Below are positions 1 through 64,000 of a stretch of DNA of 64,000 bases, in pieces. Both the position numbers and the translations under genes were made by a program. Source of the stretch: a virus. Positions within the stretch are counted from its first letter, which is position 1; the number at the start of each line of letters is the position of its first letter. The stretch spans positions 32,001 to 96,000 of the IMG/VR virus record IMGVR_UViG_3300050821_007134. One strand, written 5' to 3'. Below the pieces are notes generated by a model. It saw only the letters and a list, made by a program, of their open reading frames with translations. It was not told the origin of the DNA and did no database searches.

Positions 1-91
1 CGCATTCATCCAGAGTAGGTTGAATCGTAGGCGTAGTGGCACAAGCCGACATCAATAGGGCCAAAATTATAAGAATTGCGACTTTTGACAT
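1..91 (-). CDS. Lipoprotein, partial (runs off left end)
   Basis: Manual translation MSKVAILIILALLMSACATTPTIQPTLDEC; hydrophobic signal ending in lipobox MSA-C. Confidence 0.6.
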   Translation of the reverse strand, partial: MSKVAILIILALLMSACATTPTIQPTLDEC

Positions 92-143
92 TCTGTAAGA
101 ATATCATGGTCCAATTACTAAGGGAAGTAGATTTTAGTAGGAA

Positions 144-458
144 TTAGTAGATTACTTGGCCGTTGGTGACCCATCCGTGGAACTTACATGAAGAATGAAC
201 TTTCTTGATGGTCCCGTCGGGCTGCTTTACATCGACATCGCAATCGCAATTGATGGACGGCGTTATAGAAACGTCTTCCAAAGTAGATCCAGTCTTTTTC
301 CAAACTGCGCCGTTTTGCGAATAGCTGGTTCCCTGGAAAGCCACGGCGATATAGTGGCCGCACGGGCATATTGGGCACTGGAACCAAAGAGAAGTCGGAT
401 GACCGACTTTCATATGATCGTATAGATCCCCGTCAAGTTCTGTAAGTTTCTTTTGCAT
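144..458 (-). CDS. DUF6527-like Zn-binding protein
   Basis: CPICPCGH...W...ITPSI...CKFHGWVTNG pattern. Confidence 0.6.
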   Translation of the reverse strand: MQKKLTELDGDLYDHMKVGHPTSLWFQCPICPCGHYIAVAFQGTSYSQNGAVWKKTGSTLEDVSITPSINCDCDVDVKQPDGTIKKVHSSCKFHGWVTNGQVIY

Positions 459-463
459 AGTGT

Positions 464-470
464 TAAGATT
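464..470 (-). promoter_or_regulatory. Putative late promoter motif AATCTTA, 5 nt before ATG (leaderless)
   Basis: Same motif recurs upstream of many virion genes. Confidence 0.5.
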
Positions 471-489
471 GCTTTAAAGCCCCGTTAAG

Positions 490-870
490 CGAGCTTTATA
501 CCCGATTGGGTACGATAAAGCCTATTTAATAGGTACTTATACCCGTTCGGGTACCCAATTACATCCATTATGGTTTTCATAACCGCCGGACGTTAGAAAA
601 TCACTAACGAATAAGATTTCATGCAACATACTGTCATTTTTCGATAGTTTCGAACAAATTGTCTATTATAGTAGCCATTTCAGGCATTTATGATCACTAT
701 AATGTACATTTGGTGCCTTATAGGGTGCCAAAAATCATTTTAATGGTACCTTATAGGGTACCTTTCCCGCCATTTGGCAGGATAAATGGCAGGATATGTC
801 GCAAAATCTCAAAAAAATCGTCATATCCGTGAGACGTGTCGCGATTTGATAAGTTTTTCGATATATAAAC
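490..870. repeat. Non-coding tract of tandem, mutually different palindromes
   Basis: TACCCGATTGGGTA 499-512, CCTATTTAATAGG 521-533, TACCCGTTCGGGTA 540-553, TTATGGTTTTCATAA 568-582, GGTACCTTATAGGGTACC 745-762. Confidence 0.75.
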
Positions 871-873
871 TGA

Positions 874-1146
874 TCACTTTTTGGGGAAACAGGTGCAGAC
901 TTCAAATTCGGGATCATTCTTATCAATAAGCATTCCGTCCCATTCGTAACACCAATGAAGAAAGGGCCTTTGGCGTCGGATCTCTTTATATTCTGATTCA
1001 ATGGCGGCTTCCCAGATCTTCTTGGTCCATTTTTGGAAATAAACCGACTGTTTTAGAGGAACTTCTGTCGAAAGAACTTCTCTAATCATTTCGACCATGA
1101 GCTTTTCTTGTTCTGGAGTAAGTTGGATCTCTTCTAGAGTAGGCAT
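874..1146 (-). CDS. Hypothetical protein
   Basis: 90-aa ORF in minus-strand run. Confidence 0.7.
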   Translation of the reverse strand: MPTLEEIQLTPEQEKLMVEMIREVLSTEVPLKQSVYFQKWTKKIWEAAIESEYKEIRRQRPFLHWCYEWDGMLIDKNDPEFEVCTCFPKK

Positions 1147-1307
1147 TATTTCAAGATCTCCAGCGAGGTTTGAAGTCTGAAACGAAGCCCCTTAATGGCT
1201 TGACTTCTGTCGCTATAAATAATGACTGCACAGAAATAGATCTTCCAGAATCCAACGTCCAGCTTTAAAACTCCAGGATATTTGTTTCGCAAGGAAAATG
1301 TCATGCG

Positions 1308-1736
1308 TCACCCGTTGATTGAAATGGTTTTGTCGTCATGGTAAATCGTAAAGTCGCCCTTATTTATGTGCCCGCACGCGGAATCATATTTAATTTGATA
1401 ATCATCGGGTAACTTTTCGAGCATTTTCTTTAACATTCCCACGGTAACTTGCTCCCATGCGTCTGTGTCTTTGGCGAAAGGGGTCTCGATGTTGTATTCT
1501 TTATCGATTTCTTCTATAGGGAGGAATATTTCGGGTATCTCCTTTGTTGGCAATGCGTGCAATTCTCTTTTGTAAAATTCCTTATAGGCCTCGGTCGGTT
1601 TGCCATCAAGAAGAATCCAACCATAATTTGGATGGAACAGGTCTTTGGGCGCTCCCATATTTTTAGCCGATGCTACTGAGGCATCTTCAATAACGGTTTG
1701 TTTTTCTTCATCTGTCATGTCTTCAAACTTTTTCAT
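1308..1736 (-). CDS. Hypothetical protein
   Basis: 142-aa ORF, GGAG SD. Confidence 0.75.
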   Translation of the reverse strand: MKKFEDMTDEEKQTVIEDASVASAKNMGAPKDLFHPNYGWILLDGKPTEAYKEFYKRELHALPTKEIPEIFLPIEEIDKEYNIETPFAKDTDAWEQVTVGMLKKMLEKLPDDYQIKYDSACGHINKGDFTIYHDDKTISING

Positions 1737-1897
1737 TTATGCTCCATAATTTATAATTGGTAAGTGATAATGCATATTTTTTGGATTCCAAGCCAGTTCC
1801 ATTACAACTTGCCAGGCGACTATCTCCCAGTCTGGCGCGAAAGGATCTTCGGTCCAAGTATAATTGGCGTCATTTAGTTCAGCGTCTTCTAGTAGCA

Positions 1898-2122
1898 TCA
1901 TATCTTTTGTACCAATAGGCCAACTGCATCGCCTTTGTAAAGAAGGGGATCGCTCAATCTTATGGCAAACTGTTCTATACCGGTACATTTATAAACAGTT
2001 CCATCTACTTCTATTTCTTGATTTAGAACTTCTTTTCTTGGCATTGTTTCTTCTAAATGTAGCGTATATACAGTACCCTTGCCACCAATAACAAATTTGT
2101 CTTCGCTTTTGAACTTTCTCAT
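1898..2122 (-). CDS. Hypothetical protein
   Basis: Start revised to MRKFKS, overlapping upstream stop. Confidence 0.6.
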   Translation of the reverse strand: MRKFKSEDKFVIGGKGTVYTLHLEETMPRKEVLNQEIEVDGTVYKCTGIEQFAIRLSDPLLYKGDAVGLLVQKI

Positions 2123-2349
2123 TTCTTTAAACTCAATTCTATATCGGCAAAAATATTTGCGATTTTGGATTTCACCACATAAAAGTAAGTATCGGCGGTA
2201 TTCCAATATTTTAAACCGTATGTCTCAGGATGAACCGAAGAACATTTAGGGCACGGAACCAATTTTGTCTCGTTCTCGATCTTATCGAACACTCCAAAAC
2301 CAGCGCATTTATTGCAAGGTCTTTTGGTAGAACTGCTTTGAATAAGCAT
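2119..2349 (-). CDS. Small Zn-finger protein
   Basis: CNKCAGFG...CPKC. Confidence 0.55.
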   Translation of the reverse strand: MLIQSSSTKRPCNKCAGFGVFDKIENETKLVPCPKCSSVHPETYGLKYWNTADTYFYVVKSKIANIFADIELSLKK

Positions 2350-2699
2350 TAGTTTCCACACCAATCGAAGTGAGCGTTTAAAATGTCCAAGAATTCTTTG
2401 TCAAGACTGGTAACTTTATATCCCAACTTTTGAAAGTGATCTACGATTTCTTTTGAGTTAACCGGCGTTGGGATCGACTGATCATAGGACGCATTATAAT
2501 CGTAAGTGCATTCGCCAAAAGAGGAGTTATGTTCGATGGCCTTTTCAATCAATTTAAGGGCTAGCTTTGTATTTGTGACCAACATTTGATCGTAAGTTAT
2601 TTTTTGTTTTTCTATGGCTTTTTGATACCTTCGATAGGATTCCTGAGCCGTCATCGCGTGCGCCTGGGAGACCAAAAGTAGAATCATCAAAATTTTCAT
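2349..2699 (-). CDS. Hypothetical secreted protein
   Basis: Signal peptide MKILMILLLVSQAHA. Confidence 0.7.
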   Translation of the reverse strand: MKILMILLLVSQAHAMTAQESYRRYQKAIEKQKITYDQMLVTNTKLALKLIEKAIEHNSSFGECTYDYNASYDQSIPTPVNSKEIVDHFQKLGYKVTSLDKEFLDILNAHFDWCGN

Positions 2700-3004
2700 T
2701 TCTTTCTCTCCTTTATTCGTTGCATTCTTTGATGGAGGGATTCAGCCCTACGTGTTTTCATTTCCATGACCTTTTCGTCTTTCTCAAGATCTTCATCCCA
2801 TTGATAAAGAGAGTATCCGCCATAGTAAACGTGCAGAATTGCTTGGGCATCTTCCTCAGATACGTGAGGAGGCTTCATGCCAGCTTCTTCCATTAAACTC
2901 AAAAACTTATTTGCCATGTCTTGGCTGCTGTCGGCATATTTGAATTGTATTTGATGATCGGTAAGAAATCTATGAATTTTACTTAACATCTCTTCGCGTT
3001 TCAT
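2696..3004 (-). CDS. Hypothetical protein
   Basis: Start revised to MKREEML; coupled to downstream gene. Confidence 0.65.
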   Translation of the reverse strand: MKREEMLSKIHRFLTDHQIQFKYADSSQDMANKFLSLMEEAGMKPPHVSEEDAQAILHVYYGGYSLYQWDEDLEKDEKVMEMKTRRAESLHQRMQRIKERKK

Positions 3005-3195
3005 CACTTTTCCCCATTTGGCGGCGGCCAGATGATCATACAAACAACGACCACGAAAGCAAAGACAAGAATTCTAAAAGCTGCTTCCTTTAAGGTCATC
3101 GAACCATGGTACCAAAACTATTCACTATTTGCAACCATTCATTCTGAAGTGAATAGGCAAGATCATGCCATGAAACGTTGCCTAATGTTGCTCGA

Positions 3196-3525
3196 TCAGA
3201 AGTTGTTATTATTTGGCTTCTTGTGTCTAATCTTCTTGGGAAGGCGATGATCCTGAAGCATATGACCGAAACTATCTTCCAAATTGGTAAATTTGTACAT
3301 GATATGACTCATATTAAGAATCCATAGCGCCGAAAAATATAACCCAGCACTAGTGTTCGGGTTTCCTCGTTCTAAGCTCATGACCGTAGGGCGTGAAACT
3401 GACATCTTCTCAGCAACTTGCGCGATGGTCAAATTCTGTCTGCGACGCGCCATTCTTAGGAGTTCGCCTAGCTTCTTTAATGTGTCTTCCGCTGAACTTT
3501 GTAAATAAACCATAATGGAAACCAT
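3196..3525 (-). CDS. XRE-family HTH regulator, HipB-like
   Basis: LRMARRRQNLTIAQVAEKMSVSRPTVMSLERGNP HTH; C-terminal LQDHRLPKKIR as in HipA-associated HTH proteins. Confidence 0.8.
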   Translation of the reverse strand: MVSIMVYLQSSAEDTLKKLGELLRMARRRQNLTIAQVAEKMSVSRPTVMSLERGNPNTSAGLYFSALWILNMSHIMYKFTNLEDSFGHMLQDHRLPKKIRHKKPNNNNF

Positions 3526-3539
3526 TGTTGCACATAATG

Positions 3540-3984
3540 GCTAAAATGTAAACAATACTTTACATTATCGCGAAACCTACCGCTCGTTCTTGTCCAGATT
3601 TATGGGGTAAAAACTGGATTTTTTGTCAGGTTAAAAGCTTACAAATTGGGACAAAAAGTCAGGTATAAACCTGACAAATGTTTAAACATTTTAGGCCCTT
3701 TTATGCGCAAATAAGCTCCTTGTATGTATACGTGTATAATTCGAATCAATAAAATCAAGTAGTTACAAGGATATACACGTTATACGTGACAGGTGGCAGG
3801 AATATATACATTTGGGACAATTTCGTGAATATCGGGACAAAATTTGTCCCGATTTCGTGCGGAGAATAAGGTCTTCAATCTCCGCATTACTGGTTAATAG
3901 GATCGCGATTATGCCTTAATCAGTCGTGTAAGTGTTTGATTTAAAAACCTTATATAGGACGATTATAAGGTAATCGGGTCAATA
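3540..3984. repeat. Second non-coding palindrome tract with two IHF-consensus sites
   Basis: GTCAGGTATAAACCTGAC 3658-3675, AAATGTTTAAACATTT 3676-3691, ATCGGGACAAAATTTGTCCCGAT 3831-3853; WATCAANNNNTTR at 3753-3765 (+) and 3929-3941 (-). Confidence 0.75.
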
Positions 3985-4296
3985 TTAGACCTTAATAGGA
4001 TCTTTATTAGGGTCAACTAAAGCTTCGTTGGCCATCTTTTCGACTTCGTCTATTGTGCGGCTCTCGTACATAACGACCCTTGGGTCTGGCTGCCTCTTGG
4101 CGGGCCAGTAAAGCCATCCAGGGCCAAGTTTCTTAAGAGCAGTTTCTAACTTCGCTATTCGTTCGGAGGCCTCTTTATTGACCGCGTGGGCTCCGGCCAC
4201 GAAAGCACACCAGCGAACGTCAGTGGGATCTGTGACCATGTGCTTGATATTTTCGTAGTCTTTGGCCCAAAGTTCGATCTGTTCTTGAGTGATCAT
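3985..4296 (-). CDS. Hypothetical protein
   Basis: ORF overlapping upstream stop. Confidence 0.7.
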   Translation of the reverse strand: MITQEQIELWAKDYENIKHMVTDPTDVRWCAFVAGAHAVNKEASERIAKLETALKKLGPGWLYWPAKRQPDPRVVMYESRTIDEVEKMANEALVDPNKDPIKV

Positions 4297-4547
4297 TCGT
4301 CACCTTGTTCCAATTCTTCAATTTCTTTTAAAACTTTTCTGGCATACTCGCAGCCAGGCTCAGCGATTAATCGTTCAAGATATTGTTCATGATTGCCCGC
4401 TTCTGTAATAGGATTAACTGCTTCAGCTCTGATGAATTCTTTAGCGCGATTCAAGGCTTGTTGTAACCTGTTAGCCTTTCTAAAGCTGTATTCCCACGAG
4501 CAATACGGACCATGATCATTTACTCCTGGGCAGCACTCTTTTTTCAT
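4293..4547 (-). CDS. Hypothetical protein
   Basis: ATGA coupling. Confidence 0.65.
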   Translation of the reverse strand: MKKECCPGVNDHGPYCSWEYSFRKANRLQQALNRAKEFIRAEAVNPITEAGNHEQYLERLIAEPGCEYARKVLKEIEELEQGDE

Positions 4548-4741
4548 TCTTCGCCTCTTTCGAGTTCGATTGTAACTTCTACCCTCATGTTGACAATGAG
4601 ATATTCCTTACAGCTCGGGCATTCCATCTCAATCCAGTGGCCATTGTTTTCTTGAACCATGCTGGCTGGGTAAAATCTCCATCCATTAATGAGAATTTTA
4701 CACTTTGGGCATTTACCCCAAGTGAGCTTATTAGTGTTCAC
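4544..4741 (-). CDS. Small Zn-ribbon protein
   Basis: CPKC...CPSC; GTG start overlapping upstream stop. Confidence 0.6.
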   Translation of the reverse strand: MNTNKLTWGKCPKCKILINGWRFYPASMVQENNGHWIEMECPSCKEYLIVNMRVEVTIELERGEE

Positions 4742-4980
4742 TTTGGCGCCAAAAACCAAAAGGGTCTTATGCGACCAATTCTCTTTAGAATTTTACGCAA
4801 AAATTCAACGGTATGAACGAAAGCTATAGTTGGAAGTGAAATCAAACCTAATATTGAATATCCGAGAGTAAGTTTTGACCATCGGAAATCTCTCCATCCT
4901 GGCCAACTATCCATAAACATGGCTCCAGGAATAAATCCTATCGCGATCCAGAATATCGTTATCAAAACAAACGCAACCAT
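4738..4980 (-). CDS. Membrane protein (2 TM)
   Basis: Two hydrophobic segments; GGAGG SD before MVAFVLI. Confidence 0.7.
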   Translation of the reverse strand: MVAFVLITIFWIAIGFIPGAMFMDSWPGWRDFRWSKLTLGYSILGLISLPTIAFVHTVEFLRKILKRIGRIRPFWFLAPK

Positions 4981-5000
4981 GTGTCCTCCAAAAAAGTAAA

Positions 5001-5198
5001 TCAAAGGGCCGGACGCTAACCCGGCTCGTTACCAGACAACCTAAGAGATCAGAGCCACGGGTAACCACTTAGACTCCCGGACTTAGGTAGTGCATGTCTC
5101 TTGGCTAATGATCGCTCAGTTCGCCAGCATTACCACGCTGCTCTTTGACGACGGCTGCTTCGCGGGGAGAAGCATATTGCACTAACCCAGGCACCGTC
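5001..5198. ncRNA. Candidate structured RNA (tRNA-like arms)
   Basis: GC-rich intergenic; closing stem TCAAAGGGC/GCTCTTTGA (5001-5148), GCCGG/CCGGC hairpin, further GACGG..CCGTC stem. Confidence 0.3.
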
Positions 5199-5235
5199 TT
5201 TGGAGTTTCTCATGAATTTAAAGGAGGATCAAGAA

Positions 5236-6069
5236 TTATTTATAAAGTTGTTTGCCCGTGGCGTCAAAGTATTTGATGCCGGTTAGAACATTCCCTTCAA
5301 TGACTTTATCGCCATTAATGGCCGCTTCTCGGCGGTATTCCAACTCGACATTTCTAACGCGGGACAATAATGGATTTGAGAACCTAAGTTCATATGGGAT
5401 TGAAAGGTCATAGATGGCGGTCCGGTTGGCACCTAAGAACTTGGTTCCCGGCGGAAGGACATTCAAATATTCTTGCACTAAAGCAAAAAGCCGCCCATCG
5501 ATATCGTAATGGCCAGGATTGCTAGTGTCCATGTAATTATGTAGGATTCTGGCTTCCGCCCAAAATTCACCTTCGGGAAGGATCAAATTAGTTGAACCAA
5601 GGGTTTTACCCATTTCGCCTTCCTTGATTGAAAAATCAAGTTTTTCGGCTTCTTCGGCTTTATCCAAAATGATATGTGGGAAGAAAAATACGGCACTTTT
5701 CGGGAGTTCTCCAGGCATGATGGCAAGTTTTATAGAAGACATGGTAGCGAGACTAGAAAGAATCCAACCCTTCTCGGCCAGGTCATTTGCTACTTTAGAC
5801 AATTCTTGCAGACCAAGGTCGACATTGTTGTTTGCTACGACGACGCTGAAAAATACGGCCCGACCGGTAACTTCACCATCTTTGGTGACAAGTAGATTTT
5901 TCTCGATTTTTGATAGGGCGGCTTTTGCCTTATCAGTAAGGTACTTTGAGGCATTTTCCGTATGATCGTCAATTTGAAGGGCACTGCCCTTTGTGATGGT
6001 TTTCTCGCTGGCCTTCAGGGTCTCGTTTACTTCCTCGATTAATTTTTCTAAGTTTTCTTGGTTTTCCAT
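5236..6069 (-). CDS. Hypothetical protein
   Basis: 277-aa ORF, AAGGAG SD. Confidence 0.85.
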   Translation of the reverse strand: MENQENLEKLIEEVNETLKASEKTITKGSALQIDDHTENASKYLTDKAKAALSKIEKNLLVTKDGEVTGRAVFFSVVVANNNVDLGLQELSKVANDLAEKGWILSSLATMSSIKLAIMPGELPKSAVFFFPHIILDKAEEAEKLDFSIKEGEMGKTLGSTNLILPEGEFWAEARILHNYMDTSNPGHYDIDGRLFALVQEYLNVLPPGTKFLGANRTAIYDLSIPYELRFSNPLLSRVRNVELEYRREAAINGDKVIEGNVLTGIKYFDATGKQLYK

Positions 6070-6226
6070 AAGTTCTCCTTTGCCCCCTTATATCAGAACT
6101 CTTATAAATGGCATTTTAATATTAATTTTGAAATTTTTTGATGAGTAGTTTCAGGGGTTTAATAAAATTAATACGAAAAGTGCAATTTTCCACCTTTATT
6201 AATTTATTAAAGGATTTTATCGCGAA

Positions 6227-6451
6227 TCATCTCTTCTTAGACTTGGCTGACAAGATTACTTGTCTTTTTAAAATCTTTACGTAGTCTTGAGCCTGTTTTT
6301 CAGAGTAAAAAATCCTTTTTAATTTCCTTTTGCCATTAAAAACAAAATAGTGATACCCTGTGCCAACGCAGTCGTCTTCACCTTGATCTTCGCAAGCCAT
6401 ATAACTTCGATACGTGTACTTGTATTCCTCTATCACTATTTTGTAACTCAT
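6227..6451 (-). CDS. Hypothetical protein
   Basis: ATGA coupling. Confidence 0.65.
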   Translation of the reverse strand: MSYKIVIEEYKYTYRSYMACEDQGEDDCVGTGYHYFVFNGKRKLKRIFYSEKQAQDYVKILKRQVILSAKSKKR

Positions 6452-6645
6452 TTCTTCTTCCTTTGGTTGTGTTCGGCAGCGATCCGTTCAAAATATCCGA
6501 GATCCCTTAAAATCGGGGTTGACCAGTGTTCAGGTTCATTTTCATGTTTTTTAAGCAGCGCGTCAAGTTCTTCATTGGACATGGACAGCATTTTGTCCAA
6601 AACCTCGATTGCCATTTGGGTCCCTGATTTTTTCTTAGAGCGCAT
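6448..6645 (-). CDS. Hypothetical protein
   Basis: Start revised to MRSKKKSG. Confidence 0.6.
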   Translation of the reverse strand: MRSKKKSGTQMAIEVLDKMLSMSNEELDALLKKHENEPEHWSTPILRDLGYFERIAAEHNQRKKK

Positions 6646-6811
6646 TATCTTTGTCCTTTTTGACTTTTCCTTCACCTTTGCAATTCGCGCAAGGTTGCGG
6701 AACTGGTTCCCAACAACCATCAAAGGAATTATAGGCCGAATCCGGAACTGGGTCAACCCCGGAGCCATCGCAAATATGGCAAGTTTCCATGTCATTAGGT
6801 GACCGCTTCAT
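6635..6811 (-). CDS. 58-aa DnaJ-type Zn-finger protein (not in ORF track)
   Basis: Manual translation: CHICDGSG...CANCKGEG; GAAGGA SD. Confidence 0.6.
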   Translation of the reverse strand: MKRSPNDMETCHICDGSGVDPVPDSAYNSFDGCWEPVPQPCANCKGEGKVKKDKDNAL

Positions 6812-6860
6812 AAGTCCTTCTTTTTGCTTGAGTTTTTATAGGTGTCATTGAGTGACATTA

Positions 6861-7223
6861 TCAGTCTATCCGGCCATGGCCAAGTGGATTGCGTAAATAT
6901 TCAGAATAATTCATAGCAGCATCCCTTACCCTTTGATCTGGGTCCTTTAGGGCCTTGCGCCAAAAACCGCTGGCTTTTGACTGTTTGGTCAAATAAGCCA
7001 CAAATCGCTCATACCAGACTGAACTAGTGGCGGCATATTCCAAAATCTTGTTTGGGCACTTCGGATGCCGTAAAATGGCCTTCCGATTTTGCCACTGATC
7101 CATTCGAACGAAACGATCCTCAGTCGGTTCCAAGGTCGACATGAAAAATTCGGAAAATTGGGCTTCCGTGGGTTCCGCCGCCATAAAGGCCTTCAGGGTC
7201 GGATAGTCAAATATTTTACGCAT
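6861..7223 (-). CDS. Hypothetical protein with HEAT-like repeat
   Basis: ALKDPDQRVRDAAM; AGGAGG SD. Confidence 0.75.
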   Translation of the reverse strand: MRKIFDYPTLKAFMAAEPTEAQFSEFFMSTLEPTEDRFVRMDQWQNRKAILRHPKCPNKILEYAATSSVWYERFVAYLTKQSKASGFWRKALKDPDQRVRDAAMNYSEYLRNPLGHGRID

Positions 7224-7241
7224 AAGTCCTCCTATCCTTTC

Positions 7242-7270
7242 ACCATACCCCTATGGAATTTCTTTGTCAA
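7242..7270 (-). promoter_or_regulatory. sigma70 promoter
   Basis: TTGACA-N17-TATGGT upstream of 7223. Confidence 0.75.
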
Positions 7271-7828
7271 GGGATTATATGCTAGCGCATATATTTGCTA
7301 CGAAATCGGGCTATTTTATATGACATCGCATATATTCTATGCGATCATGCAGAAATACTATCAATGGTATTTTTGGGGCCGGAAGTGGGCTCTGAATCGA
7401 GCTGGCGGGCGGAATTCAGTGGAAGGGTGGATTGGGCCGGGCTGTCACGGAACTCGTTACTATGCCCTATCCTGGCTCATTTCTGGCCCCTTTATAGCGT
7501 GGTATCGGGACTGTGGCGGCCCGGTTAAGGTATGGATATAATTTTGGGAAAAATTTTTATAGCTATGGATATAAGAAAAATTTTGGAAATTTTATAGTGA
7601 TTCGATGTCCTAGTACATTAGACCCTTGCCTCGGCTGTATACCTACCTACCGGACGACTCGTTTTCCTGACTGATTCCAATAGGATAGACGTTTTAGGTG
7701 CTGTCTAATGTGTGTACAGACTGTCAACTGATTAATCGTGCCAATGATAGCTGTCTGGTTCTACATACATACGAGCTGTCTAGTTTATCCACAAGTGTCA
7801 ACGAATGTGTGTACAGTGCTCTTCCCCT

Positions 7829-7844
7829 TGCAATAGCCGTACCA
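7829..7844 (-). promoter_or_regulatory. sigma54 -24/-12 promoter
   Basis: TGGTACG-GCTA-TTGCA; GG-N10-GC. Confidence 0.55.
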
Positions 7845-7999
7845 TGTTGTTTGACCATAAGTTAGACAGTGGTGGCGGTTGCTTATATTGGGTCTGGTTG
7901 GCCTAATCACATATAGGGCCAGCAAACGACCAGCCATTAGACATTGACTAATAGTTCGACACATTGACGCGTGCCATATGCGCCACGGCGCGGCGTGGC

Positions 8000-8015
8000 T
8001 GGCACGGGCCATGCA
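8000..8015 (+). promoter_or_regulatory. sigma54 -24/-12 promoter
   Basis: TGGCACG-GGCC-ATGCA upstream of the first plus-strand genes. Confidence 0.65.
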
Positions 8016-8164
8016 AATACTAATTATGAGACATACGCGGGCCACGGACTAAGGCCCTTCCCCTTAGGAGGCATTATGTTAAAGCTTTTGAAAAGATGGT
8101 TTAGAATACGCAATACCGAGCATGTTAAAGATCAGTTAGACCTAATTGAGCAATAGGAGAGAAT

Positions 8165-8419
8165 ATGAATACATTAGAGCTACGTGTCAAATTAGAAGAG
8201 GCTGGCCTGACTGTACGCCAAACAGAGGTCGTCTTATTGGTCGCTCAAGGCCTGTCAAACAAAGAAGTAGGCAACCAGCTATTTATCGCGCCAAAGACAG
8301 TCAAGTTTCACCTAACGACTGTTTATGGCCTGTTAGGCGTCAAAAGCAGGGCTCAATTAATCGTTTGGTGTGTACCACACTTGTACACTCCCATCATTCG
8401 AATAGAGGAGGCTGTATGA
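8165..8419 (+). CDS. Solo LuxR/GerE-family HTH regulator
   Basis: LTVRQTEVVLLVAQGLSNKEVGNQLFIAPKTVKFHLTTVYGLLGVKSRAQL. Confidence 0.92.
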   Translation: MNTLELRVKLEEAGLTVRQTEVVLLVAQGLSNKEVGNQLFIAPKTVKFHLTTVYGLLGVKSRAQLIVWCVPHLYTPIIRIEEAV

Positions 8420-8601
8420 TTAAAGTATTGCCAATGGATGCCAGCACGGAGTCAATTCAATATTGGCGTTCGATGGGTTATACAATCCAGTTTGTGCAAA
8501 CAAAATAGGCAAAGCTTCGCCGTCCAGCGTAGTTTGCTTGTTTAAAATAAATGTGGTCGCGTGTGTGGTGTGTAAATAGGGGCCTTTTTGGCATTGTTTC
8601 G

Positions 8602-8618
8602 CGTGGCAAGTAAAGCAA
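8602..8618 (+). repeat. 17-bp inverted repeat, left copy (partner 12122-12138)
   Basis: CGTGGCAAGTAAAGCAA; exact reverse complement at 12122-12138. Confidence 0.8.
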
Positions 8619-8661
8619 TTGTAACGGCATTTGTGAGGTAACTATATGAAAGAATTAGTAA

Positions 8662-8853
8662 ATGCGTCAATACATAGTGTTTAGGGCTGATTTACAGCTA
8701 TTCGACTCATACGGCCAGCCGTGTATTGTCGAGGCTACTAACTTAAAGAATGCTCAATACATTGCAGTCAGGGCCTTTGGTTATGATCTAGGCAATATAC
8801 CGCTATCGGTTATTAGGTCAATTCGAGTCAGGCCATACAAGGAGGCTATCTAA
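8662..8853 (+). CDS. Hypothetical early protein
   Basis: ORF coupled to next gene. Confidence 0.65.
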   Translation: MRQYIVFRADLQLFDSYGQPCIVEATNLKNAQYIAVRAFGYDLGNIPLSVIRSIRVRPYKEAI

Positions 8854-9068
8854 TGTTTGGTTATAGCTTAGTCAAGACTTCCATTCTAACTGAATTAGTC
8901 AATGTATCTACGGAGGCCCTCGACCATGTTGAGGCTAACGGAGGTTTTCTAAATGAGAAGAGGACCTTTGCAAGTGATGGTAATAATAAGGCCATTCAAG
9001 CGCATTGGAATTTATTTCATACTCTAACTAGGCGTTTCTTCTCATTAAAATACAAACTGTTAAAATAG
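8853..9068 (+). CDS. Hypothetical early protein
   Basis: AGGAGG SD. Confidence 0.7.
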   Translation: MFGYSLVKTSILTELVNVSTEALDHVEANGGFLNEKRTFASDGNNKAIQAHWNLFHTLTRRFFSLKYKLLK

Positions 9069-9071
9069 TGC

Positions 9072-9098
9072 TAAAGTTTTTAAACAATCTCCCGATAA
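9072..9098 (+). promoter_or_regulatory. sigma28 (FliA) promoter
   Basis: TAAAGTTT-N11-CCCGATAA (1 mismatch to consensus), 25 nt before ATG 9124. Confidence 0.75.
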
Positions 9099-9123
9099 GT
9101 TAGATAGAAACAAAGGGGGTTAT

Positions 9124-9432
9124 ATGAGACAGTCTTTAAATGCCGATACAAGAGTCATACTAACTTTAGGGCTTGTCAATTTACTATCGACCATTAAGCT
9201 ATATGAGTCCGAGGTCCGTACCATTGGCGGTTATGGCATTGCAGTTGACCATCATCTAACAGACGCTGTTAACACTGCTATAGACACTCACAAGGCCAAT
9301 TTTAAAAGGGCCACACAAGAAACCTTGTCAACACATGCCGGTTTTATTCAAGAGTACGATGAAATAGTAGACCGAGCGTTACAATTGACAGCCATGCCAG
9401 TTAGTGTTTTTGAATCTTATCAATTTTCATAA
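9124..9432 (+). CDS. Hypothetical early protein
   Basis: AAGGGGG SD. Confidence 0.75.
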   Translation: MRQSLNADTRVILTLGLVNLLSTIKLYESEVRTIGGYGIAVDHHLTDAVNTAIDTHKANFKRATQETLSTHAGFIQEYDEIVDRALQLTAMPVSVFESYQFS

Positions 9433-9443
9433 GGGGGTTTAAA

Positions 9444-9800
9444 ATGAGTGCAAGAAGTTTTAAAATGAACGTTTTCAACCGTAACCAAGGCCAGATCAGA
9501 GTCGAGCGCTCGTTAGAGGCTCAAGGTGTCGTTACCCGCGTCCAGATGTACCAAACCATCATCGTTGAATATTGGGTTAACCACATTGGCCCTAGCCCTA
9601 CTATCGTCTTAAATTCGGGAGGCTATCGAACGGCGTCCACAAAGACAGCCATAAATCAGGCATTGAGTCAATTAGTCTTGCCATGGAATGTTATTCAACG
9701 CAAGGGTCAATGGCTTGTAACTAACGGCGTCAAGACCTTTGATTTTATTGACGGCATTCAATTGGACGCAACCGGCATTGTATTAAAGGAGGCTTCATAA
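9444..9800 (+). CDS. Conserved phage early protein
   Basis: LNSGGYRTASTKTAINQAL...QRKGQW pattern seen in phage early genes. Confidence 0.75.
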   Translation: MSARSFKMNVFNRNQGQIRVERSLEAQGVVTRVQMYQTIIVEYWVNHIGPSPTIVLNSGGYRTASTKTAINQALSQLVLPWNVIQRKGQWLVTNGVKTFDFIDGIQLDATGIVLKEAS

Positions 9801-9951
9801 TGCCTAACCTATTGTTTTTAAAACTCAAAGACCACATAGGCCATAAAATTGAATGCGTTTACTACGGGCCAGCGGATAGCCCTTGCAATATAGCCATTGA
9901 ATGTGTCGATTGTTATATGGTTTTAGTTGACACTGACCTTGAGGAGATCAA

Positions 9952-10185
9952 ATGAAATACTATAAAGAACAATTAAATCAATTAGTTGACGACCATCCTT
10001 ATTTTAAATCAATTCAAGTTAGGGATACCGTAGGCAATTCGACTCATTGTCTGGCCTTAAATATTGAGTCAATCCCAATATTTATAGCATTTTTGAAAAA
10101 AGAACAAAAAAGACTAAAGAATTTAGAACAAACAGCCGAGAAGTCCAATGGAGGGAATGAGAATGAAAACCAAGATCACACTTAA
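9952..10185 (+). CDS. Hypothetical early protein
   Basis: GAGGAG SD. Confidence 0.65.
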   Translation: MKYYKEQLNQLVDDHPYFKSIQVRDTVGNSTHCLALNIESIPIFIAFLKKEQKRLKNLEQTAEKSNGGNENENQDHT

Positions 10186-10402
10186 CACGATGAAACTAAA
10201 TAATAAAACGCATCTCTTTGAACAAGTTGCAACCACGTCAATTGAGCAACCAACAATTAAACAAGCCGAGCGTTTCCTTAAGAGCTATCTCTATAAGTTT
10301 GACGCTATGCTTAGTAGTGGCCCTATCGACATTTGGTCAAAACGAACGGTAACTAAACAGGGCGAATACTTATTGCATGCCGAATTGAAGAGGGGCGCAT
10401 GA
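10157..10402 (+). CDS. Hypothetical early protein
   Basis: GGAGGG SD. Confidence 0.6.
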   Translation: MRMKTKITLNTMKLNNKTHLFEQVATTSIEQPTIKQAERFLKSYLYKFDAMLSSGPIDIWSKRTVTKQGEYLLHAELKRGA

Positions 10403-10669
10403 ATTCGGTTTTCGTTGTTTCCATCGTTTTTGGCTTAGTCAGTCTAATAGGTGCCGCGTTTAGGCATTCATTAGGGCCATTGAAAAACTTCTTTGACACA
10501 TTGACCACATTCCTTGCATTGGCTGTACTGTTAACCGTGGCATTTACAATCGGAGTACAAGTTTGGGGCATTCGATGAAATACCTTTCAGCCTATGCCGT
10601 GGTCGATATACTCTTAAGTCTACCTATAGATCAATACGTTGTACCTGCAATAATTATTTACTTTATTGC

Positions 10670-10696
10670 TAAAGTTTTATTGCAACGCGCCGATAA
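10670..10696 (+). promoter_or_regulatory. sigma28 (FliA) promoter
   Basis: Perfect TAAAGTTT-N11-GCCGATAA, 21 nt before ATG 10718. Confidence 0.85.
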
Positions 10697-10717
10697 GTTA
10701 AATAGGAGGGAGTTACA

Positions 10718-11110
10718 ATGAAAACGAAACAAGGTTTAGTCGAGGTTAAACGAACGGTTATTGACACGGTACCAATTGGTTATTGGCTGGTAACGTTTGA
10801 CGCAATTTGGGGAGCACGTTGCAACGAAGGGCCACATAACTCTTGTGAGCAGCATGGTTGCATTGACAACGAGCCAGATTACATTGCAGACGTTGACGGC
10901 GCCATTAATAAGATCACACGACGAAACTACTATGAATTAGGCGCCAATGGCCTAACCATTAGCTCGAATACAAACGACCAACACGACGACACACACGATC
11001 TAAGGCCACGGCTTTTTAAAACGAAACAAGAGGCCAAAGAGCATTTGGAATACACTTTAAAGCGGTTTAAAAACCCTCAACCATGGGAGAGCTTCGTTAA
11101 AACAGCTTAA
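10718..11110 (+). CDS. Hypothetical early protein
   Basis: AGGAGGGAG SD. Confidence 0.75.
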   Translation: MKTKQGLVEVKRTVIDTVPIGYWLVTFDAIWGARCNEGPHNSCEQHGCIDNEPDYIADVDGAINKITRRNYYELGANGLTISSNTNDQHDDTHDLRPRLFKTKQEAKEHLEYTLKRFKNPQPWESFVKTA

Positions 11111-11202
11111 AAACTATGATTGAAACTCTTAAAATACAAGTGTTTACAATAAGTTGTCAGCTATTACCGATACTGATTAGGCTTTTAACGTAGGGAGTTA
11201 AA

Positions 11203-11382
11203 ATGAATTCGAGCGAAGTAAACTGGTATAAAGAGAGACTTGCTGGCCTTGTTAAAGACTTGCAATTCGATCTTAAATACGAAAAAGACGTTGAAACAGT
11301 CCGTTACCTTCAGAATATGATTAGACACTTAAATTCAAGTGTTGAAGTCTTTAACCGAGTGGAAGGGACTGAAAACCAATGA
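11203..11382 (+). CDS. 59-aa hypothetical protein (not in ORF track)
   Basis: AGGGAG SD; MNSSEVNWYKERLAG... Confidence 0.6.
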   Translation: MNSSEVNWYKERLAGLVKDLQFDLKYEKDVETVRYLQNMIRHLNSSVEVFNRVEGTENQ

Positions 11383-11443
11383 AGAGAATAGTTTCGATGC
11401 TCATTGAAGTCGGAAACAAAGGGCCAGTCTATGCGTGGACCAT

Positions 11444-11459
11444 TGGCATAGGCCTTGCA
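11444..11459 (+). promoter_or_regulatory. sigma54 -24/-12 promoter
   Basis: TGGCATA-GGCC-TTGCA upstream of ATG 11513. Confidence 0.7.
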
Positions 11460-11512
11460 CTAATTGCCCTGTCAATAACTGGTATGGTCGAAAACATTAT
11501 GAGGGAGTTACA

Positions 11513-11920
11513 ATGAATACTAAACCGAACGTTCTAATTTTCAATGCATACGATGCGCTGGACGTTGAAAACGTTGATAAGACTATCTTGCAACATTACT
11601 CGGCATTACAAGAATTGCAACGTCAAGGCGTACCAGTGGTCGAGCTGCTCGGGCGAAACAATGGAACGAGTCAAATGTCAATTCTAGTGGTCGGGTTTCA
11701 ACACACGGACCTAGTTGAAACACTCGCTAAACAATCTGGCCAGGACTCTTATCTAAGGAGCCACGGAGACAGATATACAGAAAGAGTTAGCTTAAAAAAG
11801 GCACACGTTGAGTCGGTAGGTTACCTTAAACCCATTTCCGAGGACGGGGCATGGTTAAAAGGCACTTATGCGTATAATCCACAAACAAACACATTTTATG
11901 CATTGGAGTCGAGGCCATGA
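11513..11920 (+). CDS. SAM-lyase (T3 SAMase)-like protein, possibly degenerate
   Basis: VLIFNAY / LLGRNNGTSQMSILV / LAKQSGQDSYL / GYLKPISEDGAW..TYAY follow the motif order of phage SAM lyases; start revised (GAGGGAG SD). Confidence 0.55.
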   Translation: MNTKPNVLIFNAYDALDVENVDKTILQHYSALQELQRQGVPVVELLGRNNGTSQMSILVVGFQHTDLVETLAKQSGQDSYLRSHGDRYTERVSLKKAHVESVGYLKPISEDGAWLKGTYAYNPQTNTFYALESRP

Positions 11921-12070
11921 AAGTTCTAATCATTGTCGCGCTATTTATTGGACTGACCACTTATTGTTTAACACAATGTATGATAAGTCCACAAAGAGCA
12001 CTTTCAATAATTCAAACCTTTGGAGGTAAATAGACCAGAAAGTCCACACTCCCCAAACCCCTAAACCCTG

Positions 12071-12101
12071 GCCCTAGGTTGTTTTCAGCCTAGGGCTTTT
12101 T
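12071..12101 (+). terminator. Rho-independent terminator
   Basis: GCCCTAGGTTG-TTTT-CAGCCTAGGGC-TTTTT. Confidence 0.85.
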
Positions 12102-12121
12102 CATTGGATAAAAGTGAATTT

Positions 12122-12138
12122 TTGCTTTACTTGCCACG
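12122..12138 (-). repeat. 17-bp inverted repeat, right copy
   Basis: TTGCTTTACTTGCCACG on + strand. Confidence 0.8.
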
Positions 12139-12506
12139 GTTGCCTAAAGCCGAGCGTCTGTCTATTCATTGAGTCAACTTGTCTCCAGGGGCATTCCAAC
12201 CTTCTCTCGGGTCACTTCCCTTTGGAGTCGAATAGTCAAACCTATTTACACAATGCCTCAAGCCGCTAATGTGAGTGAGACTGTATATCGTAAAGCATTG
12301 ATAACTGAGGGCTTATCACGGCATTATTGGCGCAATTGGCAATAAACGCAATACCTACGGCGTAATTGGCATAGGCTCTTTACGGTTTAAAGATTCGGAG
12401 CGGCGCATTAGATCGAATATAGGCCCCCTGGCTATCGTTTTGACACTGTCCATAAAATCGACGGTAAAAGTGAATTTTAGGACTAATAGTTTCAATAGTT
12501 TATGCG

Positions 12507-12522
12507 TGGCATCATAGTTGCT
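12507..12522 (+). promoter_or_regulatory. sigma54 -24/-12 promoter
   Basis: TGGCATC-ATAG-TTGCT; IHF-like TTTCAATAGTTTA at 12490-12502. Confidence 0.65.
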
Positions 12523-12641
12523 TATTAATAAATCATGTAGGTTAAACAAAAGGCCGAGGAGGCTATATGTACTAGGCCAGCGAAAGTTGGCATTTGAGGG
12601 CTACGGAGGGCTCAAGTTTAACCCCAAACGTGAGGAGTTTT

Positions 12642-12974
12642 ATGTACGCGCCAATTAATCAGTGGACCAAGGAAAAGATCATAAACCACATTGAAAAGAA
12701 CTTCGTAGGCAAGAGCTATGAGAATGAAGAAACCTGTCTATATAGGTCTGACGATGGTCGCAAGTGCGCCTTAGGCCTATTCATACCAGATAAACGCTAT
12801 TCGAGCAAGATGGAGCACCAATGCGCTCGAACGGTTATTACAGATTACAAACTTGAAAGGTTTATGCCATTAGAGACAGACGCCATGAGGCAATTGCAAA
12901 TGGTCCACGATGAGAGCAACGAAAACAAAACCAAAGAACAGATGATTAATTGGATTAAAAGAAACGTAGCATAG
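12642..12974 (+). CDS. Conserved phage protein
   Basis: CLYRSDDGRKCALGLFIPD..Y...LQMVHD pattern; GAGGAG SD. Confidence 0.75.
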   Translation: MYAPINQWTKEKIINHIEKNFVGKSYENEETCLYRSDDGRKCALGLFIPDKRYSSKMEHQCARTVITDYKLERFMPLETDAMRQLQMVHDESNENKTKEQMINWIKRNVA

Positions 12975-12985
12975 CAGGGAGTTTT

Positions 12986-14002
12986 ATGAATGTTCTAAAT
13001 GAAGCGTTAAAAATACAGGCCAATGCCATCAAAGAAGAGACGAAACTAGAAAAGGCCATACAAGCCAAGGCCCGTAAATACCAGAAAGAACTTGAGGCAT
13101 TTAAGACTTTCGTTACTGGCCTAGTCGATAGGTTCAAAGAATTCGATAAAATGCCAATTCGCTATTACCAATACAGTGAAAACGGAGCAACCTATCGTTA
13201 CAATGAAGAGCGTTGGAAAACAATTGACATTGAATACTCGGCAAGAGGCTATAACTCTCATTTAAGTAAACTCTTCCAATTGTATGAAAACCCACGAAAC
13301 ACTGAAACTGAATTGAAGTCTGTCTATATCTATTTGGCTGATTATCACATGAGTTTAGTTATTGAAGAGACAGAGGGCGGACCTATCGTAATGAAATTCA
13401 CACGCCGAACGTTTTCCTTTGAAGAGGTTAAAGACCTGCTATTGCCATATGGCCAGGGCTGGAGGGTTCAAAAAGGCTCCCGTCCCTTAAGTTGCATTGA
13501 AACTGAATTTACAGATCGCGAGCTGGCCTATAAACACATCAAAGGAGTTATCTTAAAAATTGCCAATATTGAAACACTTAAAGAGCTGGCCGAACAAACC
13601 GAGCGAAAGACAGTTTTGGCTAAGTACCTGAATGTTGACGGTATTGGTTCAATTGAACACGTTTCAAACGGCGCCTATACAAACCCCAATGGCATTGTAT
13701 TAAAGACCAATGGCAAAGAGTACCGAGTTTTAAATAAGAGCGAAGTACCATCATGGTACGCATTCATGGTTATTGGCAACGTCCACAAACATTCAGATTT
13801 AGGGCTCCTTGCCGATGCTACGGGACTTAAATATGAAGAGCTAAAGACCATGCAAACATTTGGCGAGAAGAGTTTCAATTCATTGGTTAGCCCTTTCGTT
13901 AGAAATAGCGAATATGGCAACGAGATGGCAAAGAAATACTCATTCAGTCAATACGTTGTACCAGTCGATAACTATTTCATTGTTGAATTGGGGGCCATAT
14001 GA
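12986..14002 (+). CDS. Hypothetical protein
   Basis: 338-aa ORF, AGGGAG SD. Confidence 0.85.
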   Translation: MNVLNEALKIQANAIKEETKLEKAIQAKARKYQKELEAFKTFVTGLVDRFKEFDKMPIRYYQYSENGATYRYNEERWKTIDIEYSARGYNSHLSKLFQLYENPRNTETELKSVYIYLADYHMSLVIEETEGGPIVMKFTRRTFSFEEVKDLLLPYGQGWRVQKGSRPLSCIETEFTDRELAYKHIKGVILKIANIETLKELAEQTERKTVLAKYLNVDGIGSIEHVSNGAYTNPNGIVLKTNGKEYRVLNKSEVPSWYAFMVIGNVHKHSDLGLLADATGLKYEELKTMQTFGEKSFNSLVSPFVRNSEYGNEMAKKYSFSQYVVPVDNYFIVELGAI

Positions 14003-14196
14003 TTAAAACGTTCACCAATGCAAGTCTGACTGAAACTGAATTAAAGAGCCTAGGCCAAAAGATCGCGGAGGTTTTAAATCTAGAGCCAATTTATCGCATC
14101 CTAAATGAGCCTATTAAATATCAAACGACTTGGGGAGTTAAAACAGAAGTCGGCTTAGCATTGACCGTAATTAGAGTATTGGAGGACGGGCCATGA
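13999..14196 (+). CDS. Hypothetical protein
   Basis: ATGA coupling. Confidence 0.7.
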   Translation: MIKTFTNASLTETELKSLGQKIAEVLNLEPIYRILNEPIKYQTTWGVKTEVGLALTVIRVLEDGP

Positions 14197-14453
14197 AACG
14201 GGACATTTCAATTGACAGAGAAGAGGCACAATTATTGGAGGACACTCTAAACTATATCGTTAATGATAGCGATAGCGAAAAAGAGGACTTCATTGAACAG
14301 CTTAAAGATGATGGCATAACAGATGAAACTCCGTTCTTTGACGAGCATGATAACCTAATCATCAAAGAAGTACCAAAGAAACATAGAAACCACATTTTTT
14401 ATAAAGCAAGTTTATTATTGCAGGCCCTCGCTGGCCCGATGTATGGAGGTTAA
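14193..14453 (+). CDS. Acidic hypothetical protein
   Basis: GGAGG SD, D/E rich. Confidence 0.7.
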   Translation: MKRDISIDREEAQLLEDTLNYIVNDSDSEKEDFIEQLKDDGITDETPFFDEHDNLIIKEVPKKHRNHIFYKASLLLQALAGPMYGG

Positions 14454-14599
14454 AATGAAATTGACAGTTAAAGACATCAAGGCAATTGCTAACTATCTCG
14501 GGCAAGTAGCCATGGATAAGGCCGAACAGGGTAAACCCGAAGAAGAGATGAGAATTTTTACTTTAATTGAAAAACTTGAGAGTGAAATTGGAGATTAAA

Positions 14600-14887
14600 A
14601 TGGACGTTAAAAAACTATTAGAGAAACTTAAAATTGCCATTCGATCTGGAGCCTTGACTCCCACTAATAAAGTGGACGCTGGCACTTTCGTTTGTCTCAA
14701 GGAGACTAATAACAAGGGAGAGATAACAAACTACTGGCAAGCTGTTTACGAGGCACTCCCCTATCAATTTCAAACTTCCTTAAAAGATAAAACCAAAGGC
14801 CATACTGTTACGAGTGTTGATGGATGTCGTATTTATAAAGTTATTGCCATCTTTGACTCATGGAATGAAGAGGAGAAGAGCGCATGA
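14600..14887 (+). CDS. Hypothetical protein
   Basis: Start revised to MDVKKLL (GGAG SD). Confidence 0.7.
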   Translation: MDVKKLLEKLKIAIRSGALTPTNKVDAGTFVCLKETNNKGEITNYWQAVYEALPYQFQTSLKDKTKGHTVTSVDGCRIYKVIAIFDSWNEEEKSA

Positions 14888-15243
14888 GAATTGCATTTGA
14901 TGTAATGGGCACAATTGAAGGGCCTAAACAAAAACAAGTATTAGAACTGTTTTCTAGGTTGTGGACCGCTGGCCATGAGATGTTCGTATGGTCAAACCTT
15001 GAAAGCTATGCTGTCGATGCAATTAAAAAACATAATTTGCCAGCCACGTCAATGAGAAAGTACAGCTCGACAGATGCCGAGGAGCGAGGCTTTATGGACT
15101 TAGCTATAGAAGACGACCCAAGTCAAACGTGGTTAGGGGCTAAGCAAATTGTATTAGTCTCTGAATTGCCCGCTAAAACTGAATTTTTGCTTAAACAATT
15201 TGGCGTAGCTAAAACGCCTTGGAGTTCACATGAGCAGGAATAA
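14884..15243 (+). CDS. HAD-superfamily-like protein
   Basis: IAFDVMGTI (DxDGT-like, second Asp replaced), VWS, AIEDD. Confidence 0.55.
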   Translation: MRIAFDVMGTIEGPKQKQVLELFSRLWTAGHEMFVWSNLESYAVDAIKKHNLPATSMRKYSSTDAEERGFMDLAIEDDPSQTWLGAKQIVLVSELPAKTEFLLKQFGVAKTPWSSHEQE

Positions 15244-15442
15244 ACTTGGAGCGCTGGCCATTATAACTTCAATGCTCGCGATGGGTTCTTTGGCCAATGA
15301 AAACTTATTTGGACGCTCGGAAAAAGCGCCAAAGAAAAACAATAAAATGCCCTTGACAGATGAAGAGACTAAAACACTCGCAAGTCTGTCGGGAAGAGAT
15401 AAAAAGAAATATGTGAAACAATTAAAGGAGAAGTACAAGTGA
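15230..15442 (+). CDS. Hypothetical protein
   Basis: GGAG SD; overlaps neighbours. Confidence 0.65.
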
Positions 15443-15645
15443 AAACAGGTATTGTTAAATGGTTTAATTCAAACAAAGGTTTTGGTTTTCTGACGGTCGA
15501 TAACAGTGAAAAAGATGTGTTCGTTCACTATACTGCTATTGTATCGGATGGCTTTAAAGACTTAGTCGAGGGCCAGAAAGTTAAGTTTGAAGTCCTTGAA
15601 ACCGAGCGAGGGCCACAAGCGGCAAAAGTTGAGGTTGTAAAGTGA
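15439..15645 (+). CDS. csp: Cold-shock protein (CSD)
   Basis: [15 protein letters not shown]...DVFVHYTAI...GPQA. Confidence 0.95.
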
Positions 15646-16049
15646 TCTTAGAAAAAGGAGACATAATATTTTCACAATACAACTTTAAAAAAGATAAACG
15701 TCTTTTCTTGCTTGAAGATGTTCTACCTTTTAAGTGGCGTTGCATGTTCAGGGATAAAAAAATAAATAATACTTCACTGACTTTTTACGGTAGTTTCGAT
15801 GTGTCCAATATTCGCATGGCAACAGATGAAGAAATAGCATTTGTCAAGGCAAATATTGAGGCTGGCTATTTAACATTAGACTCTTCCATGGTCGAATTAT
15901 TGCAGACTCGAAACAAAGGAGTACCAGAGGTAACGAACCCCGAACTATTAGGAAGCAAACCCACTTGCAATAAACACGAGCCCATTCGCTACGTGAGTTT
16001 TAATATGGTTTACACTATTTGTAAAAATTGCGATAAAACTCTTGCATAA
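15642..16049 (+). CDS. Hypothetical protein
   Basis: Coupled ORF, C-terminal C/H..CxxC. Confidence 0.65.
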
Positions 16050-16070
16050 TGTCGCATTGCGTTATATAGT
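16042..16070 (+). promoter_or_regulatory. sigma70-like promoter
   Basis: TTGCAT-N17-TATAGT. Confidence 0.55.
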
Positions 16071-16091
16071 AAAAGAATGAAGGAGAGACAC

Positions 16092-16739
16092 ATGAAAACA
16101 ATGAAAGTTAACGGCTTCAAATTAAAGTTAGATCACGAGGGCAAGGTCAAAGACTATGTCCTTCCGTACCAAGTTAGGAATAAACAGTTCAAAGGAAATA
16201 ATGGCAAGAACAAATTTAACCTCGAAACAGAAGAGGCCCATTCATATGGCCATTGGTGCTATGTTAAAAAGATCAAAGGCAAATGGGTTTTCAACGACTA
16301 TAGTTATAGTGTTACCACAAATGGCCATCAAGGCACCATGCGCCAGTTGCTACGTGAGCTTGGCATAAAAATTGATTTAGTAGTGAACATGCAATCCAGC
16401 CTTGACGACTATAGCTTTAGAAGTGGAGCGCTATCGTCAATGTACTACGATCTTATTGGCAATGAAATTAAGATCAATAACAAATTTATCAAAGATAAGA
16501 GCTATTACGTTGATGCCAATAAAGAACTCAAGAAACAAATTAGCGCCGCTCGCAAATTAGGTGCCAAATACACACGCAATGATGTTAAAGAATTGCGCAA
16601 GCGACTAGAGCAGCATGAAGTTAATAGGTTAACGCAAGCCCGTGAACAGCGCTTAAGAGTCAAAGAGGCCAATAAGACTTTGTATCAAGCCAAAAAGACC
16701 TTAGAAGAGTCGGGCATTGAATTTGACATAGCTAATTAA
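16092..16739 (+). CDS. Conserved phage protein
   Basis: SYGHW...YSVTTNGHQ pattern; AAGGAG SD. Confidence 0.8.
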   Translation: MKTMKVNGFKLKLDHEGKVKDYVLPYQVRNKQFKGNNGKNKFNLETEEAHSYGHWCYVKKIKGKWVFNDYSYSVTTNGHQGTMRQLLRELGIKIDLVVNMQSSLDDYSFRSGALSSMYYDLIGNEIKINNKFIKDKSYYVDANKELKKQISAARKLGAKYTRNDVKELRKRLEQHEVNRLTQAREQRLRVKEANKTLYQAKKTLEESGIEFDIAN

Positions 16740-16750
16740 AGGAGTACCGG

Positions 16751-17851
16751 ATGAAAGCTTTAGAAGTTGTTAAACAAAAACCCATTAACTATCGTTTCAG
16801 TGAGCCAAATAACGATGGCGAAAAAGCTGCTCAAAAGTTTCTCAATGGAGCAACCGAGGGCAAGAATGGGCGCTATGTTATCGCTGGTAATAAATTCATT
16901 TATCGAAACGTTGTCGATAAACAGGTTCGACTTCCCGACAATGAACTAGAGAAACAGAGAGTTCTAAAAAAGCTTAGAAATGCCGCGTCTAAAGGCATTA
17001 TTGTATTGACCACATCGGAAGAGTATATGAAAAACTCGTGGTGTAGTCGTGTTGAATTTAAAGCCCTATCGTCAAACATTATTGCTATGCGATTAGAGTC
17101 AGGCTCCATCATTGGCAATAGTTCGGTCCTTCCACTCATTGGACGCCGCATGTCTTTTGGACGTGAAAGACTTAACAGGGGCGAAACCCCAATTCAACGT
17201 TATCTTGCTCAATACGTGCCAATGATTCCTTTTTCTGTATTTACTCAAACTGGCCTTGACATCAATAGGCTAGACATCATTGAAAGAGGGCCAGAAGAGG
17301 AGATCACTCGCAAGCTTCCAAGAGGACGCGATAAAAAAGGTAAACAGAAATGGGTCGATGAAACAGTTCACTATACTGGCGCATCACTCTTTAAAATTGA
17401 TAGCAAGACATTCCTTTTTGACATTGACCGTAGGGAAGTAACTCATAAAATCTTTAACCCTTTCCTTGTTCAATTGCCAAAAGCAGTGAAGAGTATTAAG
17501 GAGGCCTACGATAGCCTCATTCCCACGGAAGTAAAGAGGGCTATGCTCAAAGGCCTTGATGTTAAAAGACAGGGCGAATGGTTTTTCATTCCTGTGAAGG
17601 GCCAGCATACTCCGGACCCTGTGAGAGAAGAGGATAAACAGTGGCAACGTGGCCCGTACAGACCTATGACGTTACGAGCTGGCAATAATAGCCCTAATCA
17701 CGCTACGCAAGGAGTCGCTAAACTTATGCTCGTAAAGGGCAAGGTAACTCATTCGGGGCGAGAACATGCCGACATGCTCTTGAAAGGCTGGCATAAAGCC
17801 ATACCAAATACTGCAATTGGAAGTTTCACAATAACGGGAGATGTAGACTAG
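16751..17851 (+). CDS. Conserved phage protein (RQGEWFFIP...H..HxxH type)
   Basis: 366-aa ORF; C-terminal RQGEWFFIP and HSGREH. Confidence 0.8.
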   Translation: MKALEVVKQKPINYRFSEPNNDGEKAAQKFLNGATEGKNGRYVIAGNKFIYRNVVDKQVRLPDNELEKQRVLKKLRNAASKGIIVLTTSEEYMKNSWCSRVEFKALSSNIIAMRLESGSIIGNSSVLPLIGRRMSFGRERLNRGETPIQRYLAQYVPMIPFSVFTQTGLDINRLDIIERGPEEEITRKLPRGRDKKGKQKWVDETVHYTGASLFKIDSKTFLFDIDRREVTHKIFNPFLVQLPKAVKSIKEAYDSLIPTEVKRAMLKGLDVKRQGEWFFIPVKGQHTPDPVREEDKQWQRGPYRPMTLRAGNNSPNHATQGVAKLMLVKGKVTHSGREHADMLLKGWHKAIPNTAIGSFTITGDVD

Positions 17852-17876
17852 GCCCCATAGTCACATAGGAGATGTT

Positions 17877-18059
17877 ATGGAAATTACTAAGCAAAAGCGA
17901 ATTTTAGGTCAACTAGAGATGGACTTAAGTGACATACGAATTCTGCTAAAGACCACAGAGGATGAAGAGAGGCAGAACGAATTGAGACAGGCCTATAGGG
18001 ACCTTGAGCATAAGATCGAGAGTCAGGCACAATTAATTGAGGACTTGGAGAGTTTATGA
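17877..18059 (+). CDS. Coiled-coil hypothetical protein
   Basis: AGGAG SD. Confidence 0.65.
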   Translation: MEITKQKRILGQLEMDLSDIRILLKTTEDEERQNELRQAYRDLEHKIESQAQLIEDLESL

Positions 18060-18373
18060 ATAAATTTACAGAAGGACCATGGAAACAATTACCCAAAGAC
18101 CCTCTTAAGATCAAAGGCACCGATAAACTTTCAATTGCTTGCATAGTTTCGCAAGCTGGCAAGAACGGGCGATCTTATGAAGAGAAATTGGCCAATGCAA
18201 GGCTTATATCTGCTGCTCCGGAAATGTTGGAGGCTCTTCACATAGCTCGAATGCAAATTTCATATGATCTTAAGACCAGAGTTCAACAGCCAACCGAGAA
18301 AGAGGCCAATAGACTTATCTTGGAAGTTGTTGAAAAAGCAATTACTAGAGCTACTGGGGAGTTTTTCGAATGA
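18056..18373 (+). CDS. Conserved phage protein
   Basis: TEGPW...ANARLISAAPEMLEAL motif. Confidence 0.8.
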   Translation: MNKFTEGPWKQLPKDPLKIKGTDKLSIACIVSQAGKNGRSYEEKLANARLISAAPEMLEALHIARMQISYDLKTRVQQPTEKEANRLILEVVEKAITRATGEFFE

Positions 18374-18552
18374 AGAAAACTAAAGTCCCAAAAATAGGCT
18401 CGACAGTTAATTACAAGGGGAAGGAATTTAAAGTTCTAGGCTACGCGGCGCGAGTAGACGAAAACCAAAACAAGTGGATAGAAATTGCATGGAATAATTA
18501 TAACGTGTCTCCCAGTGGGTATCTAGCGGTACCATTAAGGCTTTTAAAATGA
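18370..18552 (+). CDS. Hypothetical protein
   Basis: ATGA coupling. Confidence 0.65.
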   Translation: MKKTKVPKIGSTVNYKGKEFKVLGYAARVDENQNKWIEIAWNNYNVSPSGYLAVPLRLLK

Positions 18553-18800
18553 GTAAAGTGATTAGCATTTTCACAAAGAAAGAATTGAAAGAATTACCTT
18601 TTCAAGAGGATGCCGCATTAGAAATTATTAAGTATGTCTTGAGTTACAAAGAGGATAATTTCCTTAAGATTTCAATGGCTGAAAGACTTATTCTTGACTC
18701 AATACTTAGGTACGTGGCCAATGCATCGGGCACTAATCCTAATCAGCTCATGGTCGATGCTTTACAAGAAATACTTCCCACGTTTGGAGATGCATCGTGA
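18549..18800 (+). CDS. Hypothetical protein
   Basis: ATGA coupling. Confidence 0.65.
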   Translation: MSKVISIFTKKELKELPFQEDAALEIIKYVLSYKEDNFLKISMAERLILDSILRYVANASGTNPNQLMVDALQEILPTFGDAS

Positions 18801-19087
18801 AAATATACGGACGTTTAACAAGGCAAGAAAAAGCGAAAGCAATAGACAAAGCCCTTGAAGAGCTAGTGAATTGTGTGGCCAATGGGCTAATTTCATTCAC
18901 TGGGAAATTGCAGGTTAAAATTGATTTAGCGATTAAGACAGCTAATGATAACAACATGCAATGGAGCATTCAAGAACACATCCTTGAAGTCGCCAAACCC
19001 GAGCTATTGAAACATGCTCAAGGCATTGCAGAGGACGCCACATATAAAGAGAACGGTGACTTTTTGAAAGTGTTGATGGTTGTATGA
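18797..19087 (+). CDS. Hypothetical protein
   Basis: GTGA coupling, GGAG SD. Confidence 0.65.
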   Translation: MKIYGRLTRQEKAKAIDKALEELVNCVANGLISFTGKLQVKIDLAIKTANDNNMQWSIQEHILEVAKPELLKHAQGIAEDATYKENGDFLKVLMVV

Positions 19088-19163
19088 GCTATAGAATGAT
19101 AATTGTTATGTTGCTGGCAATGGGGCTGGCAATGTTTATAACCCAAATGATAGGAGATTTAAA

Positions 19164-19451
19164 ATGAAAACCGGACCAAATAACACAGGCAAGACCGTAA
19201 TCGTGAGATACGCAAACCGAAAGCTATACAACACTGAATTGTCCAACTATGCGACACTTCCACAAGTGTTAGCACTCGGCGTTGACAATTTTATCGTGCT
19301 CGATAATAAAACTAAGAAAGACATCACGTTTGACGTTCTCATCAATGCATTGTCTGGCCACTTCCGAGATAACCCCACAGCATTTGAGACAGTGAAACCC
19401 GTTATCGTTGAAAAGCTTGGCCTCGGCGCCCCAACAGTAGCAAATAACTAA
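19164..19451 (+). CDS. PhaR-like (PHB/PHA accumulation regulator) N-terminal DNA-binding domain protein
   Basis: IVRYANRKLYNTELSNYATL...FIVLDNKTKKDIT. Confidence 0.85.
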   Translation: MKTGPNNTGKTVIVRYANRKLYNTELSNYATLPQVLALGVDNFIVLDNKTKKDITFDVLINALSGHFRDNPTAFETVKPVIVEKLGLGAPTVANN

Positions 19452-19462
19452 GGAGCCGAGCC

Positions 19463-19630
19463 ATGAAGAAAATAAATGTTACGGTCAGTCTTATTATTAA
19501 GGCTGACCCTGAGGATGAGGACTCTATAAAAGATGCCGTCTATGCCAAATTAGAGGACGAATTAGTCGATGAAACTATTGACTACAGCGTGGACGAAGAA
19601 GTTGAGGAAGAGGATGAAAGCGAAGTTTGA
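19463..19630 (+). CDS. 55-aa highly acidic protein (not in ORF track)
   Basis: AAGGAG SD; MKKINVTVSLIIKADPEDEDSIKDAVYAKLEDELVDETIDYSVDEEVEEEDESEV. Confidence 0.65.
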   Translation: MKKINVTVSLIIKADPEDEDSIKDAVYAKLEDELVDETIDYSVDEEVEEEDESEV

Positions 19631-19711
19631 TTGGTTTTTATGCATGGGGGTACTAATATTTTTACTATTTGCCTCCGTGCTCTTAAAACTAGATTTTTGA
19701 TTGGAGATGTT

Positions 19712-19966
19712 ATGAACACACTTATCGCTATAACGATATGGCTTGCAGTAGGGTTTGTATGTGCTCTTCGCTTTACTTATGTGATGAGAGTAAAGCCCTA
19801 TGCCTACTCTGATATCTTTGCCTCTATTTTTTTAAGTGTCCTAGGACCACTTCTAGCCGTAATGGGCACCTTGATAGCTGTTGCCAAGAAACTTGACCGA
19901 CCAGTATTTAAGAATGAAGGGCCAAGAGACTGGTACGAACAGTCCAAGAAACGAGATGCAAAATGA
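19712..19966 (+). CDS. Membrane protein (2 TM)
   Basis: Start revised to MNTLIAI; hydrophobic segments. Confidence 0.7.
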   Translation: MNTLIAITIWLAVGFVCALRFTYVMRVKPYAYSDIFASIFLSVLGPLLAVMGTLIAVAKKLDRPVFKNEGPRDWYEQSKKRDAK

Positions 19967-20148
19967 ACACAGATTTACTTGCTGTCAAACAAGAACTTAT
20001 TGACTCTCAGGATAAACTTATTGCTCTGCTAAAGAGTTCGATGGAAGACCGAGATGAAGTAATTAACACTCAAAAGAATTTGATCTTGGCTCAACAAGGA
20101 ATGATCGAAGTTCTAAGAGAACGCTTAACCATTCTGAGGGCCTTATGA
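19963..20148 (+). CDS. Coiled-coil hypothetical protein
   Basis: ATGA coupling. Confidence 0.6.
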   Translation: MNTDLLAVKQELIDSQDKLIALLKSSMEDRDEVINTQKNLILAQQGMIEVLRERLTILRAL

Positions 20149-20369
20149 TTACTAGACACGTATTCGTTGTTATAAATGAACAGCTTTCTTGGGGAAACCA
20201 GGGCGGCGCCTATACGGTTTTCGAATATAGGGGCGATGCCGAGAAATTCATTCACGGCCAAACCACTATGGGACATCCTGATTTAAAGGGCGACTGGGCT
20301 TTTGAAGAGAAAAACTTTAAGATCATTGAATTAATGGTCAGGGGGCGCTATGAGCAATCGAGTGACTAA
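20145..20369 (+). CDS. Hypothetical protein
   Basis: ATGA coupling. Confidence 0.6.
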   Translation: MITRHVFVVINEQLSWGNQGGAYTVFEYRGDAEKFIHGQTTMGHPDLKGDWAFEEKNFKIIELMVRGRYEQSSD

Positions 20370-20670
20370 AACTTTAACAGTAGAATTAAATTCTGGGAAG
20401 TCTTTTGAAATTGAAGTCACGGCAATTGGCGAGTATGATAATAATTGTGGCTCAGACGCCGATGGTAATAGAGGTACATCGGGATGGACCGTAGATAAGT
20501 TTGAATTTGATTTGCCAAAAGTAGACGAGGACACGAATGTTCTCACTCTTGATGAATTGCACGAGCTAGACATCGCAATTCACAAAGAGGCCCTGAAAGA
20601 AGAGTGGGAGTTTTCACAGGAAGAGGATTGGGATAACTATAAAGACTATGAACTTGGAGAGGACATATGA
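20350..20670 (+). CDS. Acidic hypothetical protein
   Basis: G.DADGNRG motif, D/E rich. Confidence 0.7.
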   Translation: MSNRVTKTLTVELNSGKSFEIEVTAIGEYDNNCGSDADGNRGTSGWTVDKFEFDLPKVDEDTNVLTLDELHELDIAIHKEALKEEWEFSQEEDWDNYKDYELGEDI

Positions 20671-20951
20671 AAAAGAAAACTTATATGGTCGCTATACAAA
20701 GAACTTTTAAAGTCAGTGGTCTGGTATTCTACGAAGCACTCACTACAAGCGCTAAGGCCGCTGTAAAAGAAGCTAAGGCTCATTATAAAAAACACAAAAT
20801 CGAAATAGATGAGGAAATAGAAGAGGATGCTAAAGAAACTGGCGGTATTGGAGATGCAGGCGAAGCAGAGATATATTCTATTGGAATGGCCAGTCAATAC
20901 CACTCGGACGCCGAATGCAAGCTATGTAAAAAATCTAAGGAGGCCGCATGA
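20667..20951 (+). CDS. Hypothetical protein
   Basis: GAGAGG SD. Confidence 0.65.
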   Translation: MKKKTYMVAIQRTFKVSGLVFYEALTTSAKAAVKEAKAHYKKHKIEIDEEIEEDAKETGGIGDAGEAEIYSIGMASQYHSDAECKLCKKSKEAA

Positions 20952-21481
20952 ACACACGTAAATATGAAGAGGACCTTGGTCAATACTTCGAAAAGACTTT
21001 AGAGTTGGCCAAAGACTTAGGGGTACCGATCTTTTTCGGTAAACTCCCTAAGCCCTACACAAACACGACTTGCGGAGTGTACTTTAGCGAAACAAGAACC
21101 ATATGGATAAGCACTGATGTCTATAACATTGCAAGGCCAACTAAGGGACTCATTCATACAATAGTGCATGAGATTGTTCACTCCATTCAGCATATGCTGG
21201 ACGCCTATGAGTTCTTCAAATTGCCCGACGATTTGGACGCAATAAAGGCAAATGAGATTTGGAAAAGAACTGTAATGGAGGATGCTCCCTTATTTGAAGT
21301 TGAGGCCGACGAATTAGCTATTAAGATTTGTGAGTCTTGGGGAATGAACTACATGTCTGTGTATGGCTCCTATGCTTTAAGAAAAAACTTAAAGAAAAAG
21401 CACGAATTTTTGAATTATATGTGGAATGAAGCATATGAACTTGAAGTTGAACCATTAACTGAAATAAAGGAGGCCGCATGA
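20948..21481 (+). CDS. Zincin-like metallopeptidase (HExxH)
   Basis: TIVHEIVHSIQH...EVEAD. Confidence 0.7.
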   Translation: MNTRKYEEDLGQYFEKTLELAKDLGVPIFFGKLPKPYTNTTCGVYFSETRTIWISTDVYNIARPTKGLIHTIVHEIVHSIQHMLDAYEFFKLPDDLDAIKANEIWKRTVMEDAPLFEVEADELAIKICESWGMNYMSVYGSYALRKNLKKKHEFLNYMWNEAYELEVEPLTEIKEAA

Positions 21482-21644
21482 ACGAGACGGATAAGGTACA
21501 AGAATTAGAACGACAAGTCAAAAGACTTGAAGAACTATTAAAACAAACGGCATCGGGCGTAAGTTCATTGGCCGATCAAGTAATAAGACTTGCAGAAGTT
21601 ACACAGAATATGCTTAACAGAGAGATTGAAAGGGAGTCAGGGCG

Positions 21645-21893
21645 ATGAGCTTAACTACGCATGGAAAGAAAACAAACAATAATAAGAGCGGCGCGGCCTC
21701 AGCCAATAAACAGCGCAAGCGCAAAGAAGCCGAGGAGAGACAGGCGAAGTATACCGCTCTCACTCTATTACAAAAGCTTGACCGGCTGGTACAAAATGGG
21801 TTGCCCTCAAAAGAGCGAGTAAAACTGCTTTTGAAGGTTAAAAAAGAAGGATTGATTTTATCAAATGATATGAAGGAGAAATTAAACTTATGA
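21645..21893 (+). CDS. Basic hypothetical protein
   Basis: Coupled ORF. Confidence 0.6.
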   Translation: MSLTTHGKKTNNNKSGAASANKQRKRKEAEERQAKYTALTLLQKLDRLVQNGLPSKERVKLLLKVKKEGLILSNDMKEKLNL

Positions 21894-22285
21894 AAACACT
21901 TATCTTATTGATTGCCCTAATGATGTTGTCCGGATGTACCATGTGGCCACCATACAACGTATGGCAACAAAGACTTGAAGGAGAGGCCGATCTTGCAAAG
22001 GCTGAGTACTCCAAGAAAGTCGTTGTTCAGGATGCCATTGCTAAAGAGGAGTCCGCCACTCACTTAGCCGCTGCCGAAGTCGCTAGAGCCCATGGAGTAG
22101 AGCAAGCCAATATTATCATTGGCAATAGCCTTAAGAATAACGAGGCTTATCTCAAATGGCTCTACATCGAAGGTCTTAAGGAGCGCACCGGTATTGAGAC
22201 AATTTACATTCCTACCGAGGCCGGTCTACCAATACTCGAAGCTGGTCGCAAACATAATCAACAGCCAACCGGAAAGAAGGAGTAG
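21890..22285 (+). CDS. Membrane/lipoprotein resembling the SPFH-associated C-terminal region
   Basis: LSGC lipobox-like; GEADLAKAEYSKK...IIGNSLKNNEAYL...YIPTEAGLPILEAGR. Confidence 0.7.
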   Translation: MKTLILLIALMMLSGCTMWPPYNVWQQRLEGEADLAKAEYSKKVVVQDAIAKEESATHLAAAEVARAHGVEQANIIIGNSLKNNEAYLKWLYIEGLKERTGIETIYIPTEAGLPILEAGRKHNQQPTGKKE

Positions 22286-22288
22286 GCC

Positions 22289-22531
22289 ATGTTAAAAGAC
22301 AATGAACAAAGAATGGACGATGAACTTGACGCCGTAGTTAAATTGCTTGCAGAGGACTTCCCTGGCACAGACGATTACAATGTGTGCAACGACGAAGAGG
22401 TCGATTTGTTCGATGATTGCGGGAATGTCTTTAAAACTATTTCCATGGAAACGTTCAATAAGTATTGGACTAGAATGGAAAACGAGTTCGACTATTCCCA
22501 ATACATTGAGATGGGAGAAAGCAATGCCTAA
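22289..22531 (+). CDS. Acidic hypothetical protein
   Basis: AAGGAG SD. Confidence 0.65.
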   Translation: MLKDNEQRMDDELDAVVKLLAEDFPGTDDYNVCNDEEVDLFDDCGNVFKTISMETFNKYWTRMENEFDYSQYIEMGESNA

Positions 22532-22703
22532 GCCGACTAAAGCTGAAATAGTAGTAACCAAACTACTTGATGGCATCTGGGCCGAGTGGGATCTTGACTC
22601 GGGGTACCCCAAAGAAATCAACGAACAGATTTTAAAGGTCAGAAGTGAAATTGTAGCTAAGTACCCAGACATTTATCAAATGAACATAGAAGAAGGAGTT
22701 TAA
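22524..22703 (+). CDS. Hypothetical protein
   Basis: Start revised to MPKPTK. Confidence 0.55.
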   Translation: MPKPTKAEIVVTKLLDGIWAEWDLDSGYPKEINEQILKVRSEIVAKYPDIYQMNIEEGV

Positions 22704-22704
22704 A

Positions 22705-22977
22705 ATGCAATCGCAAAAGAAACACAGGATGCCCAAAAGAGAAAAAGTGAATGCTCTTGATTTCGCTCAGGGCTTTTTAGTCAGCGTCAGCGCATCTGCT
22801 GATACGCGAGAAGAGGCCATCAGTAAAGCTGTATTGAGCGCACGCAACATGCAAACAGCGGCTTTAAGTAAATCTAAGGACAGTGATCTTAGGGCAGCCG
22901 AGGCCAAAGAATGGACCCGAACGGCCAATTTCTGGGACAACATTGCTGGGCATTTGCCAAAGGTTAAGTACAAGTGA
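22705..22977 (+). CDS. Hypothetical protein
   Basis: AAGGAG SD. Confidence 0.65.
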   Translation: MQSQKKHRMPKREKVNALDFAQGFLVSVSASADTREEAISKAVLSARNMQTAALSKSKDSDLRAAEAKEWTRTANFWDNIAGHLPKVKYK

Positions 22978-23183
22978 GTGCTTCATTGGACGGTCAATTC
23001 AAAACTAAGCAGGAAGAGTCCGACTATGGGTTTAAGCTCATAATGGATATTATTCGGGCTGCCAAAAATGGTGACCCTTACAAAGAAGAAATTAAGGAAA
23101 TGTGGGATATCGCCTACAGAAACGAAGACGTAATGTCGATGGTACGACATACACTTACATCCTTAGCCAAAGGGAGAGAGTAA
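22974..23183 (+). CDS. Hypothetical protein
   Basis: GTGA coupling. Confidence 0.6.
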   Translation: MSASLDGQFKTKQEESDYGFKLIMDIIRAAKNGDPYKEEIKEMWDIAYRNEDVMSMVRHTLTSLAKGRE

Positions 23184-23341
23184 ATGAGAAAGTTTGATCC
23201 AGAAGACCCAGACAAATGTGAAAGATGCGGTTCGACAGAAAACGTTAGAACTGGATTGGACCCATTTGCTCAAGATGTTCACAACGAAGAAATAGAAGTA
23301 ACTTGGTGTGATGATTGTTTTTATCAGTCAGCGATGGATAT

Positions 23342-23566
23342 ATGACAAGACAAGAAGCTAATAGAGAAATATTGAAACAATTGTCTAAAGCCGTTAAGGC
23401 CAACACAGATCAGCGTTTCGGCCAGCTATTGAGAAACCTTGGTCTAGTAACAGAGGTCCGTAACGGCGAAGGGACACCCACTCATTGGATAAATGAGTTC
23501 AATACTGAGAGTGTTGCTATACTGGAACGCATGACTAAAATTGAATGGGACAAGGAAGGAATATGA
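23342..23566 (+). CDS. Conserved phage protein
   Basis: DQRFGQLL motif; start revised. Confidence 0.7.
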   Translation: MTRQEANREILKQLSKAVKANTDQRFGQLLRNLGLVTEVRNGEGTPTHWINEFNTESVAILERMTKIEWDKEGI

Positions 23567-24120
23567 GAGTTAAACTTGTAGGTATTCCTACAGAGCAACA
23601 CAAGGCTGCACGACAAGCTATTAAAATGGTTGACCGATTAGTCTGGGGCAATGAGATGAAGAAAAAAGTACAGAAAATTACCGTAATCAAAAATAGCAAA
23701 GGTAATCCTTTGGATGCCCCTATCTTCAAGGGCATATTAGACGTTTACAACCATAAAACCAAATCTTGCGTTCTTCATATCCAAGCGTTGATCGAAATGG
23801 GCGCGAACGATGATGGCAATTTGGCTTGGTCCATATGCCACGATCTTTCTCATGCATTTGATGTTGCTCACAAAAATCTAATCTTTGACACCAAAAACAA
23901 AACTTTGATTTATCTAGGAAAAACCTATGATTTTAAGAAACCGGCTGTCCATTTGATTGACGAAGAATTTGCAAAGAAAAACCGATATAGAGACTCTCGC
24001 TATTATGCTGCTCACGACTTCTATGAGCCCTGGGAAGTCAGACCTTTGATGGCTGCCGACGCGTGTATGGCCGAAATAAGAAGAAAAGACTGTCCAAATT
24101 TACTTAAGGAGGCCGCATAA
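23563..24120 (+). CDS. Zincin-like protein with HDxxH variant
   Basis: ICHDLSHAFD...YEPWEV. Confidence 0.55.
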   Translation: MRVKLVGIPTEQHKAARQAIKMVDRLVWGNEMKKKVQKITVIKNSKGNPLDAPIFKGILDVYNHKTKSCVLHIQALIEMGANDDGNLAWSICHDLSHAFDVAHKNLIFDTKNKTLIYLGKTYDFKKPAVHLIDEEFAKKNRYRDSRYYAAHDFYEPWEVRPLMAADACMAEIRRKDCPNLLKEAA

Positions 24121-24923
24121 TGCACGACGAATTAGGTAACAGACTTAAGAATCAATACGAGGATAGAACGCGTTACTTCTTGCCTCGTCGAACCTACACA
24201 ATCATTCGAATTGATGGAAAGGCATTCCATACATTCGCTAAACATTGCGAAAAACCCTTTGATAAAGATTTGATGGCATTAATGGACACGACCGCAAGGG
24301 CTCTATGCAAGGAAATACAAGGTGCAAAATTTGCGTATGTTCAATCCGACGAAATAAGTATTCTTTTAACTGATTTTGAAACCATTCACACAGATGCATG
24401 GTTTGACGGCAATATACAAAAAATTGTATCTGTAGCTGCTTCTCTGGCTACGGCACGCTTTAACGAAGAACTTCAGTTATTGGCCGAAAGTCAAAGTGGA
24501 ACTAAAGACAGATTTGATTTAAGCGCAAGGCCTGCCATGTTCGACGCTAGAGTATTCACCATTCCAGACCCTACAGAAGTAGATAACTATTTCAGATGGA
24601 GGCAACAAGACGCAGTTCGTAATAGTATTCAGATGGCAGCTCGGGCCGCATTCACTCATAGCCAATGCATGGGCAAAAACTGCGATGAACTTCAGGAAAT
24701 GCTATTTACGGCGAAAAATATCAACTGGAGTGAATACTCAGCTGGAGAAAAGAACGGGCGAGTAGTTATTAAAGAGGCATATCTAGCCCCAATGATTCAT
24801 AGAAAAGATGGACCTCCTGGCAATGTAGCAAGGACTCGATGGGTAGCCCAGGGAGCCCCAATTTTCACTCAAGACACGGCGTTTCTTAAAACTAAAATTC
24901 CAGTTATGAGTCAGGAGGACTAA
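24120..24923 (+). CDS. tRNA(His) guanylyltransferase Thg1-like protein
   Basis: IIRIDGKAFHTF, YVQSDEISIL, FDARVF, YFRWRQQDAVRNSI. Confidence 0.93.
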   Translation: MHDELGNRLKNQYEDRTRYFLPRRTYTIIRIDGKAFHTFAKHCEKPFDKDLMALMDTTARALCKEIQGAKFAYVQSDEISILLTDFETIHTDAWFDGNIQKIVSVAASLATARFNEELQLLAESQSGTKDRFDLSARPAMFDARVFTIPDPTEVDNYFRWRQQDAVRNSIQMAARAAFTHSQCMGKNCDELQEMLFTAKNINWSEYSAGEKNGRVVIKEAYLAPMIHRKDGPPGNVARTRWVAQGAPIFTQDTAFLKTKIPVMSQED

Positions 24924-25381
24924 TGATAAACAACGATACCAAAAAAGTAAAGATCGACGGAGCCATATCAATAGCTAGAAGTACGGGGTCCGATGGACAC
25001 TCTATTTCAATAAGTGTTGAGGATAGACTTTCAGGACTTCACGTTCTTGAATTAAGATTATCCATGGAAGAATTCGGAAACGTCGTTACGGGGTCCTCGG
25101 GAAAGACCCTTAGTGCGACAGTCTATCAGAATGAAAATTTAGGTAAAGAACAAGAAGTAGCAACGGCCCAGATTCCCTTAGAAGGTTTTGATATTGGTTA
25201 TGATGGCAAAGGCTGGGAGGCGTTCAATCAATTCGTAGAGACTTATGTTGAAGAGAAGTTCGGTTCGGAATGGAAAGCCGATCTGGATAAATCAAAAAAT
25301 CACTACAGAGTAATCAATGGTAAAACTCCAGAAACAAAAGGGAAACAGTATTATTCAGTTCACATTAGGAGATGGCTATGA
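24923..25381 (+). CDS. Hypothetical protein
   Basis: AGGAGG SD. Confidence 0.75.
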   Translation: MINNDTKKVKIDGAISIARSTGSDGHSISISVEDRLSGLHVLELRLSMEEFGNVVTGSSGKTLSATVYQNENLGKEQEVATAQIPLEGFDIGYDGKGWEAFNQFVETYVEEKFGSEWKADLDKSKNHYRVINGKTPETKGKQYYSVHIRRWL

Positions 25382-25557
25382 GCGCTTATTCAACTGAAAC
25401 TACTACTCGCAATAAGGCGATTAGAAAAATCATTCAAAAGGTCAATGCAATGTCTAACCAAGAGTTGGCAGATCTTCTCTTCGAAGTCCATGGAAGAGAA
25501 GTTCTTCACAATTACATCATAGAAAATGACGAACCAGAGGAGAACGATGATTTATGA
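25372..25557 (+). CDS. Hypothetical protein
   Basis: Coupled ORF. Confidence 0.6.
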   Translation: MAMSAYSTETTTRNKAIRKIIQKVNAMSNQELADLLFEVHGREVLHNYIIENDEPEENDDL

Positions 25558-25736
25558 AAGACGCCTATAAAATTATTGGAAACCGATGGGTTAAAAACAA
25601 ACCATTAAAAGTTGAGGAATTTACTTTAGAAGAACTTGAAAGCGCGATAGATCAAGGATGTAGCGATAGAAATTATTCATCCTACATGCATTATATCGCT
25701 AAACGTGTTCAACAATTGAAGGAAGTGGGAAAATGA
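25554..25736 (+). CDS. Hypothetical protein
   Basis: ATGA coupling. Confidence 0.6.
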   Translation: MKDAYKIIGNRWVKNKPLKVEEFTLEELESAIDQGCSDRNYSSYMHYIAKRVQQLKEVGK

Positions 25737-25945
25737 AATACGGTATCTATGACACACAGTCTGAAAGCTGGGTTAAACGCGGTCTTGTTACGACCCTAAA
25801 AGAAGGCCTATACATGACAATCGACAAATCAGAAGCTTTGGGCAGTGAAAGCAAAGAATTTGTAGAGGATGTCTTTACTCAATTGGGAACACACTTTAAA
25901 GACCGTCCCCTTGTACTGCAAGGGCTGGAAGTAAGAGAACTGTGA
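25733..25945 (+). CDS. Hypothetical protein
   Basis: ATGA coupling. Confidence 0.6.
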   Translation: MKYGIYDTQSESWVKRGLVTTLKEGLYMTIDKSEALGSESKEFVEDVFTQLGTHFKDRPLVLQGLEVREL

Positions 25946-26472
25946 AAACTATTTTTTTGATTATCCTGTTAAGCTCTATAGCTCAGGCCAAAGACTCTTT
26001 GGAAGTCGTTGGCGGCAGTCTGACCTATCACTTAGAAAGTAGCTCTGATGGGCGCCCAATGCCCTACGATCACACTTTAACACCAGACCACGAACTTATA
26101 GACAATCCCTTATTTGGCCTTGGATGGGTCCACCAAACCAAGGACGACTACTATTGGGGCGCCAAGCTATTCGGGGGCGAGAACTCTGTTGGTCAGCCCA
26201 TGACTGGACTTGATGCGTCATTCGGCGCCGTCTATGGAGGTTGGTTCATTGGTGTCGTTGGCGGGGGCTATGTTCAAAACAATAAGACATTTGAGAGTGC
26301 TGGAGTCATACCGCCCAGCATTGCTGAATTCGGTGACACCGGCCTTGTTCCGATCATTGGGGGCGAAGCCAATTATAGAATCAATTTATGGGGTAACTCC
26401 TATTTGAAGTGGAATAACCTTTTGACTCCAATGTTGTACAATATGAGCTTATCCATAGGATTTGACCTATGA
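25942..26472 (+). CDS. Outer-membrane beta-barrel protein, PagP-like
   Basis: Signal peptide; SLTYH, NPLFGLG, ENSVGQP, GVVGGGY; amphipathic strands ending LSIGFDL. Confidence 0.55.
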   Translation: MKTIFLIILLSSIAQAKDSLEVVGGSLTYHLESSSDGRPMPYDHTLTPDHELIDNPLFGLGWVHQTKDDYYWGAKLFGGENSVGQPMTGLDASFGAVYGGWFIGVVGGGYVQNNKTFESAGVIPPSIAEFGDTGLVPIIGGEANYRINLWGNSYLKWNNLLTPMLYNMSLSIGFDL

Positions 26473-27011
26473 AAGAAAAACTCGCGAATTTAGGCCCGAA
26501 AAGGGGGAGGGGTACCCCTCCAAGTACCTGTAATCATTGGACCCCAAAAACTGTATTTTCACCTTTCAGACTGTATAGGTATGTTCTTTATAGAGAATGG
26601 GACCCAACACTTGAAACCATAGCTTTTATTGGCCTAAATCCCTCCACAGCCGATGAGACTCAAGACGATCCAACCATTAGGCGCTGCATTGGCTTCGCGA
26701 AAAAATGGGGATACGGAAGTATCTTGGTCGGAAACATATTTGCATTAAGATCTACGGACCCAAAGAAACTATATAAAAGCGACAATCCTGTAGGTTATAG
26801 AAATGATTACTGGCTCGGCGAGATTTACAAATATGCCAAAACGACTGTTGCATGTTGGGGAACTCACGGCGCCCTAAATAGACGACACAACGATGTAAAG
26901 CAAAAACTTGGTGTAATGCACGTTTTTGGCTTTACCAAAGAGGGATTTCCTAAACATCCTCTATATTTAAGTAGTAAAGCTAAAATTCACGAATGGTGGG
27001 AGACAAGCTAA
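26469..27011 (+). CDS. DUF1643 family protein
   Basis: YRYVLYREW, FIGLNPSTAD...DDPTIRRC, NIFALRSTDP, PKHPLY. Confidence 0.92.
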   Translation: MKEKLANLGPKRGRGTPPSTCNHWTPKTVFSPFRLYRYVLYREWDPTLETIAFIGLNPSTADETQDDPTIRRCIGFAKKWGYGSILVGNIFALRSTDPKKLYKSDNPVGYRNDYWLGEIYKYAKTTVACWGTHGALNRRHNDVKQKLGVMHVFGFTKEGFPKHPLYLSSKAKIHEWWETS

Positions 27012-27316
27012 TGGACAAGCTAATGGCTAATCCAATTATTTGTAAAACGTGGGAAAATGGTAAGTGCCACTGTTTTCCAACCCATATTCCAGTAGAAGTT
27101 ATTGACTCTACAGGAGATTATAAATATTTAGGTGATTTTTCTGCGACTCCGCCACAATACAGTCGGGGCATGTTTTGCGACGACTGTAAAGTTCGTTGGA
27201 CCGGTTGTTGGGATAATTTCCAGTGTCCGCAATGTGGACAAGGAGAATTACCATCCAGCGACCCAAATGACTATTCATCTTTAAAGCCGCCCTCTTCCTC
27301 TTCAGCGGCCAAGTGA
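27011..27316 (+). CDS. Zn-ribbon hypothetical protein
   Basis: CDDC...CPQC. Confidence 0.55.
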   Translation: MDKLMANPIICKTWENGKCHCFPTHIPVEVIDSTGDYKYLGDFSATPPQYSRGMFCDDCKVRWTGCWDNFQCPQCGQGELPSSDPNDYSSLKPPSSSSAAK

Positions 27317-27789
27317 GCTAGCTTATCCATATCGATGCCGCCCTGTTTAGGCATGGGCTTAGGCTTTGGAGTTTTTTTCTTGAGGATTTGTTTCATCTTA
27401 GTTGCGTTATTTTTTGTGGAACGACTGATCAAATGTTTAAACAATGACTCGCCGCGCTCCAGACGTTCGTTCTCGTCCTTCTCGGCCTGTTCATCAAATG
27501 CTTGCTGCTCTGCGGCTTTATCTTTGGAGTAGGTTGGGTCTTCCATTGTGTAGATCGAGTCAAGAATAGAATCTAGATTTTCTTCGTGATCGACGTTTTC
27601 TAGACGTGATGCATAAACTTGGGAGATTACTAGTTCCGGATCTAAAGCGTTTAAGACCAAATGAAGAGGAGTGTGAAATTTGGTGGAATATTCACGACAT
27701 ATGGATTTCCACACTGCGTCTTCCGTGGGCTCCATGGAATTAGCCAATGCGTCAGCACTGCAAAAATCAATAAGGTCCTTGAAACTCAT
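27271..27789 (-). CDS. Putative tail assembly chaperone (second)
   Basis: W..ICREYSTKFHTPLH with acidic middle; downstream of TAC-like gene. Confidence 0.4.
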   Translation of the reverse strand: MSFKDLIDFCSADALANSMEPTEDAVWKSICREYSTKFHTPLHLVLNALDPELVISQVYASRLENVDHEENLDSILDSIYTMEDPTYSKDKAAEQQAFDEQAEKDENERLERGESLFKHLISRSTKNNATKMKQILKKKTPKPKPMPKQGGIDMDKLAHLAAEEEEGGFKDE

Positions 27790-28019
27790 ATTCTTTCAAA
27801 CTCAGTACGTAAAAGGGGAGCTATGGTGTTGACATCGATCGCATCAAAGGATTCATCCTCGACCAATAGGATGATTGATTGTGTATATGGGTCGATAGAG
27901 GCTCCGCGAAGCTTTGCTCCACGGGGAACGCCCTCAGAAACCCTCCAGGCTGTATCTTCAGCCATGATATGGAGGAAAGCTTCAGGATTTATCTGGATTC
28001 TCTTTATCCTCGCCTTCAT
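27786..28019 (-). CDS. Hypothetical protein
   Basis: Start revised to MKARIKRIQ. Confidence 0.6.
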   Translation of the reverse strand: MKARIKRIQINPEAFLHIMAEDTAWRVSEGVPRGAKLRGASIDPYTQSIILLVEDESFDAIDVNTIAPLLRTEFERI

Positions 28020-28485
28020 CCTTCGCTTCTTTATTTTCATCAACTTGCTGTTGGTAGATTTTCTCGGCGGCTTCTTTGGCTCTTTGAATGGCGTTCTTTC
28101 TCTTTTCTTCCAAATGTTTCCTATACTTAAGTTCGGCGGCAACGGCTGCGTCAAGAACCAGGGAGATGATATTCGTGTCAGCGATATCGCCAAGAACGGG
28201 CTTGTCTTCTCCCTCCCAGAATGGGGGATAAGAAATTATTCTGTACTTAAGCTGGCTTAGCGCATATGCGAGAGAGTCTTCATGTTCGGGAGTGAGTGTT
28301 GGATTACCGCCCAACATTTCACGGTACTCTCTATTGGCGGAAATTCTTTGTGTAGGAGTAAGGAAACATCGAAATTTGAATGTTCCTATATACTTACCGT
28401 TGATGGGTCCGTCTTCATTGATTCGCCATGTAGCTTCAGTGCCTTCAATGAATATTTTGGAATCGTCAAATACTTTATCGGCCAT
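27982..28485 (-). CDS. Putative tail assembly chaperone
   Basis: GTFKF..LTP.Q.I....LGG.....AYALSQL....PPFW pattern like SPO1-type TACs. Confidence 0.5.
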   Translation of the reverse strand: MADKVFDDSKIFIEGTEATWRINEDGPINGKYIGTFKFRCFLTPTQRISANREYREMLGGNPTLTPEHEDSLAYALSQLKYRIISYPPFWEGEDKPVLGDIADTNIISLVLDAAVAAELKYRKHLEEKRKNAIQRAKEAAEKIYQQQVDENKEAKDEGEDKENPDKS

Positions 28486-28655
28486 AAATACCTCTCGACT
28501 TTTTGTATATCATAAGTTATCCAAAGGACAACGAATTATTATTTTAGGTCCGCTCTAAGGAATGCATACAGTCAAACATACATACATACAAACATTCATG
28601 CCTGCGGGCGTGATCTTTTTATATCATTAAAAAGTGTCTTTCGATGAAAAAATTA

Positions 28656-28684
28656 TTGACCAAACGAAAAATATTTCATATCAT
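28656..28684 (+). promoter_or_regulatory. sigma70 promoter
   Basis: TTGACC-N17-TATCAT. Confidence 0.7.
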
Positions 28685-28704
28685 GGTTAATGGAGGGATC
28701 AAAT

Positions 28705-28959
28705 ATGTTCGAACTTTTTTGTCCAGCAGTAGATATGATTCATGGTGAATGGCAGATTCATACAAAGCATAATGGTGCATTCGCTGGTAACTTCACAGCT
28801 ATCATTGCGCATTGTATCAGAAATTTAGAAATAGAACAATCAGAACTTGATGTCGCAGTGCAAGAAATGTGTAAAAAGAATCACAACTGCGCTCATTTCG
28901 GAATGTTCAAGAGCTTTCTCTTTACCTATAATCGTGGTGAAAAGAAGGAGGCCGGATGA
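28705..28959 (+). CDS. Hypothetical protein
   Basis: GGAGGG SD. Confidence 0.7.
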   Translation: MFELFCPAVDMIHGEWQIHTKHNGAFAGNFTAIIAHCIRNLEIEQSELDVAVQEMCKKNHNCAHFGMFKSFLFTYNRGEKKEAG

Positions 28960-29423
28960 ATTTTGAGGAAATGCTCGGCATAGTAAAAAAGCTTTCTTAT
29001 AAGGGTGAAAAAGAGTTTTGTTTCATTGGCTCTACATGGGGCGGCGCTGACGGTAACGAGCACATGATGGATTTGAAGGTATTCATTACGATCAAGGATC
29101 GCATTACTGGGGAAGATAGAAGAATCTACAGGCACCATGTGTTTCAAGAGGATGAACTCAAACAAATGACTGAGACTAGACTCCTTAGGGCCGTTAGGGA
29201 TTTACTAATTTGGCTGGAAAGTCATGAAGTTGAAGAGCAGCTCATCTACGGCACCAGGCGTGTTTTTGATCCTCATGCACCATTAGCGGGCGGCACCAAT
29301 GTAGTTAAGGAAAAGAAACAACATGAGAAAAAGATCAATGATTTCAAGAAGCAAGTGGTTAAACAATTAAATGAACAAAAGGAAAAACAGAATGAAGGAA
29401 TCGTACAGGGAGAAGCTTTATAA
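28956..29423 (+). CDS. Hypothetical protein
   Basis: HEVEE...VFDPH motif. Confidence 0.75.
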   Translation: MNFEEMLGIVKKLSYKGEKEFCFIGSTWGGADGNEHMMDLKVFITIKDRITGEDRRIYRHHVFQEDELKQMTETRLLRAVRDLLIWLESHEVEEQLIYGTRRVFDPHAPLAGGTNVVKEKKQHEKKINDFKKQVVKQLNEQKEKQNEGIVQGEAL

Positions 29424-29763
29424 ATTTGTAGTTCCCAGATTCGATATCAGTATGTTGGCAGTTAAGGCCCTAGATGCTTACAATTATCTTAATTCAGAGA
29501 GCTTAACATTTGATAAGATTGAGGAAATGCAACTGAATCACATCATGGTGAATTATATTCGCCATAAGCTAGTGAGTGATTACAACCAAAATTACAGTTC
29601 TCCTTCCTTTTCTAAGGAACCTAAGTTATACTTTGAATGGTTCAAGGCAATCAACCATGAGATCGGCCAGGTCTACCCATTCCTTAGACAGGCCATAGCA
29701 ATGCAGATTGCCCACAAGAGGAATGTAATATTTCACCCAAGAAAGAAGGAAGTGACCAAATGA
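29392..29763 (+). CDS. Hypothetical protein
   Basis: VNYIRHKL..Y motif. Confidence 0.7.
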   Translation: MKESYREKLYKFVVPRFDISMLAVKALDAYNYLNSESLTFDKIEEMQLNHIMVNYIRHKLVSDYNQNYSSPSFSKEPKLYFEWFKAINHEIGQVYPFLRQAIAMQIAHKRNVIFHPRKKEVTK

Positions 29764-30413
29764 ATGACGCATGGAATATAATGCTAGCCGTATTGGGAGT
29801 ATTAAGCGCACTCGCCGTTGTCTTTGTAGTCCACGTGCTTTGTTTTCCTCGCAAACGAAAAACAGCCGAAGAAAAGGATAATTACAGAGTTGATAAGCAG
29901 CTTGTTTATCAATATAGAGATCACGAACTACGAACGGCAAAAATTTCAATAAAAACTGCCACAAAAAACCACGTAATTTTACTTGAAGAAATTGTTTCGT
30001 CATATCCTATAGAAGTGGACTTAGGTCCAGGAAGACATTACGGAGATACGACCATAAGCGATGCAGAATACAGAAATAAATGTATAGTCCAGGCAGTCAA
30101 CGAATTCCCCGCTCTGAAAAGAACGGTCAATAACAACTTTGACCAATTGGGCAATGTGTTCGACTCTGCTTTAAATTGGCTTCTGAGCGTTCCTGGTACC
30201 GCAGGAGCATTAGTTTTGAGCGACAATGATGAGGGAACCTTACAGCATTCCATACGTCGCCAGGATGTTCTTTCAGTGAGAGTGGTATTTTTGAAGAAAA
30301 CGTCAGTAAAATTGAAATTTTACACGGTTCAAAATATAATAGCTAAAGTTATGGAACAATTGGAAGAAATGGCTGAAAAAGATCGCTGGAGCCGACCCCC
30401 AGGCGATGTATAA
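29760..30413 (+). CDS. Membrane-anchored hypothetical protein
   Basis: N-terminal TM. Confidence 0.75.
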   Translation: MNDAWNIMLAVLGVLSALAVVFVVHVLCFPRKRKTAEEKDNYRVDKQLVYQYRDHELRTAKISIKTATKNHVILLEEIVSSYPIEVDLGPGRHYGDTTISDAEYRNKCIVQAVNEFPALKRTVNNNFDQLGNVFDSALNWLLSVPGTAGALVLSDNDEGTLQHSIRRQDVLSVRVVFLKKTSVKLKFYTVQNIIAKVMEQLEEMAEKDRWSRPPGDV

Positions 30414-30422
30414 GGAGAATAT

Positions 30423-30716
30423 ATGACTGACGCACAAAAAGAATTCGTAAGGCTTGCCGCCAAGTATGAAGCCATCAAAGATGAGCTTGACGACACTCGC
30501 GAAAAACTACAATCGGTTATGAAGGAAGTTGGTCTTGATACCTATACTCAAGATCCCAACACCCTTTTGGTTTATAAGATCCACAAACCAAACGGAACCT
30601 TTATGTACTACCGAGATATCGACTTCAAGCGTACAGCTAAAGAAGGCGAAAAGGGTGGAACTGTTCTCTCCAAGAAAGAAGCTGAAGAGGCAGGGTTTAC
30701 TCTGAAAAGATCGTGA
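30423..30716 (+). CDS. Hypothetical protein
   Basis: AAGGAG SD. Confidence 0.8.
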   Translation: MTDAQKEFVRLAAKYEAIKDELDDTREKLQSVMKEVGLDTYTQDPNTLLVYKIHKPNGTFMYYRDIDFKRTAKEGEKGGTVLSKKEAEEAGFTLKRS

Positions 30717-31102
30717 GAGAATTAGAGAGTAAGCGCTTTCACGGTTGGTTCGATGAGAATTTTGAAAGTATTCAACCTGAAGGCATGGACGAATACATAA
30801 AGGTTCAACAAATTCTCCATGTAGAAGAGGGTGACGACAATATTTGGGATGCTAATATTGAATTCACTTTGTATGCCAATGAATACGGAATCGGGTTTCA
30901 TCATCGAATCCCCGCAGGTTATAGCGAATACACCTATGATCCAGATGATACATATAAATTTTATTTGACCAATGATTTCGAGGCCTTCATGAATCTTGGC
31001 TTGACTCAAGATCAGAGAGAATTCGTCACGGAAAGCAGGAAAATAAGAGTTCTTAACGCACTGAAAGAAATTTGGTTAAAAGATGAAAAAACCGAAGAGT
31101 AA
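30713..31102 (+). CDS. Acidic hypothetical protein
   Basis: GTGA coupling. Confidence 0.7.
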   Translation: MRELESKRFHGWFDENFESIQPEGMDEYIKVQQILHVEEGDDNIWDANIEFTLYANEYGIGFHHRIPAGYSEYTYDPDDTYKFYLTNDFEAFMNLGLTQDQREFVTESRKIRVLNALKEIWLKDEKTEE

Positions 31103-31310
31103 ATTTGGACAAGGCGAAGCCATTGTGTTTGCTCCTTCTTGGATGACACCAAGATATAAAGATCATCCATTAAAAGTAGGAGAAGTTGTTTATTTTCTCT
31201 CGGATATCCCTAATTGCCCCGGCCATTGCATTGTAGCCAAATGGAACGGATTAGTAGTTCCCATGGTGCATCCGGAAGACTTTAGAAAAGCTACGGAGGA
31301 AGAATTATGA
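31083..31310 (+). CDS. Hypothetical protein
   Basis: IPNCPGHCIV motif. Confidence 0.65.
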   Translation: MKKPKSKFGQGEAIVFAPSWMTPRYKDHPLKVGEVVYFLSDIPNCPGHCIVAKWNGLVVPMVHPEDFRKATEEEL

Positions 31311-31510
31311 ATTTGGCCATGAGTGTAACGCCTGGCGATCACCTTCTCGAAGTAATGCATCCATTCGAAGACATTCCCTTAGCCGCCGTGTTTGATTACT
31401 TTGAAAGAATTGTTATTGGTCGCGATGTTCTAATGAAATTCCCGCATGGCGCCCGCTTATTTGTAGACGGTGAGGATAAGGGCAGATTAAGAGACATGGA
31501 TGAAATTTAA
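31307..31510 (+). CDS. Hypothetical protein
   Basis: ATGA coupling. Confidence 0.6.
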   Translation: MNLAMSVTPGDHLLEVMHPFEDIPLAAVFDYFERIVIGRDVLMKFPHGARLFVDGEDKGRLRDMDEI

Positions 31511-31694
31511 GGAATCGCCAAAAGAGATGCCCAGACATTTACAGTCCATTGAAATATATCGCTGTGCATCATGTGATAAAGCTTTCAATGGGCCGCCGGG
31601 ACCAATAAGATGCAAATATTGTGGACATAAGTTCGTAACTTGGTTAAACTATGAGCAGTTCCAGAGATGGTACGATTTACAGGAGGAAAAATGA
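31500..31694 (+). CDS. Zn-ribbon protein
   Basis: YRCASC...IRCKYCG. Confidence 0.65.
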   Translation: MKFKESPKEMPRHLQSIEIYRCASCDKAFNGPPGPIRCKYCGHKFVTWLNYEQFQRWYDLQEEK

Positions 31695-31903
31695 ACATTC
31701 AATCGGTATTACAATATGTCAAAAAGACGTATGATCCACAGCGCTACATGAACATGAAGCTTTCCACTTTCCCTACGCTCGTCAAAAGAACTATCTTCTT
31801 TGGCCAACAAGAAGGAAAGACGGACGCACAAATCATTGAGAGTTTAGAAAAACTAGCAAGTAAGTTTGAAAAACAAATTCAAGAAACGGGGTTTCAATTA
31901 TGA
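31691..31903 (+). CDS. Hypothetical protein
   Basis: AGGAGG SD. Confidence 0.65.
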   Translation: MNIQSVLQYVKKTYDPQRYMNMKLSTFPTLVKRTIFFGQQEGKTDAQIIESLEKLASKFEKQIQETGFQL

Positions 31904-32121
31904 ACTTGAAAAATTCTATTTTAAATCCACCCAACACTCAGGAAAAGAGTGAAGCCGAGCACAGAGATTTAATAAACACTGCTAACACTGGCGTTCAAGC
32001 TATCAGAACTCTTCAAAAGAAATACGGCGAGCAAACCGTAATTATAGAACAAGATGGGTTCAGGCAGACACTAAGCGATGAAGGCGAAGTAGAAAACATT
32101 TCATTCGAGGCAAAGCGATGA
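31900..32121 (+). CDS. Hypothetical protein
   Basis: ATGA coupling. Confidence 0.6.
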   Translation: MNLKNSILNPPNTQEKSEAEHRDLINTANTGVQAIRTLQKKYGEQTVIIEQDGFRQTLSDEGEVENISFEAKR

Positions 32122-32384
32122 ACTTTTACGATTGGCTCGACACTCTAAATTTGGAACTGGAAATCACAAGATATCCGAATCAAGAAAATAGATTCTGCGC
32201 TTCCATTAAAGAAGCTGAGTTCAAGGACTATCTCGGCGATGGGTTACTTCAAAGTCTTTATGGAGATGGCACCGAACCCAGCACAGCTATAGTTATGTTC
32301 TCTAAAAGAATTGAAGGGAAAGTCTTAGTATTAGATAAACGCGGCAAGGATCGCATCACGTTTACCGTTCCAAAATTCCAATGA
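32118..32384 (+). CDS. Hypothetical protein
   Basis: ATGA coupling. Confidence 0.65.
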   Translation: MNFYDWLDTLNLELEITRYPNQENRFCASIKEAEFKDYLGDGLLQSLYGDGTEPSTAIVMFSKRIEGKVLVLDKRGKDRITFTVPKFQ

Positions 32385-32590
32385 AACTGACCCAAAAAAT
32401 GCTTCAACAATGCGTAGAAAGAGCTGCCACTGCCACTGAAAGTGGAAGAGGTCCGGTTTTCTTTGTGAGCCCTGCCGAATACAAAGATCTTAAAGTATTG
32501 GTAGATAAAATATTAGCTATTGAGCCGGAATGGTTGCCCATAGATCCTTGGTCCATTCGATGGAAGGCTCAGCAATTGGGGATTAAATGA
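32381..32590 (+). CDS. Hypothetical protein
   Basis: ATGA coupling. Confidence 0.6.
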   Translation: MKLTQKMLQQCVERAATATESGRGPVFFVSPAEYKDLKVLVDKILAIEPEWLPIDPWSIRWKAQQLGIK

Positions 32591-32952
32591 AACACAGACT
32601 TGTACATAATGGCCTTGGAGCAAATGCAGAAGTTCTATTGGATAACCAAGGAAGAATTAACAAAGAATTCGCAAATGCAGCTTTAGATTTTCTCAAGCTT
32701 GAGGGATTAGATTTTCAAGTTGGTGAGCATTATGTTTCTGTAGGCATTGAACCTACTTACATGTATCAACCCTTAAAAATAATCACCATCTCCAGAAACA
32801 AAGATGATTCGACCTATGTAACTGGGACTGCGTGGGGACCTTACGGAAGCGGGATTGCCAAGAGAGTTAGAAGGCGCGGGAACTACAAAAAGAAAAGCAA
32901 GTTCACCAAGTTTGTCGATGAATGGCATCCGTTTTTATTCGTAAGTAGATAA
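32587..32952 (+). CDS. Hypothetical protein
   Basis: ATGA coupling. Confidence 0.65.
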   Translation: MKHRLVHNGLGANAEVLLDNQGRINKEFANAALDFLKLEGLDFQVGEHYVSVGIEPTYMYQPLKIITISRNKDDSTYVTGTAWGPYGSGIAKRVRRRGNYKKKSKFTKFVDEWHPFLFVSR

Positions 32953-33312
32953 TTATTGTTTTTTAATGAATTCTGAAATTAGGTTGACTAGCTGGCCGTG
33001 TTGATTTCTTAATTCCTTGCGTAAGTCTTCGATCTTCTCACCCAAGTTAGCTAGAGCCCCATTATAGGTTTCTTTTATGTGGACTAGGTCTTTATCTATT
33101 TCGTGTTTGAAAGCCTGGAATTCGCTCTCCATTAGTTCTATTTTGGCCTGGAACTCTTTACGGACCTGAGAGTCGGCTTCTTTTGCGGCCTGTAGCGTCT
33201 TAGCCGCCTCAGCCTCGCGTTCTGTACGCATCTTGCTGCTGATCTTCCATGGAAGAGCCCAGGCAGCGGCTACGACCAATATTAAGCTTCCTACTTCGAC
33301 TGAAATGTCCAT
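32953..33312 (-). CDS. Membrane-anchored coiled-coil protein (late)
   Basis: N-terminal TM plus heptads; AATCTTA at 33329-33335 and GGAG SD. Confidence 0.75.
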   Translation of the reverse strand: MDISVEVGSLILVVAAAWALPWKISSKMRTEREAEAAKTLQAAKEADSQVRKEFQAKIELMESEFQAFKHEIDKDLVHIKETYNGALANLGEKIEDLRKELRNQHGQLVNLISEFIKKQ

Positions 33313-33388
33313 TTAATTCTCCAATAGATAAGATTAGTTGCTTGATCTTCCTAGGAGTATGTGATATATCATTTAAATAGGAGTTAAG

Positions 33389-33691
33389 ATGAAAGAAAAA
33401 GCCGCTGAAGCGATAAATATCTTATTTGGATTTAGAAAAACCCTATTAGTTCTAATACTTTATATCGTAGGCATTCTATTCAGGCTTAAAGGCCTGATCG
33501 ATGGAGCCCAAATGGTCGATTTATTTAAAGGAATCACCATTGCATTCATGACGGCCAATAGCTTTGAGCACGCGACAACGACTGTCAGATCGTATATGGA
33601 CGCACAAGGTCGTCAGGTAACTGACGCCGAGCCAGGCGTCGCGACGGGCGGCCCCGCCGGAGATCCCCAGGCCGGAAGTACTTCCAAGTAA
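33389..33691 (+). CDS. Holin-like membrane protein
   Basis: GFRK followed by two hydrophobic helices. Confidence 0.45.
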   Translation: MKEKAAEAINILFGFRKTLLVLILYIVGILFRLKGLIDGAQMVDLFKGITIAFMTANSFEHATTTVRSYMDAQGRQVTDAEPGVATGGPAGDPQAGSTSK

Positions 33692-33700
33692 GGAGACCTA

Positions 33701-34123
33701 ATGAGCGAAGATCAAAATCCACAAACACCTATTATTCCTAGCGCCACAGTCGATGTTAATGTGGTAGCCCCGACGCCCGCTCCAGTAGCGCCTCCGCCAG
33801 CTCCAGTGGTTCAGGTAGCGGCTAAGAGTTTGCAGGATAGGGTCGAAAGCTGGCTAAAAGACATTTACAGCACTAATAAGATTTTGTTTTATACGATAAT
33901 CCCACTGATGGGGATAATTTTCCTGATAATCAAGTACCATAATTTGATCATTGATCTTTTACTTGGGACTTCAAAAGAGATCCTTAAGCAGGAACAGCAA
34001 AAAGATTTAACTCTTGCTGCGCAAGCCCAGCAACAAGAAGCTGCCGGAGACGCATTAGTTCAGAAAGCTCAGAATGAGCCAAAACAAGAACAACCCGTGC
34101 CCGATGATTGGTTTAAAAAATGA
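33701..34123 (+). CDS. Membrane protein (possible lysis accessory)
   Basis: Pro-rich N-terminus, TM, coiled coil. Confidence 0.6.
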   Translation: MSEDQNPQTPIIPSATVDVNVVAPTPAPVAPPPAPVVQVAAKSLQDRVESWLKDIYSTNKILFYTIIPLMGIIFLIIKYHNLIIDLLLGTSKEILKQEQQKDLTLAAQAQQQEAAGDALVQKAQNEPKQEQPVPDDWFKK

Positions 34124-34302
34124 CACAAAAAGAATGGGAAGACGAGCATTATTTTGATCCAGGAGAAATGAAGTTTCGTGAAATTAAAGCGAAGATCGAA
34201 ATGCAACAGAAGTATCACACTTGGGATATGATCATTAAACTTAGTCTACTAATTACTTTTTTCGCAGGGTTAATAGCTTTTGCAAGCAGGGTTAAAGGAT
34301 AA
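34120..34302 (+). CDS. Small membrane protein
   Basis: C-terminal TM. Confidence 0.55.
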   Translation: MTQKEWEDEHYFDPGEMKFREIKAKIEMQQKYHTWDMIIKLSLLITFFAGLIAFASRVKG

Positions 34303-34304
34303 AT

Positions 34305-34712
34305 ATGAAAATTTTGATGATTTTAATATTGTTGTTTTCGAGCGCTTCGCTTGGCTTAACCGTGACTACTAGTGATGGGACAAGCTGTGACTTCTCCACT
34401 ATCAAGTCTAATGCCGATGGAACCTATACTTATTCTGCTACTCAGAATAGCTGCGTTGGAAAAATCATACAGGACGGTGCCACTAAAGATAAACAGATGG
34501 CCGATCTCTATAAAGCAATCACTCAATTTAAGTTAACGATTGCCACAGACGAACAAAGAATCCAAGCATTGATGGTTTCTCTGTCTGAAGTAAGTGCGCG
34601 AGTGGAAAAATCCGATAATTTACAGAAATCGAATGATAAGTTGGCTTTTGGATTAGGCGTTTTGACTACTTTGGTGGCAGCTGAGACAATGGCGAAGTTA
34701 TCCGGCCACTGA
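34305..34712 (+). CDS. Secreted coiled-coil protein with C-terminal hydrophobic tail (spanin-like topology)
   Basis: Signal peptide, 2 Cys, heptads, FGLGVLTTLVA. Confidence 0.5.
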   Translation: MKILMILILLFSSASLGLTVTTSDGTSCDFSTIKSNADGTYTYSATQNSCVGKIIQDGATKDKQMADLYKAITQFKLTIATDEQRIQALMVSLSEVSARVEKSDNLQKSNDKLAFGLGVLTTLVAAETMAKLSGH

Positions 34713-35219
34713 TTGAAATCCCTTAGAAATCATGAAATTGTAGACATCCTGTGGCGTCATGGCCGATGGGTCTAAGCTGCCTGCGTCTTCCTTATCAATT
34801 TCAATAAGAATATCTGCTACCAATTCAGAGCAAACATAAGAAGATCCGCTATAGAATGGATTGTGAATATTCTTTCCGAAGATCCTCATGAAAAGAACGG
34901 CGCCAAACCCTATGATTTGGCCTACTCCATATGGAGATCCGCATTTATCTATAGCGCCTTGAATGGCAGTTTTCTTTGTTAGCGGTGTAACAGGTACGTT
35001 GAACTCTTCGTAAACTAACTCCACATCATCAAATGAAGTTTGGCCGATGAAGTTTACTTTAAGGCCGCTGGCTTGATAGACTAACCATCGGTTATATTCT
35101 TCAGAGTAGAAACGAATATAAGCGTGGGAAAATTTCGACCTAGTAATTGCCCTAATGATCCAACTGAATGGTTCAAAGAAAGCCTTAGGTCTAGAAAATC
35201 CCACGATTATAGAATCCAT
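34698..35219 (-). CDS. Permuted papain-like NlpC/P60 (YiiX/YebB-like) enzyme
   Basis: FSHAYI (His) precedes G.PYG and YVCSELVA (Cys). Confidence 0.8.
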   Translation of the reverse strand: MDSIIVGFSRPKAFFEPFSWIIRAITRSKFSHAYIRFYSEEYNRWLVYQASGLKVNFIGQTSFDDVELVYEEFNVPVTPLTKKTAIQGAIDKCGSPYGVGQIIGFGAVLFMRIFGKNIHNPFYSGSSYVCSELVADILIEIDKEDAGSLDPSAMTPQDVYNFMISKGFQSVAG

Positions 35220-35220
35220 A

Positions 35221-35412
35221 TTATCTCACGAGATTAGTAAATTGAGGAGGAAGATCTCTTAGTTTTTGCTTCATGTGGAAGCGAGTTCCGTCACTCAGGC
35301 CCACCAATAAATTTCCGGTGCCATCGTCTGTAATCCAAACGATTCCGGCTACGTTTACATAAACTACTTTATTTTGATCAATATTATTTAGGGGAATTAA
35401 TACGTTATCCAT
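35221..35412 (-). CDS. Hypothetical protein
   Basis: AAGGAG SD. Confidence 0.65.
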   Translation of the reverse strand: MDNVLIPLNNIDQNKVVYVNVAGIVWITDDGTGNLLVGLSDGTRFHMKQKLRDLPPQFTNLVR

Positions 35413-35421
35413 GTCATCTCC

Positions 35422-35934
35422 TTAAGCTGCTTGGAACAAGCTGTTGAGGGTACAAACTAAAGTTCCAATAGCACTCAAATCATCCTGAATTGTAATAGTG
35501 ATGGAATCTACATCAGCTAAAACCATTGAGCTATCGTTGAATGTCATGGTTCCAGTGAAAGCATCAACAGAGGCGCCGAACCCAACTGCACTTCCAAGAG
35601 TTCCTTGAGCACTACTACCGAAGTTGTTCTGAGGGAACATCGTGACTAAATCTGCATTGTCTTTTATTACGCATATTACGGATTTAACTCCTCCTATGGT
35701 AACGGCAATTTCAATTCCATTGGGCAAAGCAGACAACTTACCAAAATTACTGAATGAATCTTGGCCAGTGCTTTCGATGAGAATGGTTAAAGAAAGTAAT
35801 TCTGCGCTGTTAACGCCATTTTCATCTGAACCTGGGGAATAAGAAAACACCTGAGGTACTTGAGATCCATCTAAGTTCATGGATTTACTTTGTTTGCCAC
35901 TTAATACTGGAGCGATTAAAGGTACTACGGCCAT
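35422..35934 (-). CDS. Putative virion protein
   Basis: Beta-rich; late motif at 35985-35991. Confidence 0.6.
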   Translation of the reverse strand: MAVVPLIAPVLSGKQSKSMNLDGSQVPQVFSYSPGSDENGVNSAELLSLTILIESTGQDSFSNFGKLSALPNGIEIAVTIGGVKSVICVIKDNADLVTMFPQNNFGSSAQGTLGSAVGFGASVDAFTGTMTFNDSSMVLADVDSITITIQDDLSAIGTLVCTLNSLFQAA

Positions 35935-35997
35935 ATTGGACTCCTTGTCTTTGTTTTAGAACGGAGTCATTCCGTTCAGGGTCATAAGATTAATATT

Positions 35998-36417
35998 CTA
36001 AACTAGGACCTTGTGAAATTCGTAGTTCATTGCCACATTTACGTTCGAAGTGCCTGTAGAATTGTAAATTAATCGAACATAAAGACCTTGATATATCTTT
36101 GCTGGGTATTGGCATCTAAGTTCTAACTGAAATTCGCTACTGTCCATGATGTACCAATCCGTGACAAACTCGTTAAGGACGGTACCTGCGGGAGCTAAGA
36201 TGCCATCTTTATCGACGACTTGAAAGGTGATATTATCTCCCCAGTTCGCGCCTTTGCAAAGCAGTGCTCCTCCACTTATCAGCCTATCTTCAGGCAGAAC
36301 AAAATCAAAATTAGTTGAAGCTCCGGCTATTGCCACTCCTATGATTCCTTGGCCTTTAAAATTAAGACCGTCGGCTCTAAAATCTGCTTCATTCAAGGGC
36401 GCATAATTGGTAGGCAT
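35998..36417 (-). CDS. Putative virion protein
   Basis: Beta-rich, in fibre operon. Confidence 0.6.
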   Translation of the reverse strand: MPTNYAPLNEADFRADGLNFKGQGIIGVAIAGASTNFDFVLPEDRLISGGALLCKGANWGDNITFQVVDKDGILAPAGTVLNEFVTDWYIMDSSEFQLELRCQYPAKIYQGLYVRLIYNSTGTSNVNVAMNYEFHKVLV

Positions 36418-37610
36418 TATCTTTCACTCCAAACAATTTCTCCAGAAATACTTTGTCCCACGACTGCGGCTACATCTAATCGGATGCAGAAGCCTTCTCC
36501 TGGCGCTAATTTAACCGCTATAGCTTCCCTTATGTATTGAGCAACTGGACCGTTATCTGTTTCTGGACATATGATCGTTGCTATGGGAGTTCCAAATGAA
36601 ACTCCAGTCGTAGTTAATCCGGTATCTAAAAATCTTACATCAGTTACTTGTGTCGCGGCGGACGAAGAGTCTTGAGCTACGACTGTGATGGCTGTTCCTC
36701 CAGTGGGAGTCGCAGAAGTATATCTAACTAAATCATATTTTAAAGAAGTTCTTGTAAGTGGCGTCGCGCCATCAAATGCCATACTTAGAAATATTCTTTC
36801 AAGATAAATGGTCTTCGTAGAACCGGAAGCATTTCTCATAGACCAAACAGTTGCATTGGCCGCAGTGGCCGCTGTTTGTCGAATGTTTACCGGTGCTGAA
36901 TAATAAGCTGCCGCAGGAGCTACAATATTTACGTCAAGAGATTGTTTAGATGTTTCGGCAGTGGATGTAATGCCATTCCCAGCCGTGTCTTGATTTCTTA
37001 CCTGTGCGCTAAAAGCAGCAGCGCTTGAACTGAATACTTGAATTGCATTGGTAGCTAGACTCGAATTATATTTTATGGTAGCCGTTCCAGAAGACCAGGC
37101 AGTTGCGACTAATTGAACTTGTGTGTAAGCTCCGCAAGGAACTGTGACCATGAAGTTAGTGGTTGTTGCATTGGTCCAGTTACCAGACGATGGAACGTAT
37201 CCTTGGATACTATCCCATGTTAATCCGCCATCAAGACTTCCCTGAAGACTTAAAGTTCCAGACCAAGTACCGGTGATCTTGAAGTTAACTGTTGCATTTT
37301 TTGCGACCGTTGCAATTACTGCTCCATTGAGTGCATTTACGGTACCGCTACCGGATTTATCGAGGTTACTGAAATCATGTGCTGCATTGTATAGAAAAAC
37401 CACGGCATTAGAGCCTAGATATGTGCTGATACCATCGCTTAAATTTAGATTTCCGGCTGTAATGTCAACTAACACCTGGGGATCTTGTTGGAATTGAACA
37501 AGCACAGTATTTGGAATCGTTAAGGTCGCGCCTGCGCCAATGGACACATTTTCGCCATTGTTATTGTACGCTAGGATGCCTCCGGTTGTATTAATAGCCT
37601 GTACTATCAT
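36417..37610 (-). CDS. Virion fibre/decoration protein
   Basis: T/S/A/G rich; paralogous to 37612-38928; start revised to MIVQAIN (GAGG SD). Confidence 0.65.
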   Translation of the reverse strand: MIVQAINTTGGILAYNNNGENVSIGAGATLTIPNTVLVQFQQDPQVLVDITAGNLNLSDGISTYLGSNAVVFLYNAAHDFSNLDKSGSGTVNALNGAVIATVAKNATVNFKITGTWSGTLSLQGSLDGGLTWDSIQGYVPSSGNWTNATTTNFMVTVPCGAYTQVQLVATAWSSGTATIKYNSSLATNAIQVFSSSAAAFSAQVRNQDTAGNGITSTAETSKQSLDVNIVAPAAAYYSAPVNIRQTAATAANATVWSMRNASGSTKTIYLERIFLSMAFDGATPLTRTSLKYDLVRYTSATPTGGTAITVVAQDSSSAATQVTDVRFLDTGLTTTGVSFGTPIATIICPETDNGPVAQYIREAIAVKLAPGEGFCIRLDVAAVVGQSISGEIVWSER

Positions 37611-37611
37611 G

Positions 37612-38928
37612 TTATTCCTCTGTCCATTCAACAGTACATAGCCAGCTTCCGCCTGTTACGGTTACGCCGCCTAGATTTATGGCCAATACTTGGGAAGTTC
37701 CTCTTAAAACTATAGATTGTGCAGGACTATTACCAAAATAAATATCGGGTATATTTTCTGAACTTACGTTACCCGCTACTGCCGGGACTTGAATAACTTT
37801 CTTAAAAGATAAAATTGTTCCAACAGTAGCTCCTAATGATGTTGGATTTGCTGTATATTGTAGTACTGTCGCAGTGGCAGCCAAATTATTAGAATCATGA
37901 GGAACTGCTGTGACTGCTGCCGATGTTCCACCCGAATTGGCAGCAGATCTTTTTATGAAAAAGAAACTCACGTATCCCGGCGTAGTTTGTGTTCCAGTGA
38001 TCGAGATCCTAGTTATTCGAATGGTTTTAGTGGCACTTCCTGTGATGGTGAAAATATCTGTAGCTGTAGCGGCAGAAGAAAAAGATGCACTGCTCGCAGC
38101 TCTATAGGATTGTTTAGACCCGTCTACTGGCGCATTTTGAACTACGGCACCGATATAAACCGTATTAACATTATTGGTGATCGTAAGCTTTACTACAGCC
38201 GTACCGGTCATTGCCGAAATGGCGCGTATTCTAAAATTTGTAAATCCGGCCATATTCGCTTCACCATTAAAATTAGCGGTGAAAGTGGAGGCCGTATAAA
38301 TAGTGCCGGTTTGATGAATAGGACGAACATACCAAGTAGTTCCTCCATCCATGCTTACTTCTGATTGTAAACTTCCAGTCCACGTTCCTGATACTTGGAC
38401 GACGACGGCTTCATCTGAATTAGTAGTTAATACAGCCGTTGAATTTGCGGTTGGAGTACCAGTTATTATTGGTTGTTGATTAAACCCTAATGCAGTGGTC
38501 GATACGATATCTTGAGTTGTTATATTGAAAGCGCCAAAGGATTCGTCTTGAGTGGTTACTATTAATTCTGCGTTGCTATTTAATTGTAGGTCCCCTCTTT
38601 GGCCGTTAGAAAGAGTTGGTAAGGTCGTATTAAAAACGCCACCAACTTTTACGGGACTACCCGAGTCAGCAGAACCAGAAGCTACATTGCCGACCATTTG
38701 TATATTGCCGCTAGCATCTACAGCGATACCAATTAAATTTCCAGCATTTTTTCCAGCTATGTATGAGGCGTTTGAAGGAACGGCAGAACCAGTTGCGCTA
38801 GTGGCATAATCCTTAACCAGTAAATTTCCGTTAGCGTCTGCGCCAACGTAGTTTACAGTTGTGCCACCAGAGTCTTGCCCTGTTATTTTAACTTCTTGTG
38901 CTTGATCGATATAGGGAATGTCTGCCAT
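37612..38928 (-). CDS. Virion fibre/decoration protein
   Basis: T/S/A/G rich, modular. Confidence 0.65.
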   Translation of the reverse strand: MADIPYIDQAQEVKITGQDSGGTTVNYVGADANGNLLVKDYATSATGSAVPSNASYIAGKNAGNLIGIAVDASGNIQMVGNVASGSADSGSPVKVGGVFNTTLPTLSNGQRGDLQLNSNAELIVTTQDESFGAFNITTQDIVSTTALGFNQQPIITGTPTANSTAVLTTNSDEAVVVQVSGTWTGSLQSEVSMDGGTTWYVRPIHQTGTIYTASTFTANFNGEANMAGFTNFRIRAISAMTGTAVVKLTITNNVNTVYIGAVVQNAPVDGSKQSYRAASSASFSSAATATDIFTITGSATKTIRITRISITGTQTTPGYVSFFFIKRSAANSGGTSAAVTAVPHDSNNLAATATVLQYTANPTSLGATVGTILSFKKVIQVPAVAGNVSSENIPDIYFGNSPAQSIVLRGTSQVLAINLGGVTVTGGSWLCTVEWTEE

Positions 38929-38940
38929 TAGGCCTCCCTA

Positions 38941-40095
38941 TTATTGTTCGTTGCCGCTAATTGTCGAGTAAACGTCTTGAGACGCCTTATCGAGGTTCGT
39001 GCGGATGATTTGGATCTTTGCACCAGCAATTTGAGTTTTGTCTGAAGGAACTGGAATTGGAATGTTTGGTGTAGAAGTAGAGTTAAATCCTACCCAGAAA
39101 CTATTAAAAATACCTGAACCAGCTGCGGTTTCGTATTGGACTTCTACTTTTAATTTTCCAGACCCAGAAGCCCAGAATTGTTTGGTGAAAAAAGTTTTTC
39201 CAGCAGTGACAGTGTAAACATGAGTGCTTGTGGCATTTGCGGCCAATGCAGATACGGTATTATAATTATCTACAGGAGTACCAGAGGCAACTGCTTCAGA
39301 AACAAATATTGGATTTGTAGGACTGTTAGCTGCTCCACCAGAAGTGATTGAGATTGGCCATGCATTAGCTGCGGTATTTGGTGCTCCCTGATTAGCTACT
39401 ACTCTTAATGTCTGAGCACCCGTGGCACCAGCATTGAAGTCAGCCAGTCCAGTAGCATTTGCGATTTCAGCGGCTACTCTTAATGTTTGAGCACCGATGG
39501 CGCCTACATTAAAATCAGCGGCTCCGGTGGCATTACCAATTTGAGAAGCTGTGCGTAATGTGTTAGCTCCAACGGTTCCATAATTTGTGTCTAGGGTAGT
39601 TGGAAAATTGGAAATTGTAACTCTTAATGTTTGAGCGGTTGCAGAACCAGCACCAAAATCAGCAGCACCAGTCGCGTTACCAATTTGAGCAGCAGCTCTG
39701 AGTGTTTGAGCCCCAACAGTTCCATAGTTAAAATCGGCAGCGCCAGTGGCGTTACCGATTTGAGCGGCAGTTCTTAAAGTATTGGCCCCAACAACGCCAT
39801 AGTTCGTATCGTTTACAACGCTAGGAGTAACCAGTAATCTACCACGATTGTCAACTTGAAGGGCAGCTTGCTGTCCAGTAGTAAGTGTAGGAAGAGTGGT
39901 ATTAAACTGACCGCCGATAAGAGCAGAAAAGGCAGCTGCGGACCCAGGGCTTACGGGGCCGTCAACAACATCTCTTAAAGAACCATTCGCATCAACTGCG
40001 GCTTTCTGTGTAGGTGTAGTTCCGTCTACTAAAAAGACCGCTACATCGCCGGGGTTCTCTGTTCTTACTGGTAATGAACTATTAAAATCTGACAT
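38941..40095 (-). CDS. Virion fibre protein with ~25-aa repeats
   Basis: NYGxVGAxTLRxAAQIGNATGAADF, about 6 copies. Confidence 0.7.
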   Translation of the reverse strand: MSDFNSSLPVRTENPGDVAVFLVDGTTPTQKAAVDANGSLRDVVDGPVSPGSAAAFSALIGGQFNTTLPTLTTGQQAALQVDNRGRLLVTPSVVNDTNYGVVGANTLRTAAQIGNATGAADFNYGTVGAQTLRAAAQIGNATGAADFGAGSATAQTLRVTISNFPTTLDTNYGTVGANTLRTASQIGNATGAADFNVGAIGAQTLRVAAEIANATGLADFNAGATGAQTLRVVANQGAPNTAANAWPISITSGGAANSPTNPIFVSEAVASGTPVDNYNTVSALAANATSTHVYTVTAGKTFFTKQFWASGSGKLKVEVQYETAAGSGIFNSFWVGFNSTSTPNIPIPVPSDKTQIAGAKIQIIRTNLDKASQDVYSTISGNEQ

Positions 40096-40106
40096 TTTCT
40101 ATTCCT

Positions 40107-40304
40107 TTAATTTTTTAAGGCCGATTCCGTTTCAGCTATTTTACCTTGAAGTTCTACTTCTCTTTTTATCTGCACTTCAACGTGATTTTTTAAACGCTGG
40201 ATTTCTTCTAGCATTTCCTCTATTCTAATTTCGAGGTTTGCCTTTGCATGAGAAACGCCCAAAAGCTCTGCCTTCATTTTTCTAATTTCTATTGGTGATG
40301 CCAT
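40107..40304 (-). CDS. Small coiled-coil protein
   Basis: Heptads; late motif at 40322-40328. Confidence 0.65.
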   Translation of the reverse strand: MASPIEIRKMKAELLGVSHAKANLEIRIEEMLEEIQRLKNHVEVQIKREVELQGKIAETESALKN

Positions 40305-40356
40305 TTTATCGTCCTTTACGGTAAGATTACTCCCGAGAGCATTTTATTCCAAAAAC

Positions 40357-41289
40357 TTATGTAACTTCAGCTACTTGTATGGTGGCCTCAAAGCTAGCTA
40401 ATGATGGTCTAGTGTGTAAAACCTTAACGACTACAGTGTTCCCTACAGCTAACGGAACGCCATTATTGTTAAAGCTCTGAAATTCAAAAGTCGCATTCAA
40501 ATCGCCACCGAAGTATGTTCTTTTTGTGGCAACTATTGAGGAGTTTATCAGTAGGTCATATCTGGCTATATTTTCTCCTGAAACTTGAACTCTTTGGAGA
40601 AAGGCGCTGGTTGCGGTGCCAGGGACAGTATAAGTGATTACAGTGGTACTTACGCCAGAAGCTACTGAATTTACTTCGTTATATGGAATTTTGATAGTGT
40701 ATATCGCCGCACTACCGCCGATATCAACGTTAATAGAGCCGTCGGCATTGATATGCAGTCTGTTAGTGCCGTCCCCTATTTGGATCGCATCTGGGAGGCC
40801 GTCAGGAGTCGTATCACCACTTTTATCGGTGAGTCGTCGAACTGTCGTCGTAATTGAACCGGCGAAAACAACGGGTAAGGGATTGGCAGTTTCATAATAA
40901 TCCCCAAACTGATCGACTAGGACGCTTCTCCACGCGACTGTAGGCTCCTGATCGTAAGTAGCCTTGTCCATGTCGTCGGTTTTGATGGTATTTTTGGTCT
41001 GTTCACCAGCATAAAGATATGCGCCTGCTGCGACTGTATAGGCCGAAACATCTACACCTTGAAACCATTGACCTTGAGGAGGATTGAGGGCTCCAACTTT
41101 GATTTGTGTTGGAGACATGACACGGACTACGCGGAGGGTTATATTTGGTTGCCCAGTTGCGACGATGGCAATTTCTTGCTTAACTTTTAAGCCAGCTGCC
41201 GTTACAACGTTTATTATTCCATACGGAGAACCATCAGACGTGAAAAGCGTCGGAGGTACCGCAGGCCATTTCTGCTCTATACCTGGCAT
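40357..41289 (-). CDS. Putative virion protein
   Basis: Beta-rich; INADGSINV fibre-like motif; late motif at 41337-41343. Confidence 0.65.
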   Translation of the reverse strand: MPGIEQKWPAVPPTLFTSDGSPYGIINVVTAAGLKVKQEIAIVATGQPNITLRVVRVMSPTQIKVGALNPPQGQWFQGVDVSAYTVAAGAYLYAGEQTKNTIKTDDMDKATYDQEPTVAWRSVLVDQFGDYYETANPLPVVFAGSITTTVRRLTDKSGDTTPDGLPDAIQIGDGTNRLHINADGSINVDIGGSAAIYTIKIPYNEVNSVASGVSTTVITYTVPGTATSAFLQRVQVSGENIARYDLLINSSIVATKRTYFGGDLNATFEFQSFNNNGVPLAVGNTVVVKVLHTRPSLASFEATIQVAEVT

Positions 41290-41351
41290 TTTGGGGAACC
41301 CTAACCTAGTTAGATCTCAACCATATGAGACTTAGTTAAGATTGCTTCAAA

Positions 41352-41384
41352 ATAAAAAACGGATAAGATTAATCTTATCCGTTT
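41352..41384 (-). terminator. Terminator after tail tube (28-bp perfect palindrome)
   Basis: AAACGGATAAGATTAATCTTATCCGTTT (41357-41384) followed by a U-rich tract on the minus strand. Confidence 0.75.
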
Positions 41385-41411
41385 CCATAATTCTTAAATT
41401 AAATCACTATG

Positions 41412-41864
41412 TTAAGGGAGGCTGGTTGCTCCTGAACTTTCATCCTGGTCACCGGCTTCATCACTTAACCTGATGCCTGTGTAGTTGATTGTAACACGGC
41501 TGGTGGCGCGAGCATTGTGGTTACCGTTATAAGAGGTCGGGATACACCCGATTGCAGTCATAATGGTTGCACCAGTTTGTCGGTCAACAACGGCCAATGT
41601 AACGTTCTCTAAAGTCAAGAGATCTTGCAATTTTGGAAATTTTGGAAGAACCATAGGTCCTTGGCCAACTACCCTAAAAGCACCGCATGTAAGCGTAACT
41701 GCGTCATAAGACGTAGGAGTGATCTCATCTGGGCTATAACGGCCCAAAAGATGAATTGGTTCATTTCCAATATTGACGTTATAAGAGACTGTTTCAAAGA
41801 TACCAACGAGTGTATCGTCTACGTATACTTTTGTTCGGGCTCCAACTAAAACTTTTGATGGCAT
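41412..41864 (-). CDS. Tail tube protein
   Basis: 150 aa directly downstream of sheath; typical myovirus tube pattern. Confidence 0.85.
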   Translation of the reverse strand: MPSKVLVGARTKVYVDDTLVGIFETVSYNVNIGNEPIHLLGRYSPDEITPTSYDAVTLTCGAFRVVGQGPMVLPKFPKLQDLLTLENVTLAVVDRQTGATIMTAIGCIPTSYNGNHNARATSRVTINYTGIRLSDEAGDQDESSGATSLP

Positions 41865-41888
41865 TGTAAATTCTCCTTAAACTAAAGA

Positions 41889-44663
41889 TTAAGCGGCGCT
41901 CTGTACTTGCGATACGTTAATGGTAATCGGTACGAAGTAGATAGCGGTTGCAAGCTTGATTTCGACTGCAACGTCCATTTCAGGACCATTGACGCTGACT
42001 TTGGGATTTTTGAACCCGAGAGGAGCATCTGTGCTGCCTGCGATTAACTTTAATCGTTTGTATCCATCCATTTTTTGAGCTAAGAAGCTCAAAGCGGTAG
42101 CGGCGTCGACATCGGCCAAGCTCTTACCAACAAAGGATGCTTGGAAGCTTGCGGCGAGATCGAGGGCCAAAATATCCGAAGCGTACACGGCTTGGATGCT
42201 GTTATAAACGAAATTGGCGTCAAAGGCATAAGTCGTTTGGTCACTAACCCAACGAACTCCAGCGGTATCTTTGGTCCAAAATAATAGACCAGCATCGAGT
42301 GCATCTTCAACATCACCAGGGCTACCCGAGTCAAATCCTGAAGGATCAAGGTAACTGATAACGTTTGCGAATTTGTTAACGATGGCTTTATAGAAACCGC
42401 CCGTTTGCATACCGGCAGCAACAACTGCTTGGTACCAAGGGAGGAAGCTTGTGATAACGCCTTGCGAGTTAACTTGCGAAGGCCTTTGGAAAGCCAAAGA
42501 ACAACGGTACTGAGCAATCCCTTGAGATTTTTGTTTCGTCTGAGCATAAGTTCCCCAGAAAGAAAGGATTGCGATACGATTCTTTTTAAGCTTCGGTGTG
42601 CTGAATTGGATACAATGAGCCTTAGCAGCTGCATGGATTGCATCAATGGTGTAGGTCGAAGATGAATCGGTTAATCCGTCAGCGATATCAGCGCTTGCAT
42701 CTCTTGAGAAGAGAGGAACGATAATGTTAACATTCAATCCAGCCAATGCGTTGATTGCAGCGATAACTTGAGCAGCAGAAGTTCCACCTTTGGTTCCACC
42801 AGATAAGAAAATTGGAGCTGCATTTGGATTGGGTAATCCAGAAGAAGCTTGAGGTGCGAAATTCAATGCGCGAGAAGTACTCATACCTTGTTCGAAAGAG
42901 AACAGAGCATCTTTAATTCTTCCAGGCTGTTCACCAGCTCCGCTTGAAGCGATACCGGCTGCGGTAACTGCATCTAAAGCAGAAGGAGGTAATTGCTGAG
43001 CAGAAGGAGAAGCTGAAGCTGAATATCCAGATTGAGAATTGATAAAAGCAGCAATGTCGGCAACCGTTCTGTATTGGCTAAGAGCGATACTTAAGTTAGC
43101 ACCTGATCCGCCACTAACAGTAGTCGTCAACATTTGACTTACGGGATTAATTGTTAAAGTTGCGGTCGTACCTTGGTAACCAACGTTTAAGGCAATTTGA
43201 GTTGCAACGTCGATTGTTTCGCTTAAGTTAATGTCGGCGCGGTTGATTTGAACTTCAACAGAAGCCTCTTGAGCGGCAACATTTAAACTGTCAGAAAGAC
43301 CTAAAGCGGCTAAATCTCCAGGAGTAGAGTCGAACAATTCAAAACTTCTTGCATCTCCCCTTCGATAAGCGGTAGCATCTATGGCCATGGTAAGAGCAAT
43401 ACTATTTGGTGCAGCGCCAGGTGATGCAGAGATTCCAGAGGGAAGTAACAAATTGAGTTCAGTTATTAACTGAGCCTGATTTGAGTGGTTAGCTCCGTTG
43501 ATTACTCCAGGAGGGAAATTTGTGATTGAAGTTCCAGGACTCACACCAACGTTACCATTGATAATAGTACCGCTAGATGCGCTACCAGTTACGGCTGAAG
43601 CACCTAAGAGACCAAACGTCCCAGCGTAATTTAATAGAGGAGCTTGCTGTGCGTTGACGACAGTGGGTGCGCTTAATGTGACGGCTCCAGTAAGAGCAAT
43701 TAAACTGCCGTTTACAACGGTTCCTAATGTGTCAGTGATTGATGCTTGAGCGATAACGTTACCTTGGAAAGTACCAGCGAATGAAGAATCAAGAGTTGCA
43801 GAACTTCCGACGAGCCAATAAACGTTTTTGGCTAAAGCGCCACCAGTAAAGTTAATAACAGGAGTACCGCTTGAACCAGTCACTAAAGTACTTGCAGTTT
43901 TGATTACGAATACGTCAGTTGAAGAACCGCTAAAAGTAAGAGGTCCGCCTGCATCTAAGGAAGCGGCGCCCGTGCTATAATAACCAGCGGTTAATGTTTG
44001 ACCATCGAGAACAGCGGGAATTGAAACATATCCGCCATGACCAGATAAACTTGTGTAAGCGGCCTGAGCAGCTGATTGAGCTGAAGCGGCTTCGCTTGGA
44101 CTAACTGGACCAGAAGAGCTGCTACTAAGAGTGATAACATTGGCTGCTCCACCGTTTAATCGAAGTGTAAAAGAAGCGCCGTCTAAAGCTGCACCGAATG
44201 CAGGGATAGTTCCACCGGAAAGGGTAGGAGGAGCTTCGGTAGCGATCGAAGTAACTTGATATCTGTATTGGTTTCCAGGAATGCCGAAATTTTGATCAGA
44301 AAAAAGTCCATAGTTAGTGTCAACAGCGGCAGAAGCCTTTGCACTCGTATTTGTTTTTACGATGTAGATTAAATTTGCAGACCCAGTGATATCAGCATCA
44401 GCTGAAGGAGCAGATAATGCTCTCATAGCATCAACGATTGGACCGCTAAGGTATTGTTGTTGAACTTTATCCAATTGATCTGGAGTAAATGAATTGCTGC
44501 TCAAAGGATTAAGATCACTGAAAACATCTCCACCATCGGCTTCACCGATTATGACTACGTTACCAGAAGATCCGATACCAACAGGTTGGCTTTGAACAAC
44601 GATGTTAGGATACGCTCCAGGGATATTGGTATTAATGAAACTTGTTGCTAGTCTTTGAGACAT
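41889..44663 (-). CDS. Contractile tail sheath with inserted DUF3494-like domain
   Basis: N-terminal IPGAY..IIGEADGG; FLSGGTKG; C-terminal FVGK...YFVPITI; insert at aa ~186-393. Confidence 0.92.
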   Translation of the reverse strand: MSQRLATSFINTNIPGAYPNIVVQSQPVGIGSSGNVVIIGEADGGDVFSDLNPLSSNSFTPDQLDKVQQQYLSGPIVDAMRALSAPSADADITGSANLIYIVKTNTSAKASAAVDTNYGLFSDQNFGIPGNQYRYQVTSIATEAPPTLSGGTIPAFGAALDGASFTLRLNGGAANVITLSSSSSGPVSPSEAASAQSAAQAAYTSLSGHGGYVSIPAVLDGQTLTAGYYSTGAASLDAGGPLTFSGSSTDVFVIKTASTLVTGSSGTPVINFTGGALAKNVYWLVGSSATLDSSFAGTFQGNVIAQASITDTLGTVVNGSLIALTGAVTLSAPTVVNAQQAPLLNYAGTFGLLGASAVTGSASSGTIINGNVGVSPGTSITNFPPGVINGANHSNQAQLITELNLLLPSGISASPGAAPNSIALTMAIDATAYRRGDARSFELFDSTPGDLAALGLSDSLNVAAQEASVEVQINRADINLSETIDVATQIALNVGYQGTTATLTINPVSQMLTTTVSGGSGANLSIALSQYRTVADIAAFINSQSGYSASASPSAQQLPPSALDAVTAAGIASSGAGEQPGRIKDALFSFEQGMSTSRALNFAPQASSGLPNPNAAPIFLSGGTKGGTSAAQVIAAINALAGLNVNIIVPLFSRDASADIADGLTDSSSTYTIDAIHAAAKAHCIQFSTPKLKKNRIAILSFWGTYAQTKQKSQGIAQYRCSLAFQRPSQVNSQGVITSFLPWYQAVVAAGMQTGGFYKAIVNKFANVISYLDPSGFDSGSPGDVEDALDAGLLFWTKDTAGVRWVSDQTTYAFDANFVYNSIQAVYASDILALDLAASFQASFVGKSLADVDAATALSFLAQKMDGYKRLKLIAGSTDAPLGFKNPKVSVNGPEMDVAVEIKLATAIYFVPITINVSQVQSAA

Positions 44664-44678
44664 TTTCGTTCTCCTTAA

Positions 44679-44978
44679 TTAACTTATTCTTTTAAGCCCA
44701 AAATGTTTAATTCCTTCTTCGAATCTTGCTGGGGCAGCCATAGCTACGGCTTTTAAATGAAGCCATATGATATGTTCAAGATCCTTAGAATTGGCCCATT
44801 TCGATTTCTCTTGAGCCCAGTAAAGTCTCCATGCTTCTCTAACTTGATCTTCTTTTAATGCTAGAGAGGCAGCAGGTTTGGCTAAAGAAGCGCGCCATTT
44901 TTTGGCTTCTTCTAAAGACATTTCTTTTGCTTTTTCAGCCACTTTTTCAATTTCCTGTTTCATGTTCTTCTTCGCCAT
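44679..44978 (-). CDS. Hypothetical late protein
   Basis: Small gene preceding sheath. Confidence 0.75.
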   Translation of the reverse strand: MAKKNMKQEIEKVAEKAKEMSLEEAKKWRASLAKPAASLALKEDQVREAWRLYWAQEKSKWANSKDLEHIIWLHLKAVAMAAPARFEEGIKHFGLKRIS

Positions 44979-44981
44979 TTC

Positions 44982-45845
44982 TTAACTCTTTTTTAAAATA
45001 TCAGATTTCTTGATTTCTAAAAATTTAGCCAGTTTGGCCACACCTGTATTTTTCCCCGCGATAGCTTCGGATTTATCCATCCAATTCTTCTCGGCCTGTG
45101 ATCTAGGTAACGTAGTACCTTCGCCTTTTGCTTCAGAATTACCTGGAGCTTGTTTTGAAACTCCCATATCATCTGACTTCTGTACGTTCGAAGGAGGAGG
45201 AGTCGCAGACGGTTGTCCAATACTTTGAGCACCCTGAGCAATTTTAGCTGGTGTGATTGCTCCGCTAGCGGCAGCATTTGCAAAGTTGGCGCCGAAGTCT
45301 TTCTTCAACTCGGCCTTTTCCATTGGTTCATGTCTATATGTGTCAGAAGCATGAACTATTTCGTGGCTGTGTAAATTCTTAATTCCAATATTTCGAGCAT
45401 GTTCGGATACTTGATTTGGTGAAGCTTCGTGGGTGTGATATCCGTGTTCTTTCATGCTGTGGTGAACTTTATCAACTAAATGCTGTCTTACGTGTTCACC
45501 GAATTTATTTTTGCTTGATTTTTCAAGCTCTTCGGACTTTCTTACTTGGCCTTCCATTCCATATTTCTTGGTATTGTAAGGTCGAGCGCCGGGGGCCGCA
45601 TTATTGCCTTCGGCATTTTCTTTTGGATTTGTTCTAGGGTCTTGTTGTTCCCTAACGCGTCTTTTTCCCACGATATCTTCTCTATCGAGTTCTTCTTGGT
45701 GTCTGTGGGGAGCCTGAGTACCTAATTTCTTAGAATTCTCAGATTCATATTTCTTCAAAGCTGGGAAATTCTTAATAAGTTCAGTGACCTTAGCTGCTAC
45801 TGCTTCGGCTGCCTGTTTTGCTGTATAACGCTTTTCTTGTGCCAT
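44982..45845 (-). CDS. Low-complexity late protein, putative internal head protein
   Basis: Many [LIMV]xK[SA][ED] motifs; late motif at 45869-45875. Confidence 0.65.
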   Translation of the reverse strand: MAQEKRYTAKQAAEAVAAKVTELIKNFPALKKYESENSKKLGTQAPHRHQEELDREDIVGKRRVREQQDPRTNPKENAEGNNAAPGARPYNTKKYGMEGQVRKSEELEKSSKNKFGEHVRQHLVDKVHHSMKEHGYHTHEASPNQVSEHARNIGIKNLHSHEIVHASDTYRHEPMEKAELKKDFGANFANAAASGAITPAKIAQGAQSIGQPSATPPPSNVQKSDDMGVSKQAPGNSEAKGEGTTLPRSQAEKNWMDKSEAIAGKNTGVAKLAKFLEIKKSDILKKS

Positions 45846-45879
45846 TATTGAACCTCTTTATACCACTGTAAGATTAGTA

Positions 45880-46242
45880 TTATGACTTACACTTGGCCAT
45901 AAAATCTCTTAGTTTTCGAGCACTTGCATGTTTTACGTCTTTAAAGTCCTCGGATTTAAACATTCCTGGAGACTTTGGGGTTTTCGATATAGTACTTTGC
46001 TCGCCCGATTTCATTGGATTAGCCACGGCTGTCGGAGTTGGCTTAGGTGAAAGAATTTGTGCTTCAGATTTAAAAATCTCTTGCATGAATTCTTCAGCTT
46101 TTTCAAGACCTTGTGACTTTTTCATCCTATGGAATATGAAGTTAGCCAGAGCCCATTTAGGTTCTCCGCCACTTTTACCGGCAGCTTCTTTAGCTTCCGA
46201 CCATTTCTTTTCATCTTTCGGGGTCTTTACAAATCCTGGCAT
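45880..46242 (-). CDS. Late protein, putative internal head protein
   Basis: MKKSQ, LEKAE, IFKSE, MFKSE; AATCTTA 5 nt before ATG. Confidence 0.65.
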   Translation of the reverse strand: MPGFVKTPKDEKKWSEAKEAAGKSGGEPKWALANFIFHRMKKSQGLEKAEEFMQEIFKSEAQILSPKPTPTAVANPMKSGEQSTISKTPKSPGMFKSEDFKDVKHASARKLRDFMAKCKS

Positions 46243-46263
46243 GACTATAAGATTCCTACGATA

Positions 46264-47292
46264 TTATTCATTTTCATCTTCTGGGTCGGTGGAATCGTCG
46301 CCATTTTCATTATCTGTATACCAAATTTCATTGGCTTTATCGATAAAAGCTGGGGAATCTTCATTAGATAGGATTTTGATCCCTCCGAGGAATCCTTTGG
46401 ATGTTTTCTCTTTTAACGCAACGCTTTCAATAAATCTTCGCGGTGACTTGACCCAGCTGTTCTCTACTTGGCCAGTGATTGTGATGTATCTTCGAAAAAC
46501 TTCTTCACCTTCGACGCCGCCGTAATTGCTATCTTCCTGAAGGTCTGAACTGCTCAGAAGACTTTCCGTGAATCCGGAGGCCTCTAATAAGCTTTCTCTA
46601 TAACGCATTATACTATACATTGCGATTGACCAAAGCCAAAGTAGGTTTTGGGGATCTCCATGCGCATGACAGCCAATGGTGTAGCTTTCTTGAAAAAATG
46701 AGTGTTCAACTCTAGCCTTATATACTTGAAATTGTGGAACAATTCCGTATTTACTCGCATTGAGTTTTGTATCGGCTTCGATTAGGATACCAGCTTCAGT
46801 AATTTCCAGGATACCGTAACCGTTCCCGGTCGCAGGGTCAACAAGGATCATTCCCGGCGCAATCCCGTCGCTTCCCGGCGCATTCCCAGGGATCGCCAGT
46901 TCACCAGTTGATTGGTCATATGAAAGCGGGACGAAAGGCTTAACCACGTAGGGAATAGGCTTCCCAATAGTGTTTGGCATTAAGAGCACTGTCTCAGTGG
47001 ACTGGTCGGCCATGGTCTTCATGTCTTGTTTTTCAGGGCTATTTCCCATGGATATCGTTATGCAGGGCGTCTTATCTTTATCTTTTCTAAGTGCCATGTA
47101 AAATTCTATTTTGTTATTTGCGAACCACTCTTTACAGGCATCGATTTGTTTTTGGCCATATTTGTCTTTTAGATATGGGCTTGTGATTAAATCTTCAAAC
47201 ATGTGGTCAATAAGCCACGGATTCTTGCGCATGTCTTCGATGCCAAGCTCGATAGCTGTTTTTATTATCATGTCACCTTGAAAAATTCCCAT
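46264..47292 (-). CDS. Putative tail terminator/completion protein
   Basis: Position upstream of sheath; YTIGCHAHGD..LLWL pattern. Confidence 0.55.
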   Translation of the reverse strand: MGIFQGDMIIKTAIELGIEDMRKNPWLIDHMFEDLITSPYLKDKYGQKQIDACKEWFANNKIEFYMALRKDKDKTPCITISMGNSPEKQDMKTMADQSTETVLLMPNTIGKPIPYVVKPFVPLSYDQSTGELAIPGNAPGSDGIAPGMILVDPATGNGYGILEITEAGILIEADTKLNASKYGIVPQFQVYKARVEHSFFQESYTIGCHAHGDPQNLLWLWSIAMYSIMRYRESLLEASGFTESLLSSSDLQEDSNYGGVEGEEVFRRYITITGQVENSWVKSPRRFIESVALKEKTSKGFLGGIKILSNEDSPAFIDKANEIWYTDNENGDDSTDPEDENE

Positions 47293-47298
47293 AAACCC

Positions 47299-48054
47299 TT
47301 AATATTTTGCCAAAATTTGCGGCAATACGTTTGTTTCCCATTCTTTTAAAGCCCATTCATAGGCTTTTTCAAAAAAATGTTGTGCGTCGTATCCGGGGTG
47401 AATCCACTTACCTTCACTGGCCGGGCCACTACTTACAGTTCGAAAAGTCATAATGTCTCTTTGAACTTTTCCAGTAATACGATTTTTCTTTTGATATATC
47501 GTAACTCTAGCCAAAGCATCCGTTGTTGCCCTGCTTGTAGGCGGAGCGCTTGGGATACTGAATGAATGAAGTTTTCCAAGTCTTGGATTGCCACCAGATC
47601 CCGTTTCTATTTTCTTATAAGGGATTTTTCTGGCCTTCAATTCAGTTCTAATTTGGCTGACCAAACTTTGAGCGTATGAATTCATGGTAGATGGTGCCCT
47701 ACTATGCTCAAAAGGGATGGCCCTACTTTTATTACCTGTTCTAGGATTTACAGGAGCATCTTTTAAAAGAGATTCCTTCATATCCTTTCCGGGAGTAATA
47801 CCTTCTTCAATCCAAAGTGCGCTTTCATCAATGGTCAAAAGATGAACATGTGGCGCGATTTCTTGAGTCTTAAATCCTTTTTGGAATTGACTCAGCGTGG
47901 TATGAAGTTTATCTGCGGCCATTTCATCAATTTTTGCAGTAGTCATGGCGGCCAGACCATCGACGGCTTCTAAGATGTCCTTTTCAATTTCTTCTTTTGC
48001 TTCTTTAAATGCGCCAGCAATTGCCGAAGCATCAATATGTATTTTAAAGCTCAT
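47299..48054 (-). CDS. Putative neck/tail completion protein
   Basis: WIEEG...IPF.H...TFRTVSS...WIHPG, as in SPO1/Twort-like neck proteins. Confidence 0.65.
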   Translation of the reverse strand: MSFKIHIDASAIAGAFKEAKEEIEKDILEAVDGLAAMTTAKIDEMAADKLHTTLSQFQKGFKTQEIAPHVHLLTIDESALWIEEGITPGKDMKESLLKDAPVNPRTGNKSRAIPFEHSRAPSTMNSYAQSLVSQIRTELKARKIPYKKIETGSGGNPRLGKLHSFSIPSAPPTSRATTDALARVTIYQKKNRITGKVQRDIMTFRTVSSGPASEGKWIHPGYDAQHFFEKAYEWALKEWETNVLPQILAKY

Positions 48055-50228
48055 TAGTTATTCTCTTGAGCCGCTGCCTTAACAGGAACTCCGCTAGGAC
48101 CCATCACTACACCCTTTTTGCGATCAATCCATCGGGTCTTCCCGGTCTTTTGATCTATCGTCTTTTGTTGACCTTTCAGGTTTATAGAACCTGGAGTCAA
48201 AGGAGTTCTTGGAGTGTGCTTGGTCGTTGCTTTAGTGGGTAATTTTCCCAGGCCACTACCGCCTGGCTTACTTTCTTTTGGGGGCTCGTTAGCTGCACCC
48301 TCCTTAGGAGCAGCCGACTTATCTTTGTCTTCTTTTTTAGGAGGAAATCCACCTTTTTCTTTTCCAGGAGGACCTTCTTTGCCTTCTTTTTTCTCAGGAG
48401 CTTTACCGTCCTTCTTTGGAGGAAAGCCACCTTTTTCTTTTCCGGGTTCTTGTCCAGCTTCTTTGGCTGGATGACTACCACAAGTAGGACAAGGATGTTC
48501 TTCTTGGCCTGGAATTGGTTCTCCGGGCTGGCCTTGAGCACCTTGTTGTTCATTTGGAAGTTGTTCAGTACCATTTGAAATACCAAGCAATTTGGACATT
48601 TCAATCATGGCGCGAAGCATTGCGATACATGAAGAATAAAGCTCAGGGGATTGAGCCTGAGATTGTTCCAAAATTTGTTTGTTATTTTTAAACCCTTGAA
48701 GAGCTTGGCCGATCATCTGTTTTATTTGCTCTTTTTGAGCATCTTCGGCGCCGCCTTCTAAACCATCCTGCATTACTGATTGCATTGGAGGCTCTTCTTC
48801 CTGACCAGGAGGAAGTTCTTCTTGCTCTTGTCCAGGAATTTGTTGGTCGGAAGCCTGATCGGTAGGAGAAGCTTGACCCATCATATCATCTTGGGTATCT
48901 CCAGCATTCGGTCCTTCAAGATTTACGCCACCTTCAGGTCCGCCAGGCATACCAGTGTCTCCGGGAACATTCTGTTCCTTGAAACCATCTGGACGACTAA
49001 CATTCCCTTCCATCTCACTACCGACGGGCATAGCGCCACTATCAATATTGTTCATCTGTTCTTGCTGAACTTGTGGATCGGCAGGGGGAGTATCAACGTT
49101 CTCTTGAATTACTTCTTCAGCTTCTTCTTGAGGCTTGCCACAAGTCGGGCAATTTTGCGCGTGAGCTTCTTGTGGAGGCGCTTGGCCATTTTCAGGAGCT
49201 TCTTTAGGAGCTTCTTTGCCTTTTTCATCTTTCACTTCCTTTTTAGGTTTTTCTTTAGTATCCATATCACCTTCTGCCTTTTTAATAGGAGTTTTGAATT
49301 CATTTTTAGAGGGATCTTTACCGGTATCTTCGGCTTTTTCCCTAGGAGTAGACATTTCTTTTCCACTCGCATGTTTATTGGCTTGACCGTCTTCTTCTTC
49401 CTTTTGTTTTTCTTTTTTCTTATCAGGAAGAGCATTAGGTTGGCCCTGTTCGCCTTTGTTTTTATCTGGAAGTGGCCTGTCTTCAGCTAAGGCAACGTCG
49501 GGTCTAGTATCGCTTTTTGGCTCTTGTTGAGCAACTTTGGCGGATGCTTCTTGATTGACTTTTGCCGTAGCTTGTTCTGGAGATTCCTGAGTTAATGCAC
49601 TATCTTGTGCAACTTGAGAAGACTTTTCTGCCGATGTTCCTGCCGGTGTTTTGGCGGATGCCTTGGCGGATGTTTCGTCACTAGCAGTCTCAGAAGGAGT
49701 CTCACCAGTTTTCTCTTTTTGAATTTGATCTTTCTGCCATGAGTCTTGTTTGAAACCTTTATCATCTTCGGGCTTTAAATATGCTTCACCAAGCTTCTGT
49801 TCTTCTTCAGATCCTTGTCCTTGTGATAATCGATCTTGTGTGGCTTGGATGTCCTTATCAACGGAATCATCGTACATGACCACTTGATTTTTACCACGAA
49901 ATTTAGCAACCATCAGAGATTTTCCAGCTTGTGGAAGATCTTGGCCTACACCAACTGACATAGTCAGATTGGTTGCGAATTCATAATCGCGTCTTAATTC
50001 TTCGATATCTTGAACAGCTTCAGCCGGTAGAGAGAATAAACCTTCGTCTCCGCCCCCGCTGATGACCTGTCCATTATGTTCTTCAACCCATTTCTTAACA
50101 ACTTCATGGCCTAAACCAATGCGACTGGAGACTTCGCTAAGCGCGCCTGGATCGTTAGCCAAAATGGCACGACCTACAAGTCTACCGGCATTATCGCCAT
50201 CGTATGCTAAGAAAATCTGGTTAGTCAC
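48054..50228 (-). CDS. mCpol (minimal Cas10-like nucleotide cyclase) domain fused to a long disordered region
   Basis: aa 1-120: FLAYDGDNAGR...GQVISGGGDEG...TMSVGVG....A...L.VAKFRGKNQV; remainder rich in E/Q/P/K. Confidence 0.8.
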   Translation of the reverse strand: MTNQIFLAYDGDNAGRLVGRAILANDPGALSEVSSRIGLGHEVVKKWVEEHNGQVISGGGDEGLFSLPAEAVQDIEELRRDYEFATNLTMSVGVGQDLPQAGKSLMVAKFRGKNQVVMYDDSVDKDIQATQDRLSQGQGSEEEQKLGEAYLKPEDDKGFKQDSWQKDQIQKEKTGETPSETASDETSAKASAKTPAGTSAEKSSQVAQDSALTQESPEQATAKVNQEASAKVAQQEPKSDTRPDVALAEDRPLPDKNKGEQGQPNALPDKKKEKQKEEEDGQANKHASGKEMSTPREKAEDTGKDPSKNEFKTPIKKAEGDMDTKEKPKKEVKDEKGKEAPKEAPENGQAPPQEAHAQNCPTCGKPQEEAEEVIQENVDTPPADPQVQQEQMNNIDSGAMPVGSEMEGNVSRPDGFKEQNVPGDTGMPGGPEGGVNLEGPNAGDTQDDMMGQASPTDQASDQQIPGQEQEELPPGQEEEPPMQSVMQDGLEGGAEDAQKEQIKQMIGQALQGFKNNKQILEQSQAQSPELYSSCIAMLRAMIEMSKLLGISNGTEQLPNEQQGAQGQPGEPIPGQEEHPCPTCGSHPAKEAGQEPGKEKGGFPPKKDGKAPEKKEGKEGPPGKEKGGFPPKKEDKDKSAAPKEGAANEPPKESKPGGSGLGKLPTKATTKHTPRTPLTPGSINLKGQQKTIDQKTGKTRWIDRKKGVVMGPSGVPVKAAAQENN

Positions 50229-51183
50229 GTTTTTTCCTTAAAGTATCTAGGAGCATTTCAATGTTTTCTGCATCCCAGCCTTTACCAAATCTGACTTTTA
50301 TTCCCTGTTCGGTCTTTTTAATGAAGACCTTCTTTTCTCGATCCTCACCAAGACATATGCACCCGGAAAAAATAGATCCGTCAAAAATGTGCTTACCGCA
50401 ATCCGGGCATTCAACAGTTTCGCCTTTAGCCATCTCAATTGAGAATTCATTCTTTTTACTCTTCCTAAGTTCTATGAACTTTTTTAATTTTTCGTGACCC
50501 TTTTTCATGGGCTCAACAAATTCTGGTTCTTTTCCTGTTACAACAGATTCTACGACCTTCATACCGTTAGTCATTCCTCGAAAGTATTGATCGGACTGGG
50601 GTGTAGATTCCTGTTGAATTTTGGTTATTTCTGAAACTTTGTCTGTAAGTTTCAATAGAACCAATTTATCTACAGCTTCTCTCTCCATGAGTTTCTTATC
50701 GATAACTTTACCGATTAAATCATGAAGTGCTATTCTCTCATCGACTAATTTTTGAACCTTTGCGTCAATGTCAGTGTTACCACTTGACATATTCTCTGAC
50801 AATTGGTTAACGTCATAAAGTTCGAAAGCACTCATTATGACAAGTCCCACTCCTGGTATAGCGCGATTGACAAACTGCACTATTAGTTTAGAACCTTGTC
50901 TGATTTCTCCGCTATAAACGTCTCTTTCATGTTTTTGAGCATTTAGTATAGCGCCGCCTTCCACTGGAAGGTCGAATTCTTTATTTTCACCGATGGCCAT
51001 TGGTGTTAGTTCTTTGATGACTAAAGCCATTACAGTTCTTGGAACAATTTGTAAGGCGGTCCTTAATTCTTCATGATCGACAACGGTACGAGTTCCGGGC
51101 TTATAAAGCTCGAATTTCTGCAAAGACTCCATGTAGTCCTTGCCCAAGGTCTTTTTCAAGAAGAAGTTAGCGCCTGAGGCCAT
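50221..51183 (-). CDS. Late protein with C-terminal Zn ribbon
   Basis: CPDCG...GCIC. Confidence 0.7.
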   Translation of the reverse strand: MASGANFFLKKTLGKDYMESLQKFELYKPGTRTVVDHEELRTALQIVPRTVMALVIKELTPMAIGENKEFDLPVEGGAILNAQKHERDVYSGEIRQGSKLIVQFVNRAIPGVGLVIMSAFELYDVNQLSENMSSGNTDIDAKVQKLVDERIALHDLIGKVIDKKLMEREAVDKLVLLKLTDKVSEITKIQQESTPQSDQYFRGMTNGMKVVESVVTGKEPEFVEPMKKGHEKLKKFIELRKSKKNEFSIEMAKGETVECPDCGKHIFDGSIFSGCICLGEDREKKVFIKKTEQGIKVRFGKGWDAENIEMLLDTLRKKRD

Positions 51184-51192
51184 TTTATTACC

Positions 51193-51633
51193 TTATCTCG
51201 ATGCTTCGAGTGATATGGCCGTATCGTCGTCAATTAAATAAACAAGCAGTGTAGCGCTGTCAGTAATTACTGAAATTTGTTCGCCAGCTGCCACATAGGT
51301 CCAAGCATTTGGAGTACATGCAATTCCTACGTGACCCGAGGCATCTACTGCACCAGCTGCCAATGCAGCGATGGTAAGATCTTCACCAAAAGTGACAGCA
51401 TGAACGGCAGCGCTATTATTGTAGATCGCCAAATTTCTTCCAGCGGAAGGAAGTGCGCGAGCGGTAGAAGCATCAGTTGTATAAGTCGTCGCATTGATAT
51501 TTAGTGGAAGTAATTTCCTTCCAACTTCGGCAACTTTCCTAGCTCCGGCCTTTTCACTGAAAGTCATGTTCTCGACGCTGGGTACGTCTGTGACTCGATA
51601 ACCTAATACTTTTCTTTTCTTTATTCCTGCCAT
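51193..51633 (-). CDS. Putative virion protein
   Basis: AAGGA SD; AATCTTC at 51667-51673. Confidence 0.65.
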   Translation of the reverse strand: MAGIKKRKVLGYRVTDVPSVENMTFSEKAGARKVAEVGRKLLPLNINATTYTTDASTARALPSAGRNLAIYNNSAAVHAVTFGEDLTIAALAAGAVDASGHVGIACTPNAWTYVAAGEQISVITDSATLLVYLIDDDTAISLEASR

Positions 51634-51674
51634 AAGTCCTTAACTTTCCTTTGTTTTATACTGATTGAAGATTA

Positions 51675-52601
51675 TTATTCGCCTTCTGTAATTGTGGACA
51701 TATCCACTGGTATCACGGGGTTAGCTGGGTCAATGGATTCAGTGGGCGCTTCCACGACTCTTCCAGGTGTCTTCGATTTGAGCTGATTGACTTGGTCACC
51801 CTTATTTTGATTGTGATAGATGTATTCCCGGACGATCTCAGCGTAGTAGGGCATTCTTTCGGGACTTCTGACGCCATTAGTCGTAACATTGGTGATTCGG
51901 ATTTCTTTGGGGAGGCTGACCACATACCAAAAAGCATTGTAGAGATATCTGATTGAATATATTCGGCCTTTTCCGGTATCTGGATCAATTCCTGGATTTT
52001 TTCCGCCTTTTTCCCAGCGAATGCTGCCTTCACTTGTGAGGCAAAAATCAACACCGAGTTTGTATTCAATATTACGGCTGTCGATTAAAAACTCAATACT
52101 TACAATAGGATACATCGGAATATTGTCCGCATCAGGGGTGTAATCCATTTTATGATATGTGGCTACTTTGGTGTCTGCCTTTGGATCGGCAACATAAAGT
52201 CTATCACCAGGGGCCAAATAAATTCTATCACCATTCGACATGTCGGGGGTTCCCGGAGCATTATAGAACCTAGGCAGGACCAAACGGCCAACGGCCACGT
52301 CTACGAACCCGCCATCACTTTTCTTCTTGTCTCGTTTGTCATCTGTCATGGTGGCCGAGAAAACTCCGCCACATTTGTAAATAAAGCCGTTTGAGGTAAT
52401 TGTGTCGACTCCGTCGCTTCTGCGGTAGTCACCCTTGTCTTTTTGACCAATAGGGCTAGGAATTGCCTTGTAATGGTTGAAATCAACGGCGAAGCTTGTG
52501 ACAAAAGCATCCTGTTTGGCCAGATCTAAAGAATGCTGGACGAAGGGACTTTCGCGTTGAATATCATCGACTTGTATGCCGACGGGTTTACGATCTGACA
52601 T
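51675..52601 (-). CDS. Putative head closure/neck protein
   Basis: GFIY...LAPGDRL...YSIRY..W.V pattern of SPO1-like neck proteins. Confidence 0.55.
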   Translation of the reverse strand: MSDRKPVGIQVDDIQRESPFVQHSLDLAKQDAFVTSFAVDFNHYKAIPSPIGQKDKGDYRRSDGVDTITSNGFIYKCGGVFSATMTDDKRDKKKSDGGFVDVAVGRLVLPRFYNAPGTPDMSNGDRIYLAPGDRLYVADPKADTKVATYHKMDYTPDADNIPMYPIVSIEFLIDSRNIEYKLGVDFCLTSEGSIRWEKGGKNPGIDPDTGKGRIYSIRYLYNAFWYVVSLPKEIRITNVTTNGVRSPERMPYYAEIVREYIYHNQNKGDQVNQLKSKTPGRVVEAPTESIDPANPVIPVDMSTITEGE

Positions 52602-52959
52602 TATTACATCCTGCTATGCTGCACATTTCGGCTATTTCTTCTAATTTCTTGTCTGTGTTAGAAAATGAATTAACCAGAGATTTTATCACTTCATTAAGTT
52701 CTAAATCTTTGGAGTACATTTTCATTTTATTTTTTACCTTTGCACCCATTATGCTACTGTTATGATTGACCTTTATATTGAATGTTCGGCTGATTCCAGT
52801 TTGGCAAAATCGTTCGATCTCATCCAAAAATTTCTCCAAGGAGGGATCGTTTGGCTCATAGTCTACTACGATCTGTTTTGAGCCCCTTATCTGTTCTTCC
52901 AGTGGCTTATTTATATCGTATTTGATTTCGTCTTCAGCTCGAATAATCTTTATACACAT
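52588..52959 (-). CDS. Hypothetical late protein
   Basis: Start revised to MCIKII. Confidence 0.6.
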   Translation of the reverse strand: MCIKIIRAEDEIKYDINKPLEEQIRGSKQIVVDYEPNDPSLEKFLDEIERFCQTGISRTFNIKVNHNSSIMGAKVKNKMKMYSKDLELNEVIKSLVNSFSNTDKKLEEIAEMCSIAGCNNVRS

Positions 52960-52960
52960 C

Positions 52961-53482
52961 TTATTTACCCGTAATTTTAACCTTTGACGCATTGCAAGAC
53001 ATTGCCTTCTCGGCAGTTGCCCCGGCCAGTGCCCGGCGGAATTCTTGCGGTGCAGTAACACCATCAATAACAATTGAATCTCTCTCGAAATGGCTCATTA
53101 CAGAGGCCACCTTAGCGTTATTTTTGGTAATGTGAAATTCCACCATGCTACCATTTTGGATAGAATAAATACCATGACCAGACTTCCTAAGATCCTCGCT
53201 CAACCAATGAGAATGTTCATCGACGATGGAAGAATCAGTCATTCCCTCGCTTTTCATCAAAGCTGGCTGAAAGTCTGGGTATTGTTTTCCAAGGTTGAAC
53301 TTTACAACAGCTGGATGACTCCCTGCGGCTAAAGCTTCTTCCCTGTATTTGCCTTTTGGTTTACCAATGGCAATCCAGAAACCTCCGCGAGTGCGGATCA
53401 TTTTAACTGGATGTTTGTCGAGCATACCAGCATCTTCTATATGTTCAATTTCTTTTTCAGTGAGAATTGGCTTGTCGCTCAT
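52961..53482 (-). CDS. Hypothetical late protein
   Basis: AAGGAG SD; LMKSE motif. Confidence 0.7.
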   Translation of the reverse strand: MSDKPILTEKEIEHIEDAGMLDKHPVKMIRTRGGFWIAIGKPKGKYREEALAAGSHPAVVKFNLGKQYPDFQPALMKSEGMTDSSIVDEHSHWLSEDLRKSGHGIYSIQNGSMVEFHITKNNAKVASVMSHFERDSIVIDGVTAPQEFRRALAGATAEKAMSCNASKVKITGK

Positions 53483-55005
53483 TTCTTAACTCCTTGATTA
53501 TAGGCATTATTTATTTTTATTACATGCCAGTGTTTACTAATGTCTTGTTTGTCGTGTTGGGCCTTATAAGTACCGCGAATTCCTTCTAACCATGCATATC
53601 CTATTTTCTGCGGATCGTTGCCAAAATGTTTTTCAAGTCTTTTCAAATGCTGCTTAGCAATAGTGTCTTCTAGGCCTGGATTGTCTCTCATGAAGTTTTG
53701 CAATTGGGGACCGCGAAGGATAGTGGCTTTTTGATATTTGTGCTTTAGTTCTGGATGAAGGCTTATTGTTTCTCGTATGATATTTGGCGTTAAAGCATAC
53801 TTACCGTATGCTTGTTCGCCAGAATGTAATCTCTTGTGATGTGTGTTCTTGCCGCCGCTACTTTCGACAGAAGCGATAGTTCTAAGCATGTGTTCTGGAC
53901 TGTAAGTGGGAGCCTTGAATGCCGGGGCTTGCATAACCTTTGGAGCCGCGTCTACACTTTGGGGAGCGGCGGGCTGACCAATTAAAGAAGAAGCGGCGAT
54001 CATTGCGCCTGCGGCTTTAGTCTTAAAGCTTTTTTCCATGTCTTCTGTAAATTCATATATGGTATTCCCGGCGCCTTTTTCAACACTAAGGTTATCGAAA
54101 TGGACTTCATCCGGAGATAGACCCTCCTTCTTTATTTGGTCATAAAGAGGCTTGTCGATTGTAACGTGTGTGAAATATTCTTTATATTGCACTCCGTCAA
54201 TAGTGTCATAGAATTTTTTGTATTCTGGAGGGCATCCGTCAATCATGAGCATGAAATAATCGGCATCGCTATAATCAGAATGATGAATTTTGGTATGGAA
54301 TCTTAAAGCATGAGGATCTGGTTTTGTAATTCCAAGTCGTTTGACTTTGGCTTTGATATCTTCGATATCCATCTTTTGTTTTTCGTCAAAAACCTTAAGA
54401 GACATATGAAGAGGAATATCATCCGTTAAGAATTTACGACCTTTGATGGTTACTTTGAAAAGTACATCTCCGCCAGATTTTGCTTTCTTTCGATATTCAT
54501 TGCAAACACCAGTTCCGATTTTTTCTCTTTTAGCAATATCGGGCTCGATAAGTTGATTGTTAATAGTCTGTTCGGGAGATCTCTGTACTCCACTTTGACC
54601 TTCGCCTTCAGCACCAGGATTTGATCGCATATCGCGATCTCCAGTTTCAACCTTTAGTACTTTGATGCCATAGGCAGCGAGTTCTTTAGCCCATTTGTCC
54701 TGCTCTTCTTTATGGCAAACTACGTAGGCAGAATCAATAAATTCCCTACTTTTTTGAATGATGACATGATCTGGGTATTTCATTGCAAAAAGTTCAACGG
54801 CTCCAGGAGGACTGGACGATTGATCTAAAATGATTTTACAATCAGATGGAATTTCCATGACAGGATTGTAAGTATCATTGTTTATGACAGTATCTCCGGC
54901 GCTACCACTAGGAGCAGACCCCGACTCAACGATATCGCTAAGTTCTTGAATAGAATCTTCCAATGTGCGTCTCATATGTTTATGCAGCATGATGCCACTT
55001 CCCAT
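53479..55005 (-). CDS. Multidomain protein: Acb1-like 2H phosphoesterase plus lytic transglycosylase
   Basis: LHMSL (H200) and YFTHVTI (H280); C-terminal IASVESSG...AYGKY...YAWLEG. Confidence 0.7.
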   Translation of the reverse strand: MGSGIMLHKHMRRTLEDSIQELSDIVESGSAPSGSAGDTVINNDTYNPVMEIPSDCKIILDQSSSPPGAVELFAMKYPDHVIIQKSREFIDSAYVVCHKEEQDKWAKELAAYGIKVLKVETGDRDMRSNPGAEGEGQSGVQRSPEQTINNQLIEPDIAKREKIGTGVCNEYRKKAKSGGDVLFKVTIKGRKFLTDDIPLHMSLKVFDEKQKMDIEDIKAKVKRLGITKPDPHALRFHTKIHHSDYSDADYFMLMIDGCPPEYKKFYDTIDGVQYKEYFTHVTIDKPLYDQIKKEGLSPDEVHFDNLSVEKGAGNTIYEFTEDMEKSFKTKAAGAMIAASSLIGQPAAPQSVDAAPKVMQAPAFKAPTYSPEHMLRTIASVESSGGKNTHHKRLHSGEQAYGKYALTPNIIRETISLHPELKHKYQKATILRGPQLQNFMRDNPGLEDTIAKQHLKRLEKHFGNDPQKIGYAWLEGIRGTYKAQHDKQDISKHWHVIKINNAYNQGVKK

Positions 55006-56200
55006 GTACTATGTTTTCGGGCAGTAGACCAGCTTTTTGATCTGCGTAAACTGTCTTTTGAGGATTTTTTCTATTTTCTTCGCCATGTTTGCCAAAATTG
55101 ACGGTATTATTTTGTCCCATCGTTTCTGTGGCGAGTGCCTTTTGTGCTTCAGGAGAATACATTTGTTTGTGAGTTAAGAATGCAGAATGTTCACCCTTAG
55201 GACCAAAAGTATGTCCTTCTTTGGCATGACCAAAATAATCGTGTACTATTCTGAATACGTCATTGGCAAGTAGTGGGCTGCCTTCATGGAGAATCTTTGT
55301 AGGTGTCAATAGAGGATGATCCTTCGGAGCACTTCCTTCAGAACCAAATCCACCTTCTGTTGGGAAAAACCAGAGATGATTGTTATTATGGATATCGTGC
55401 ATTACGTCTTTTGAATTTTTATAAGGGTTGGCCATTCCCGGTTTGATCTTTGAAATCTTCAATCCACTATTCTTAATATGGTTGAACTGATCCATAGTTT
55501 CATTGATCAGGGCGCCATATGCTTTCTGAACAGCTGGGTCTCCGGGACTGTGCTTCATTCCTTCATATGAACTAGCTATTTGTTTACCGTGTTCTGGATT
55601 AACATTGACAGCTGGTGTAGGAGATAGTTTTATCCCTTTACTTTTGGCATAACTCTCCGCAACTTGTTTTACTTTATTGTCAGGTTTCAGACCAATACTA
55701 GGAGTAGGTTGAGCAGCAGATTGAATTGGTTTTTCTTCGGCCTTTTTCATATCTTCATTGAAGTTATGAGTAAATCGTCCGGCGCCACCAGGAAGAGTTG
55801 TATAAAAATCTTTTGGCTGTTGAGCATGCCAGGTAGTTCCTTGTCCCATTACTTTCTGCCCAGCTTTTTCTCCATGATGATAACGCATTTCATGTTTCTT
55901 TCCAGTAGAATAAATGGAACTCTCTTGACCCAGATTAGCGGCTAATGAATGAAGTTGTTCGGCTTGTTGGGGAGAAATTTTGTAAATGATTATTGATTTT
56001 TCTGGTTTTCCATAATGACCCATAACTTCATGGGCGTCGTACTGAGCACCCTTAAGATGTTTCAAAACAGCTGCATGATCTAGATTTAACTTGTTTTGTT
56101 CTGGGTATATTGGATTGTCAGCGGACATAAGGAAATGCGGTCCGGAAATGCTTTTCCGGTGATCTTTCATCGCATTTAATATGCCTCTATCAACGCCCAT
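54980..56200 (-). CDS. Multidomain protein: SAM-lyase/DUF3293-like domain plus HDxxGH domain
   Basis: LMSADNP, VMGHYGKPEKSI, LAANLGQESSIY, DFYT; then FRIVHDYFGH..GE...ATETMGQN. Confidence 0.6.
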   Translation of the reverse strand: MGVDRGILNAMKDHRKSISGPHFLMSADNPIYPEQNKLNLDHAAVLKHLKGAQYDAHEVMGHYGKPEKSIIIYKISPQQAEQLHSLAANLGQESSIYSTGKKHEMRYHHGEKAGQKVMGQGTTWHAQQPKDFYTTLPGGAGRFTHNFNEDMKKAEEKPIQSAAQPTPSIGLKPDNKVKQVAESYAKSKGIKLSPTPAVNVNPEHGKQIASSYEGMKHSPGDPAVQKAYGALINETMDQFNHIKNSGLKISKIKPGMANPYKNSKDVMHDIHNNNHLWFFPTEGGFGSEGSAPKDHPLLTPTKILHEGSPLLANDVFRIVHDYFGHAKEGHTFGPKGEHSAFLTHKQMYSPEAQKALATETMGQNNTVNFGKHGEENRKNPQKTVYADQKAGLLPENIVHGKWHHAA

Positions 56201-56208
56201 TTTACACC

Positions 56209-57039
56209 TTAGAAGTTATCTATGAAATATTTTGAACTAAAGATCCCGCGAAGCTTTCTAACAAGCTCATCTCTTTGGGCCATTAATTCTTCTATTCTCA
56301 GCTGATAAATTCTAGGGCCGGGGCCACTAGAAGATTGAGAAATACCATCCTGAGACAAGCTTTGAGAAGTATGAATGAACAATGGAGCAAGCATACTCAA
56401 GATATGGATCGCAGTAATAACACCAACCAATTCGTTTACTGGAACGGGAACAAGGCCTTCTTTATTTGAAAGACCAGCCGTGTATTTAATTTGCCAGTAA
56501 GCGGGAACCCAGTTGAGTCCGTCTATGACAGTCAAAAAGGCGATACCGGCGTTACCGACAGCACCTTGGACAGAATTGACTCCATAGGCGGCCAACAGTG
56601 GAATGACGTTGATCAAATTTTTGGAAAAATTCGCAGCTTCAATCCACGTAGGGGGGATTTCGAAAATTAAATTATTGTCTGAACTTACAATTGCAAGATG
56701 TTCCAAACTTACAATTGGTCCGTGTTCCGCTCGGAGATGGATGTAAGTTTTGTACAAATTGTAATCAAATGGCAATTTTTCCTTAAAGGCTTCCCTGGTA
56801 ATTGTTCGGCCTAAAAGTAATTCAGCGTCGTTCATGGCGACCATTATATAGTCTTTCATCTCATCATCGGTAATAAAATCGCCATTTTGCATTCGAAGGG
56901 GGATTCCCTTCAACCAACGAGAAATAACCTGCTGTGGCTGCAATAGGGGCTCACAGCGCCTAAGTAGGCCAGAGGTTTGACTGGCATGTACGGGGTACAT
57001 TGCCGTTTCATATGTTTTTGTTAAGGTATAATCTCCCAT
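56209..57039 (-). CDS. Head-tail adaptor/neck protein
   Basis: Position after capsid; P.YWQIKYTAG, SQSLSQDGISQS. Confidence 0.65.
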   Translation of the reverse strand: MGDYTLTKTYETAMYPVHASQTSGLLRRCEPLLQPQQVISRWLKGIPLRMQNGDFITDDEMKDYIMVAMNDAELLLGRTITREAFKEKLPFDYNLYKTYIHLRAEHGPIVSLEHLAIVSSDNNLIFEIPPTWIEAANFSKNLINVIPLLAAYGVNSVQGAVGNAGIAFLTVIDGLNWVPAYWQIKYTAGLSNKEGLVPVPVNELVGVITAIHILSMLAPLFIHTSQSLSQDGISQSSSGPGPRIYQLRIEELMAQRDELVRKLRGIFSSKYFIDNF

Positions 57040-57513
57040 TTAGCAGCTCCCGTCATTCATGGGCTCGACGGAAATCATGTTTAAAACGCTAAAACGTCTT
57101 ATATTGCTTCCCTCGAATACTGCAAACTGGACATTTCCTGAATTCGGTGTTTTACTGGGAGGAATGGTGACTTTCCAGATCGACGCGTCATTTGGATCGG
57201 CCTGTACAGCGGTTAAATTGATCACCTGAGCGTCATCTATGGACGGGAAGGTGACCTGGATGGAGGCTGGCTGATTACCGCCGCCAACGCCTACCATGTA
57301 ACGTAGACCTATTACGCTGGCCTGGGCCGGGGGAACGTTGAAAAATCCGCCAATAAGGGCTGCGCCGGAGATGTTAGCTAAAGTGACTTGATCTAGATCA
57401 ACTATTTGAAAATACAGGGTATTTGGGTCTCCAGCTCGAACCGCCCACTGAGCAGCGTAGGAAAACTGGTTTACAGTCGCGAAATTTGTGATTACTCGTG
57501 CGGAAAGTCTCAT
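57040..57513 (-). CDS. Putative virion protein
   Basis: Late motif at 57549-57555. Confidence 0.65.
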   Translation of the reverse strand: MRLSARVITNFATVNQFSYAAQWAVRAGDPNTLYFQIVDLDQVTLANISGAALIGGFFNVPPAQASVIGLRYMVGVGGGNQPASIQVTFPSIDDAQVINLTAVQADPNDASIWKVTIPPSKTPNSGNVQFAVFEGSNIRRFSVLNMISVEPMNDGSC

Positions 57514-57626
57514 TGCAATTTACTCCAATTTGAGGTATATCTTTCACTTAAGATTGGCACGAAAACATTTGGGAAAGCGGAATAGGCTGTTTTTCCAAGC
57601 ATTTACACATATTTAAGGAGAAAAAC

Positions 57627-58256
57627 ATGTCAGCAAAAGTCATTGAATTCGAAGGGATCGACGGCTCGGGAAAGACCACGGCCTATAACTACTTCATTCA
57701 GACATTAAGAGATCAAGGTAAGAGAGTTTTGGACACCCGAGAAGTGGGAAATCCCCATATTCCCGTCTGTGTCGCTCTAAGAAAATTAGTTCTTGATCCC
57801 TCAAGTAAAATGGATGGAATGTCCATGGAATTCGTGTTTGCTGCTATGCGTATCGAAAATCAAAGAATGTATCGCGCTGTCGAAAATGACTATGATTACA
57901 TCGTAAGCGATCGAGGTCTTCTTTCTCACTTGGCTTACACAGACCACAATGTGACTTCAGTTTTTACAGACATGTTTTATCGTGGCCTTGTGATGCAATA
58001 CACACAAAATCCTGATCAAGTCATATTTTTGGAAATTGATCCAGAAACAGCTCTTAAACGTAGAAATTTGCGAAATGGTTTTGTCGACGCCATTGAAGCA
58101 AAAGGACCTGAATTTCAACGAAAGGTTTATTCCAGTTTTACAAAATACATCCATGAATTAGCAGAAAATACCGGTCTAAGTTACACGATGATTGATGCCA
58201 ATGTTAGTATCGAAGAAGTTCAAGCTCAATTGGACAGAGTAATTTCCGAATTATAA
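57627..58256 (+). CDS. tmk: Thymidylate kinase
   Basis: FEGIDGSGKTT P-loop, TRE, SDR..LS.LAY. Confidence 0.93.
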   Translation: MSAKVIEFEGIDGSGKTTAYNYFIQTLRDQGKRVLDTREVGNPHIPVCVALRKLVLDPSSKMDGMSMEFVFAAMRIENQRMYRAVENDYDYIVSDRGLLSHLAYTDHNVTSVFTDMFYRGLVMQYTQNPDQVIFLEIDPETALKRRNLRNGFVDAIEAKGPEFQRKVYSSFTKYIHELAENTGLSYTMIDANVSIEEVQAQLDRVISEL

Positions 58257-58290
58257 AAATAAAAAGGCCCTAGGGCGAAACCCTAGGGCC
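58255..58290 (-). terminator. Rho-independent terminator
   Basis: GGCCCTAGGG-TTTCG-CCCTAGGGCC-TTTTTATTTTT. Confidence 0.85.
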
Positions 58291-58338
58291 AACGAGACAG
58301 TAGACGGTTGACGAAGACCGTCTTCGGGAGGAACTTAA

Positions 58339-59307
58339 TTAGGGGCCAGTGTTGCCGCTGATTAATGTAACTGCGGTCTGAGCATAGAGAGATCCGTGAA
58401 CCGTACATGTCGCTTGAACTGCGATTGATGTTTGATCCAAGATAACGCCTCTGAATATTGAACTTGTTTTCAGAGTGGTTGCGCCTGCAACTGCCCATGT
58501 AACGTTTTGTGGCAAGATTCCACCAGTCAAATGAATTTGAACACCAGTTTCTAAATTGAGAGTACCGGCAATTTGAAGGATGATTGAATCTGCGGGTCCG
58601 CCATTGATAGTGATATCACCAGTGACATCGACTGCTGTGGACCATTTGTAAATCCCAGGAGTTAAAGTTTGACCGTTAAGAGTACCTGCGCCTAAGTTAA
58701 CAACCGGAGCTGGGCTTGTTTGTGCTTGAGCAAAAGTGTAAGCAGCTTGCATTGCACTAACAGCTGCCGTTAAGTTTGCAGGAGTTGGAGCTGCGTTATC
58801 GGAAGCATCCACGTTTCCAGAAACTTCAACAGCACTTCCATGTGGGCCAGCGAGATTTGGAGTGTATGTGAAACCAGTGATTGCAGTATGTGAAATTGGA
58901 CTTACTGCAATGTTACCTGTAACTGTTGCGCCGGATGCATTGCTGATTCCAGATTCAGCTAACATTCTGTAATTTGAAGCAGAACCTAAGTTTACCAAAG
59001 CTGGGCCACGATGAACAGGAATTGCGCAATGAGCATTGATGCTTGCAACGACGGCTTCCATAACATCATCACTTGCGAACCCATCTTCCATTACTGCTTG
59101 GTCATGCAGAGAAAGAGATCTTTGACATAACATAGCAGCTTGAATATTTTGGGCTACGGTTTTGCTGCCCATGGCGTCTGTCAATCTAATGAAAGTTTTT
59201 GGTGAGAGAATTGCGCCAGCATCGATTGCTGCACAAAATTCTTTACCGGCTTTTACGTCTGCCAGTGCGACAATGACGTTGGGAATAAATTTACTCGGGA
59301 ATGCCAT
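58339..59307 (-). CDS. DUF3494 ice-binding-family protein with ~100-aa N-terminal domain
   Basis: VNLGSASNY..LAESGISN, GQTLTPGIYKWS, I.QIAG.L, NVTWAVAGATTL, G.LYAQTAVTL. Confidence 0.9.
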   Translation of the reverse strand: MAFPSKFIPNVIVALADVKAGKEFCAAIDAGAILSPKTFIRLTDAMGSKTVAQNIQAAMLCQRSLSLHDQAVMEDGFASDDVMEAVVASINAHCAIPVHRGPALVNLGSASNYRMLAESGISNASGATVTGNIAVSPISHTAITGFTYTPNLAGPHGSAVEVSGNVDASDNAAPTPANLTAAVSAMQAAYTFAQAQTSPAPVVNLGAGTLNGQTLTPGIYKWSTAVDVTGDITINGGPADSIILQIAGTLNLETGVQIHLTGGILPQNVTWAVAGATTLKTSSIFRGVILDQTSIAVQATCTVHGSLYAQTAVTLISGNTGP

Positions 59308-59373
59308 AAAATCTCCTTAATAGTTTTTTGCGCTTTAGATGCGCTTATACATATTAAAGATTAGTATTCGTGC

Positions 59374-59652
59374 TTAGTCAGCTTTTCGGATGATAGAAGA
59401 TAGGGTACAACCGTCGGGAGAATCGCCCTTTTTCCAGGCTCTAAAGTTCTTATAATGGTTTTTACACCAGCAATATTCGTATTCTGACAATTTTGGGGGT
59501 GAACCGTAATTTTTTCTATCTTTGAGATCCATCTCACGTAACCACTTGGTACTACTGGCGATTTCTTCTTCGGCCCATGCGCGAGGGACGGCAACATATA
59601 CAGTTCCGCATTTTTTGCAAGTTACTTGTTTGAAAGAATTCGGAAAGCCCAT
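59374..59652 (-). CDS. Zn-binding hypothetical protein
   Basis: CKKCG...CWC...PDGCTL. Confidence 0.65.
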   Translation of the reverse strand: MGFPNSFKQVTCKKCGTVYVAVPRAWAEEEIASSTKWLREMDLKDRKNYGSPPKLSEYEYCWCKNHYKNFRAWKKGDSPDGCTLSSIIRKAD

Positions 59653-59783
59653 TGTTTCTACCTACATAGAAAGTTATACTGAGTTTAACCCAGTTTATCG
59701 ATTATCCCTAACATTCTGGAAATAATATAGCACACAAATAAGATTAAACATATCAATTTGATAAGATTAAACTTATTTTGGGC

Positions 59784-59814
59784 AAGAAAAAGGCCACGTC
59801 TTTCGACGCAGCCT
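59784..59814 (-). terminator. Terminator after major capsid gene
   Basis: AGGCTGCGTC-GAAA-GACGTGGCCT-TTTTCTT. Confidence 0.8.
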
Positions 59815-59914
59815 CTTCCTTTCGGCTTGCTCCACCAGGGCGGACAACAAATCCCCAGATATTGCTACCTGGGATCTGTTATCTACCCCTTAGGGGCAGG
59901 CTAACTTTTAATTC

Positions 59915-61315
59915 TTATGATCCACCAGGGGTCAATTGACCAGTGATGTTCTCAAGAAGAACGTTTTTGCGAGGTTGGAAAACAGCGAGAGACAAGAATC
60001 TGAAATGTGCTTCGGGGAGCGACAAGTCATTGATTGCAAGTTTCAATTTGCTGTAAGGAGCCAATTGAGCGATGCTCATTGTGTTTCCTTGAACGAGGAA
60101 CCCTGTAACAGATCCTTCAGATCGGTTACCGAGGTCGGTAAATACTGGGTTACCAATCCCTTGAGAGATCTTACCGATGAACTTAGCAGAAGCGGCAGAT
60201 CCACCAGCACTTGAACGATAAACGTTGTAGTACTGAGCGCCAGCAACAGCGGTAATGGTAACGGTAACTTTATCACCGGCCAAAGCAACTGCTTGCGAAG
60301 CGGAAGGGGAGGGGAGCGACTCACCACGGATACTTACGGCGGTTACATAATAAACGTATGTAGCAGCTTGGAGTAATGATCCGGCAGCACCGGCATCAGC
60401 AAGAGCAGGAGCAGCGGGTTGATTTGGGCTGCCTGCGCGAGCGCGTGCGGGGCGGGTTTTACCAGAGAGGAAACGAGAAGCTTCTAGCGAAACAATGGCA
60501 CTTGATGTCCATTGAGTTCGTAAATGAGCGCCTGAGGCCTCTTGAGGAGAACCGGCGAGCATAATACGTTCTTTCGCATGAGCGATTTTGTTATATTGAC
60601 TGAGGGTGATAGGATCGAGAACGAGTCTGTCAGCAGCACCCATGTTCATTGCTGAACGAACCGAGCTATCTTCGATGATGGACTGTGCTAATGCACCGCC
60701 AACAGAGAGGATAACAGTTTGGTCTGAACCGTACTCAGCAAACATCAAGTCTTGAGTGTTTGATTGAGCATCGGATTGACGAACTTGTTGATCGAGACCG
60801 ATCATGTTTGGAACTTTTGCGACTGCAAGAGGGTTACCATCGAACACCCCAGCATTGGAGAAATCTGATTGTCCTCGGAAGAGGTCAAATTCGATATCGC
60901 CAGCAAGCTTCATAGCTGCGTCAGCTGAAGCTCTATCTTCGGCTTTAACACCGTCGAAAGCACCAATCATATTGGCAGCAACAGTGACTCGACGAGTCGT
61001 GCTGTAATATGACATGGGGACTACTGCACGAACATAATTCGTGGTGTCTTCTTCGCCGATTCCGCCTTCAAATTGAGCAGAACCTCCGAAAATACCATAG
61101 TCAAGTTGACGGTTAAACTGGTGAAGCTGAGACTTAACGTCTTTGCTTGGCAGCATTTTTTGCAACTTGATATGACTGTCATCGAATGTAACATTATGCA
61201 TTACGGGGGAAAGATCTTCCACCATAAGTGCAGCACCTTGAGCCAATTGGCCGGGAGCCGCGTTATAGCTACCTGCTTCTAGGGCTTTCATAAGTGACTG
61301 AAGTTGTTCGATCAT
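59915..61315 (-). CDS. Major capsid protein (SPO1/Twort-like) with FN3-like insertion
   Basis: GAALMVEDL, F.EGG, IEFDLF.G; YVYYVTAVS..GES.PS...YNVYR insert; P.K.VL..NI. Confidence 0.9.
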   Translation of the reverse strand: MIEQLQSLMKALEAGSYNAAPGQLAQGAALMVEDLSPVMHNVTFDDSHIKLQKMLPSKDVKSQLHQFNRQLDYGIFGGSAQFEGGIGEEDTTNYVRAVVPMSYYSTTRRVTVAANMIGAFDGVKAEDRASADAAMKLAGDIEFDLFRGQSDFSNAGVFDGNPLAVAKVPNMIGLDQQVRQSDAQSNTQDLMFAEYGSDQTVILSVGGALAQSIIEDSSVRSAMNMGAADRLVLDPITLSQYNKIAHAKERIMLAGSPQEASGAHLRTQWTSSAIVSLEASRFLSGKTRPARARAGSPNQPAAPALADAGAAGSLLQAATYVYYVTAVSIRGESLPSPSASQAVALAGDKVTVTITAVAGAQYYNVYRSSAGGSAASAKFIGKISQGIGNPVFTDLGNRSEGSVTGFLVQGNTMSIAQLAPYSKLKLAINDLSLPEAHFRFLSLAVFQPRKNVLLENITGQLTPGGS

Positions 61316-61345
61316 ATTTTTCTCCTTGTTTCCTTATGCCTCTGT

Positions 61346-62260
61346 TTATTTAAGCAGATGGCTAATAGTTTTAATGTCGGCACCATTTAAATAAAATTCG
61401 TTGATCGCATCTCGGTCAGCTTTGGCCAAGGTAGGATCAGCGGACTTTTTCAATAAAATCGGGGTAATTTCACTCTTTGTGAGTGGCTGTACTTCTGCTC
61501 CAGCGCCTTCGCCTTTGGCAATTACATCAATTGATGTAATAGCTTTTTGGGGAGGAGGAGTAGTTTTCTCAACAAACTTCGTTAAGAAAGCGGTTACTGC
61601 GTTAAGTTGATTCTTCGAATCTTCATTTTCTTTTTTGAGAGACTCGATTTCAGATTTCAAAAGATCGGCTTCTGACTTATTCATTTCGCTTCCTTTGTTA
61701 AGTACAGGTTGAGGTGTTTCTGAATCAGCGGACTTAGCGCCCGGCGATCCCTTCGGGGGACATTTCTCAATTTCTGCCTTATTCAAGACAGGTTGAGGTG
61801 TTTCTGAATCTGAGGATTTAGCCCCAGGAGAACCCTTCGGAGGGTTTGCTTCGATTTTCCCAGTTTCGGTCTTATTAAGAACCGGTTGGGGCGTTTCAGA
61901 AGCTTCAGATTTGGCTCCAGGTGAACCTTTGGGAGGGCAAGCGTTCATTTCTCCGCCATTGCCGTCTGCTTTTGCGAGATCGCCATCGGTCATTGCCTTT
62001 GCGATTGACTCATGATGAGCTTTTAACTCACCCTTCGACATAGACTTATACATTTTATGCATAGCCTTTTTGTCTTCTTCGTCGTAATCACAATCCTCAT
62101 TCTTTTCAATAGCGGTCGTTTCCGACTTAACTACTTCAGCGGAGGGCTCTGATTTTGCAAGCGGGGCAGCGGCCTCGCCTTCAGCTTTCTTAAGCTCTAC
62201 TGAGAATTCTTTTTCGATTTCCGAAACAAGACTCAATAGTTGCTGTTCTGTGTAATGCAT
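61346..62260 (-). CDS. Putative scaffold protein
   Basis: Upstream of capsid; charged, many xxK[SA]E motifs, 3 internal repeats. Confidence 0.7.
   Translation of the reverse strand: MHYTEQQLLSLVSEIEKEFSVELKKAEGEAAAPLAKSEPSAEVVKSETTAIEKNEDCDYDEEDKKAMHKMYKSMSKGELKAHHESIAKAMTDGDLAKADGNGGEMNACPPKGSPGAKSEASETPQPVLNKTETGKIEANPPKGSPGAKSSDSETPQPVLNKAEIEKCPPKGSPGAKSADSETPQPVLNKGSEMNKSEADLLKSEIESLKKENEDSKNQLNAVTAFLTKFVEKTTPPPQKAITSIDVIAKGEGAGAEVQPLTKSEITPILLKKSADPTLAKADRDAINEFYLNGADIKTISHLLK
61695..61940 (-). repeat. Three intragenic repeats PPKGSPGAKSxxSETPQPVLNK
   Basis: Seen in translation; codons diverged. Confidence 0.85.
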
Positions 62261-62295
62261 AATTCAAACCTCCTTTATTGATCCAACGTCTCCAA

Positions 62296-62781
62296 TTAAA
62301 CAGATTTAGTTGGCCAGTAAAGTTCGTCGATATCTGCGATTGGGGAAGCAGCCATAACGTTTGCATCCGTAGCAGCAGATCCGTTAGCAAGCTCAGCAAG
62401 CTGCCAACGAGCGCCAACTTTAATCGATTCAAATTTGATCGCTTCAAGATCGGCGTGTGAGGGAATTGGATTTGTACCGGCTGCGCCACTTAACTCATAG
62501 CCCATTCTGATGATGTGTGGGGCGTATGCGTCAGTACCGTTACCGAAAATATCTTTAGAAACAGCGTCTACGTTGCGACAGTCGATAATAACGACAGGCT
62601 GACCTTCAGCTTCGTTACCGTTCTCAGAAATAGCAAGATAGGGCCAAACTGCACCGTTTGCATCGGCAGCAGAGAAAGCCGTTCTGACTGAATTCATTGA
62701 TGTGCCGCTATAGGCAAGTCTTTTCGACAGTTTATCGCTAAGATCTCTCAAGAGGGCGATTGCTTTTGCATTACTGTACAT
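62296..62781 (-). CDS. Putative head-associated protein
   Basis: First gene of capsid operon, AAGGAG SD. Confidence 0.7.
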   Translation of the reverse strand: MYSNAKAIALLRDLSDKLSKRLAYSGTSMNSVRTAFSAADANGAVWPYLAISENGNEAEGQPVVIIDCRNVDAVSKDIFGNGTDAYAPHIIRMGYELSGAAGTNPIPSHADLEAIKFESIKVGARWQLAELANGSAATDANVMAASPIADIDELYWPTKSV

Positions 62782-62968
62782 ATTTTATTTCTCCTTAAAT
62801 TTGTCAGTGTTTAACACTTGACCATTCTTTAAAACGTGAATGGGATAACTTACGTAATGTCTAAATGATTACTACTCTTGACCAAAAATCAATGATTTCC
62901 AATACTTCCAGACCGTTTTTGGGAAAAGTGGCTATTTACATAAAATCTGATATATTTTAGGCTGGGGC

Positions 62969-62975
62969 AATCTTT
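62969..62975 (+). promoter_or_regulatory. Putative late promoter motif AATCTTT
   Basis: Upstream of protease ATG, on the coding strand. Confidence 0.5.
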
Positions 62976-62997
62976 ACTTTGGAGATACACGAACATT

Positions 62998-64000
62998 ATG
63001 GCCACTCTAATTCACGGGATTGCCGCTTCAGAAAATATTGACTCTTCGGGCGAAAGAATCATCATTGCCGGTATGGATATTTCCAGTCTTGAAAAAGACG
63101 GAGTTTTCAACTGGGAACACAAATCTGACCAACCAGCTCAAGTAGTTGGTAAGATATTGAAAGCAAAGAAGATTTTCTCAGAAAAAGACTGCGAAAATGA
63201 GCATGAAAAGCGCTTTTGGGAAAAATGTGGAGTTCCATTCGTCTATGTAATGGGCGAACTTTTGGATGACTATAAAGAATCAGCCAAAGAAGTGGCCGGT
63301 ACCTTCCGATACGATCATGATCACAAAGACCGCGACGAACGCAGTATTTCGAACTTCTCTATAGAAGGGGCTAAAATCAACAAAGTAGGAATGGACGTTC
63401 CTAATTCTATTGCGCGCAAGGTCACGATTACTGTCCATCCCTGTAATAAAGTGGCCATCGCCACCCTTTACCCTACAGATAAAAAATCACATTCCAAAAA
63501 AGATGATATAGATTCACTATTTAAGACCGAAAGTACGGAAATTGAACTTTTCAAAGCAGAAGATCTCGATTATGGTAAAATGACCCTTTCTGAGGCCATG
63601 GCCAAAAAAGAAGATCCTGCCGTTCATGCAAAAGCCTTGGGAGTTGAACCTATGAAAAAAGAAGATATTGCCGGTACGACTGGCGCTCCCGCCAATGTCG
63701 CGCAACGCGCCCTTCCAATGATTAAAGCCGGTTCGGCCCCCGCGAAACCCAATTTAAACATAGTTGGCGAAAATGGCCATAAACTTGGTACGACTAAGGG
63801 CGGCCATGATATTCATAGTCACAAACGGGTCCACGAATATGGTCCAATGCATCCTAATGATCACCTTGAAGCTGCGAATATGCACTTTAATGCTGCTCAG
63901 GCCGCCCGAGACCCAAAAACAGGATCTCATCATATGGATAAAGTCCGTCTTCATATGGAAGCACATAAAACTTCCTCTCGTAGGGAAGAAAGACTTCATC
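62998..64000 (+). CDS. Prohead protease with long C-terminal extension, partial (not in ORF track)
   Basis: Manual translation MATLIHGIAASENIDSSGERI..G.D...FNWEH...GEL...FSIEG...VTITVHPCN; open to the window end. Confidence 0.85.
   Translation, partial: MATLIHGIAASENIDSSGERIIIAGMDISSLEKDGVFNWEHKSDQPAQVVGKILKAKKIFSEKDCENEHEKRFWEKCGVPFVYVMGELLDDYKESAKEVAGTFRYDHDHKDRDERSISNFSIEGAKINKVGMDVPNSIARKVTITVHPCNKVAIATLYPTDKKSHSKKDDIDSLFKTESTEIELFKAEDLDYGKMTLSEAMAKKEDPAVHAKALGVEPMKKEDIAGTTGAPANVAQRALPMIKAGSAPAKPNLNIVGENGHKLGTTKGGHDIHSHKRVHEYGPMHPNDHLEAANMHFNAAQAARDPKTGSHHMDKVRLHMEAHKTSSRREERLH

What the first reader, a model, noticed from the sequence alone, without database searches (positions are those of the whole stretch)
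43485..44108. Circularly permuted DUF3494 ice-binding-type domain inserted in the tail sheath
Seen: sheath aa ~186-393 read helix (EAASAQSAAQAAYTSL), GQTLTAGYY, VFVIKTASTL, NVYWLVGSSATL, GSLIALTGAVTL. Only then comes the segment that normally begins DUF3494 (LNYAGTFGLLGASAVT..INGNVGVSPGTSITNFPPGVING). The canonical order is visible in the 58339-59307 paralogue. Known: in DUF3494 the N-terminal coil stacks next to the C-terminal coil, so this permutation is structurally feasible. Inference: every sheath subunit displays the domain, giving a multivalent ice- or surface-adhesive tail.
Basis: partly seen in the sequence, partly recalled or inferred. Interest (0 to 1): 0.8.

Follow-up and report, generated by a model that had tools for sequence, protein, structure and literature searches.

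The report
Rearranged ice-binding fold on phage sheath
An uncultured soil phage related to Myxococcus phage Mx1 has a complete but re-ordered copy of the microbial "ice-binding protein" fold spliced into an outer loop of its tail sheath protein; the add-on is gained, lost and traded among related phages, and what it binds (ice, slime or cell surface) is untested.

Summary
The 924-aa gene at 41889-44663 (-) is a contractile tail sheath. Residues ~185-390 are a clean ~205-aa insertion relative to hundreds of ~717-aa relatives that run straight through the site. The insert holds every position of DUF3494/PF11999 exactly once, in the order helix + coils 2-6, then coil 1. That is a true circular permutation with its breakpoint at profile position ~56-59.

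AlphaFold models it confidently, and it matches solved ice-binding proteins (Z 17.9, 1.8 A).

The internal junction matches the repeat-to-repeat junction of tandem DUF3494 arrays in other proteins carrying closely related DUF3494 domains. The module therefore looks like an out-of-register excerpt of such an array.

The same module sits at two different sites in two sheath clades and in an unrelated 523-aa protein class. Its presence is patchy on the sheath tree, so it behaves as a swappable cassette.

The ice-binding interpretation is not supported by any evidence beyond the fold. DUF3494 has no ice-binding motif and occurs in warm habitats; the source here is only labelled "soil". I favour a dispensable, multivalent surface-adhesion decoration.

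The scan noted the same arrangement before in another genome (e1-5668416). No paper on it was found.

The parts
41889..44663 (-). Contractile tail sheath gene, 924 aa (P0001)
   Evidence: phrog_279 tail sheath, E 5.9e-24. 45% identity to the annotated Mx1 tail sheath over aa 466-924. The full-length AF2 model (pLDDT 83) has as best Foldseek match the phage 812 sheath, E 2.5e-20.
43494..44111 (-). Inserted cassette, aa ~185-390: the whole circularly permuted DUF3494 domain
   Evidence: It is absent as one clean gap from ~717-aa sheaths that are 65-79% identical in the core. The P0016 (+) / P0256 (-) sister pair differs by exactly this block.
43653..44108 (-). First piece of the cassette, aa 186-337: long alpha-helix (189-207) plus coils beta2-beta6. 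It matches PF11999 positions 56-207.
   Evidence: Model pLDDT is >90. VIA-align gives Z 17.9, rmsd 1.8 A, 152 aa to 7BWY chain 46-203.
43494..43649 (-). Second piece of the cassette, aa 339-390: the segment that normally opens DUF3494 (coil beta1 and its loop; PF11999 positions 2-48, own profile 3-59). It is joined to the first piece by a linker of about 3-6 residues.
   Evidence: E 2.2e-4 on its own; 6EIO 12-81, i-E 1.1e-06; 57 bits, 3e-19. pLDDT is 92-97. Generic beta-helices (1EE6) align across model 70-248, so both pieces form one solenoid in the model.
44130..44174 (-). Host strands just before the insertion (aa 164-178), part of a small accessory sheath subdomain
   Evidence: Conserved in relatives without the insert. 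Strands E164-169 and E174-178 appear in the model.
43446..43493 (-). Host residues just after the insertion (aa 391-406), including helix 396-406
   Evidence: Present and contiguous with the preceding strands in the 717-aa sheaths. Helix H396-406 appears in the model.
58339..59307 (-). Paralogue, 322 aa (P0002), with canonical-order DUF3494 at aa 115-317
   Evidence: PF11999 E 4.1e-54, profile 1-204. Its N-terminal ~100 aa are shared with a 523-aa protein class that carries the permuted cassette.
41412..41864 (-). Gene immediately downstream of the sheath, 150 aa; probable tail tube
   Evidence: phrog_985 virion structural protein, E 6.5e-06. The 'tube' assignment is inferred from position only.

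Best explanation
Shown:
- The sheath protein of this Mx1-like soil phage carries a complete, circularly permuted DUF3494 beta-helix.
- It sits in a loop of a small accessory subdomain, between the second strand and the helix of that subdomain.
- Re-ordering puts the long helix first and the normally N-terminal coil last. The odd native coil order (beta1-beta6-...-beta2) becomes a plain sequential solenoid.

Inferred from the fold:
- The two new chain ends lie where the native chain was continuous, so they are next to each other. That is what a domain needs to be spliced into a loop of another protein.

Shown by alignment, inferred as history:
- The module is an out-of-register excerpt of a tandem DUF3494 array of the kind found in other proteins whose DUF3494 domains are the sheath domain's closest relatives (the back three quarters of one repeat plus the front quarter of the next).
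- It moves as a cassette between two sites in the sheath and an unrelated protein class encoded on the same contigs as insert-bearing sheaths.

Inferred function:
- Each sheath subunit should display one copy on the outside of the tail, six per ring.
- The copy is not needed for contraction, because most close relatives lack it.
- Most likely role (about 45%): weak, multivalent adhesion of the virion to a hydrated repetitive surface such as host exopolysaccharide or cell-surface glycan, analogous to Ig-like decorations.
- Ice binding (about 15%) and lattice stabilisation (about 20%) remain open.
For: Permutation. There are two independently significant hits in reversed order, and a single 250-bit hit after swapping the pieces.

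Fold:
- pLDDT >90 over the domain; Z 17.9 and 1.8 A to 7BWY/6EIO for the helix plus beta2-beta6.
- A continuous alignment to ordinary beta-helices spans both pieces.
- The native coil order comes from PMC7966756.

Insertion and dispensability:
-. The 717-aa relatives run through the site.
- P0016 (with insert) and P0256 (without) are sisters (96*).
- The tree needs at least 4 changes of state.

Sheath identity.

Origin from tandem arrays:
-. The sheath junction aligns continuously across the repeat-to-repeat junction of P0007, P0122, P0123 and P0013.
- 43 of 255 relatives have the tandem N-C-N-C arrangement.
- Clade ii sheaths and the 523-aa class show Pfam alignments that reach upstream into profile positions 15-29. 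This is compatible with relics of a first coil.

Cassette behaviour:
- the same module occurs in two sheath sites ~28 columns apart, in the 523-aa class and in P0003/P0125.
- sheath domains interleave with canonical-order DUF3494 domains of other, non-sheath proteins on the domain tree.

Lean towards adhesion:
- The genome has DUF3494 in four genes, including a 2287-aa protein and a protein of at least 883 aa.
- The 523-aa class pairs the cassette with carbohydrate-associated domains PF13290/PF13287.
- Accessory sheath domains are thought to aid adhesion or stability (PMC9230969).
Against: - I had no model coordinates. Stacking of the last piece on coil beta6 rests on confidence values, strand assignment and the span of generic beta-helix alignments, not on a permutation-aware superposition.
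- The trees rest on ~150 columns (domain) or FastTree (core). Many branches are weak, so the number and direction of gains, losses and exchanges is uncertain.
- The tandem-array origin is a historical inference. A single ancient permutation followed by spread is equally compatible.
- No data bear directly on any ligand. The adhesion reading is by analogy.
- Exposure on the outer sheath surface is inferred from general sheath architecture, not from an assembled model.
Confidence: 0.7

Rival explanations
1. Ice binding. About a hundred or more functional ice-binding domains along the tail would make the virion stick to ice, or protect it (or its surroundings) from freeze-thaw damage in seasonally frozen soil.
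For: - All solved structural neighbours are experimentally characterised ice-binding proteins.
- The domain is complete and about as conserved as the sheath core: 60-72% domain identity against 57-80% for the core or the whole protein.
- Multivalent display would raise avidity.
- The source is a soil metagenome, and soils can freeze.
Against: - No ice-binding-site motif exists in this family, so sequence and fold cannot show activity (PMC7966756).
- The PDB is biased, because only ice binders were chosen for crystallography.
- No cold-habitat metadata could be recovered.
- The same phage group places the domain in very large multidomain proteins and next to carbohydrate-associated domains.
Confidence: 0.15
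2. Structural role. The beta-helix makes contacts between neighbouring sheath subunits or rings and stiffens or stabilises the extended tail, with no external ligand.
For: - Accessory sheath domains have been proposed to cement the assembled tail, for example domain II of phage 812 (PMC9230969).
- The insert is under purifying selection, with identity similar to the core.
Against: - Close relatives function without it, and others carry unrelated inserts at the same site.
- The same cassette occurs in non-sheath proteins.
- A lattice contact would be expected to co-evolve with the core, yet the domain and core trees disagree.
Confidence: 0.2
3. Not a permuted fold. The region would be a truncated tandem remnant: an incomplete DUF3494 lacking its first coil, followed by the orphaned start of a second, degraded copy that does not pack onto it.
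For: Tandem arrays are common among relatives, and the junction resembles an inter-repeat junction.
Against: - Every profile position is present exactly once, with a 3-6-residue linker.
- The trailing piece is conserved in all ~40 proteins with this order.
- It is modelled at pLDDT 92-97 with strands, in a single domain of pTM 0.80.
- Ordinary beta-helices align across both pieces.
Confidence: 0.04

Closest known systems
Single-domain DUF3494 / IBP-1 ice-binding proteins: EfcIBP (PDB 6EIO) and AnpIBP (7BWX/7BWY). Also FfIBP 4NU2, ColAFP 3WP9, TisAFP 3VN3/5B5H, SfIBP_1 6BG8.
   Same: - Same Pfam family (109.6 bits).
- 30-37% identity.
- Same right-handed triangular beta-helix with a long flanking helix (Z 16-18, rmsd 1.8-2.4 A over ~152 residues).
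   Different: - The chain order is circularly permuted: helix + beta2-beta6, then beta1.
- It is not a secreted stand-alone protein, but a domain spliced into a virion structural protein.
- Ice binding is untested.
- The source is soil, with no evidence of a cold habitat.
Accessory (non-core) domains of contractile tail sheath proteins: T4 gp18 outer domains, phage 812 sheath domains, and the Ig-like inserts surveyed by Evseev et al. 2022 (PMC9230969)
   Same: - The conserved N- and C-terminal core is interrupted by extra domains that face away from the tube.
- These domains are dispensable for contraction.
- They are more numerous in large phages.
- A role in adhesion or stability has been proposed.
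   Different: The surveyed inserts are mostly Ig-like sandwiches or helical. The terms 'beta-helix' and 'ice-binding' do not occur in that survey or in any paper pairing 'tail sheath' with 'ice-binding'. Here the insert is nested inside another accessory subdomain and is itself a permuted fold.
Myxococcus phage Mx1 tail sheath (WNM70095.1, OR576727.2)
   Same: It is the closest deposited phage protein, with 45% identity over aa 466-924. Length (953 aa) and N/C-core layout are similar.
   Different: Mx1 has no PF11999 match. The region equivalent to the insert is occupied by unrelated sequence without a Pfam match.
Two-domain and tandem DUF3494 proteins (for example IBPv, PDB 5UYT) and the multi-repeat DUF3494 proteins found here (P0007, P0013, P0122, P0123)
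   Same: Closely related domains (55-70% identity). The C-to-N junction of the sheath cassette aligns with their repeat-to-repeat junction.
   Different: Those proteins keep whole units in canonical order. The sheath holds a single unit's worth of sequence, in shifted register.

Membership tests
DUF3494 / Ice_binding (PF11999) | Sequence match above Pfam's gathering score | tested here: met
   109.6 bits against a cut-off of 28.7, E 2.3e-31.
DUF3494 / Ice_binding (PF11999) | Complete domain: all parts of the profile present | tested here: met
   Profile 56-207 plus 2-48. Own profile 59-209 plus 3-59, and 4-209 in one hit after swapping the pieces.
DUF3494 / Ice_binding (PF11999) | Canonical chain order beta1, helix, beta2-beta6 | tested here: not met
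   The order is helix, beta2-beta6, beta1. It is a circular permutant of the family, not a canonical member.
DUF3494 / Ice_binding (PF11999) | Right-handed triangular beta-helix with a long alpha-helix alongside | tested here: met
   AF2 pLDDT >90 over the domain. Z 17.9, rmsd 1.8 A, 152 aa to 7BWY, and similar to 6EIO, 4NU2 and 3WP9.
DUF3494 / Ice_binding (PF11999) | Coil beta1 stacked on coil beta6 | tested here: inconclusive
   The sequential aligners covered only model 40-200 against ice-binding proteins. Indirect support comes from pLDDT 92-97 with strands in aa 339-390, and from 1EE6 aligning across model 70-248. No coordinates were available for a permutation-aware superposition.
Ice-binding / antifreeze proteins (functional class) | Measured ice binding (ice shaping, thermal hysteresis, recrystallisation inhibition) | not testable with these tools
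   No conserved ice-binding-site motif exists (PMC7966756), so activity can only be shown at the bench.
Contractile tail sheath proteins | Conserved sheath core formed by the N- and C-terminal parts | tested here: met
   - phrog_279 E 5.9e-24 over aa 486-922.
- Foldseek to phage 812, P1, phiCD508 and T4 sheaths, best E 2.5e-20.
- Relative P0262 gives a sub-threshold PF04984 match (25 bits against a cut-off of 31.4).
Contractile tail sheath proteins | Placement in a tail module next to a tube gene | tested here: inconclusive
   The downstream 150-aa gene hits only 'virion structural protein' (phrog_985, E 6.5e-06). Mx1 has the same order, with an unannotated small gene after the sheath.
Circular permutants arising by duplication and truncation | The new internal junction corresponds to the junction between tandem copies | tested here: met
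   Sheath aa 300-390 align continuously across the C-to-N junction of tandem repeats in P0007, P0122, P0123 and P0013, differing only by a 4-10-residue shorter linker.
Circular permutants arising by duplication and truncation | Intermediates or relics (partial extra pieces at the ends) | tested here: inconclusive
   Pfam alignments of clade ii sheath P0025, of P0029 and of P0003 extend upstream into profile positions 15-29. Clade ii starts with the motif that precedes the helix in canonical proteins. This is suggestive but weak. The window's own sheath shows no relic.

The most novel reading that the evidence does not exclude
Uncultured soil phages maintain their own pool of DUF3494 cassettes, including an insertion-ready permuted form. 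With them they coat virions in functional ice- or surface-binding domains. Such phages would then be the first viruses with structural ice-binding proteins. They could also be a reservoir and vehicle for the puzzling horizontal spread of DUF3494 genes among bacteria, algae and fungi.
Probability: 0.15. Interest if true: 0.85.

Novelty: new variant of a known kind. Interest (0 to 1): 0.62.

Why it matters
1. **A natural circular permutant with a visible route.** This much-studied fold is otherwise known only in one chain order. Here the route is laid out: tandem arrays, a shifted-register excerpt, and possible relics. There is also a clear structural pay-off, since adjacent ends allow the domain to be spliced into loops.

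2. **Sheath loops accept large foreign folds.** A tail-sheath surface loop tolerates, and repeatedly exchanges, a 205-residue foreign domain. This gives a natural blueprint for displaying cargo on sheath nanotubes.

3. **A link to the spread of DUF3494 genes.** In this phage group DUF3494 is a recurrent module of the sheath and of other large proteins. That ties the unresolved questions of what non-polar DUF3494 proteins bind, and how the gene spreads horizontally (PMC7783341), to phages, where simple binding and ice assays could answer them.

No deposited phage genome (50,697 records) and no paper in the searched library shows this.

Tried and rejected
- **Assembly artefact or chimera:** rejected. 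About 20 clade i and about 15 clade ii sheaths from independent metagenomes share the architecture.
- **Truncated tandem remnant:** rejected as the main reading (see rivals).
trimmed to ~390, because aa 391 onward are host sequence.
- **BLAST extension of sheath aa 154-186 onto paralogue 137-170:** rejected as spurious. Those residues are host strands conserved in insert-less sheaths.
- **Single origin of the sheath insert:** not supported. The two clades use sites ~28 columns apart, and the domain tree mixes clades.
- **Literature:** nothing for 'DUF3494' + 'circular permutation', nothing relevant for 'DUF3494' + 'phage', nothing for 'tail sheath' + 'ice-binding'. PMC3386094 is not held.
- **tblastn of the domain against 50,697 GenBank phage records:** no match.
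- **BFVD:** only giant-virus (Hyperionvirus) DUF3494 proteins.
- **Habitat:** only a coded 'soil metagenome' run, probably the source sample. This is no evidence for or against cold.
- **Tools:** Model coordinates are not exposed, so no permutation-aware superposition could be run.
Full report
**1. What is there**

The finding lies inside a 924-aa ORF at 41889-44663 on the minus strand. Window 43485-44108 corresponds exactly to aa 186-393.

The protein is a contractile tail sheath:
- It matches PHROG 279 'tail sheath' (E 5.9e-24, aa 486-922).
- Its only relative among 50,697 deposited phage genomes is the annotated tail sheath of Myxococcus phage Mx1, at 45% identity over aa 466-924.
- A full-length AlphaFold2 model (mean pLDDT 83) has as best PDB matches the sheaths of phage 812, P1, phiCD508, Mu and T4 (best E 2.5e-20).

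The window is part of a 171-kb IMG/VR virus record rated complete. The DNA occurs in one soil-metagenome run, which is probably its source.

**2. The permutation is real**

Pfam PF11999 (Ice_binding/DUF3494) scores 109.6 bits against a cut-off of 28.7, but in two stretches:
- aa 174-335 align to profile positions 56-207.
- aa ~353-390 align to positions 2-48.

Three other references show the same reversal:
- The solved protein EfcIBP, 6EIO: chain 104-227 matches the earlier part (i-E 1.3e-13) and chain 12-81 the later part (1.1e-06).
- The in-window paralogue at 58339-59307, which is itself canonical (profile 1-204 on aa 115-317).
- A profile I built from 99 canonical single units taken from the homologues. 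In native order the sheath gives two hits: hmm 59-209 at 187 bits, and hmm 3-59 at 57 bits (3e-19). When the two pieces are swapped it gives a single hit over hmm 4-209 at 250 bits.

Every profile position is therefore present exactly once. The breakpoint is at about position 56-59, the loop between the first coil region and the long helix.

**3. It is a clean insertion**

A search with the sheath core (aa 480-924) found over a thousand relatives. The closest, at 65-79% identity, are overwhelmingly ~717 aa long and carry no PF11999.

In alignment these proteins run uninterrupted from the second strand of a small subdomain into the following helix. The window's protein has ~205 extra residues exactly there, aa ~185-390. 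The residues right after the insert (aa 391 onward, helix 396-406) are host sequence.

Other relatives treat the same region differently:
- One relative (P0257, 783 aa) has an unrelated ~66-aa insert at the same site.
- Mx1 has other sequence in that region, with no Pfam match.

**4. Structure**

A model of aa 142-400, built with a 38-sequence alignment, has mean pLDDT 85 and pTM 0.80, with pLDDT above 90 across the DUF3494 part.

Comparison with solved structures:
- Foldseek and VIA-align place it with solved DUF3494 ice-binding proteins. The best is 7BWY: Z 17.9, rmsd 1.8 A, 152 residues, 36% identity.
- Because these aligners are sequential, only model 40-200 (helix plus coils 2-6) aligns, to the C-terminal three quarters of each chain.
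- Ordinary beta-helices such as pectate lyase 1EE6 align across model 70-248, which spans both pieces.

In crystal structures the DUF3494 coils are stacked in the order beta1-beta6-beta5-beta4-beta3-beta2, described as unique to this family (PMC7966756). Moving beta1 to the end of the chain therefore turns the fold into a plain sequential solenoid. It also leaves the new termini where the native chain was continuous. I infer that this makes the module fit for splicing into a loop.

I could not obtain coordinates, so the stacking of the last piece on beta6 is supported only indirectly.

**5. Relatives and origin**

Splitting 255 related proteins into 'N' and 'C' pieces gave 118 canonical N-C, 43 tandem N-C-N-C and 40 C-N.

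The C-N proteins fall into these groups:
- About 20 sheaths of 914-923 aa (57-72% identical overall).
- A second sheath clade of 944-963 aa (35-38% identical).
- A 523-528-aa class. It shares only the cassette with the sheath, shares its N-terminus with the window's paralogue, and ends in PF13290/PF13287 domains.
- A few others, including P0003, which has two permuted units in tandem.

Two further observations bear on origin:
- After the cassettes are excised in silico, the two sheath clades align well, and the insertion points lie ~28 columns apart: before the first strand of the subdomain in clade ii, after the second strand in clade i.
- The internal C-to-N junction of the sheath cassette aligns continuously with the repeat-to-repeat junction of tandem arrays in large related proteins (P0007, P0122, P0123, P0013). 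It differs only by a shorter linker.

This is the signature expected if the permutant arose as a shifted-register excerpt of a tandem array.

**6. Mobility**

On a tree of the sheath core, presence of the insert needs at least four changes of state. The window's sheath groups (98*) with P0016, which has the insert, and P0256, which lacks it. Those two are sisters (96*).

On a tree of the domain's C piece, sheath cassettes of the two clades are mixed with each other and with canonical domains from non-sheath proteins. For example, the window's sheath domain groups with P0004 and with clade ii P0025 (97*).

These trees are short or quick, and many branches are weak. Even so, together with the multiple host contexts they indicate a cassette that is gained, lost and exchanged.

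The genome itself has four PF11999 genes:
- the sheath;
- the 322-aa paralogue;
- a 2287-aa protein;
- a protein of at least 883 aa at the contig end.

**7. Function**

Shown:
- The domain is complete.
- It is about as conserved as the sheath core.
- It is absent from most close relatives, so it is not needed for contraction.

Inferred: six copies per sheath ring are displayed on the outer surface, as for other accessory sheath domains (PMC9230969).

Ice binding cannot be read from sequence, for these reasons:
- The family has no conserved ice-binding-site motif (PMC7966756).
- The solved structures are all ice binders because those were the ones chosen for study.

The cassette also occurs in very large multidomain proteins and beside carbohydrate-associated domains in this phage group. 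I therefore favour a multivalent surface or polysaccharide adhesion role (about 45%). Lattice stabilisation (about 20%) and ice binding (about 15%) follow. None of these has been tested.

**8. Novelty**

Searches of the paper library returned nothing relevant:
- 'DUF3494' with 'circular permutation': nothing.
- 'DUF3494' with 'phage': nothing relevant.
- 'tail sheath' with 'ice-binding': nothing.

Other checks agree:
- The 2022 survey of sheath architectures describes Ig-like and helical extra domains only.
- The domain has no tblastn match in deposited phage genomes.
- BFVD holds only giant-virus DUF3494 proteins.

Earlier notes of this scan describe the same permuted sheath insert in another genome (e1-5668416). 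They also describe DUF3494 cassettes in other proteins of this and other uncultured phages (e1-5654304, e1-5979479, e1-5361796). My results agree with them.

I class the finding as a new variant of known kinds: a permuted DUF3494, and a new type of sheath accessory domain.

**9. Limits**

- No coordinates were available for a permutation-aware superposition.
- Habitat metadata are limited to 'soil'.

Noticed in passing
window 58339-59307 (-), and proteins P0028-P0030, P0034: The 322-aa paralogue (canonical DUF3494) shares its N-terminal ~100 aa with a 523-528-aa class found on the same contigs as insert-bearing sheaths in other phages. That class carries the permuted cassette plus C-terminal PF13290 (CHB_HEX_C_1) and PF13287 (Fn3_assoc) domains. 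Related proteins thus carry either chain order.
   Followed up: partly
G000:C1:157289-164152 (2287-aa ORF) and G000:C1:168275-171073 (ORF of at least 883 aa, runs to the contig end): Two more canonical DUF3494 domains sit in very large proteins of the same phage. Nearby are proteins with weak adenovirus-fibre and C1q-like matches. The genome has four PF11999 genes in all.
   Followed up: partly
protein P0257 (783 aa), aligned at window ~43494-44111: A close sheath relative has an unrelated ~66-aa insert at exactly the site where the window's sheath holds the DUF3494 cassette. Mx1 has yet another sequence there. The loop is an insertion hot spot.
   Followed up: partly
protein P0003 (602 aa): It holds two permuted units in tandem (C-N-C-N). 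This is either a possible intermediate or a secondary duplication of the cassette.
   Followed up: no
window 43002-43118 (sheath aa 516-554), and Mx1 sheath aa 547-582: Both sheaths show weak, sub-threshold matches to the Flagellin hook IN motif (PF07196) in a conserved accessory region. This is probably only a similar small beta motif.
   Followed up: no
sheath clade ii proteins (P0025, P0054) just upstream of their cassette: The cassette begins with the short His-x-Asn-Asp motif that precedes the helix in canonical DUF3494. Pfam alignments extend upstream to profile position ~15, a possible relic of a first coil left by duplication and truncation.
   Followed up: partly
phage collections: The DUF3494 domain of the sheath has no tblastn match (E <= 1e-3) in 50,697 deposited phage genomes. 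BFVD contains the fold only in Hyperionvirus (giant virus) proteins. Phage-borne DUF3494 appears confined to uncultured phages so far.
   Followed up: yes

Follow-up and report, generated by a model that had tools for sequence, protein, structure and literature searches.

The locus described here raises the question of why enzymes related to nucleotide signalling are encoded among the structural genes of a virus. The window, a stretch of 64,000 nucleotides (positions 32,001 to 96,000 of IMG/VR record IMGVR_UViG_3300050821_007134), belongs to the 171-kb genome of an uncultured phage that is kin to Myxococcus phage Mx1 and has a head module of the SPO1 type. In this window, the genes for an mCpol (minimal Cas10-like palm cyclase) domain, a 2H phosphoesterase, and a SAM lyase sit among the head and neck genes, all on the minus strand. 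We consider it fairly probable that these genes occupy variable cargo slots, and that the protease-cut modules of the encoded proteins are packed in the head and probably ejected with the DNA.

The Head Operon and Its Putative Cargo Genes

The head and neck genes are tightly coupled in one late operon. The major capsid protein (59915-61315, minus strand) is of the SPO1/Herelleviridae type, with predicted maturation at LMK|AL (K10), and the scaffold protein (61346-62260, minus strand) contains nine sites of the motif [LIMV]xK|[SA][ED]. The prohead protease of 504 aa (62998-64000, continuing to window-equivalent position 64512, plus strand) carries an extension that contains motif sites and repeats the N-terminal arm of the capsid protein. 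Meanwhile, the neck/tail-completion-type genes at 46264-48054 (minus strand) are free of the motif, and further motif-free neck-type genes at 51675-52601 and 56209-57039 belong to the same set of internal controls. Matches to sigma-70 promoters were at chance level.

Several further genes share this neighborhood, all of them on the minus strand. Two low-complexity proteins ahead of the tail sheath gene (44982-46242) have five and three motif sites, and in relatives, Mx1 among them, the same position is taken by large cargo proteins. The slot proteins of Mx1 are WNM70333 and WNM70334, its mCpol carrier is WNM70340, and its protein ahead of the sheath gene is WNM70344. A conserved protein of 173 aa (52961-53482) has the conserved site LMKSE and belongs to a family with 11-fold motif enrichment. 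A conserved protein of 320 aa with a C-terminal Zn ribbon (50221-51183) belongs to a family with 6.6-fold enrichment, and the strict motif was not found in the window's own ORF. In addition, a conserved module at 54983-55699 (phrog_3170), overlooked in the preliminary description, received no family name from Pfam, PHROGs, or the Atlas; it also occurs in gp205 of Rhodococcus phage E3 (annotated as "structural protein") and in Pag-Yong1 ("large polyvalent protein").

A Putative Cut-Site Motif Marks Head Proteins and Module Joints

The strict motif was observed 23 times against 2.4 expected in the region 44600-66000 (10-fold) and 14 times against 11.8 expected in the remaining genome, but it was picked from the same region in which its enrichment was counted, and thus the independent evidence comes from the relatives and from SPO1 and Mx1. 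Among the relatives, the enrichment per orthogroup was 23-fold for the scaffold, 4.2-fold for the slot cargo, 4.1-fold for the protease, and 2.9-fold for the mCpol carrier, whereas the neck, adaptor, and sheath orthogroups showed 0- to 1.5-fold. Sites of a relaxed pattern, with a background of 3%, were found at 15 of 20 C-terminal and 8 of 9 N-terminal borders of the 2H domain and at the C-terminal border in 14 of 18 SAM lyases. The relaxed motif was absent inside the SAM lyase, transglycosylase (SLT), and unnamed-module cores, and six matches lie within 2H cores. Furthermore, modules recombine between relatives at the motif-marked joints. The slot protein of Mx1 combines ART-PolyVal, GNAT, NUDIX, and YunG domains and has motif sites at several joints. 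Meanwhile, among the head, neck, sheath, and tube genes of SPO1, the motif is confined to the portal, protease, scaffold, and capsid.

The capsid chain of structure 9row (439 aa) begins one residue past K24 of the 463-aa precursor in 5lii. The predicted capsid cut site is conserved in 59 of 69 capsids, and K|S/A cleavage in this clade is predicted. Thus, the motif is probably the cut site of the phage's head protease, and cleavage of the cargo at the motif and its packaging into the head are both likely on comparative grounds. Since the enzymes are joined by a probable cut site, they would probably be loaded into the head as separate pieces. For ejection of the modules with the DNA, the chances are about even. 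In heads of the T4 type, prohead-protease substrates may be degraded and expelled like the scaffold instead of being ejected.

The preliminary description had placed the motif in the capsid N-terminus (LMKAL), the scaffold, the protease extension, the enzyme-bearing proteins, and their neighbors. The first three placements are correct, and the motif is also present at cargo joints, but ORF 50221-51183 and the neck genes do not have it. The sites MEKSF (aa 323) and MKKAE (aa 151) do fall at domain borders as described; no site lies between the N-terminal 160 aa and the 2H domain of the same protein. The proposal that the prohead protease cuts these proteins as internal components of the head finds good support in the comparisons (confinement to head-type proteins and cargo joints, the SPO1 motif, and the deposited capsid chain), and its injection step carries the even chance given above.

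The mCpol Domain and Its Carrier

The mCpol domain was correctly located at 49869-50228 (minus strand; aa 6-119 of ORF 48054-50228). It matches Pfam PF18182 (E = 1.6e-13, 51.5 bits against a cut-off of 26.4) and the OptS structures 9mnr/9nwn (E = 3e-7 as a single sequence and 1e-17 as a profile). Both catalytic residues are present: D10 and D61 align with D6 and D57 of KpOptS, and S34 aligns with the adenine-selecting S30. A dimer predicted with ATP/Mg was symmetric, with a score of 0.78 against 0.02 for the best control, pLDDT of 92-93, and agreement between runs in 100% of contacts. The score mark was reached in 20 of 30 homodimers of known structure and in 1 of 23 cases of single chains; however, the OptS dimer has already been solved, so this prediction may merely echo that structure. 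The domain probably makes an adenylate cyclic oligonucleotide.

The remainder of the 724-aa carrier (48054-49868, minus strand) includes a low-complexity linker with two CxxC knuckles. Its conserved segments lie near aa 480-600 and at the C-terminal aa 650-717, and both survive in a lineage that lost mCpol. The carrier has a single motif site, IKKAE (aa 315), about 195 aa past the mCpol domain. In three proteins with internal mCpol copies, the domain begins 7-9 aa past a motif site. A relaxed site lies downstream of mCpol in 17 of 39 carriers, and within 175 aa in 6; thus, neat release of the mCpol module is not general.

The mCpol fusion family comprises 431 clusters and occurs in 44 of 49 relatives. 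Both catalytic Asp are kept in 137 of 152 family representatives, and 11-12 of the 44 copies, including that of Mx1, are degenerate but retained. A whole-genome search with profile PF18153, run without a positive control, was blank, and the flanking, conserved structural-operon genes contain no 19-aa hydrophobic segment above 1.6 that would indicate a transmembrane effector (OptE/2TM-beta or CARF-TM) beside mCpol. A term search of a set of mCpol papers found no description of a phage-encoded mCpol. The family has so far been studied as a component of bacterial defence, and these fusions form a large phage-encoded branch of it.

The 2H, Transglycosylase, and SAM Lyase Modules

The 2H phosphoesterase domain (54025-54525, minus strand) lies in ORF 53479-55005 and has the motifs H200-x-S and H280-x-T, whose two His are invariant across 20 homologues. 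Its predicted structure is confident (pLDDT 89), and the 20 best VIA fold matches were all 2H proteins, including rotavirus VP3 PDE (Z = 9.1), CPDase (8.7), and YjcG (8.4); Acb1 7t27 reached only 6.7. Sequence searches against PDB and Pfam returned weak LigT-type matches only. The Acb1 profile PF23474 did not match the window protein and gave a single hit among the 20 homologues (E = 0.098); the ESM Atlas neighbors include Acb1 clusters (0.93). The domain had rightly been called a 2H domain, but its likeness to Acb1 is a resemblance and not family membership.

The predicted cut site MEK|SF, together with a signal-peptide-like segment that follows it, spans 53956-54039 (minus strand); the segment, judged on hydropathy only, has a basic stretch and then an Ala-rich hydrophobic stretch. 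Such a segment follows 12 of 13 pre-SLT sites against 35 of 924 other sites, and it is seen in Mx1 too. A cut ahead of the transglycosylase would unmask this segment, which is a new proposal here. The lytic transglycosylase (SLT) module itself (53479-53955, minus strand) has a putative catalytic E381 and matches Pfam SLT weakly in the window (E = 0.07); eight slot homologues match, the best with E = 1.8e-12.

The SAM lyase domain (55727-56200, minus strand) ends C-terminally at MKK|AE. By motif, G61, Y63, E67, S69, Q92, E93, and S94 correspond to G56, Y58, E69, S71, Q104, E105, and S106 of Svi3-3, so that all seven active-site residues are kept. The model (pLDDT 88) matches the T3 SAM lyase with Z = 10.3 and an rmsd of 3.7 over 122 aa, and PF23780 is matched by 12 of 18 homologues. 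Structure prediction bears out both the SAM-lyase-like and the 2H assignments, and all three enzyme domains are located as in the preliminary description. Taken together, the cargo enzymes seem equipped both to produce and to remove nucleotide alarm signals, and to break down SAM.

Comparison with Known Systems

In its general layout, the cargo follows the known pattern of polyvalent head proteins (Iyer et al. 2017). As in those proteins, the cargo is multi-domain and head-linked, with 2H, lysozyme/transglycosylase, ART-PolyVal, GNAT, and kinase domains (PMC5512222); here too, several conflict-enzyme domains occur per chain, are shuffled among relatives, and lie in a head gene context. That study proposes that the 2H domains degrade defence nucleotides and that processing takes place before or after packaging, and a term search of it found neither mCpol nor SAM lyase (PMC5512222). 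Metallopeptidase domains receive most of the credit for processing there, and assemblin-like peptidases lie at C-termini, whereas the assemblin-like protease is N-terminal here, with the joints carrying a short protease motif.

The head resembles that of Herelleviridae (SPO1, phi812/K) in its capsid family, its protease-scaffold-capsid set, its xxK|S/A motif in portal, protease, scaffold, and capsid, and the capsid-arm copy in the protease. However, cargo genes are missing from among the neck genes of SPO1, its protease is only 256 aa long, and capsid identity is 27%. In SPN3US, phiKZ-like phages, and T4, internal or ejection proteins are cut by a prohead protease and ejected (PMC10052503). 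These phages belong to an unrelated head lineage, and cleavage was shown there by mass spectrometry, whereas it is predicted here. Prohead proteases of SPN3US, phiKZ, and T4 are Glu-specific.

Among the enzymes, the mCpol resembles Panoptes OptS in family, catalytic Asp pair, adenine-selecting Ser, and predicted symmetric dimer, and Panoptes type I makes c-di-AMP isomers while type II makes cA3 (PMC12657218, PMC12657230, PMC13577387). Unlike OptS, it is encoded by a phage, forms part of a long protein of the structural operon, and has no effector gene next to it. The 2H domain shares the fold and both His motifs with Acb1 and other viral 2H phosphodiesterases, but its VIA scores are higher for VP3 PDE, CPDase, and YjcG than for Acb1, and it is fused in a late protein. 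The SAM lyase of T3 is an early stand-alone gene, whereas the window's domain forms one part of a late protein bounded by the motif. Its fold and all seven active-site residues are those of the T3 and Svi3-3 enzymes (PMC7877911).

Possible Functions of the Cargo

In the explanation that we favor, the head/neck operon of an Mx1-like myophage would offer variable slots for multi-domain proteins that are made late and join the scaffold and protease inside the prohead. The SPO1-type protease would then cut them on the C-terminal side of the lysine in [LIMV]-x-K|[SAG], freeing a 2H phosphodiesterase, a SAM lyase, the unnamed module, a transglycosylase with a new export-like N-terminus, and an mCpol-bearing fragment. 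These pieces would probably leave the head along with the DNA. Each would then have a target of its own, with the cell wall, restriction or signalling that depends on SAM, and cyclic-oligonucleotide signals as the candidates, and the mCpol product may obstruct or restrain host effectors that sense nucleotides.

An unlikely alternative, which could hold together with the favored explanation, is that the enzymes work late in the producing cell, where the 2H domain would clear CBASS signals triggered by the protease and the cuts would serve activation or disposal. Prohead proteases do activate CBASS late through CD-NTase cleavage (PMC12991175), the late operon is tightly coupled, the protease of two relatives (G002 and L018) carries a fused 2H-like module, and the signal-like segment fits export from the producer cell as well. 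However, a SAM lyase would be most useful against restriction or BREX at entry, and the motif is common to scaffold and capsid, with a capsid-arm copy in the protease polyprotein.

We think it rather unlikely that a large clade of Mx1-like phages packs into the head and injects an active mCpol whose cyclic oligoadenylate silences Panoptes-type guards or jams CBASS or type III CRISPR effectors while a co-injected phosphodiesterase clears the alarm. If active, the phage mCpol may represent a form of counter-defence that works through signal synthesis; if it is also injected, this counter-defence would make an immune signal and be delivered from the virion.

The preliminary description had gone further and proposed that mCpol replaces an inhibitory signal lost to the 2H enzyme, so that CBASS would be switched off while a Panoptes-type guard stays silent. 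In its favor, Panoptes is indeed set off by Acb1 (PMC12657230), nearly all members of the window's clade have both 2H and intact mCpol, and one 2H-free clade carries mCpol D10N, the change that inactivates KpOptS. However, the co-occurrence survey did not support the pairing. The naive Fisher test of 2H against intact mCpol gave P = 0.012, but there are only three to four independent pairs and the sign test is not significant. The mCpol is near-core (44 of 49 relatives), whereas the window-type 2H is patchy (25 of 49). Three relatives (G037, G038, and G042) have 2H with mCpol missing or degenerate, and G018, G041, G039, and the G025 clade have intact mCpol without the window-type 2H; among those of this latter set that were searched, neither a sponge nor Acb1 turned up. 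In G002, which has lost mCpol, a different 2H-like module with two His motifs sits on the protease; hhalign gave E = 0.0012 at a probability of only 19%, so we rate a 2H fold as likely. We had taken co-loss of mCpol and 2H in G002 as support for coupling and withdrew this argument because of that module. Furthermore, the copy of the decoy made by the phage would itself fall to any 2H enzyme able to cleave the decoy, and some phage 2H enzymes spare 2'3'-c-di-AMP (10.1101/2025.08.21.671373). We read mCpol as an old, near-core module without a tie to the window's 2H and regard the pairing as improbable.

Acb2/Tad1 sponges occurred in 2 of 23 genomes, both 2H-positive, and Tad2 and Acb1 were above cut-off in none of the 23, the Acb1 search being without a positive control. 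A Panoptes search of 117 genomes from the phylum of a MAG bearing one of the relatives gave two full-length matches and one partial; the full-length ones both come from that MAG, whose phage contig accounts for at least one of them. That phylum may not be Myxococcota proper and its genomes are incomplete, so this search says nothing on the host.

It is very improbable that the nucleotide enzymes alter host physiology (housekeeping c-di-GMP or 3'3'-cGAMP of myxobacteria and Bdellovibrio) instead of defence or that mCpol is a nucleotide-binding or dimerising scaffold: housekeeping cGAMP is made by M. xanthus (PMC12288465), a GGDEF-like cyclase occurs in Mx1, G031, G036, and G039, and degenerate mCpol copies are retained, but the enzymes carried alongside (SAM lyase, ART-PolyVal, kinases, GNATs) are typical weapons of biological conflict and most mCpol representatives keep both catalytic Asp.

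Under the favored explanation, the motif is a sequence rule that predicts head cargo and cut positions in SPO1-type phages, and it can be checked on cultured Mx1. In addition, the cut-exposed export-like signal suggests a route of the ejected transglycosylase to the periplasm. Cells have been reported to turn spherical after Mx1 adsorption, and this signal may bear on that observation (PMC6070905).

Phage, relatives and probable host

The virus record from which the window (32001-96000) was taken has 171,073 bases, is estimated to be complete and comes from soil metagenomes. By family, the capsid protein (59915-61315) is of the SPO1/Herelleviridae type. The nearest cultured phage is Myxococcus phage Mx1, with 52% capsid identity (SPO1, 27%), and one relative was binned in a MAG assigned to Myxococcia by NCBI. 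Thus, the host is likely to belong to the myxobacteria or to related deltaproteobacteria. The comparison set consisted of 80 related loci with capsid identities of 50-97%.

Predicted processing of head cargo

The preliminary description had read the multi-domain cargo proteins encoded among the head and neck genes (slot cargo) as internal head proteins, cut by the prohead protease after the Lys of an [LIMV]-x-K-[SA]-[ED]-like motif. The motif is indeed concentrated in this region (23 observed vs 2.4 expected) and occurs at chance level elsewhere in the genome. Since it had been selected from this region, it was tested on the relatives. There it was enriched in the scaffold (23-fold), two conserved small proteins (11- and 6.6-fold), slot cargo (4.2-fold), the protease (4.1-fold) and the 724-aa mCpol carrier (2.9-fold), and not in adaptor, neck and sheath proteins (0-1.5-fold). 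A relaxed pattern bordered cargo domains far above the 3% background and was absent from within three of the four cargo domain cores of the relatives. In SPO1 the same motif is found; across the head, neck, sheath and tube genes of that phage, it is confined to portal, protease, scaffold and capsid. Furthermore, a PDB capsid chain of 439 aa starts one residue after K24 of the 463-aa precursor, which fits cleavage after Lys. Thus, this motif is very probably where the prohead protease cuts, as predicted for this clade from sequence.

Modules reassort at motif joints, for instance as SAM lyase-2H-SLT (SLT, lytic transglycosylase), 2H-unnamed and unnamed-SLT; a downstream site was present in only 17 of 39 mCpol carriers. 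Sites ahead of SLT were followed by a basic and then an Ala-rich hydrophobic stretch in 12 of 13 cases, vs 35 of 924 other sites, and the stretch also occurs in Mx1. Judged by hydropathy alone, a cut here would place a signal-peptide-like segment at the new N-terminus, and this segment could be a relic of a captured gene; we found no description of such a cut-exposed segment in the literature searched. In addition, the prohead proteases of SPO1, the window clade and Mx1 include a second version of the N-terminal arm of the capsid protein, right after a motif site (window 62998-64512, + strand, near aa 338-370; L135:11158-11928). Within each of three phages (window, Mx1, SPO1), the arm in the protease is similar to that in the capsid protein. 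In the protease, the arm may hold the polyprotein in the shell or serve as an autocleavage site.

With predicted cleavage sites on head-type proteins and at cargo joints, processed internal head cargo is probable. The explanation we favour, with reasonable confidence, is that polyvalent proteins lodged inside the head would be split by the prohead protease, and that the modules so released, independent of one another, would be delivered to the host at infection and act on separate targets. In 2017 it was proposed that head-linked polyvalent proteins with 2H domains counter nucleotide signalling (PMC5512222); the window encodes putative cargo of this kind. Cleavage of ejection proteins is established in SPN3US-like phages (PMC10052503), whereas in this clade it is predicted. 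Alternatively, the enzymes might act in the producing cell, in which CBASS is set off by prohead proteases themselves (PMC12991175); we regard this rival explanation as rather unlikely.

Homing-endonuclease-like GIY-YIG/NUMOD genes recur among slot proteins, the likely carriers being motif-free slot ORFs in six related loci (L009, L012, L021, L026, L036, L061), and could drive module turnover. A mobile module of ~60 aa, possibly DUF5661 or DUF6321, is common to mCpol carriers, slot proteins and proteases (L110-L115, L120, L129, L132 and the L002 protease end).

Cargo domains

The mCpol domain scored above the Pfam cut-off and matched structures of OptS, the Panoptes mCpol. In KpOptS, D6 and D57 are required (PMC12657218) and ATP selectivity operates via S30 (PMC12657230); their counterparts D10, D61 and S34 are retained in the window. 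At the N34 position this domain has Gly; relatives mostly have a polar residue there. When modelled with ATP and Mg, two mCpol chains gave a predicted symmetric dimer, scoring 0.78 against 0.02 for the best control; of the solved homodimers 20 of 30 attained the mark, as did 1 of 23 single chains. Because the OptS dimer is already solved, this indicates likeness to OptS only. With 431 clusters at E ≤1e-30, the mCpol family is large; almost all of the best 150 of these clusters are long fusions, and both catalytic Asp are kept in 137 of 152 family representatives. In the term-searched part of the mCpol literature, we found no phage structural-operon branch described.

The proposed Acb1-like domain (ORF 53479-55005) is a 2H phosphoesterase whose His motifs are intact; it does not belong to the Acb1 family, and in fold comparison all top 20 structural neighbours were 2H proteins, among which Acb1 ranked low. 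The 160 N-terminal aa ahead of it (54526-55005, - strand) are shared only with the closest relative (L001), had no family match and are separated from 2H by no motif. For the model of the SAM-lyase-like domain, the highest-scoring structural match was T3 SAM lyase (Z 10.3, against 5.3 for the next unrelated structure). The G-x-Y, E-x-S and Q-E-S motifs of the domain have counterparts in the active site of Svi3-3 (PMC7877911). In the literature searched, we found no SAM lyase described as late cargo. One more module (54983-55699), the fourth, had been passed over previously. It is unnamed and strongly conserved, and it also occurs in a Rhodococcus phage E3 protein annotated as structural and in a large polyvalent protein.

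Distribution of mCpol and 2H

It had been suggested that virion-delivered mCpol and 2H together disarm CBASS without firing a Panoptes-type guard. The survey of relatives did not support a pairing: mCpol was present in 44 of 49 (16 of 19 near-complete) vs 25 of 49 (10 of 19) for this 2H; SAM lyase was patchy. In the capsid tree, 2H and intact mCpol go together in the window's clade; D10N is present in one clade that lacks 2H. The naive association of 2H with intact mCpol (p 0.012) was not significant when reduced to 3-4 independent pairs. Counterexamples ran both ways: three relatives (G037, G038, G042) have 2H with mCpol absent or degenerate, "degenerate" being inferred from the KpOptS D6N result, and several lineages retain intact mCpol without this 2H. 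In its distribution, mCpol resembles a long-established, fixed part of a conserved protein and not a shuffled partner of 2H. We consider the Panoptes bypass improbable; the proposed synergy is a testable idea of low probability. Manipulation of housekeeping signalling (PMC12288465) seems the least likely explanation.

Apparent co-loss of both domains in one relative (G002) was rejected as pairing evidence because its protease ends in another, divergent 2H-like module (L002:6542-7200 and L018:6474-7000, both - strand). This lineage has no mCpol and an empty cargo slot; scoring it as 2H-positive lowers the association further.

Mx1 and additional genes

Mx1 has the gene order of the window, a protease of 1239 aa, a slot with a 1479-aa YunG/GNAT/ART-PolyVal/NUDIX protein and a kinase, and a SAM lyase-like module ahead of the sheath gene. 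Its orthologous carrier holds a degenerate mCpol, and no copy of this 2H was detectable. Thus, with cargo genes present but mCpol degenerate, Mx1 suits testing of cleavage and packaging, not of mCpol catalysis. GGDEF-like cyclase modules were seen next to the protease gene of Mx1 and also in three relatives, G031, G036 and G039 (L084:17173-17904; L126, L127, L128).

Compared with the capsid operon, the block of protease and portal genes is in inverted orientation; Mx1 differs. The head cluster is interrupted by a gene that, on motif reading, is DNA-ligase-like and by one for thymidylate kinase (L081:2669-3943 and window 57627-58256, + strand). A phage-encoded GroEL-like chaperonin lies near terminase and portal genes (L081:13974-15842; G000 107973-109841). 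Ice-binding-like (PF11999) domains, patchy among relatives, occur in the gene after the capsid gene (58339-59307, - strand, E 4e-54) and as an insertion in the tail sheath protein (41889-44663, - strand, aa ~174-400, E 2e-31), possibly for surface display.

Follow-up and report, generated by a model that had tools for sequence, protein, structure and literature searches.

The window, a 64,000-nucleotide stretch of viral DNA, belongs to the complete 171-kb genome of a soil phage, a relative of Myxococcus phage Mx1. The only dataset listed as containing the whole stretch is a soil metagenome, which may be its source, and no RNA dataset is listed for it. Between its capsid and tail sheath genes it carries an ORF of 724 residues, the N-terminal part of which is a genuine mCpol palm domain. 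mCpol is the small nucleotide-cyclising enzyme used by Panoptes, a bacterial anti-phage alarm, and in the Panoptes literature it figures as a host enzyme of guard-type immunity. The genes and signals that define the locus are as follows.

59915..61315, minus strand: major capsid protein, 52% identical to the Mx1 capsid
58266..58290, minus strand: intrinsic terminator, the only strong one on this strand between capsid and sheath
50221..51183, minus strand: upstream gene of 320 aa carrying a zinc-ribbon-like CPDCG motif; it is found in synteny at every related locus and has an orthologue in Mx1
48054..50228, minus strand: the mCpol ORF (P0001), 724 aa, with a GTG start at 50228
47299..48054, minus strand: downstream gene of 251 aa that follows mCpol immediately, here and in most related loci (phrog_16819, unknown function)
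46264..47292, minus strand: gene of 342 aa that weakly resembles a phage tail-terminator family (SP10_terminator, E 0.009)
41889..44663, minus strand: tail sheath protein of 924 aa, into which an ice-binding-like domain is inserted

The GTG start at 50228 has a Shine-Dalgarno sequence (AAGGA) six bases 5' of it, and the ORF overlaps the stop of the upstream gene by 8 nt and the ATG of the downstream gene by 1 nt. Since the terminator at 58266..58290 is the sole strong one, the transcription unit that includes mCpol would begin after it, with a 157-aa gene at 57513, and extend to the sheath; no terminator was found from 57513 through to the sheath. The mCpol gene itself sits among neck and terminator genes, not adjoining portal or scaffold. 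For a 508-aa neighbour, Pfam gives no support for a 2H-phosphoesterase or SLT assignment. A complex prediction of aa 480-724 with the 251-aa neighbour returned a score of 0.00, which gives no answer either way.

The enzymatic part of the protein and its catalytic positions are located as follows.

49779..50228, minus strand: ordered N-terminal module, aa 1-150, comprising the mCpol palm and two conserved C-terminal helices (Pfam, PDB sequences, AF2)
50193..50201, minus strand: D10-G11-D12, with D10 aligned with the catalytic metal-binding D6 of KpOptS
50043..50054, minus strand: G59-G60-D61-E62 hairpin, with D61 aligned with the catalytic D57 of KpOptS

Pfam mCpol (PF18182) matches aa 6-119 over profile positions 1-114/114 (E 1.6e-13; 51.5 bits, where the cut-off is 26.4) and scores 56.2 bits in a six-frame search, while phmmer against the PDB sequences recovers Panoptes OptS/mCpol (9nwn, 9mnr) over the full length at E ~3e-7. 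The AF2 model of the domain (pLDDT 96.5) has KpOptS (9mnr/9pd0) as its best Foldseek matches, with TM of 0.79-0.80 by query and 0.88-0.90 by target and an rmsd of 1.5-1.8 Å over 118 columns. An earlier note on this DNA had proposed an mCpol at 49869-50228, which corresponds to residues 1-120 of the ORF, and had asked for an HMM and structure comparison. The proposal is borne out by the above-cut-off PF18182 match and by a palm fold that overlays KpOptS, with Pfam, PDB and model matches well beyond chance; the motifs it listed are all present (YDGDNAGR at aa 9-16, GGGDEG at 58-63, TMSVGVG at 89-95 and AKFRGKN at 108-114), as are D10 and D61, the acidic catalytic positions that it described as retained. 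With the Cas10 palm 2 and the GGDEF cyclases the domain shares the RRM-like palm, the GGD(D/E) hairpin and a chemistry expected to use two metals, but it is ~40 residues smaller than GGDEF cyclases and has no I-site, and unlike Cas10 the protein has neither an HD domain nor a second palm. Pfam finds no PF00990 (GGDEF) match in the 724-aa protein or in the genome, the GGDEF likeness being at the fold level only (Foldseek TM ~0.68). The Cas10 palm-2 Pfam score of 26.4 bits, for a single palm of ~120 aa, lies under the cut-off of 27, and the PADLOC Cas10 match reaches only E 2.5e-5. PHROGs has no family for the protein, which has 86 close homologue clusters.

In KpOptS, D6 and D57 bind metal and are required for activity (PMC12657218). 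The corresponding positions of the phage protein, D10 and D61, are at least 90% conserved among 108 relatives; D[GA]D is kept in 209/216, and the hairpin reads GGDE in 198 of 216 and GGDQ in at least 11 more, so that GGD[EQ] is found in at least 209/216. More than 200 diverged relatives show hardly any variation at the two metal-binding aspartates, in the GG hairpin or in the K109/G112/K113 motif. Judged by this pattern of conservation, catalysis is under selection in the phage mCpol family, and the domain apparently forms a catalytically competent, virus-specific subfamily. The Mx1 orthologue (WNM70340.1, 468 aa) occupies the same operon place, shares the helix module and ends in a comparable C-terminal motif, but it lacks the catalytic residues (SWSIDH for YDGDNA, LGAVG for GGGDE), has no zinc ribbons and scores 21 bits with Pfam mCpol, below the cut-off. 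A purely structural or assembly factor, in which the mCpol fold is an oligomerisation or nucleotide-binding module and catalysis is irrelevant, would account for the retention of the gene in Mx1 despite this loss and for the existence of mCpol-less variants; OptS itself forms dimers and tetramers (PMC12657218). We nevertheless regard this as very improbable, in view of the near-invariance of the catalytic motifs and of the much faster divergence of the dead copy, which at a similar capsid divergence has fallen to 23% domain identity as against 52% for an active one (L020).

Mx1 is the only cultured relative, and it carries the inactive form. It also has a separate GGDEF protein, its motif intact, beside its prohead protease, which the window's phage does not have. 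Neither the GGDEF protein of Mx1 nor its mCpol orthologue returned any relatives in a related-locus search of IMG/VR, so the idea that a dead mCpol goes with a GGDEF gene comes from the single comparison of Mx1 with the window's phage. The literature trace of the family consists of supplementary entries in PMC12657218, one row for the inactive Mx1 protein and a handful of MAG proteins labelled "mCpol+disordered"; WNM70340.1 is listed there as "mCpol+?" (Supplementary Table 3) and is not discussed in the text.

The gene is far from peculiar to one phage. Every related contig that we examined shows a fixed order of the 320-aa gene, mCpol, the 251-aa gene, the terminator-like gene and the sheath, with identical gene order at 16 IMG/VR loci and in L002. 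The succession of mCpol and the 251-aa gene is kept in distant phages; in L007 six other genes intervene. The layout is common to at least 872 protein clusters at 50% identity, whereas among the genomes of 185,579 cellular species the subfamily was found once, on an 8-kb MAG contig. The kinship with Mx1, together with one "Deltaproteobacteria" MAG match, makes Myxococcota candidate hosts. By gene order, mCpol is a core syntenic gene of a lineage of Mx1-like myoviruses with genomes of ~150-177 kb. The possibility that the gene was recently captured by horizontal transfer out of a host's Panoptes locus was considered and set aside on the grounds of synteny, family size and the 25% identity to OptS. 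These phages thus share a conserved, apparently active and virus-specific mCpol subfamily of hundreds of clusters, with a fixed place in the structural operon and no effector. The family suggests that a large phage group makes mCpol-type signal molecules itself, and if the domain is active, phages would themselves be synthesising cyclic nucleotides.

How close this enzyme stands to Panoptes can be judged from the protein and from its surroundings. With OptS it shares the Pfam family, the fold, both catalytic aspartates and a similar minimal catalytic unit; it differs in its ~25% identity, in its canonical GGDE hairpin, which is largely lost in OptS, and in its fusion to a carrier of ~570 aa within a phage structural operon. 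Ser34 of the phage protein matches the OptS specificity residue Ser30, but where KpOptS has its adenine-contacting Asn34 the phage protein has Gly38, and because of this difference the product is not predictable; type II Panoptes mCpol makes cA3. A Panoptes locus has a stand-alone mCpol of ~120-150 aa that shares an operon with, or is fused to, a nucleotide-sensing effector (S-2TM-beta/OptE, CARF-TM, SAVED or HEPN) in a cellular genome, often next to CBASS; here the protein is 724 aa, none of these effectors accompanies it, and the genome is that of a complete virus. Pfam and PADLOC identify no effector among the ten flanking proteins, no Cap15/OptE-type or SAVED domain occurs in the whole 171-kb genome, and no 2TM-beta, CARF or SAVED effector lies beside mCpol or elsewhere in it. 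Nor does the genome contain sponge or ring-nuclease genes of the two families tested (Tad2-like and AcrIII-1-like). The earlier note's statements that the gene lies in a structural operon and has no neighbouring effector agree with these results, the former in the shape of a long late structural transcription unit in the capsid-to-sheath region, but its view of a repurposing by one phage gives way to that of a lineage-wide core gene, nearly absent from cellular genomes. One could still imagine a phage-carried defence against competing phages, that is, a Panoptes-like synthase with an unrecognised effector elsewhere in the genome, given that mCpol has so far been described only from defence systems and that phages do carry such systems (as cited in PMC12657218). 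The effector searches of the genome and the lack of a PADLOC match among the neighbours speak against it, as does a setting, the structural operon of lytic-type genomes with near absence from cells, that is unlike that of mobile defence cassettes; this is the least probable of the readings considered here.

Downstream of the mCpol domain, the protein continues as a tail of ~600 aa rich in E, K, P, G and Q, with 356 residues at pLDDT below 50. The following elements were recognised in it.

49137..49151, minus strand: first CPTCG motif, aa 360-364
48945..49025, minus strand: conserved short motif VGSEMEGNVSRPDGFKEQNVPGDTGM, aa 402-428 (family consensus G.E.EGN.SRP.GF.QN.PGDMG)
48588..48785, minus strand: conserved three-helix module, aa 482-547, pLDDT ~90, in 177/217 relatives
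48477..48491, minus strand: second CPTCG motif, aa 580-584
48069..48236, minus strand: conserved C-terminal motif, aa 665-720, in 34 relatives, modelled with a beta-hairpin at 687-702

The tail had been described as disordered, with two CPTCG motifs. Both motifs and the low-pLDDT stretches are there, but conserved ordered modules lie within it, the ordered pieces of the whole protein being the helices to aa 150, the three-helix module at 482-547 and the beta-hairpin at ~680-705. The three-helix module is kept in the Mx1 orthologue (match at E 2e-5), and the C-terminal motif has the consensus TKxTTxHxxRTP..KGQQKxIDxxTGKTRWIDRKxGxV..PSGVPVK; an ESM Atlas feature search with aa 395-724 gave no usable match. 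Two relatives (P0221 and P0222) at the same locus have no mCpol domain, and in other relatives a GNAT domain is added ahead of it. The sequences of these relatives indicate that the mCpol domain is an add-on to a conserved multi-module carrier. Because the carrier is maintained where the enzyme is absent (P0221/P0222) and where it is dead (Mx1), it would have a role of its own in the structural module.

Most relatives have two to three zinc ribbons directly after mCpol (4-6 CxxC motifs at ~aa 170-270), and the combination of a palm domain with a zinc ribbon is primase-like. This arrangement would suit a different chemistry, in which the palm, together with the zinc ribbons, performs another nucleotidyl transfer such as nucleic-acid priming or extension, capping or protection of the first-entering genome end, or protein nucleotidylation. 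The Cas10/GGDEF/Thg1 palm superfamily does include template-dependent 3'-5' polymerases (PMC12657218), and the base-recognition residues of the phage family are unlike those of OptS. However, in both sequence and structure the domain comes nearest to cyclases (OptS and GGDEF) rather than to Thg1 or primases. Moreover, the CxxC motifs of the present protein are down to two, 220 residues apart, and in some relatives they are positioned after the helix module, so a fixed palm-zinc unit is not conserved. We consider such a chemistry quite improbable.

Two further motifs bear on how the protein may be processed.

49767..49784, minus strand: AYLKPE, aa 149-154, candidate protease site, with A149, Y150 and L151 at least 90% conserved
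49272..49286, minus strand: IKKAE, aa 315-319, candidate prohead-protease site in a predicted disordered stretch

AYLKPE closes the conserved domain tail "EExKLxEAYLxPE", where relatives have AYLEKSE, AYLKKAE or AYLNKSE. IKKAE is the only strict hydrophobic-x-K-[AS]-E motif in the 724-aa protein. The head/neck proteins, 5,363 aa in all, contain [LIMVF]xK[AS]E 16 times, against 1.2±1.1 in shuffles, and the other 45,238 aa of the genome contain it 14 times, an enrichment in head/neck of ~tenfold. Mx1 shows the same restriction to certain proteins: the motif is present in the scaffold, a 1,479-aa polyprotein and the mCpol orthologue (candidate sites VQKSE, IPKAE and LAKSE), and capsid, sheath and tube are free of it. 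In nine relatives with an N-terminal extension it begins 8-20 residues ahead of the mCpol domain, and in others it stands at aa 147-168, just past the domain; it is absent in its strict form from 150/245 relatives. We treat the hydrophobic-x-K-A/S-E motifs as candidate prohead-protease sites; since Pfam assigns neither this phage's prohead protease nor that of Mx1 to a family, their role in cleavage is something we infer. The cleavage motif of phiKZ-like phages is A/S/G-x-E and that of T4 is L/I-x-E; the candidate motif found here differs from these. The situation resembles that of the SPN3US/phiKZ ejection proteins and the T4 internal proteins in that a short Glu-ending motif is found in the scaffold and a subset of late proteins and brackets domains. 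Ejection proteins of giant phages are cut at Glu-ending motifs by the prohead protease (PMC10052503).

Taken with the position of the gene, these observations lead us to favour, with a confidence a little short of even, an active cyclase that is carried into, or matured with, the virion and interferes with host nucleotide signalling. The protein would be a modular late product in which zinc-ribbon motifs, short linear motifs, the three-helix module and the C-terminal beta-hairpin are set on disordered linkers. By homology with Panoptes OptS, two mCpol domains would pair; D10 and D61 would bind the metal and the triphosphate of one NTP while the partner protomer sets the second nucleotide in place, and the pair would make a cyclic di- or oligonucleotide. 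The protein may enter the prohead with the scaffold and the other enzyme-bearing proteins of the operon, where the prohead protease may cut at hydrophobic-x-K-A/S-E-type sites and release a cyclase of ~150 residues. The enzyme could subsequently travel with the DNA into the next host cell, or work late in the producing cell, and perturb host cyclic-nucleotide immune signalling, for example by re-supplying the inhibitory nucleotide that silences Panoptes-type guards. The earlier note's proposal that the product would be a decoy or antagonistic cyclic nucleotide is plausible. Literature on the myxophage Mx1 yielded no virion proteome of any clade member.

Alternatively, the protein could be a late cytoplasmic enzyme that is never packaged, its cyclic nucleotide acting in the producing cell to quiet guard effectors until lysis, to time lysis or assembly, or to exclude superinfecting phages, with the carrier localising or regulating it. 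The conserved catalytic residues and the late-operon position of the gene suit this, the genome offers no effector and no Tad2-like or AcrIII-1-like gene, and the strict protease motif is missing in many relatives. However, a fixed site between connector genes and overlapping frames are what one usually sees for components of the virion or its assembly, the carrier is retained where the enzyme is missing or dead, and the motif is enriched in the same protein set as the scaffold. We therefore hold an unpackaged enzyme to be rather unlikely.

Within the favoured reading of a virion-associated cyclase, a more specific version has virions pre-loaded with active mCpol that is freed by the protease, co-injected with the DNA and making the Panoptes-type inhibitory nucleotide, so that counter-defences which deplete nucleotides escape the guard. 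We think this improbable as a whole. As the genome holds no Tad2-like or AcrIII-1-like gene, the "anti-guard" rationale, which the favoured reading also takes as its example, is without direct support here. If the version is true, an "all is well" signal made by the virus would form a third layer of the arms race over signalling, and the family is a concrete candidate for how phages might answer inverse-signalling defences.

There is precedent for enzymes of this kind in phage particles. "Polyvalent" phage proteins, which are delivered with the DNA, can bear GGDEF or RelA/SpoT nucleotide-synthase domains (PMC5512222), and these, like the GGDEF proteins of Bacillus phages SP-15 and G (gp350), have been proposed to interfere with the nucleotide signalling of the host. 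The mCpol protein resembles the polyvalent proteins (Iyer et al. 2017, PMC5512222) in having a non-morphogenetic enzyme domain in a protein of the late/packaging module, as seen in the capsid-sheath synteny and in the combination of GNAT and mCpol in relatives. It differs from them in that mCpol is not reported there (PMC5512222), in usually having one enzymatic domain, in having no MuF or portal fusion and in being a fixed syntenic core gene and not variable cargo. The active, dead, absent and GNAT-fused forms found at this locus constitute a natural series for separating the functions of the enzyme from those of the carrier.

Our analysis shows that the mCpol gene of this phage, part of the late structural operon, encodes a modular protein whose mCpol active site is intact and under purifying selection, without an effector. 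The open reading frame (48054-50228, minus strand, 724 aa) starts with GTG, with AAGGA upstream; it shares 8 nt at its start with the stop-codon end of the gene upstream, and 1 nt of its stop with the ATG of the gene downstream. The stretch flagged in the earlier note (49869-50228) encodes residues 1-120, and all four motifs reported there (YDGDNAGR, GGGDEG, TMSVGVG, and AKFRGKN) were found in the ORF. The proposal that these ~120 N-terminal residues form an mCpol domain was borne out by profile, PDB, and fold comparisons. The Pfam mCpol profile PF18182 covers aa 6-119 at all 114 profile positions (E 1.6e-13; 51.5 bits against a cut-off of 26.4); in the same Pfam search, the Cas10 palm 2 profile scored just below its cut-off and the GGDEF profile gave no match. 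A PDB sequence search matched both solved Panoptes mCpol proteins over their full length at E ~3e-7. The AlphaFold model of the domain, built from an alignment of 108 relatives, has a pLDDT of 96.5, and its top Foldseek matches are to KpOptS, the solved mCpol cyclase of the bacterial anti-phage system Panoptes (TM 0.79/0.89, rmsd 1.5-1.8 Å, 25% identity); next come GGDEF domains, class III cyclases, and Csm1. Its ESM Atlas neighbors are stand-alone bacterial mCpol clusters. A HMMER alignment pairs D10 and D61 with KpOptS D6 and D57, so that the acidic catalytic positions are kept, as had been claimed, while Ser34 aligns with the specificity residue Ser30 and Gly38 with Asn34 (for the roles of these KpOptS residues, see PMC12657218). 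Profile, fold, and catalytic residues all place the protein in the mCpol domain family; it is neither a Panoptes system nor a Cas10 or GGDEF protein. A phage-borne defence module is an unlikely rival reading; no paired effector was found with the gene, as had been observed from the sequence.

The family is large. An exhaustive representative search returned 872 clusters at E <= 1e-3 and 579 at E <= 1e-10, and a word-indexed search returned 86 clusters of 417-756 aa with N-terminal domains 45-88% identical, many of them on contigs of 155-177 kb. The domain starts within the first 30 residues in 193 of 216 relatives (median length 514 aa), D[GA]D is present in 209, and GGDE in 198, while at least 11 others have GGDQ. 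When 185,579 prokaryotic species were scanned, with one genome each, there was a single match, on an 8-kb contig of a "Deltaproteobacteria" MAG, and the two distant family members inspected also have phage-like surroundings. Two relatives, P0119 and P0098, each match the mCpol query in two separate stretches and may carry tandem mCpol domains.

The remainder of the protein was described earlier as a ~600-aa disordered tail. Its composition (rich in E/K/P/G/Q) and the 356 residues with pLDDT <50 in the full-length model agree with this, but the tail also holds an ordered, conserved helix module and a beta-hairpin. Order and conservation coincide: the model is ordered at aa 1-150, in the three-helix module (482-547), and in a beta-hairpin at ~687-702, and these same stretches are conserved. 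Of 217 relatives, 177 have the helix module; 34 relatives have the C-terminal motif. Two short motifs are conserved as well: EExKLxEAYLxPE follows the domain, and G.E.EGN.SRP.GF.QN.PGDMG spans aa 402-428. Right behind the mCpol domain, most relatives carry four to six CxxC (2-3 zinc ribbons), and a palm domain with zinc ribbons could instead perform other nucleotidyl-transfer chemistry; the 724-aa protein has only the two CPTCG motifs noticed earlier, at aa 360 and 580. A repeat within the protein, KEKGGFPPKK(D/E)..K, occurs twice at aa 597-632 (window 48320-48440), and several relatives (P0010, P0012, P0022, and P0027) also have GGFPPKK and SFPPKK close to their C-termini.

Capsid, sheath, and tube genes identify the source as a myovirus, and the window covers bases 32001-96000 of a 171,073-bp IMG/VR virus record from soil that CheckV rates complete. 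The nearest cultured phage is Myxococcus phage Mx1 (capsid protein 52% identical). With neighbors named by length in aa, the gene order is capsid ... 157-276-(406)-508-173-308-146-320-mCpol-251-342-(120)-sheath-tube; the same order was found in 16 IMG/VR loci and one 172-kb NCBI contig, and Mx1 has the orthologues in identical order. Between capsid and sheath, the only strong terminator on the minus strand comes after the first gene downstream of the capsid gene, which places the mCpol gene within a long unit that extends from 57513 to the sheath; gene order and terminator position thus uphold its proposed location inside the structural operon. In one distant phage (L008), the 251-aa gene lies directly downstream of the mCpol gene, and in another (L007) the 251-type match lies ~5-6 genes downstream, in the fifth of six ORFs before the 342-type gene. 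The L007 locus, on a 100-kb contig, has a 1,029-aa ORF (11289-14378) directly behind the mCpol gene, followed by five called ORFs (386, 119, 119, 296, and 304 aa) up to the 342-type gene, which shows that this slot takes in further cargo genes.

Natural variants separate the domain from its carrier. In the Mx1 orthologue (WNM70340.1), the match at the level of the fold, the helix module (E 2e-5), and a similar C-terminal motif are preserved, but the catalytic residues are lost, and the Pfam mCpol score is 21 bits; at similar capsid distance, domain identity is 52% for an active copy (L020) versus 23% for Mx1. Two relatives that share 76% identity, P0221 and P0222, start with the zinc ribbons; their genes lie in this slot too, flanked by the 320- and 251-type genes, and no mCpol sequence was found within 4 kb of them. 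In some relatives a GNAT acetyltransferase precedes mCpol. Taken together, these forms show that the carrier has a conserved role of its own, on which mCpol is an accessory head. A purely structural role of the whole protein is a rival that the dead Mx1 copy would suit; the family at large retains its catalytic motifs. Mx1 also encodes a 243-aa protein with an intact GGDEF motif (WNM70324.1; L004 17173-17904), two genes downstream of its 1,239-aa "prohead protease", and no GGDEF gene was found in the genome of the window's phage. The Mx1 GGDEF protein may stand in functionally for the dead mCpol, with Mx1 as the single dead-mCpol phage on which this is based.

The motif [LIMVF]xK[AS]E occurs 16 times in 5,363 residues encoded at 44982-62781 on the minus strand (shuffles 1.2±1.1), compared with 14 times in 45,238 residues from the rest of the genome (shuffles 8.4±2.8). 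It is about tenfold enriched in scaffold-like and enzyme-bearing head and neck proteins and absent from capsid, sheath, and tube; seven of the 16 copies lie in the scaffold-like 304-aa protein and one, IKKAE at aa 315, in a disordered part of the mCpol protein. The motif is spread alike in Mx1 (L004 13002-39282), with three copies in the scaffold, three in a 1,479-aa "NUDIX" polyprotein, two in the mCpol orthologue, and none in its capsid, sheath, tube, or replication genes. In nine N-terminally extended relatives the motif begins 8-20 residues ahead of the mCpol domain, others have it at aa 147-168, at positions that align with AYLKPE in the 724-aa protein, and the capsid N-terminus has a related conserved LMKALEAG. 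This distribution is the pattern expected of Glu-specific prohead-protease sites, as described in SPN3US (PMC10052503), and we regard the copies as candidate sites. A prohead-protease homologue (504 aa in the genome) begins at 62998 on the plus strand, opposite the capsid operon, and runs past the window edge at 64000; it carries one LFKAE motif, and Pfam recognized no protease family in it or in its Mx1 counterpart.

We propose that the mCpol protein would be taken up into the prohead and trimmed, and that the cyclase would either enter the next host along with the DNA or act late in the producing cell, in both cases disturbing the nucleotide-based immunity of the host. A late enzyme that is never packaged is a rival to this scheme. 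The OptS active site is built across two protomers and yields cyclic dinucleotides (PMC12657218), and the mCpol of type II Panoptes makes cA3. The near-invariant Ser34 suggests that the product may be the same throughout the family, but Asn34 of OptS is not conserved. Mx1, unlike Mx4, escapes restriction by the CBASS/type III-B island of M. xanthus (PMC11506125), which is compatible with an action on nucleotide immunity, without being specific to it. In its proposed way of working, the protein most resembles the enzyme-bearing polyvalent or ejection proteins of phages, some of which carry GGDEF or RelA/SpoT domains (PMC5512222), and phage GGDEF proteins are among the BFVD matches. Viral mCpols are not discussed in the Panoptes papers; in PMC12657218, Supplementary Table 3 lists a single viral protein, the inactive one of Mx1 ("mCpol+?"), alongside a few MAG entries labeled "mCpol+disordered".

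Other proteins of the operon deserve mention. The 508-aa neighbor (53479-55005) has no Pfam match at E <= 0.1 and resembles part of the Mx1 "NUDIX" polyprotein; the only SLT-family match of the genome lies away from it (whole-genome coordinates 164772-165059). The 406-aa protein (54980-56200), whose gene occupies different operon positions in the two phages, matches a region of a 559-aa Mx1 protein (L001 11644-13323) with a sub-threshold S-AdoMet-lyase/DUF3293 match (E 7.6e-5). Finally, an ice-binding-like DUF3494 domain (PF11999) is inserted in the tail sheath (41889-44663) at aa 174-335, and a second copy makes up the last two thirds of a 322-aa protein just after the capsid gene (58339-59307).
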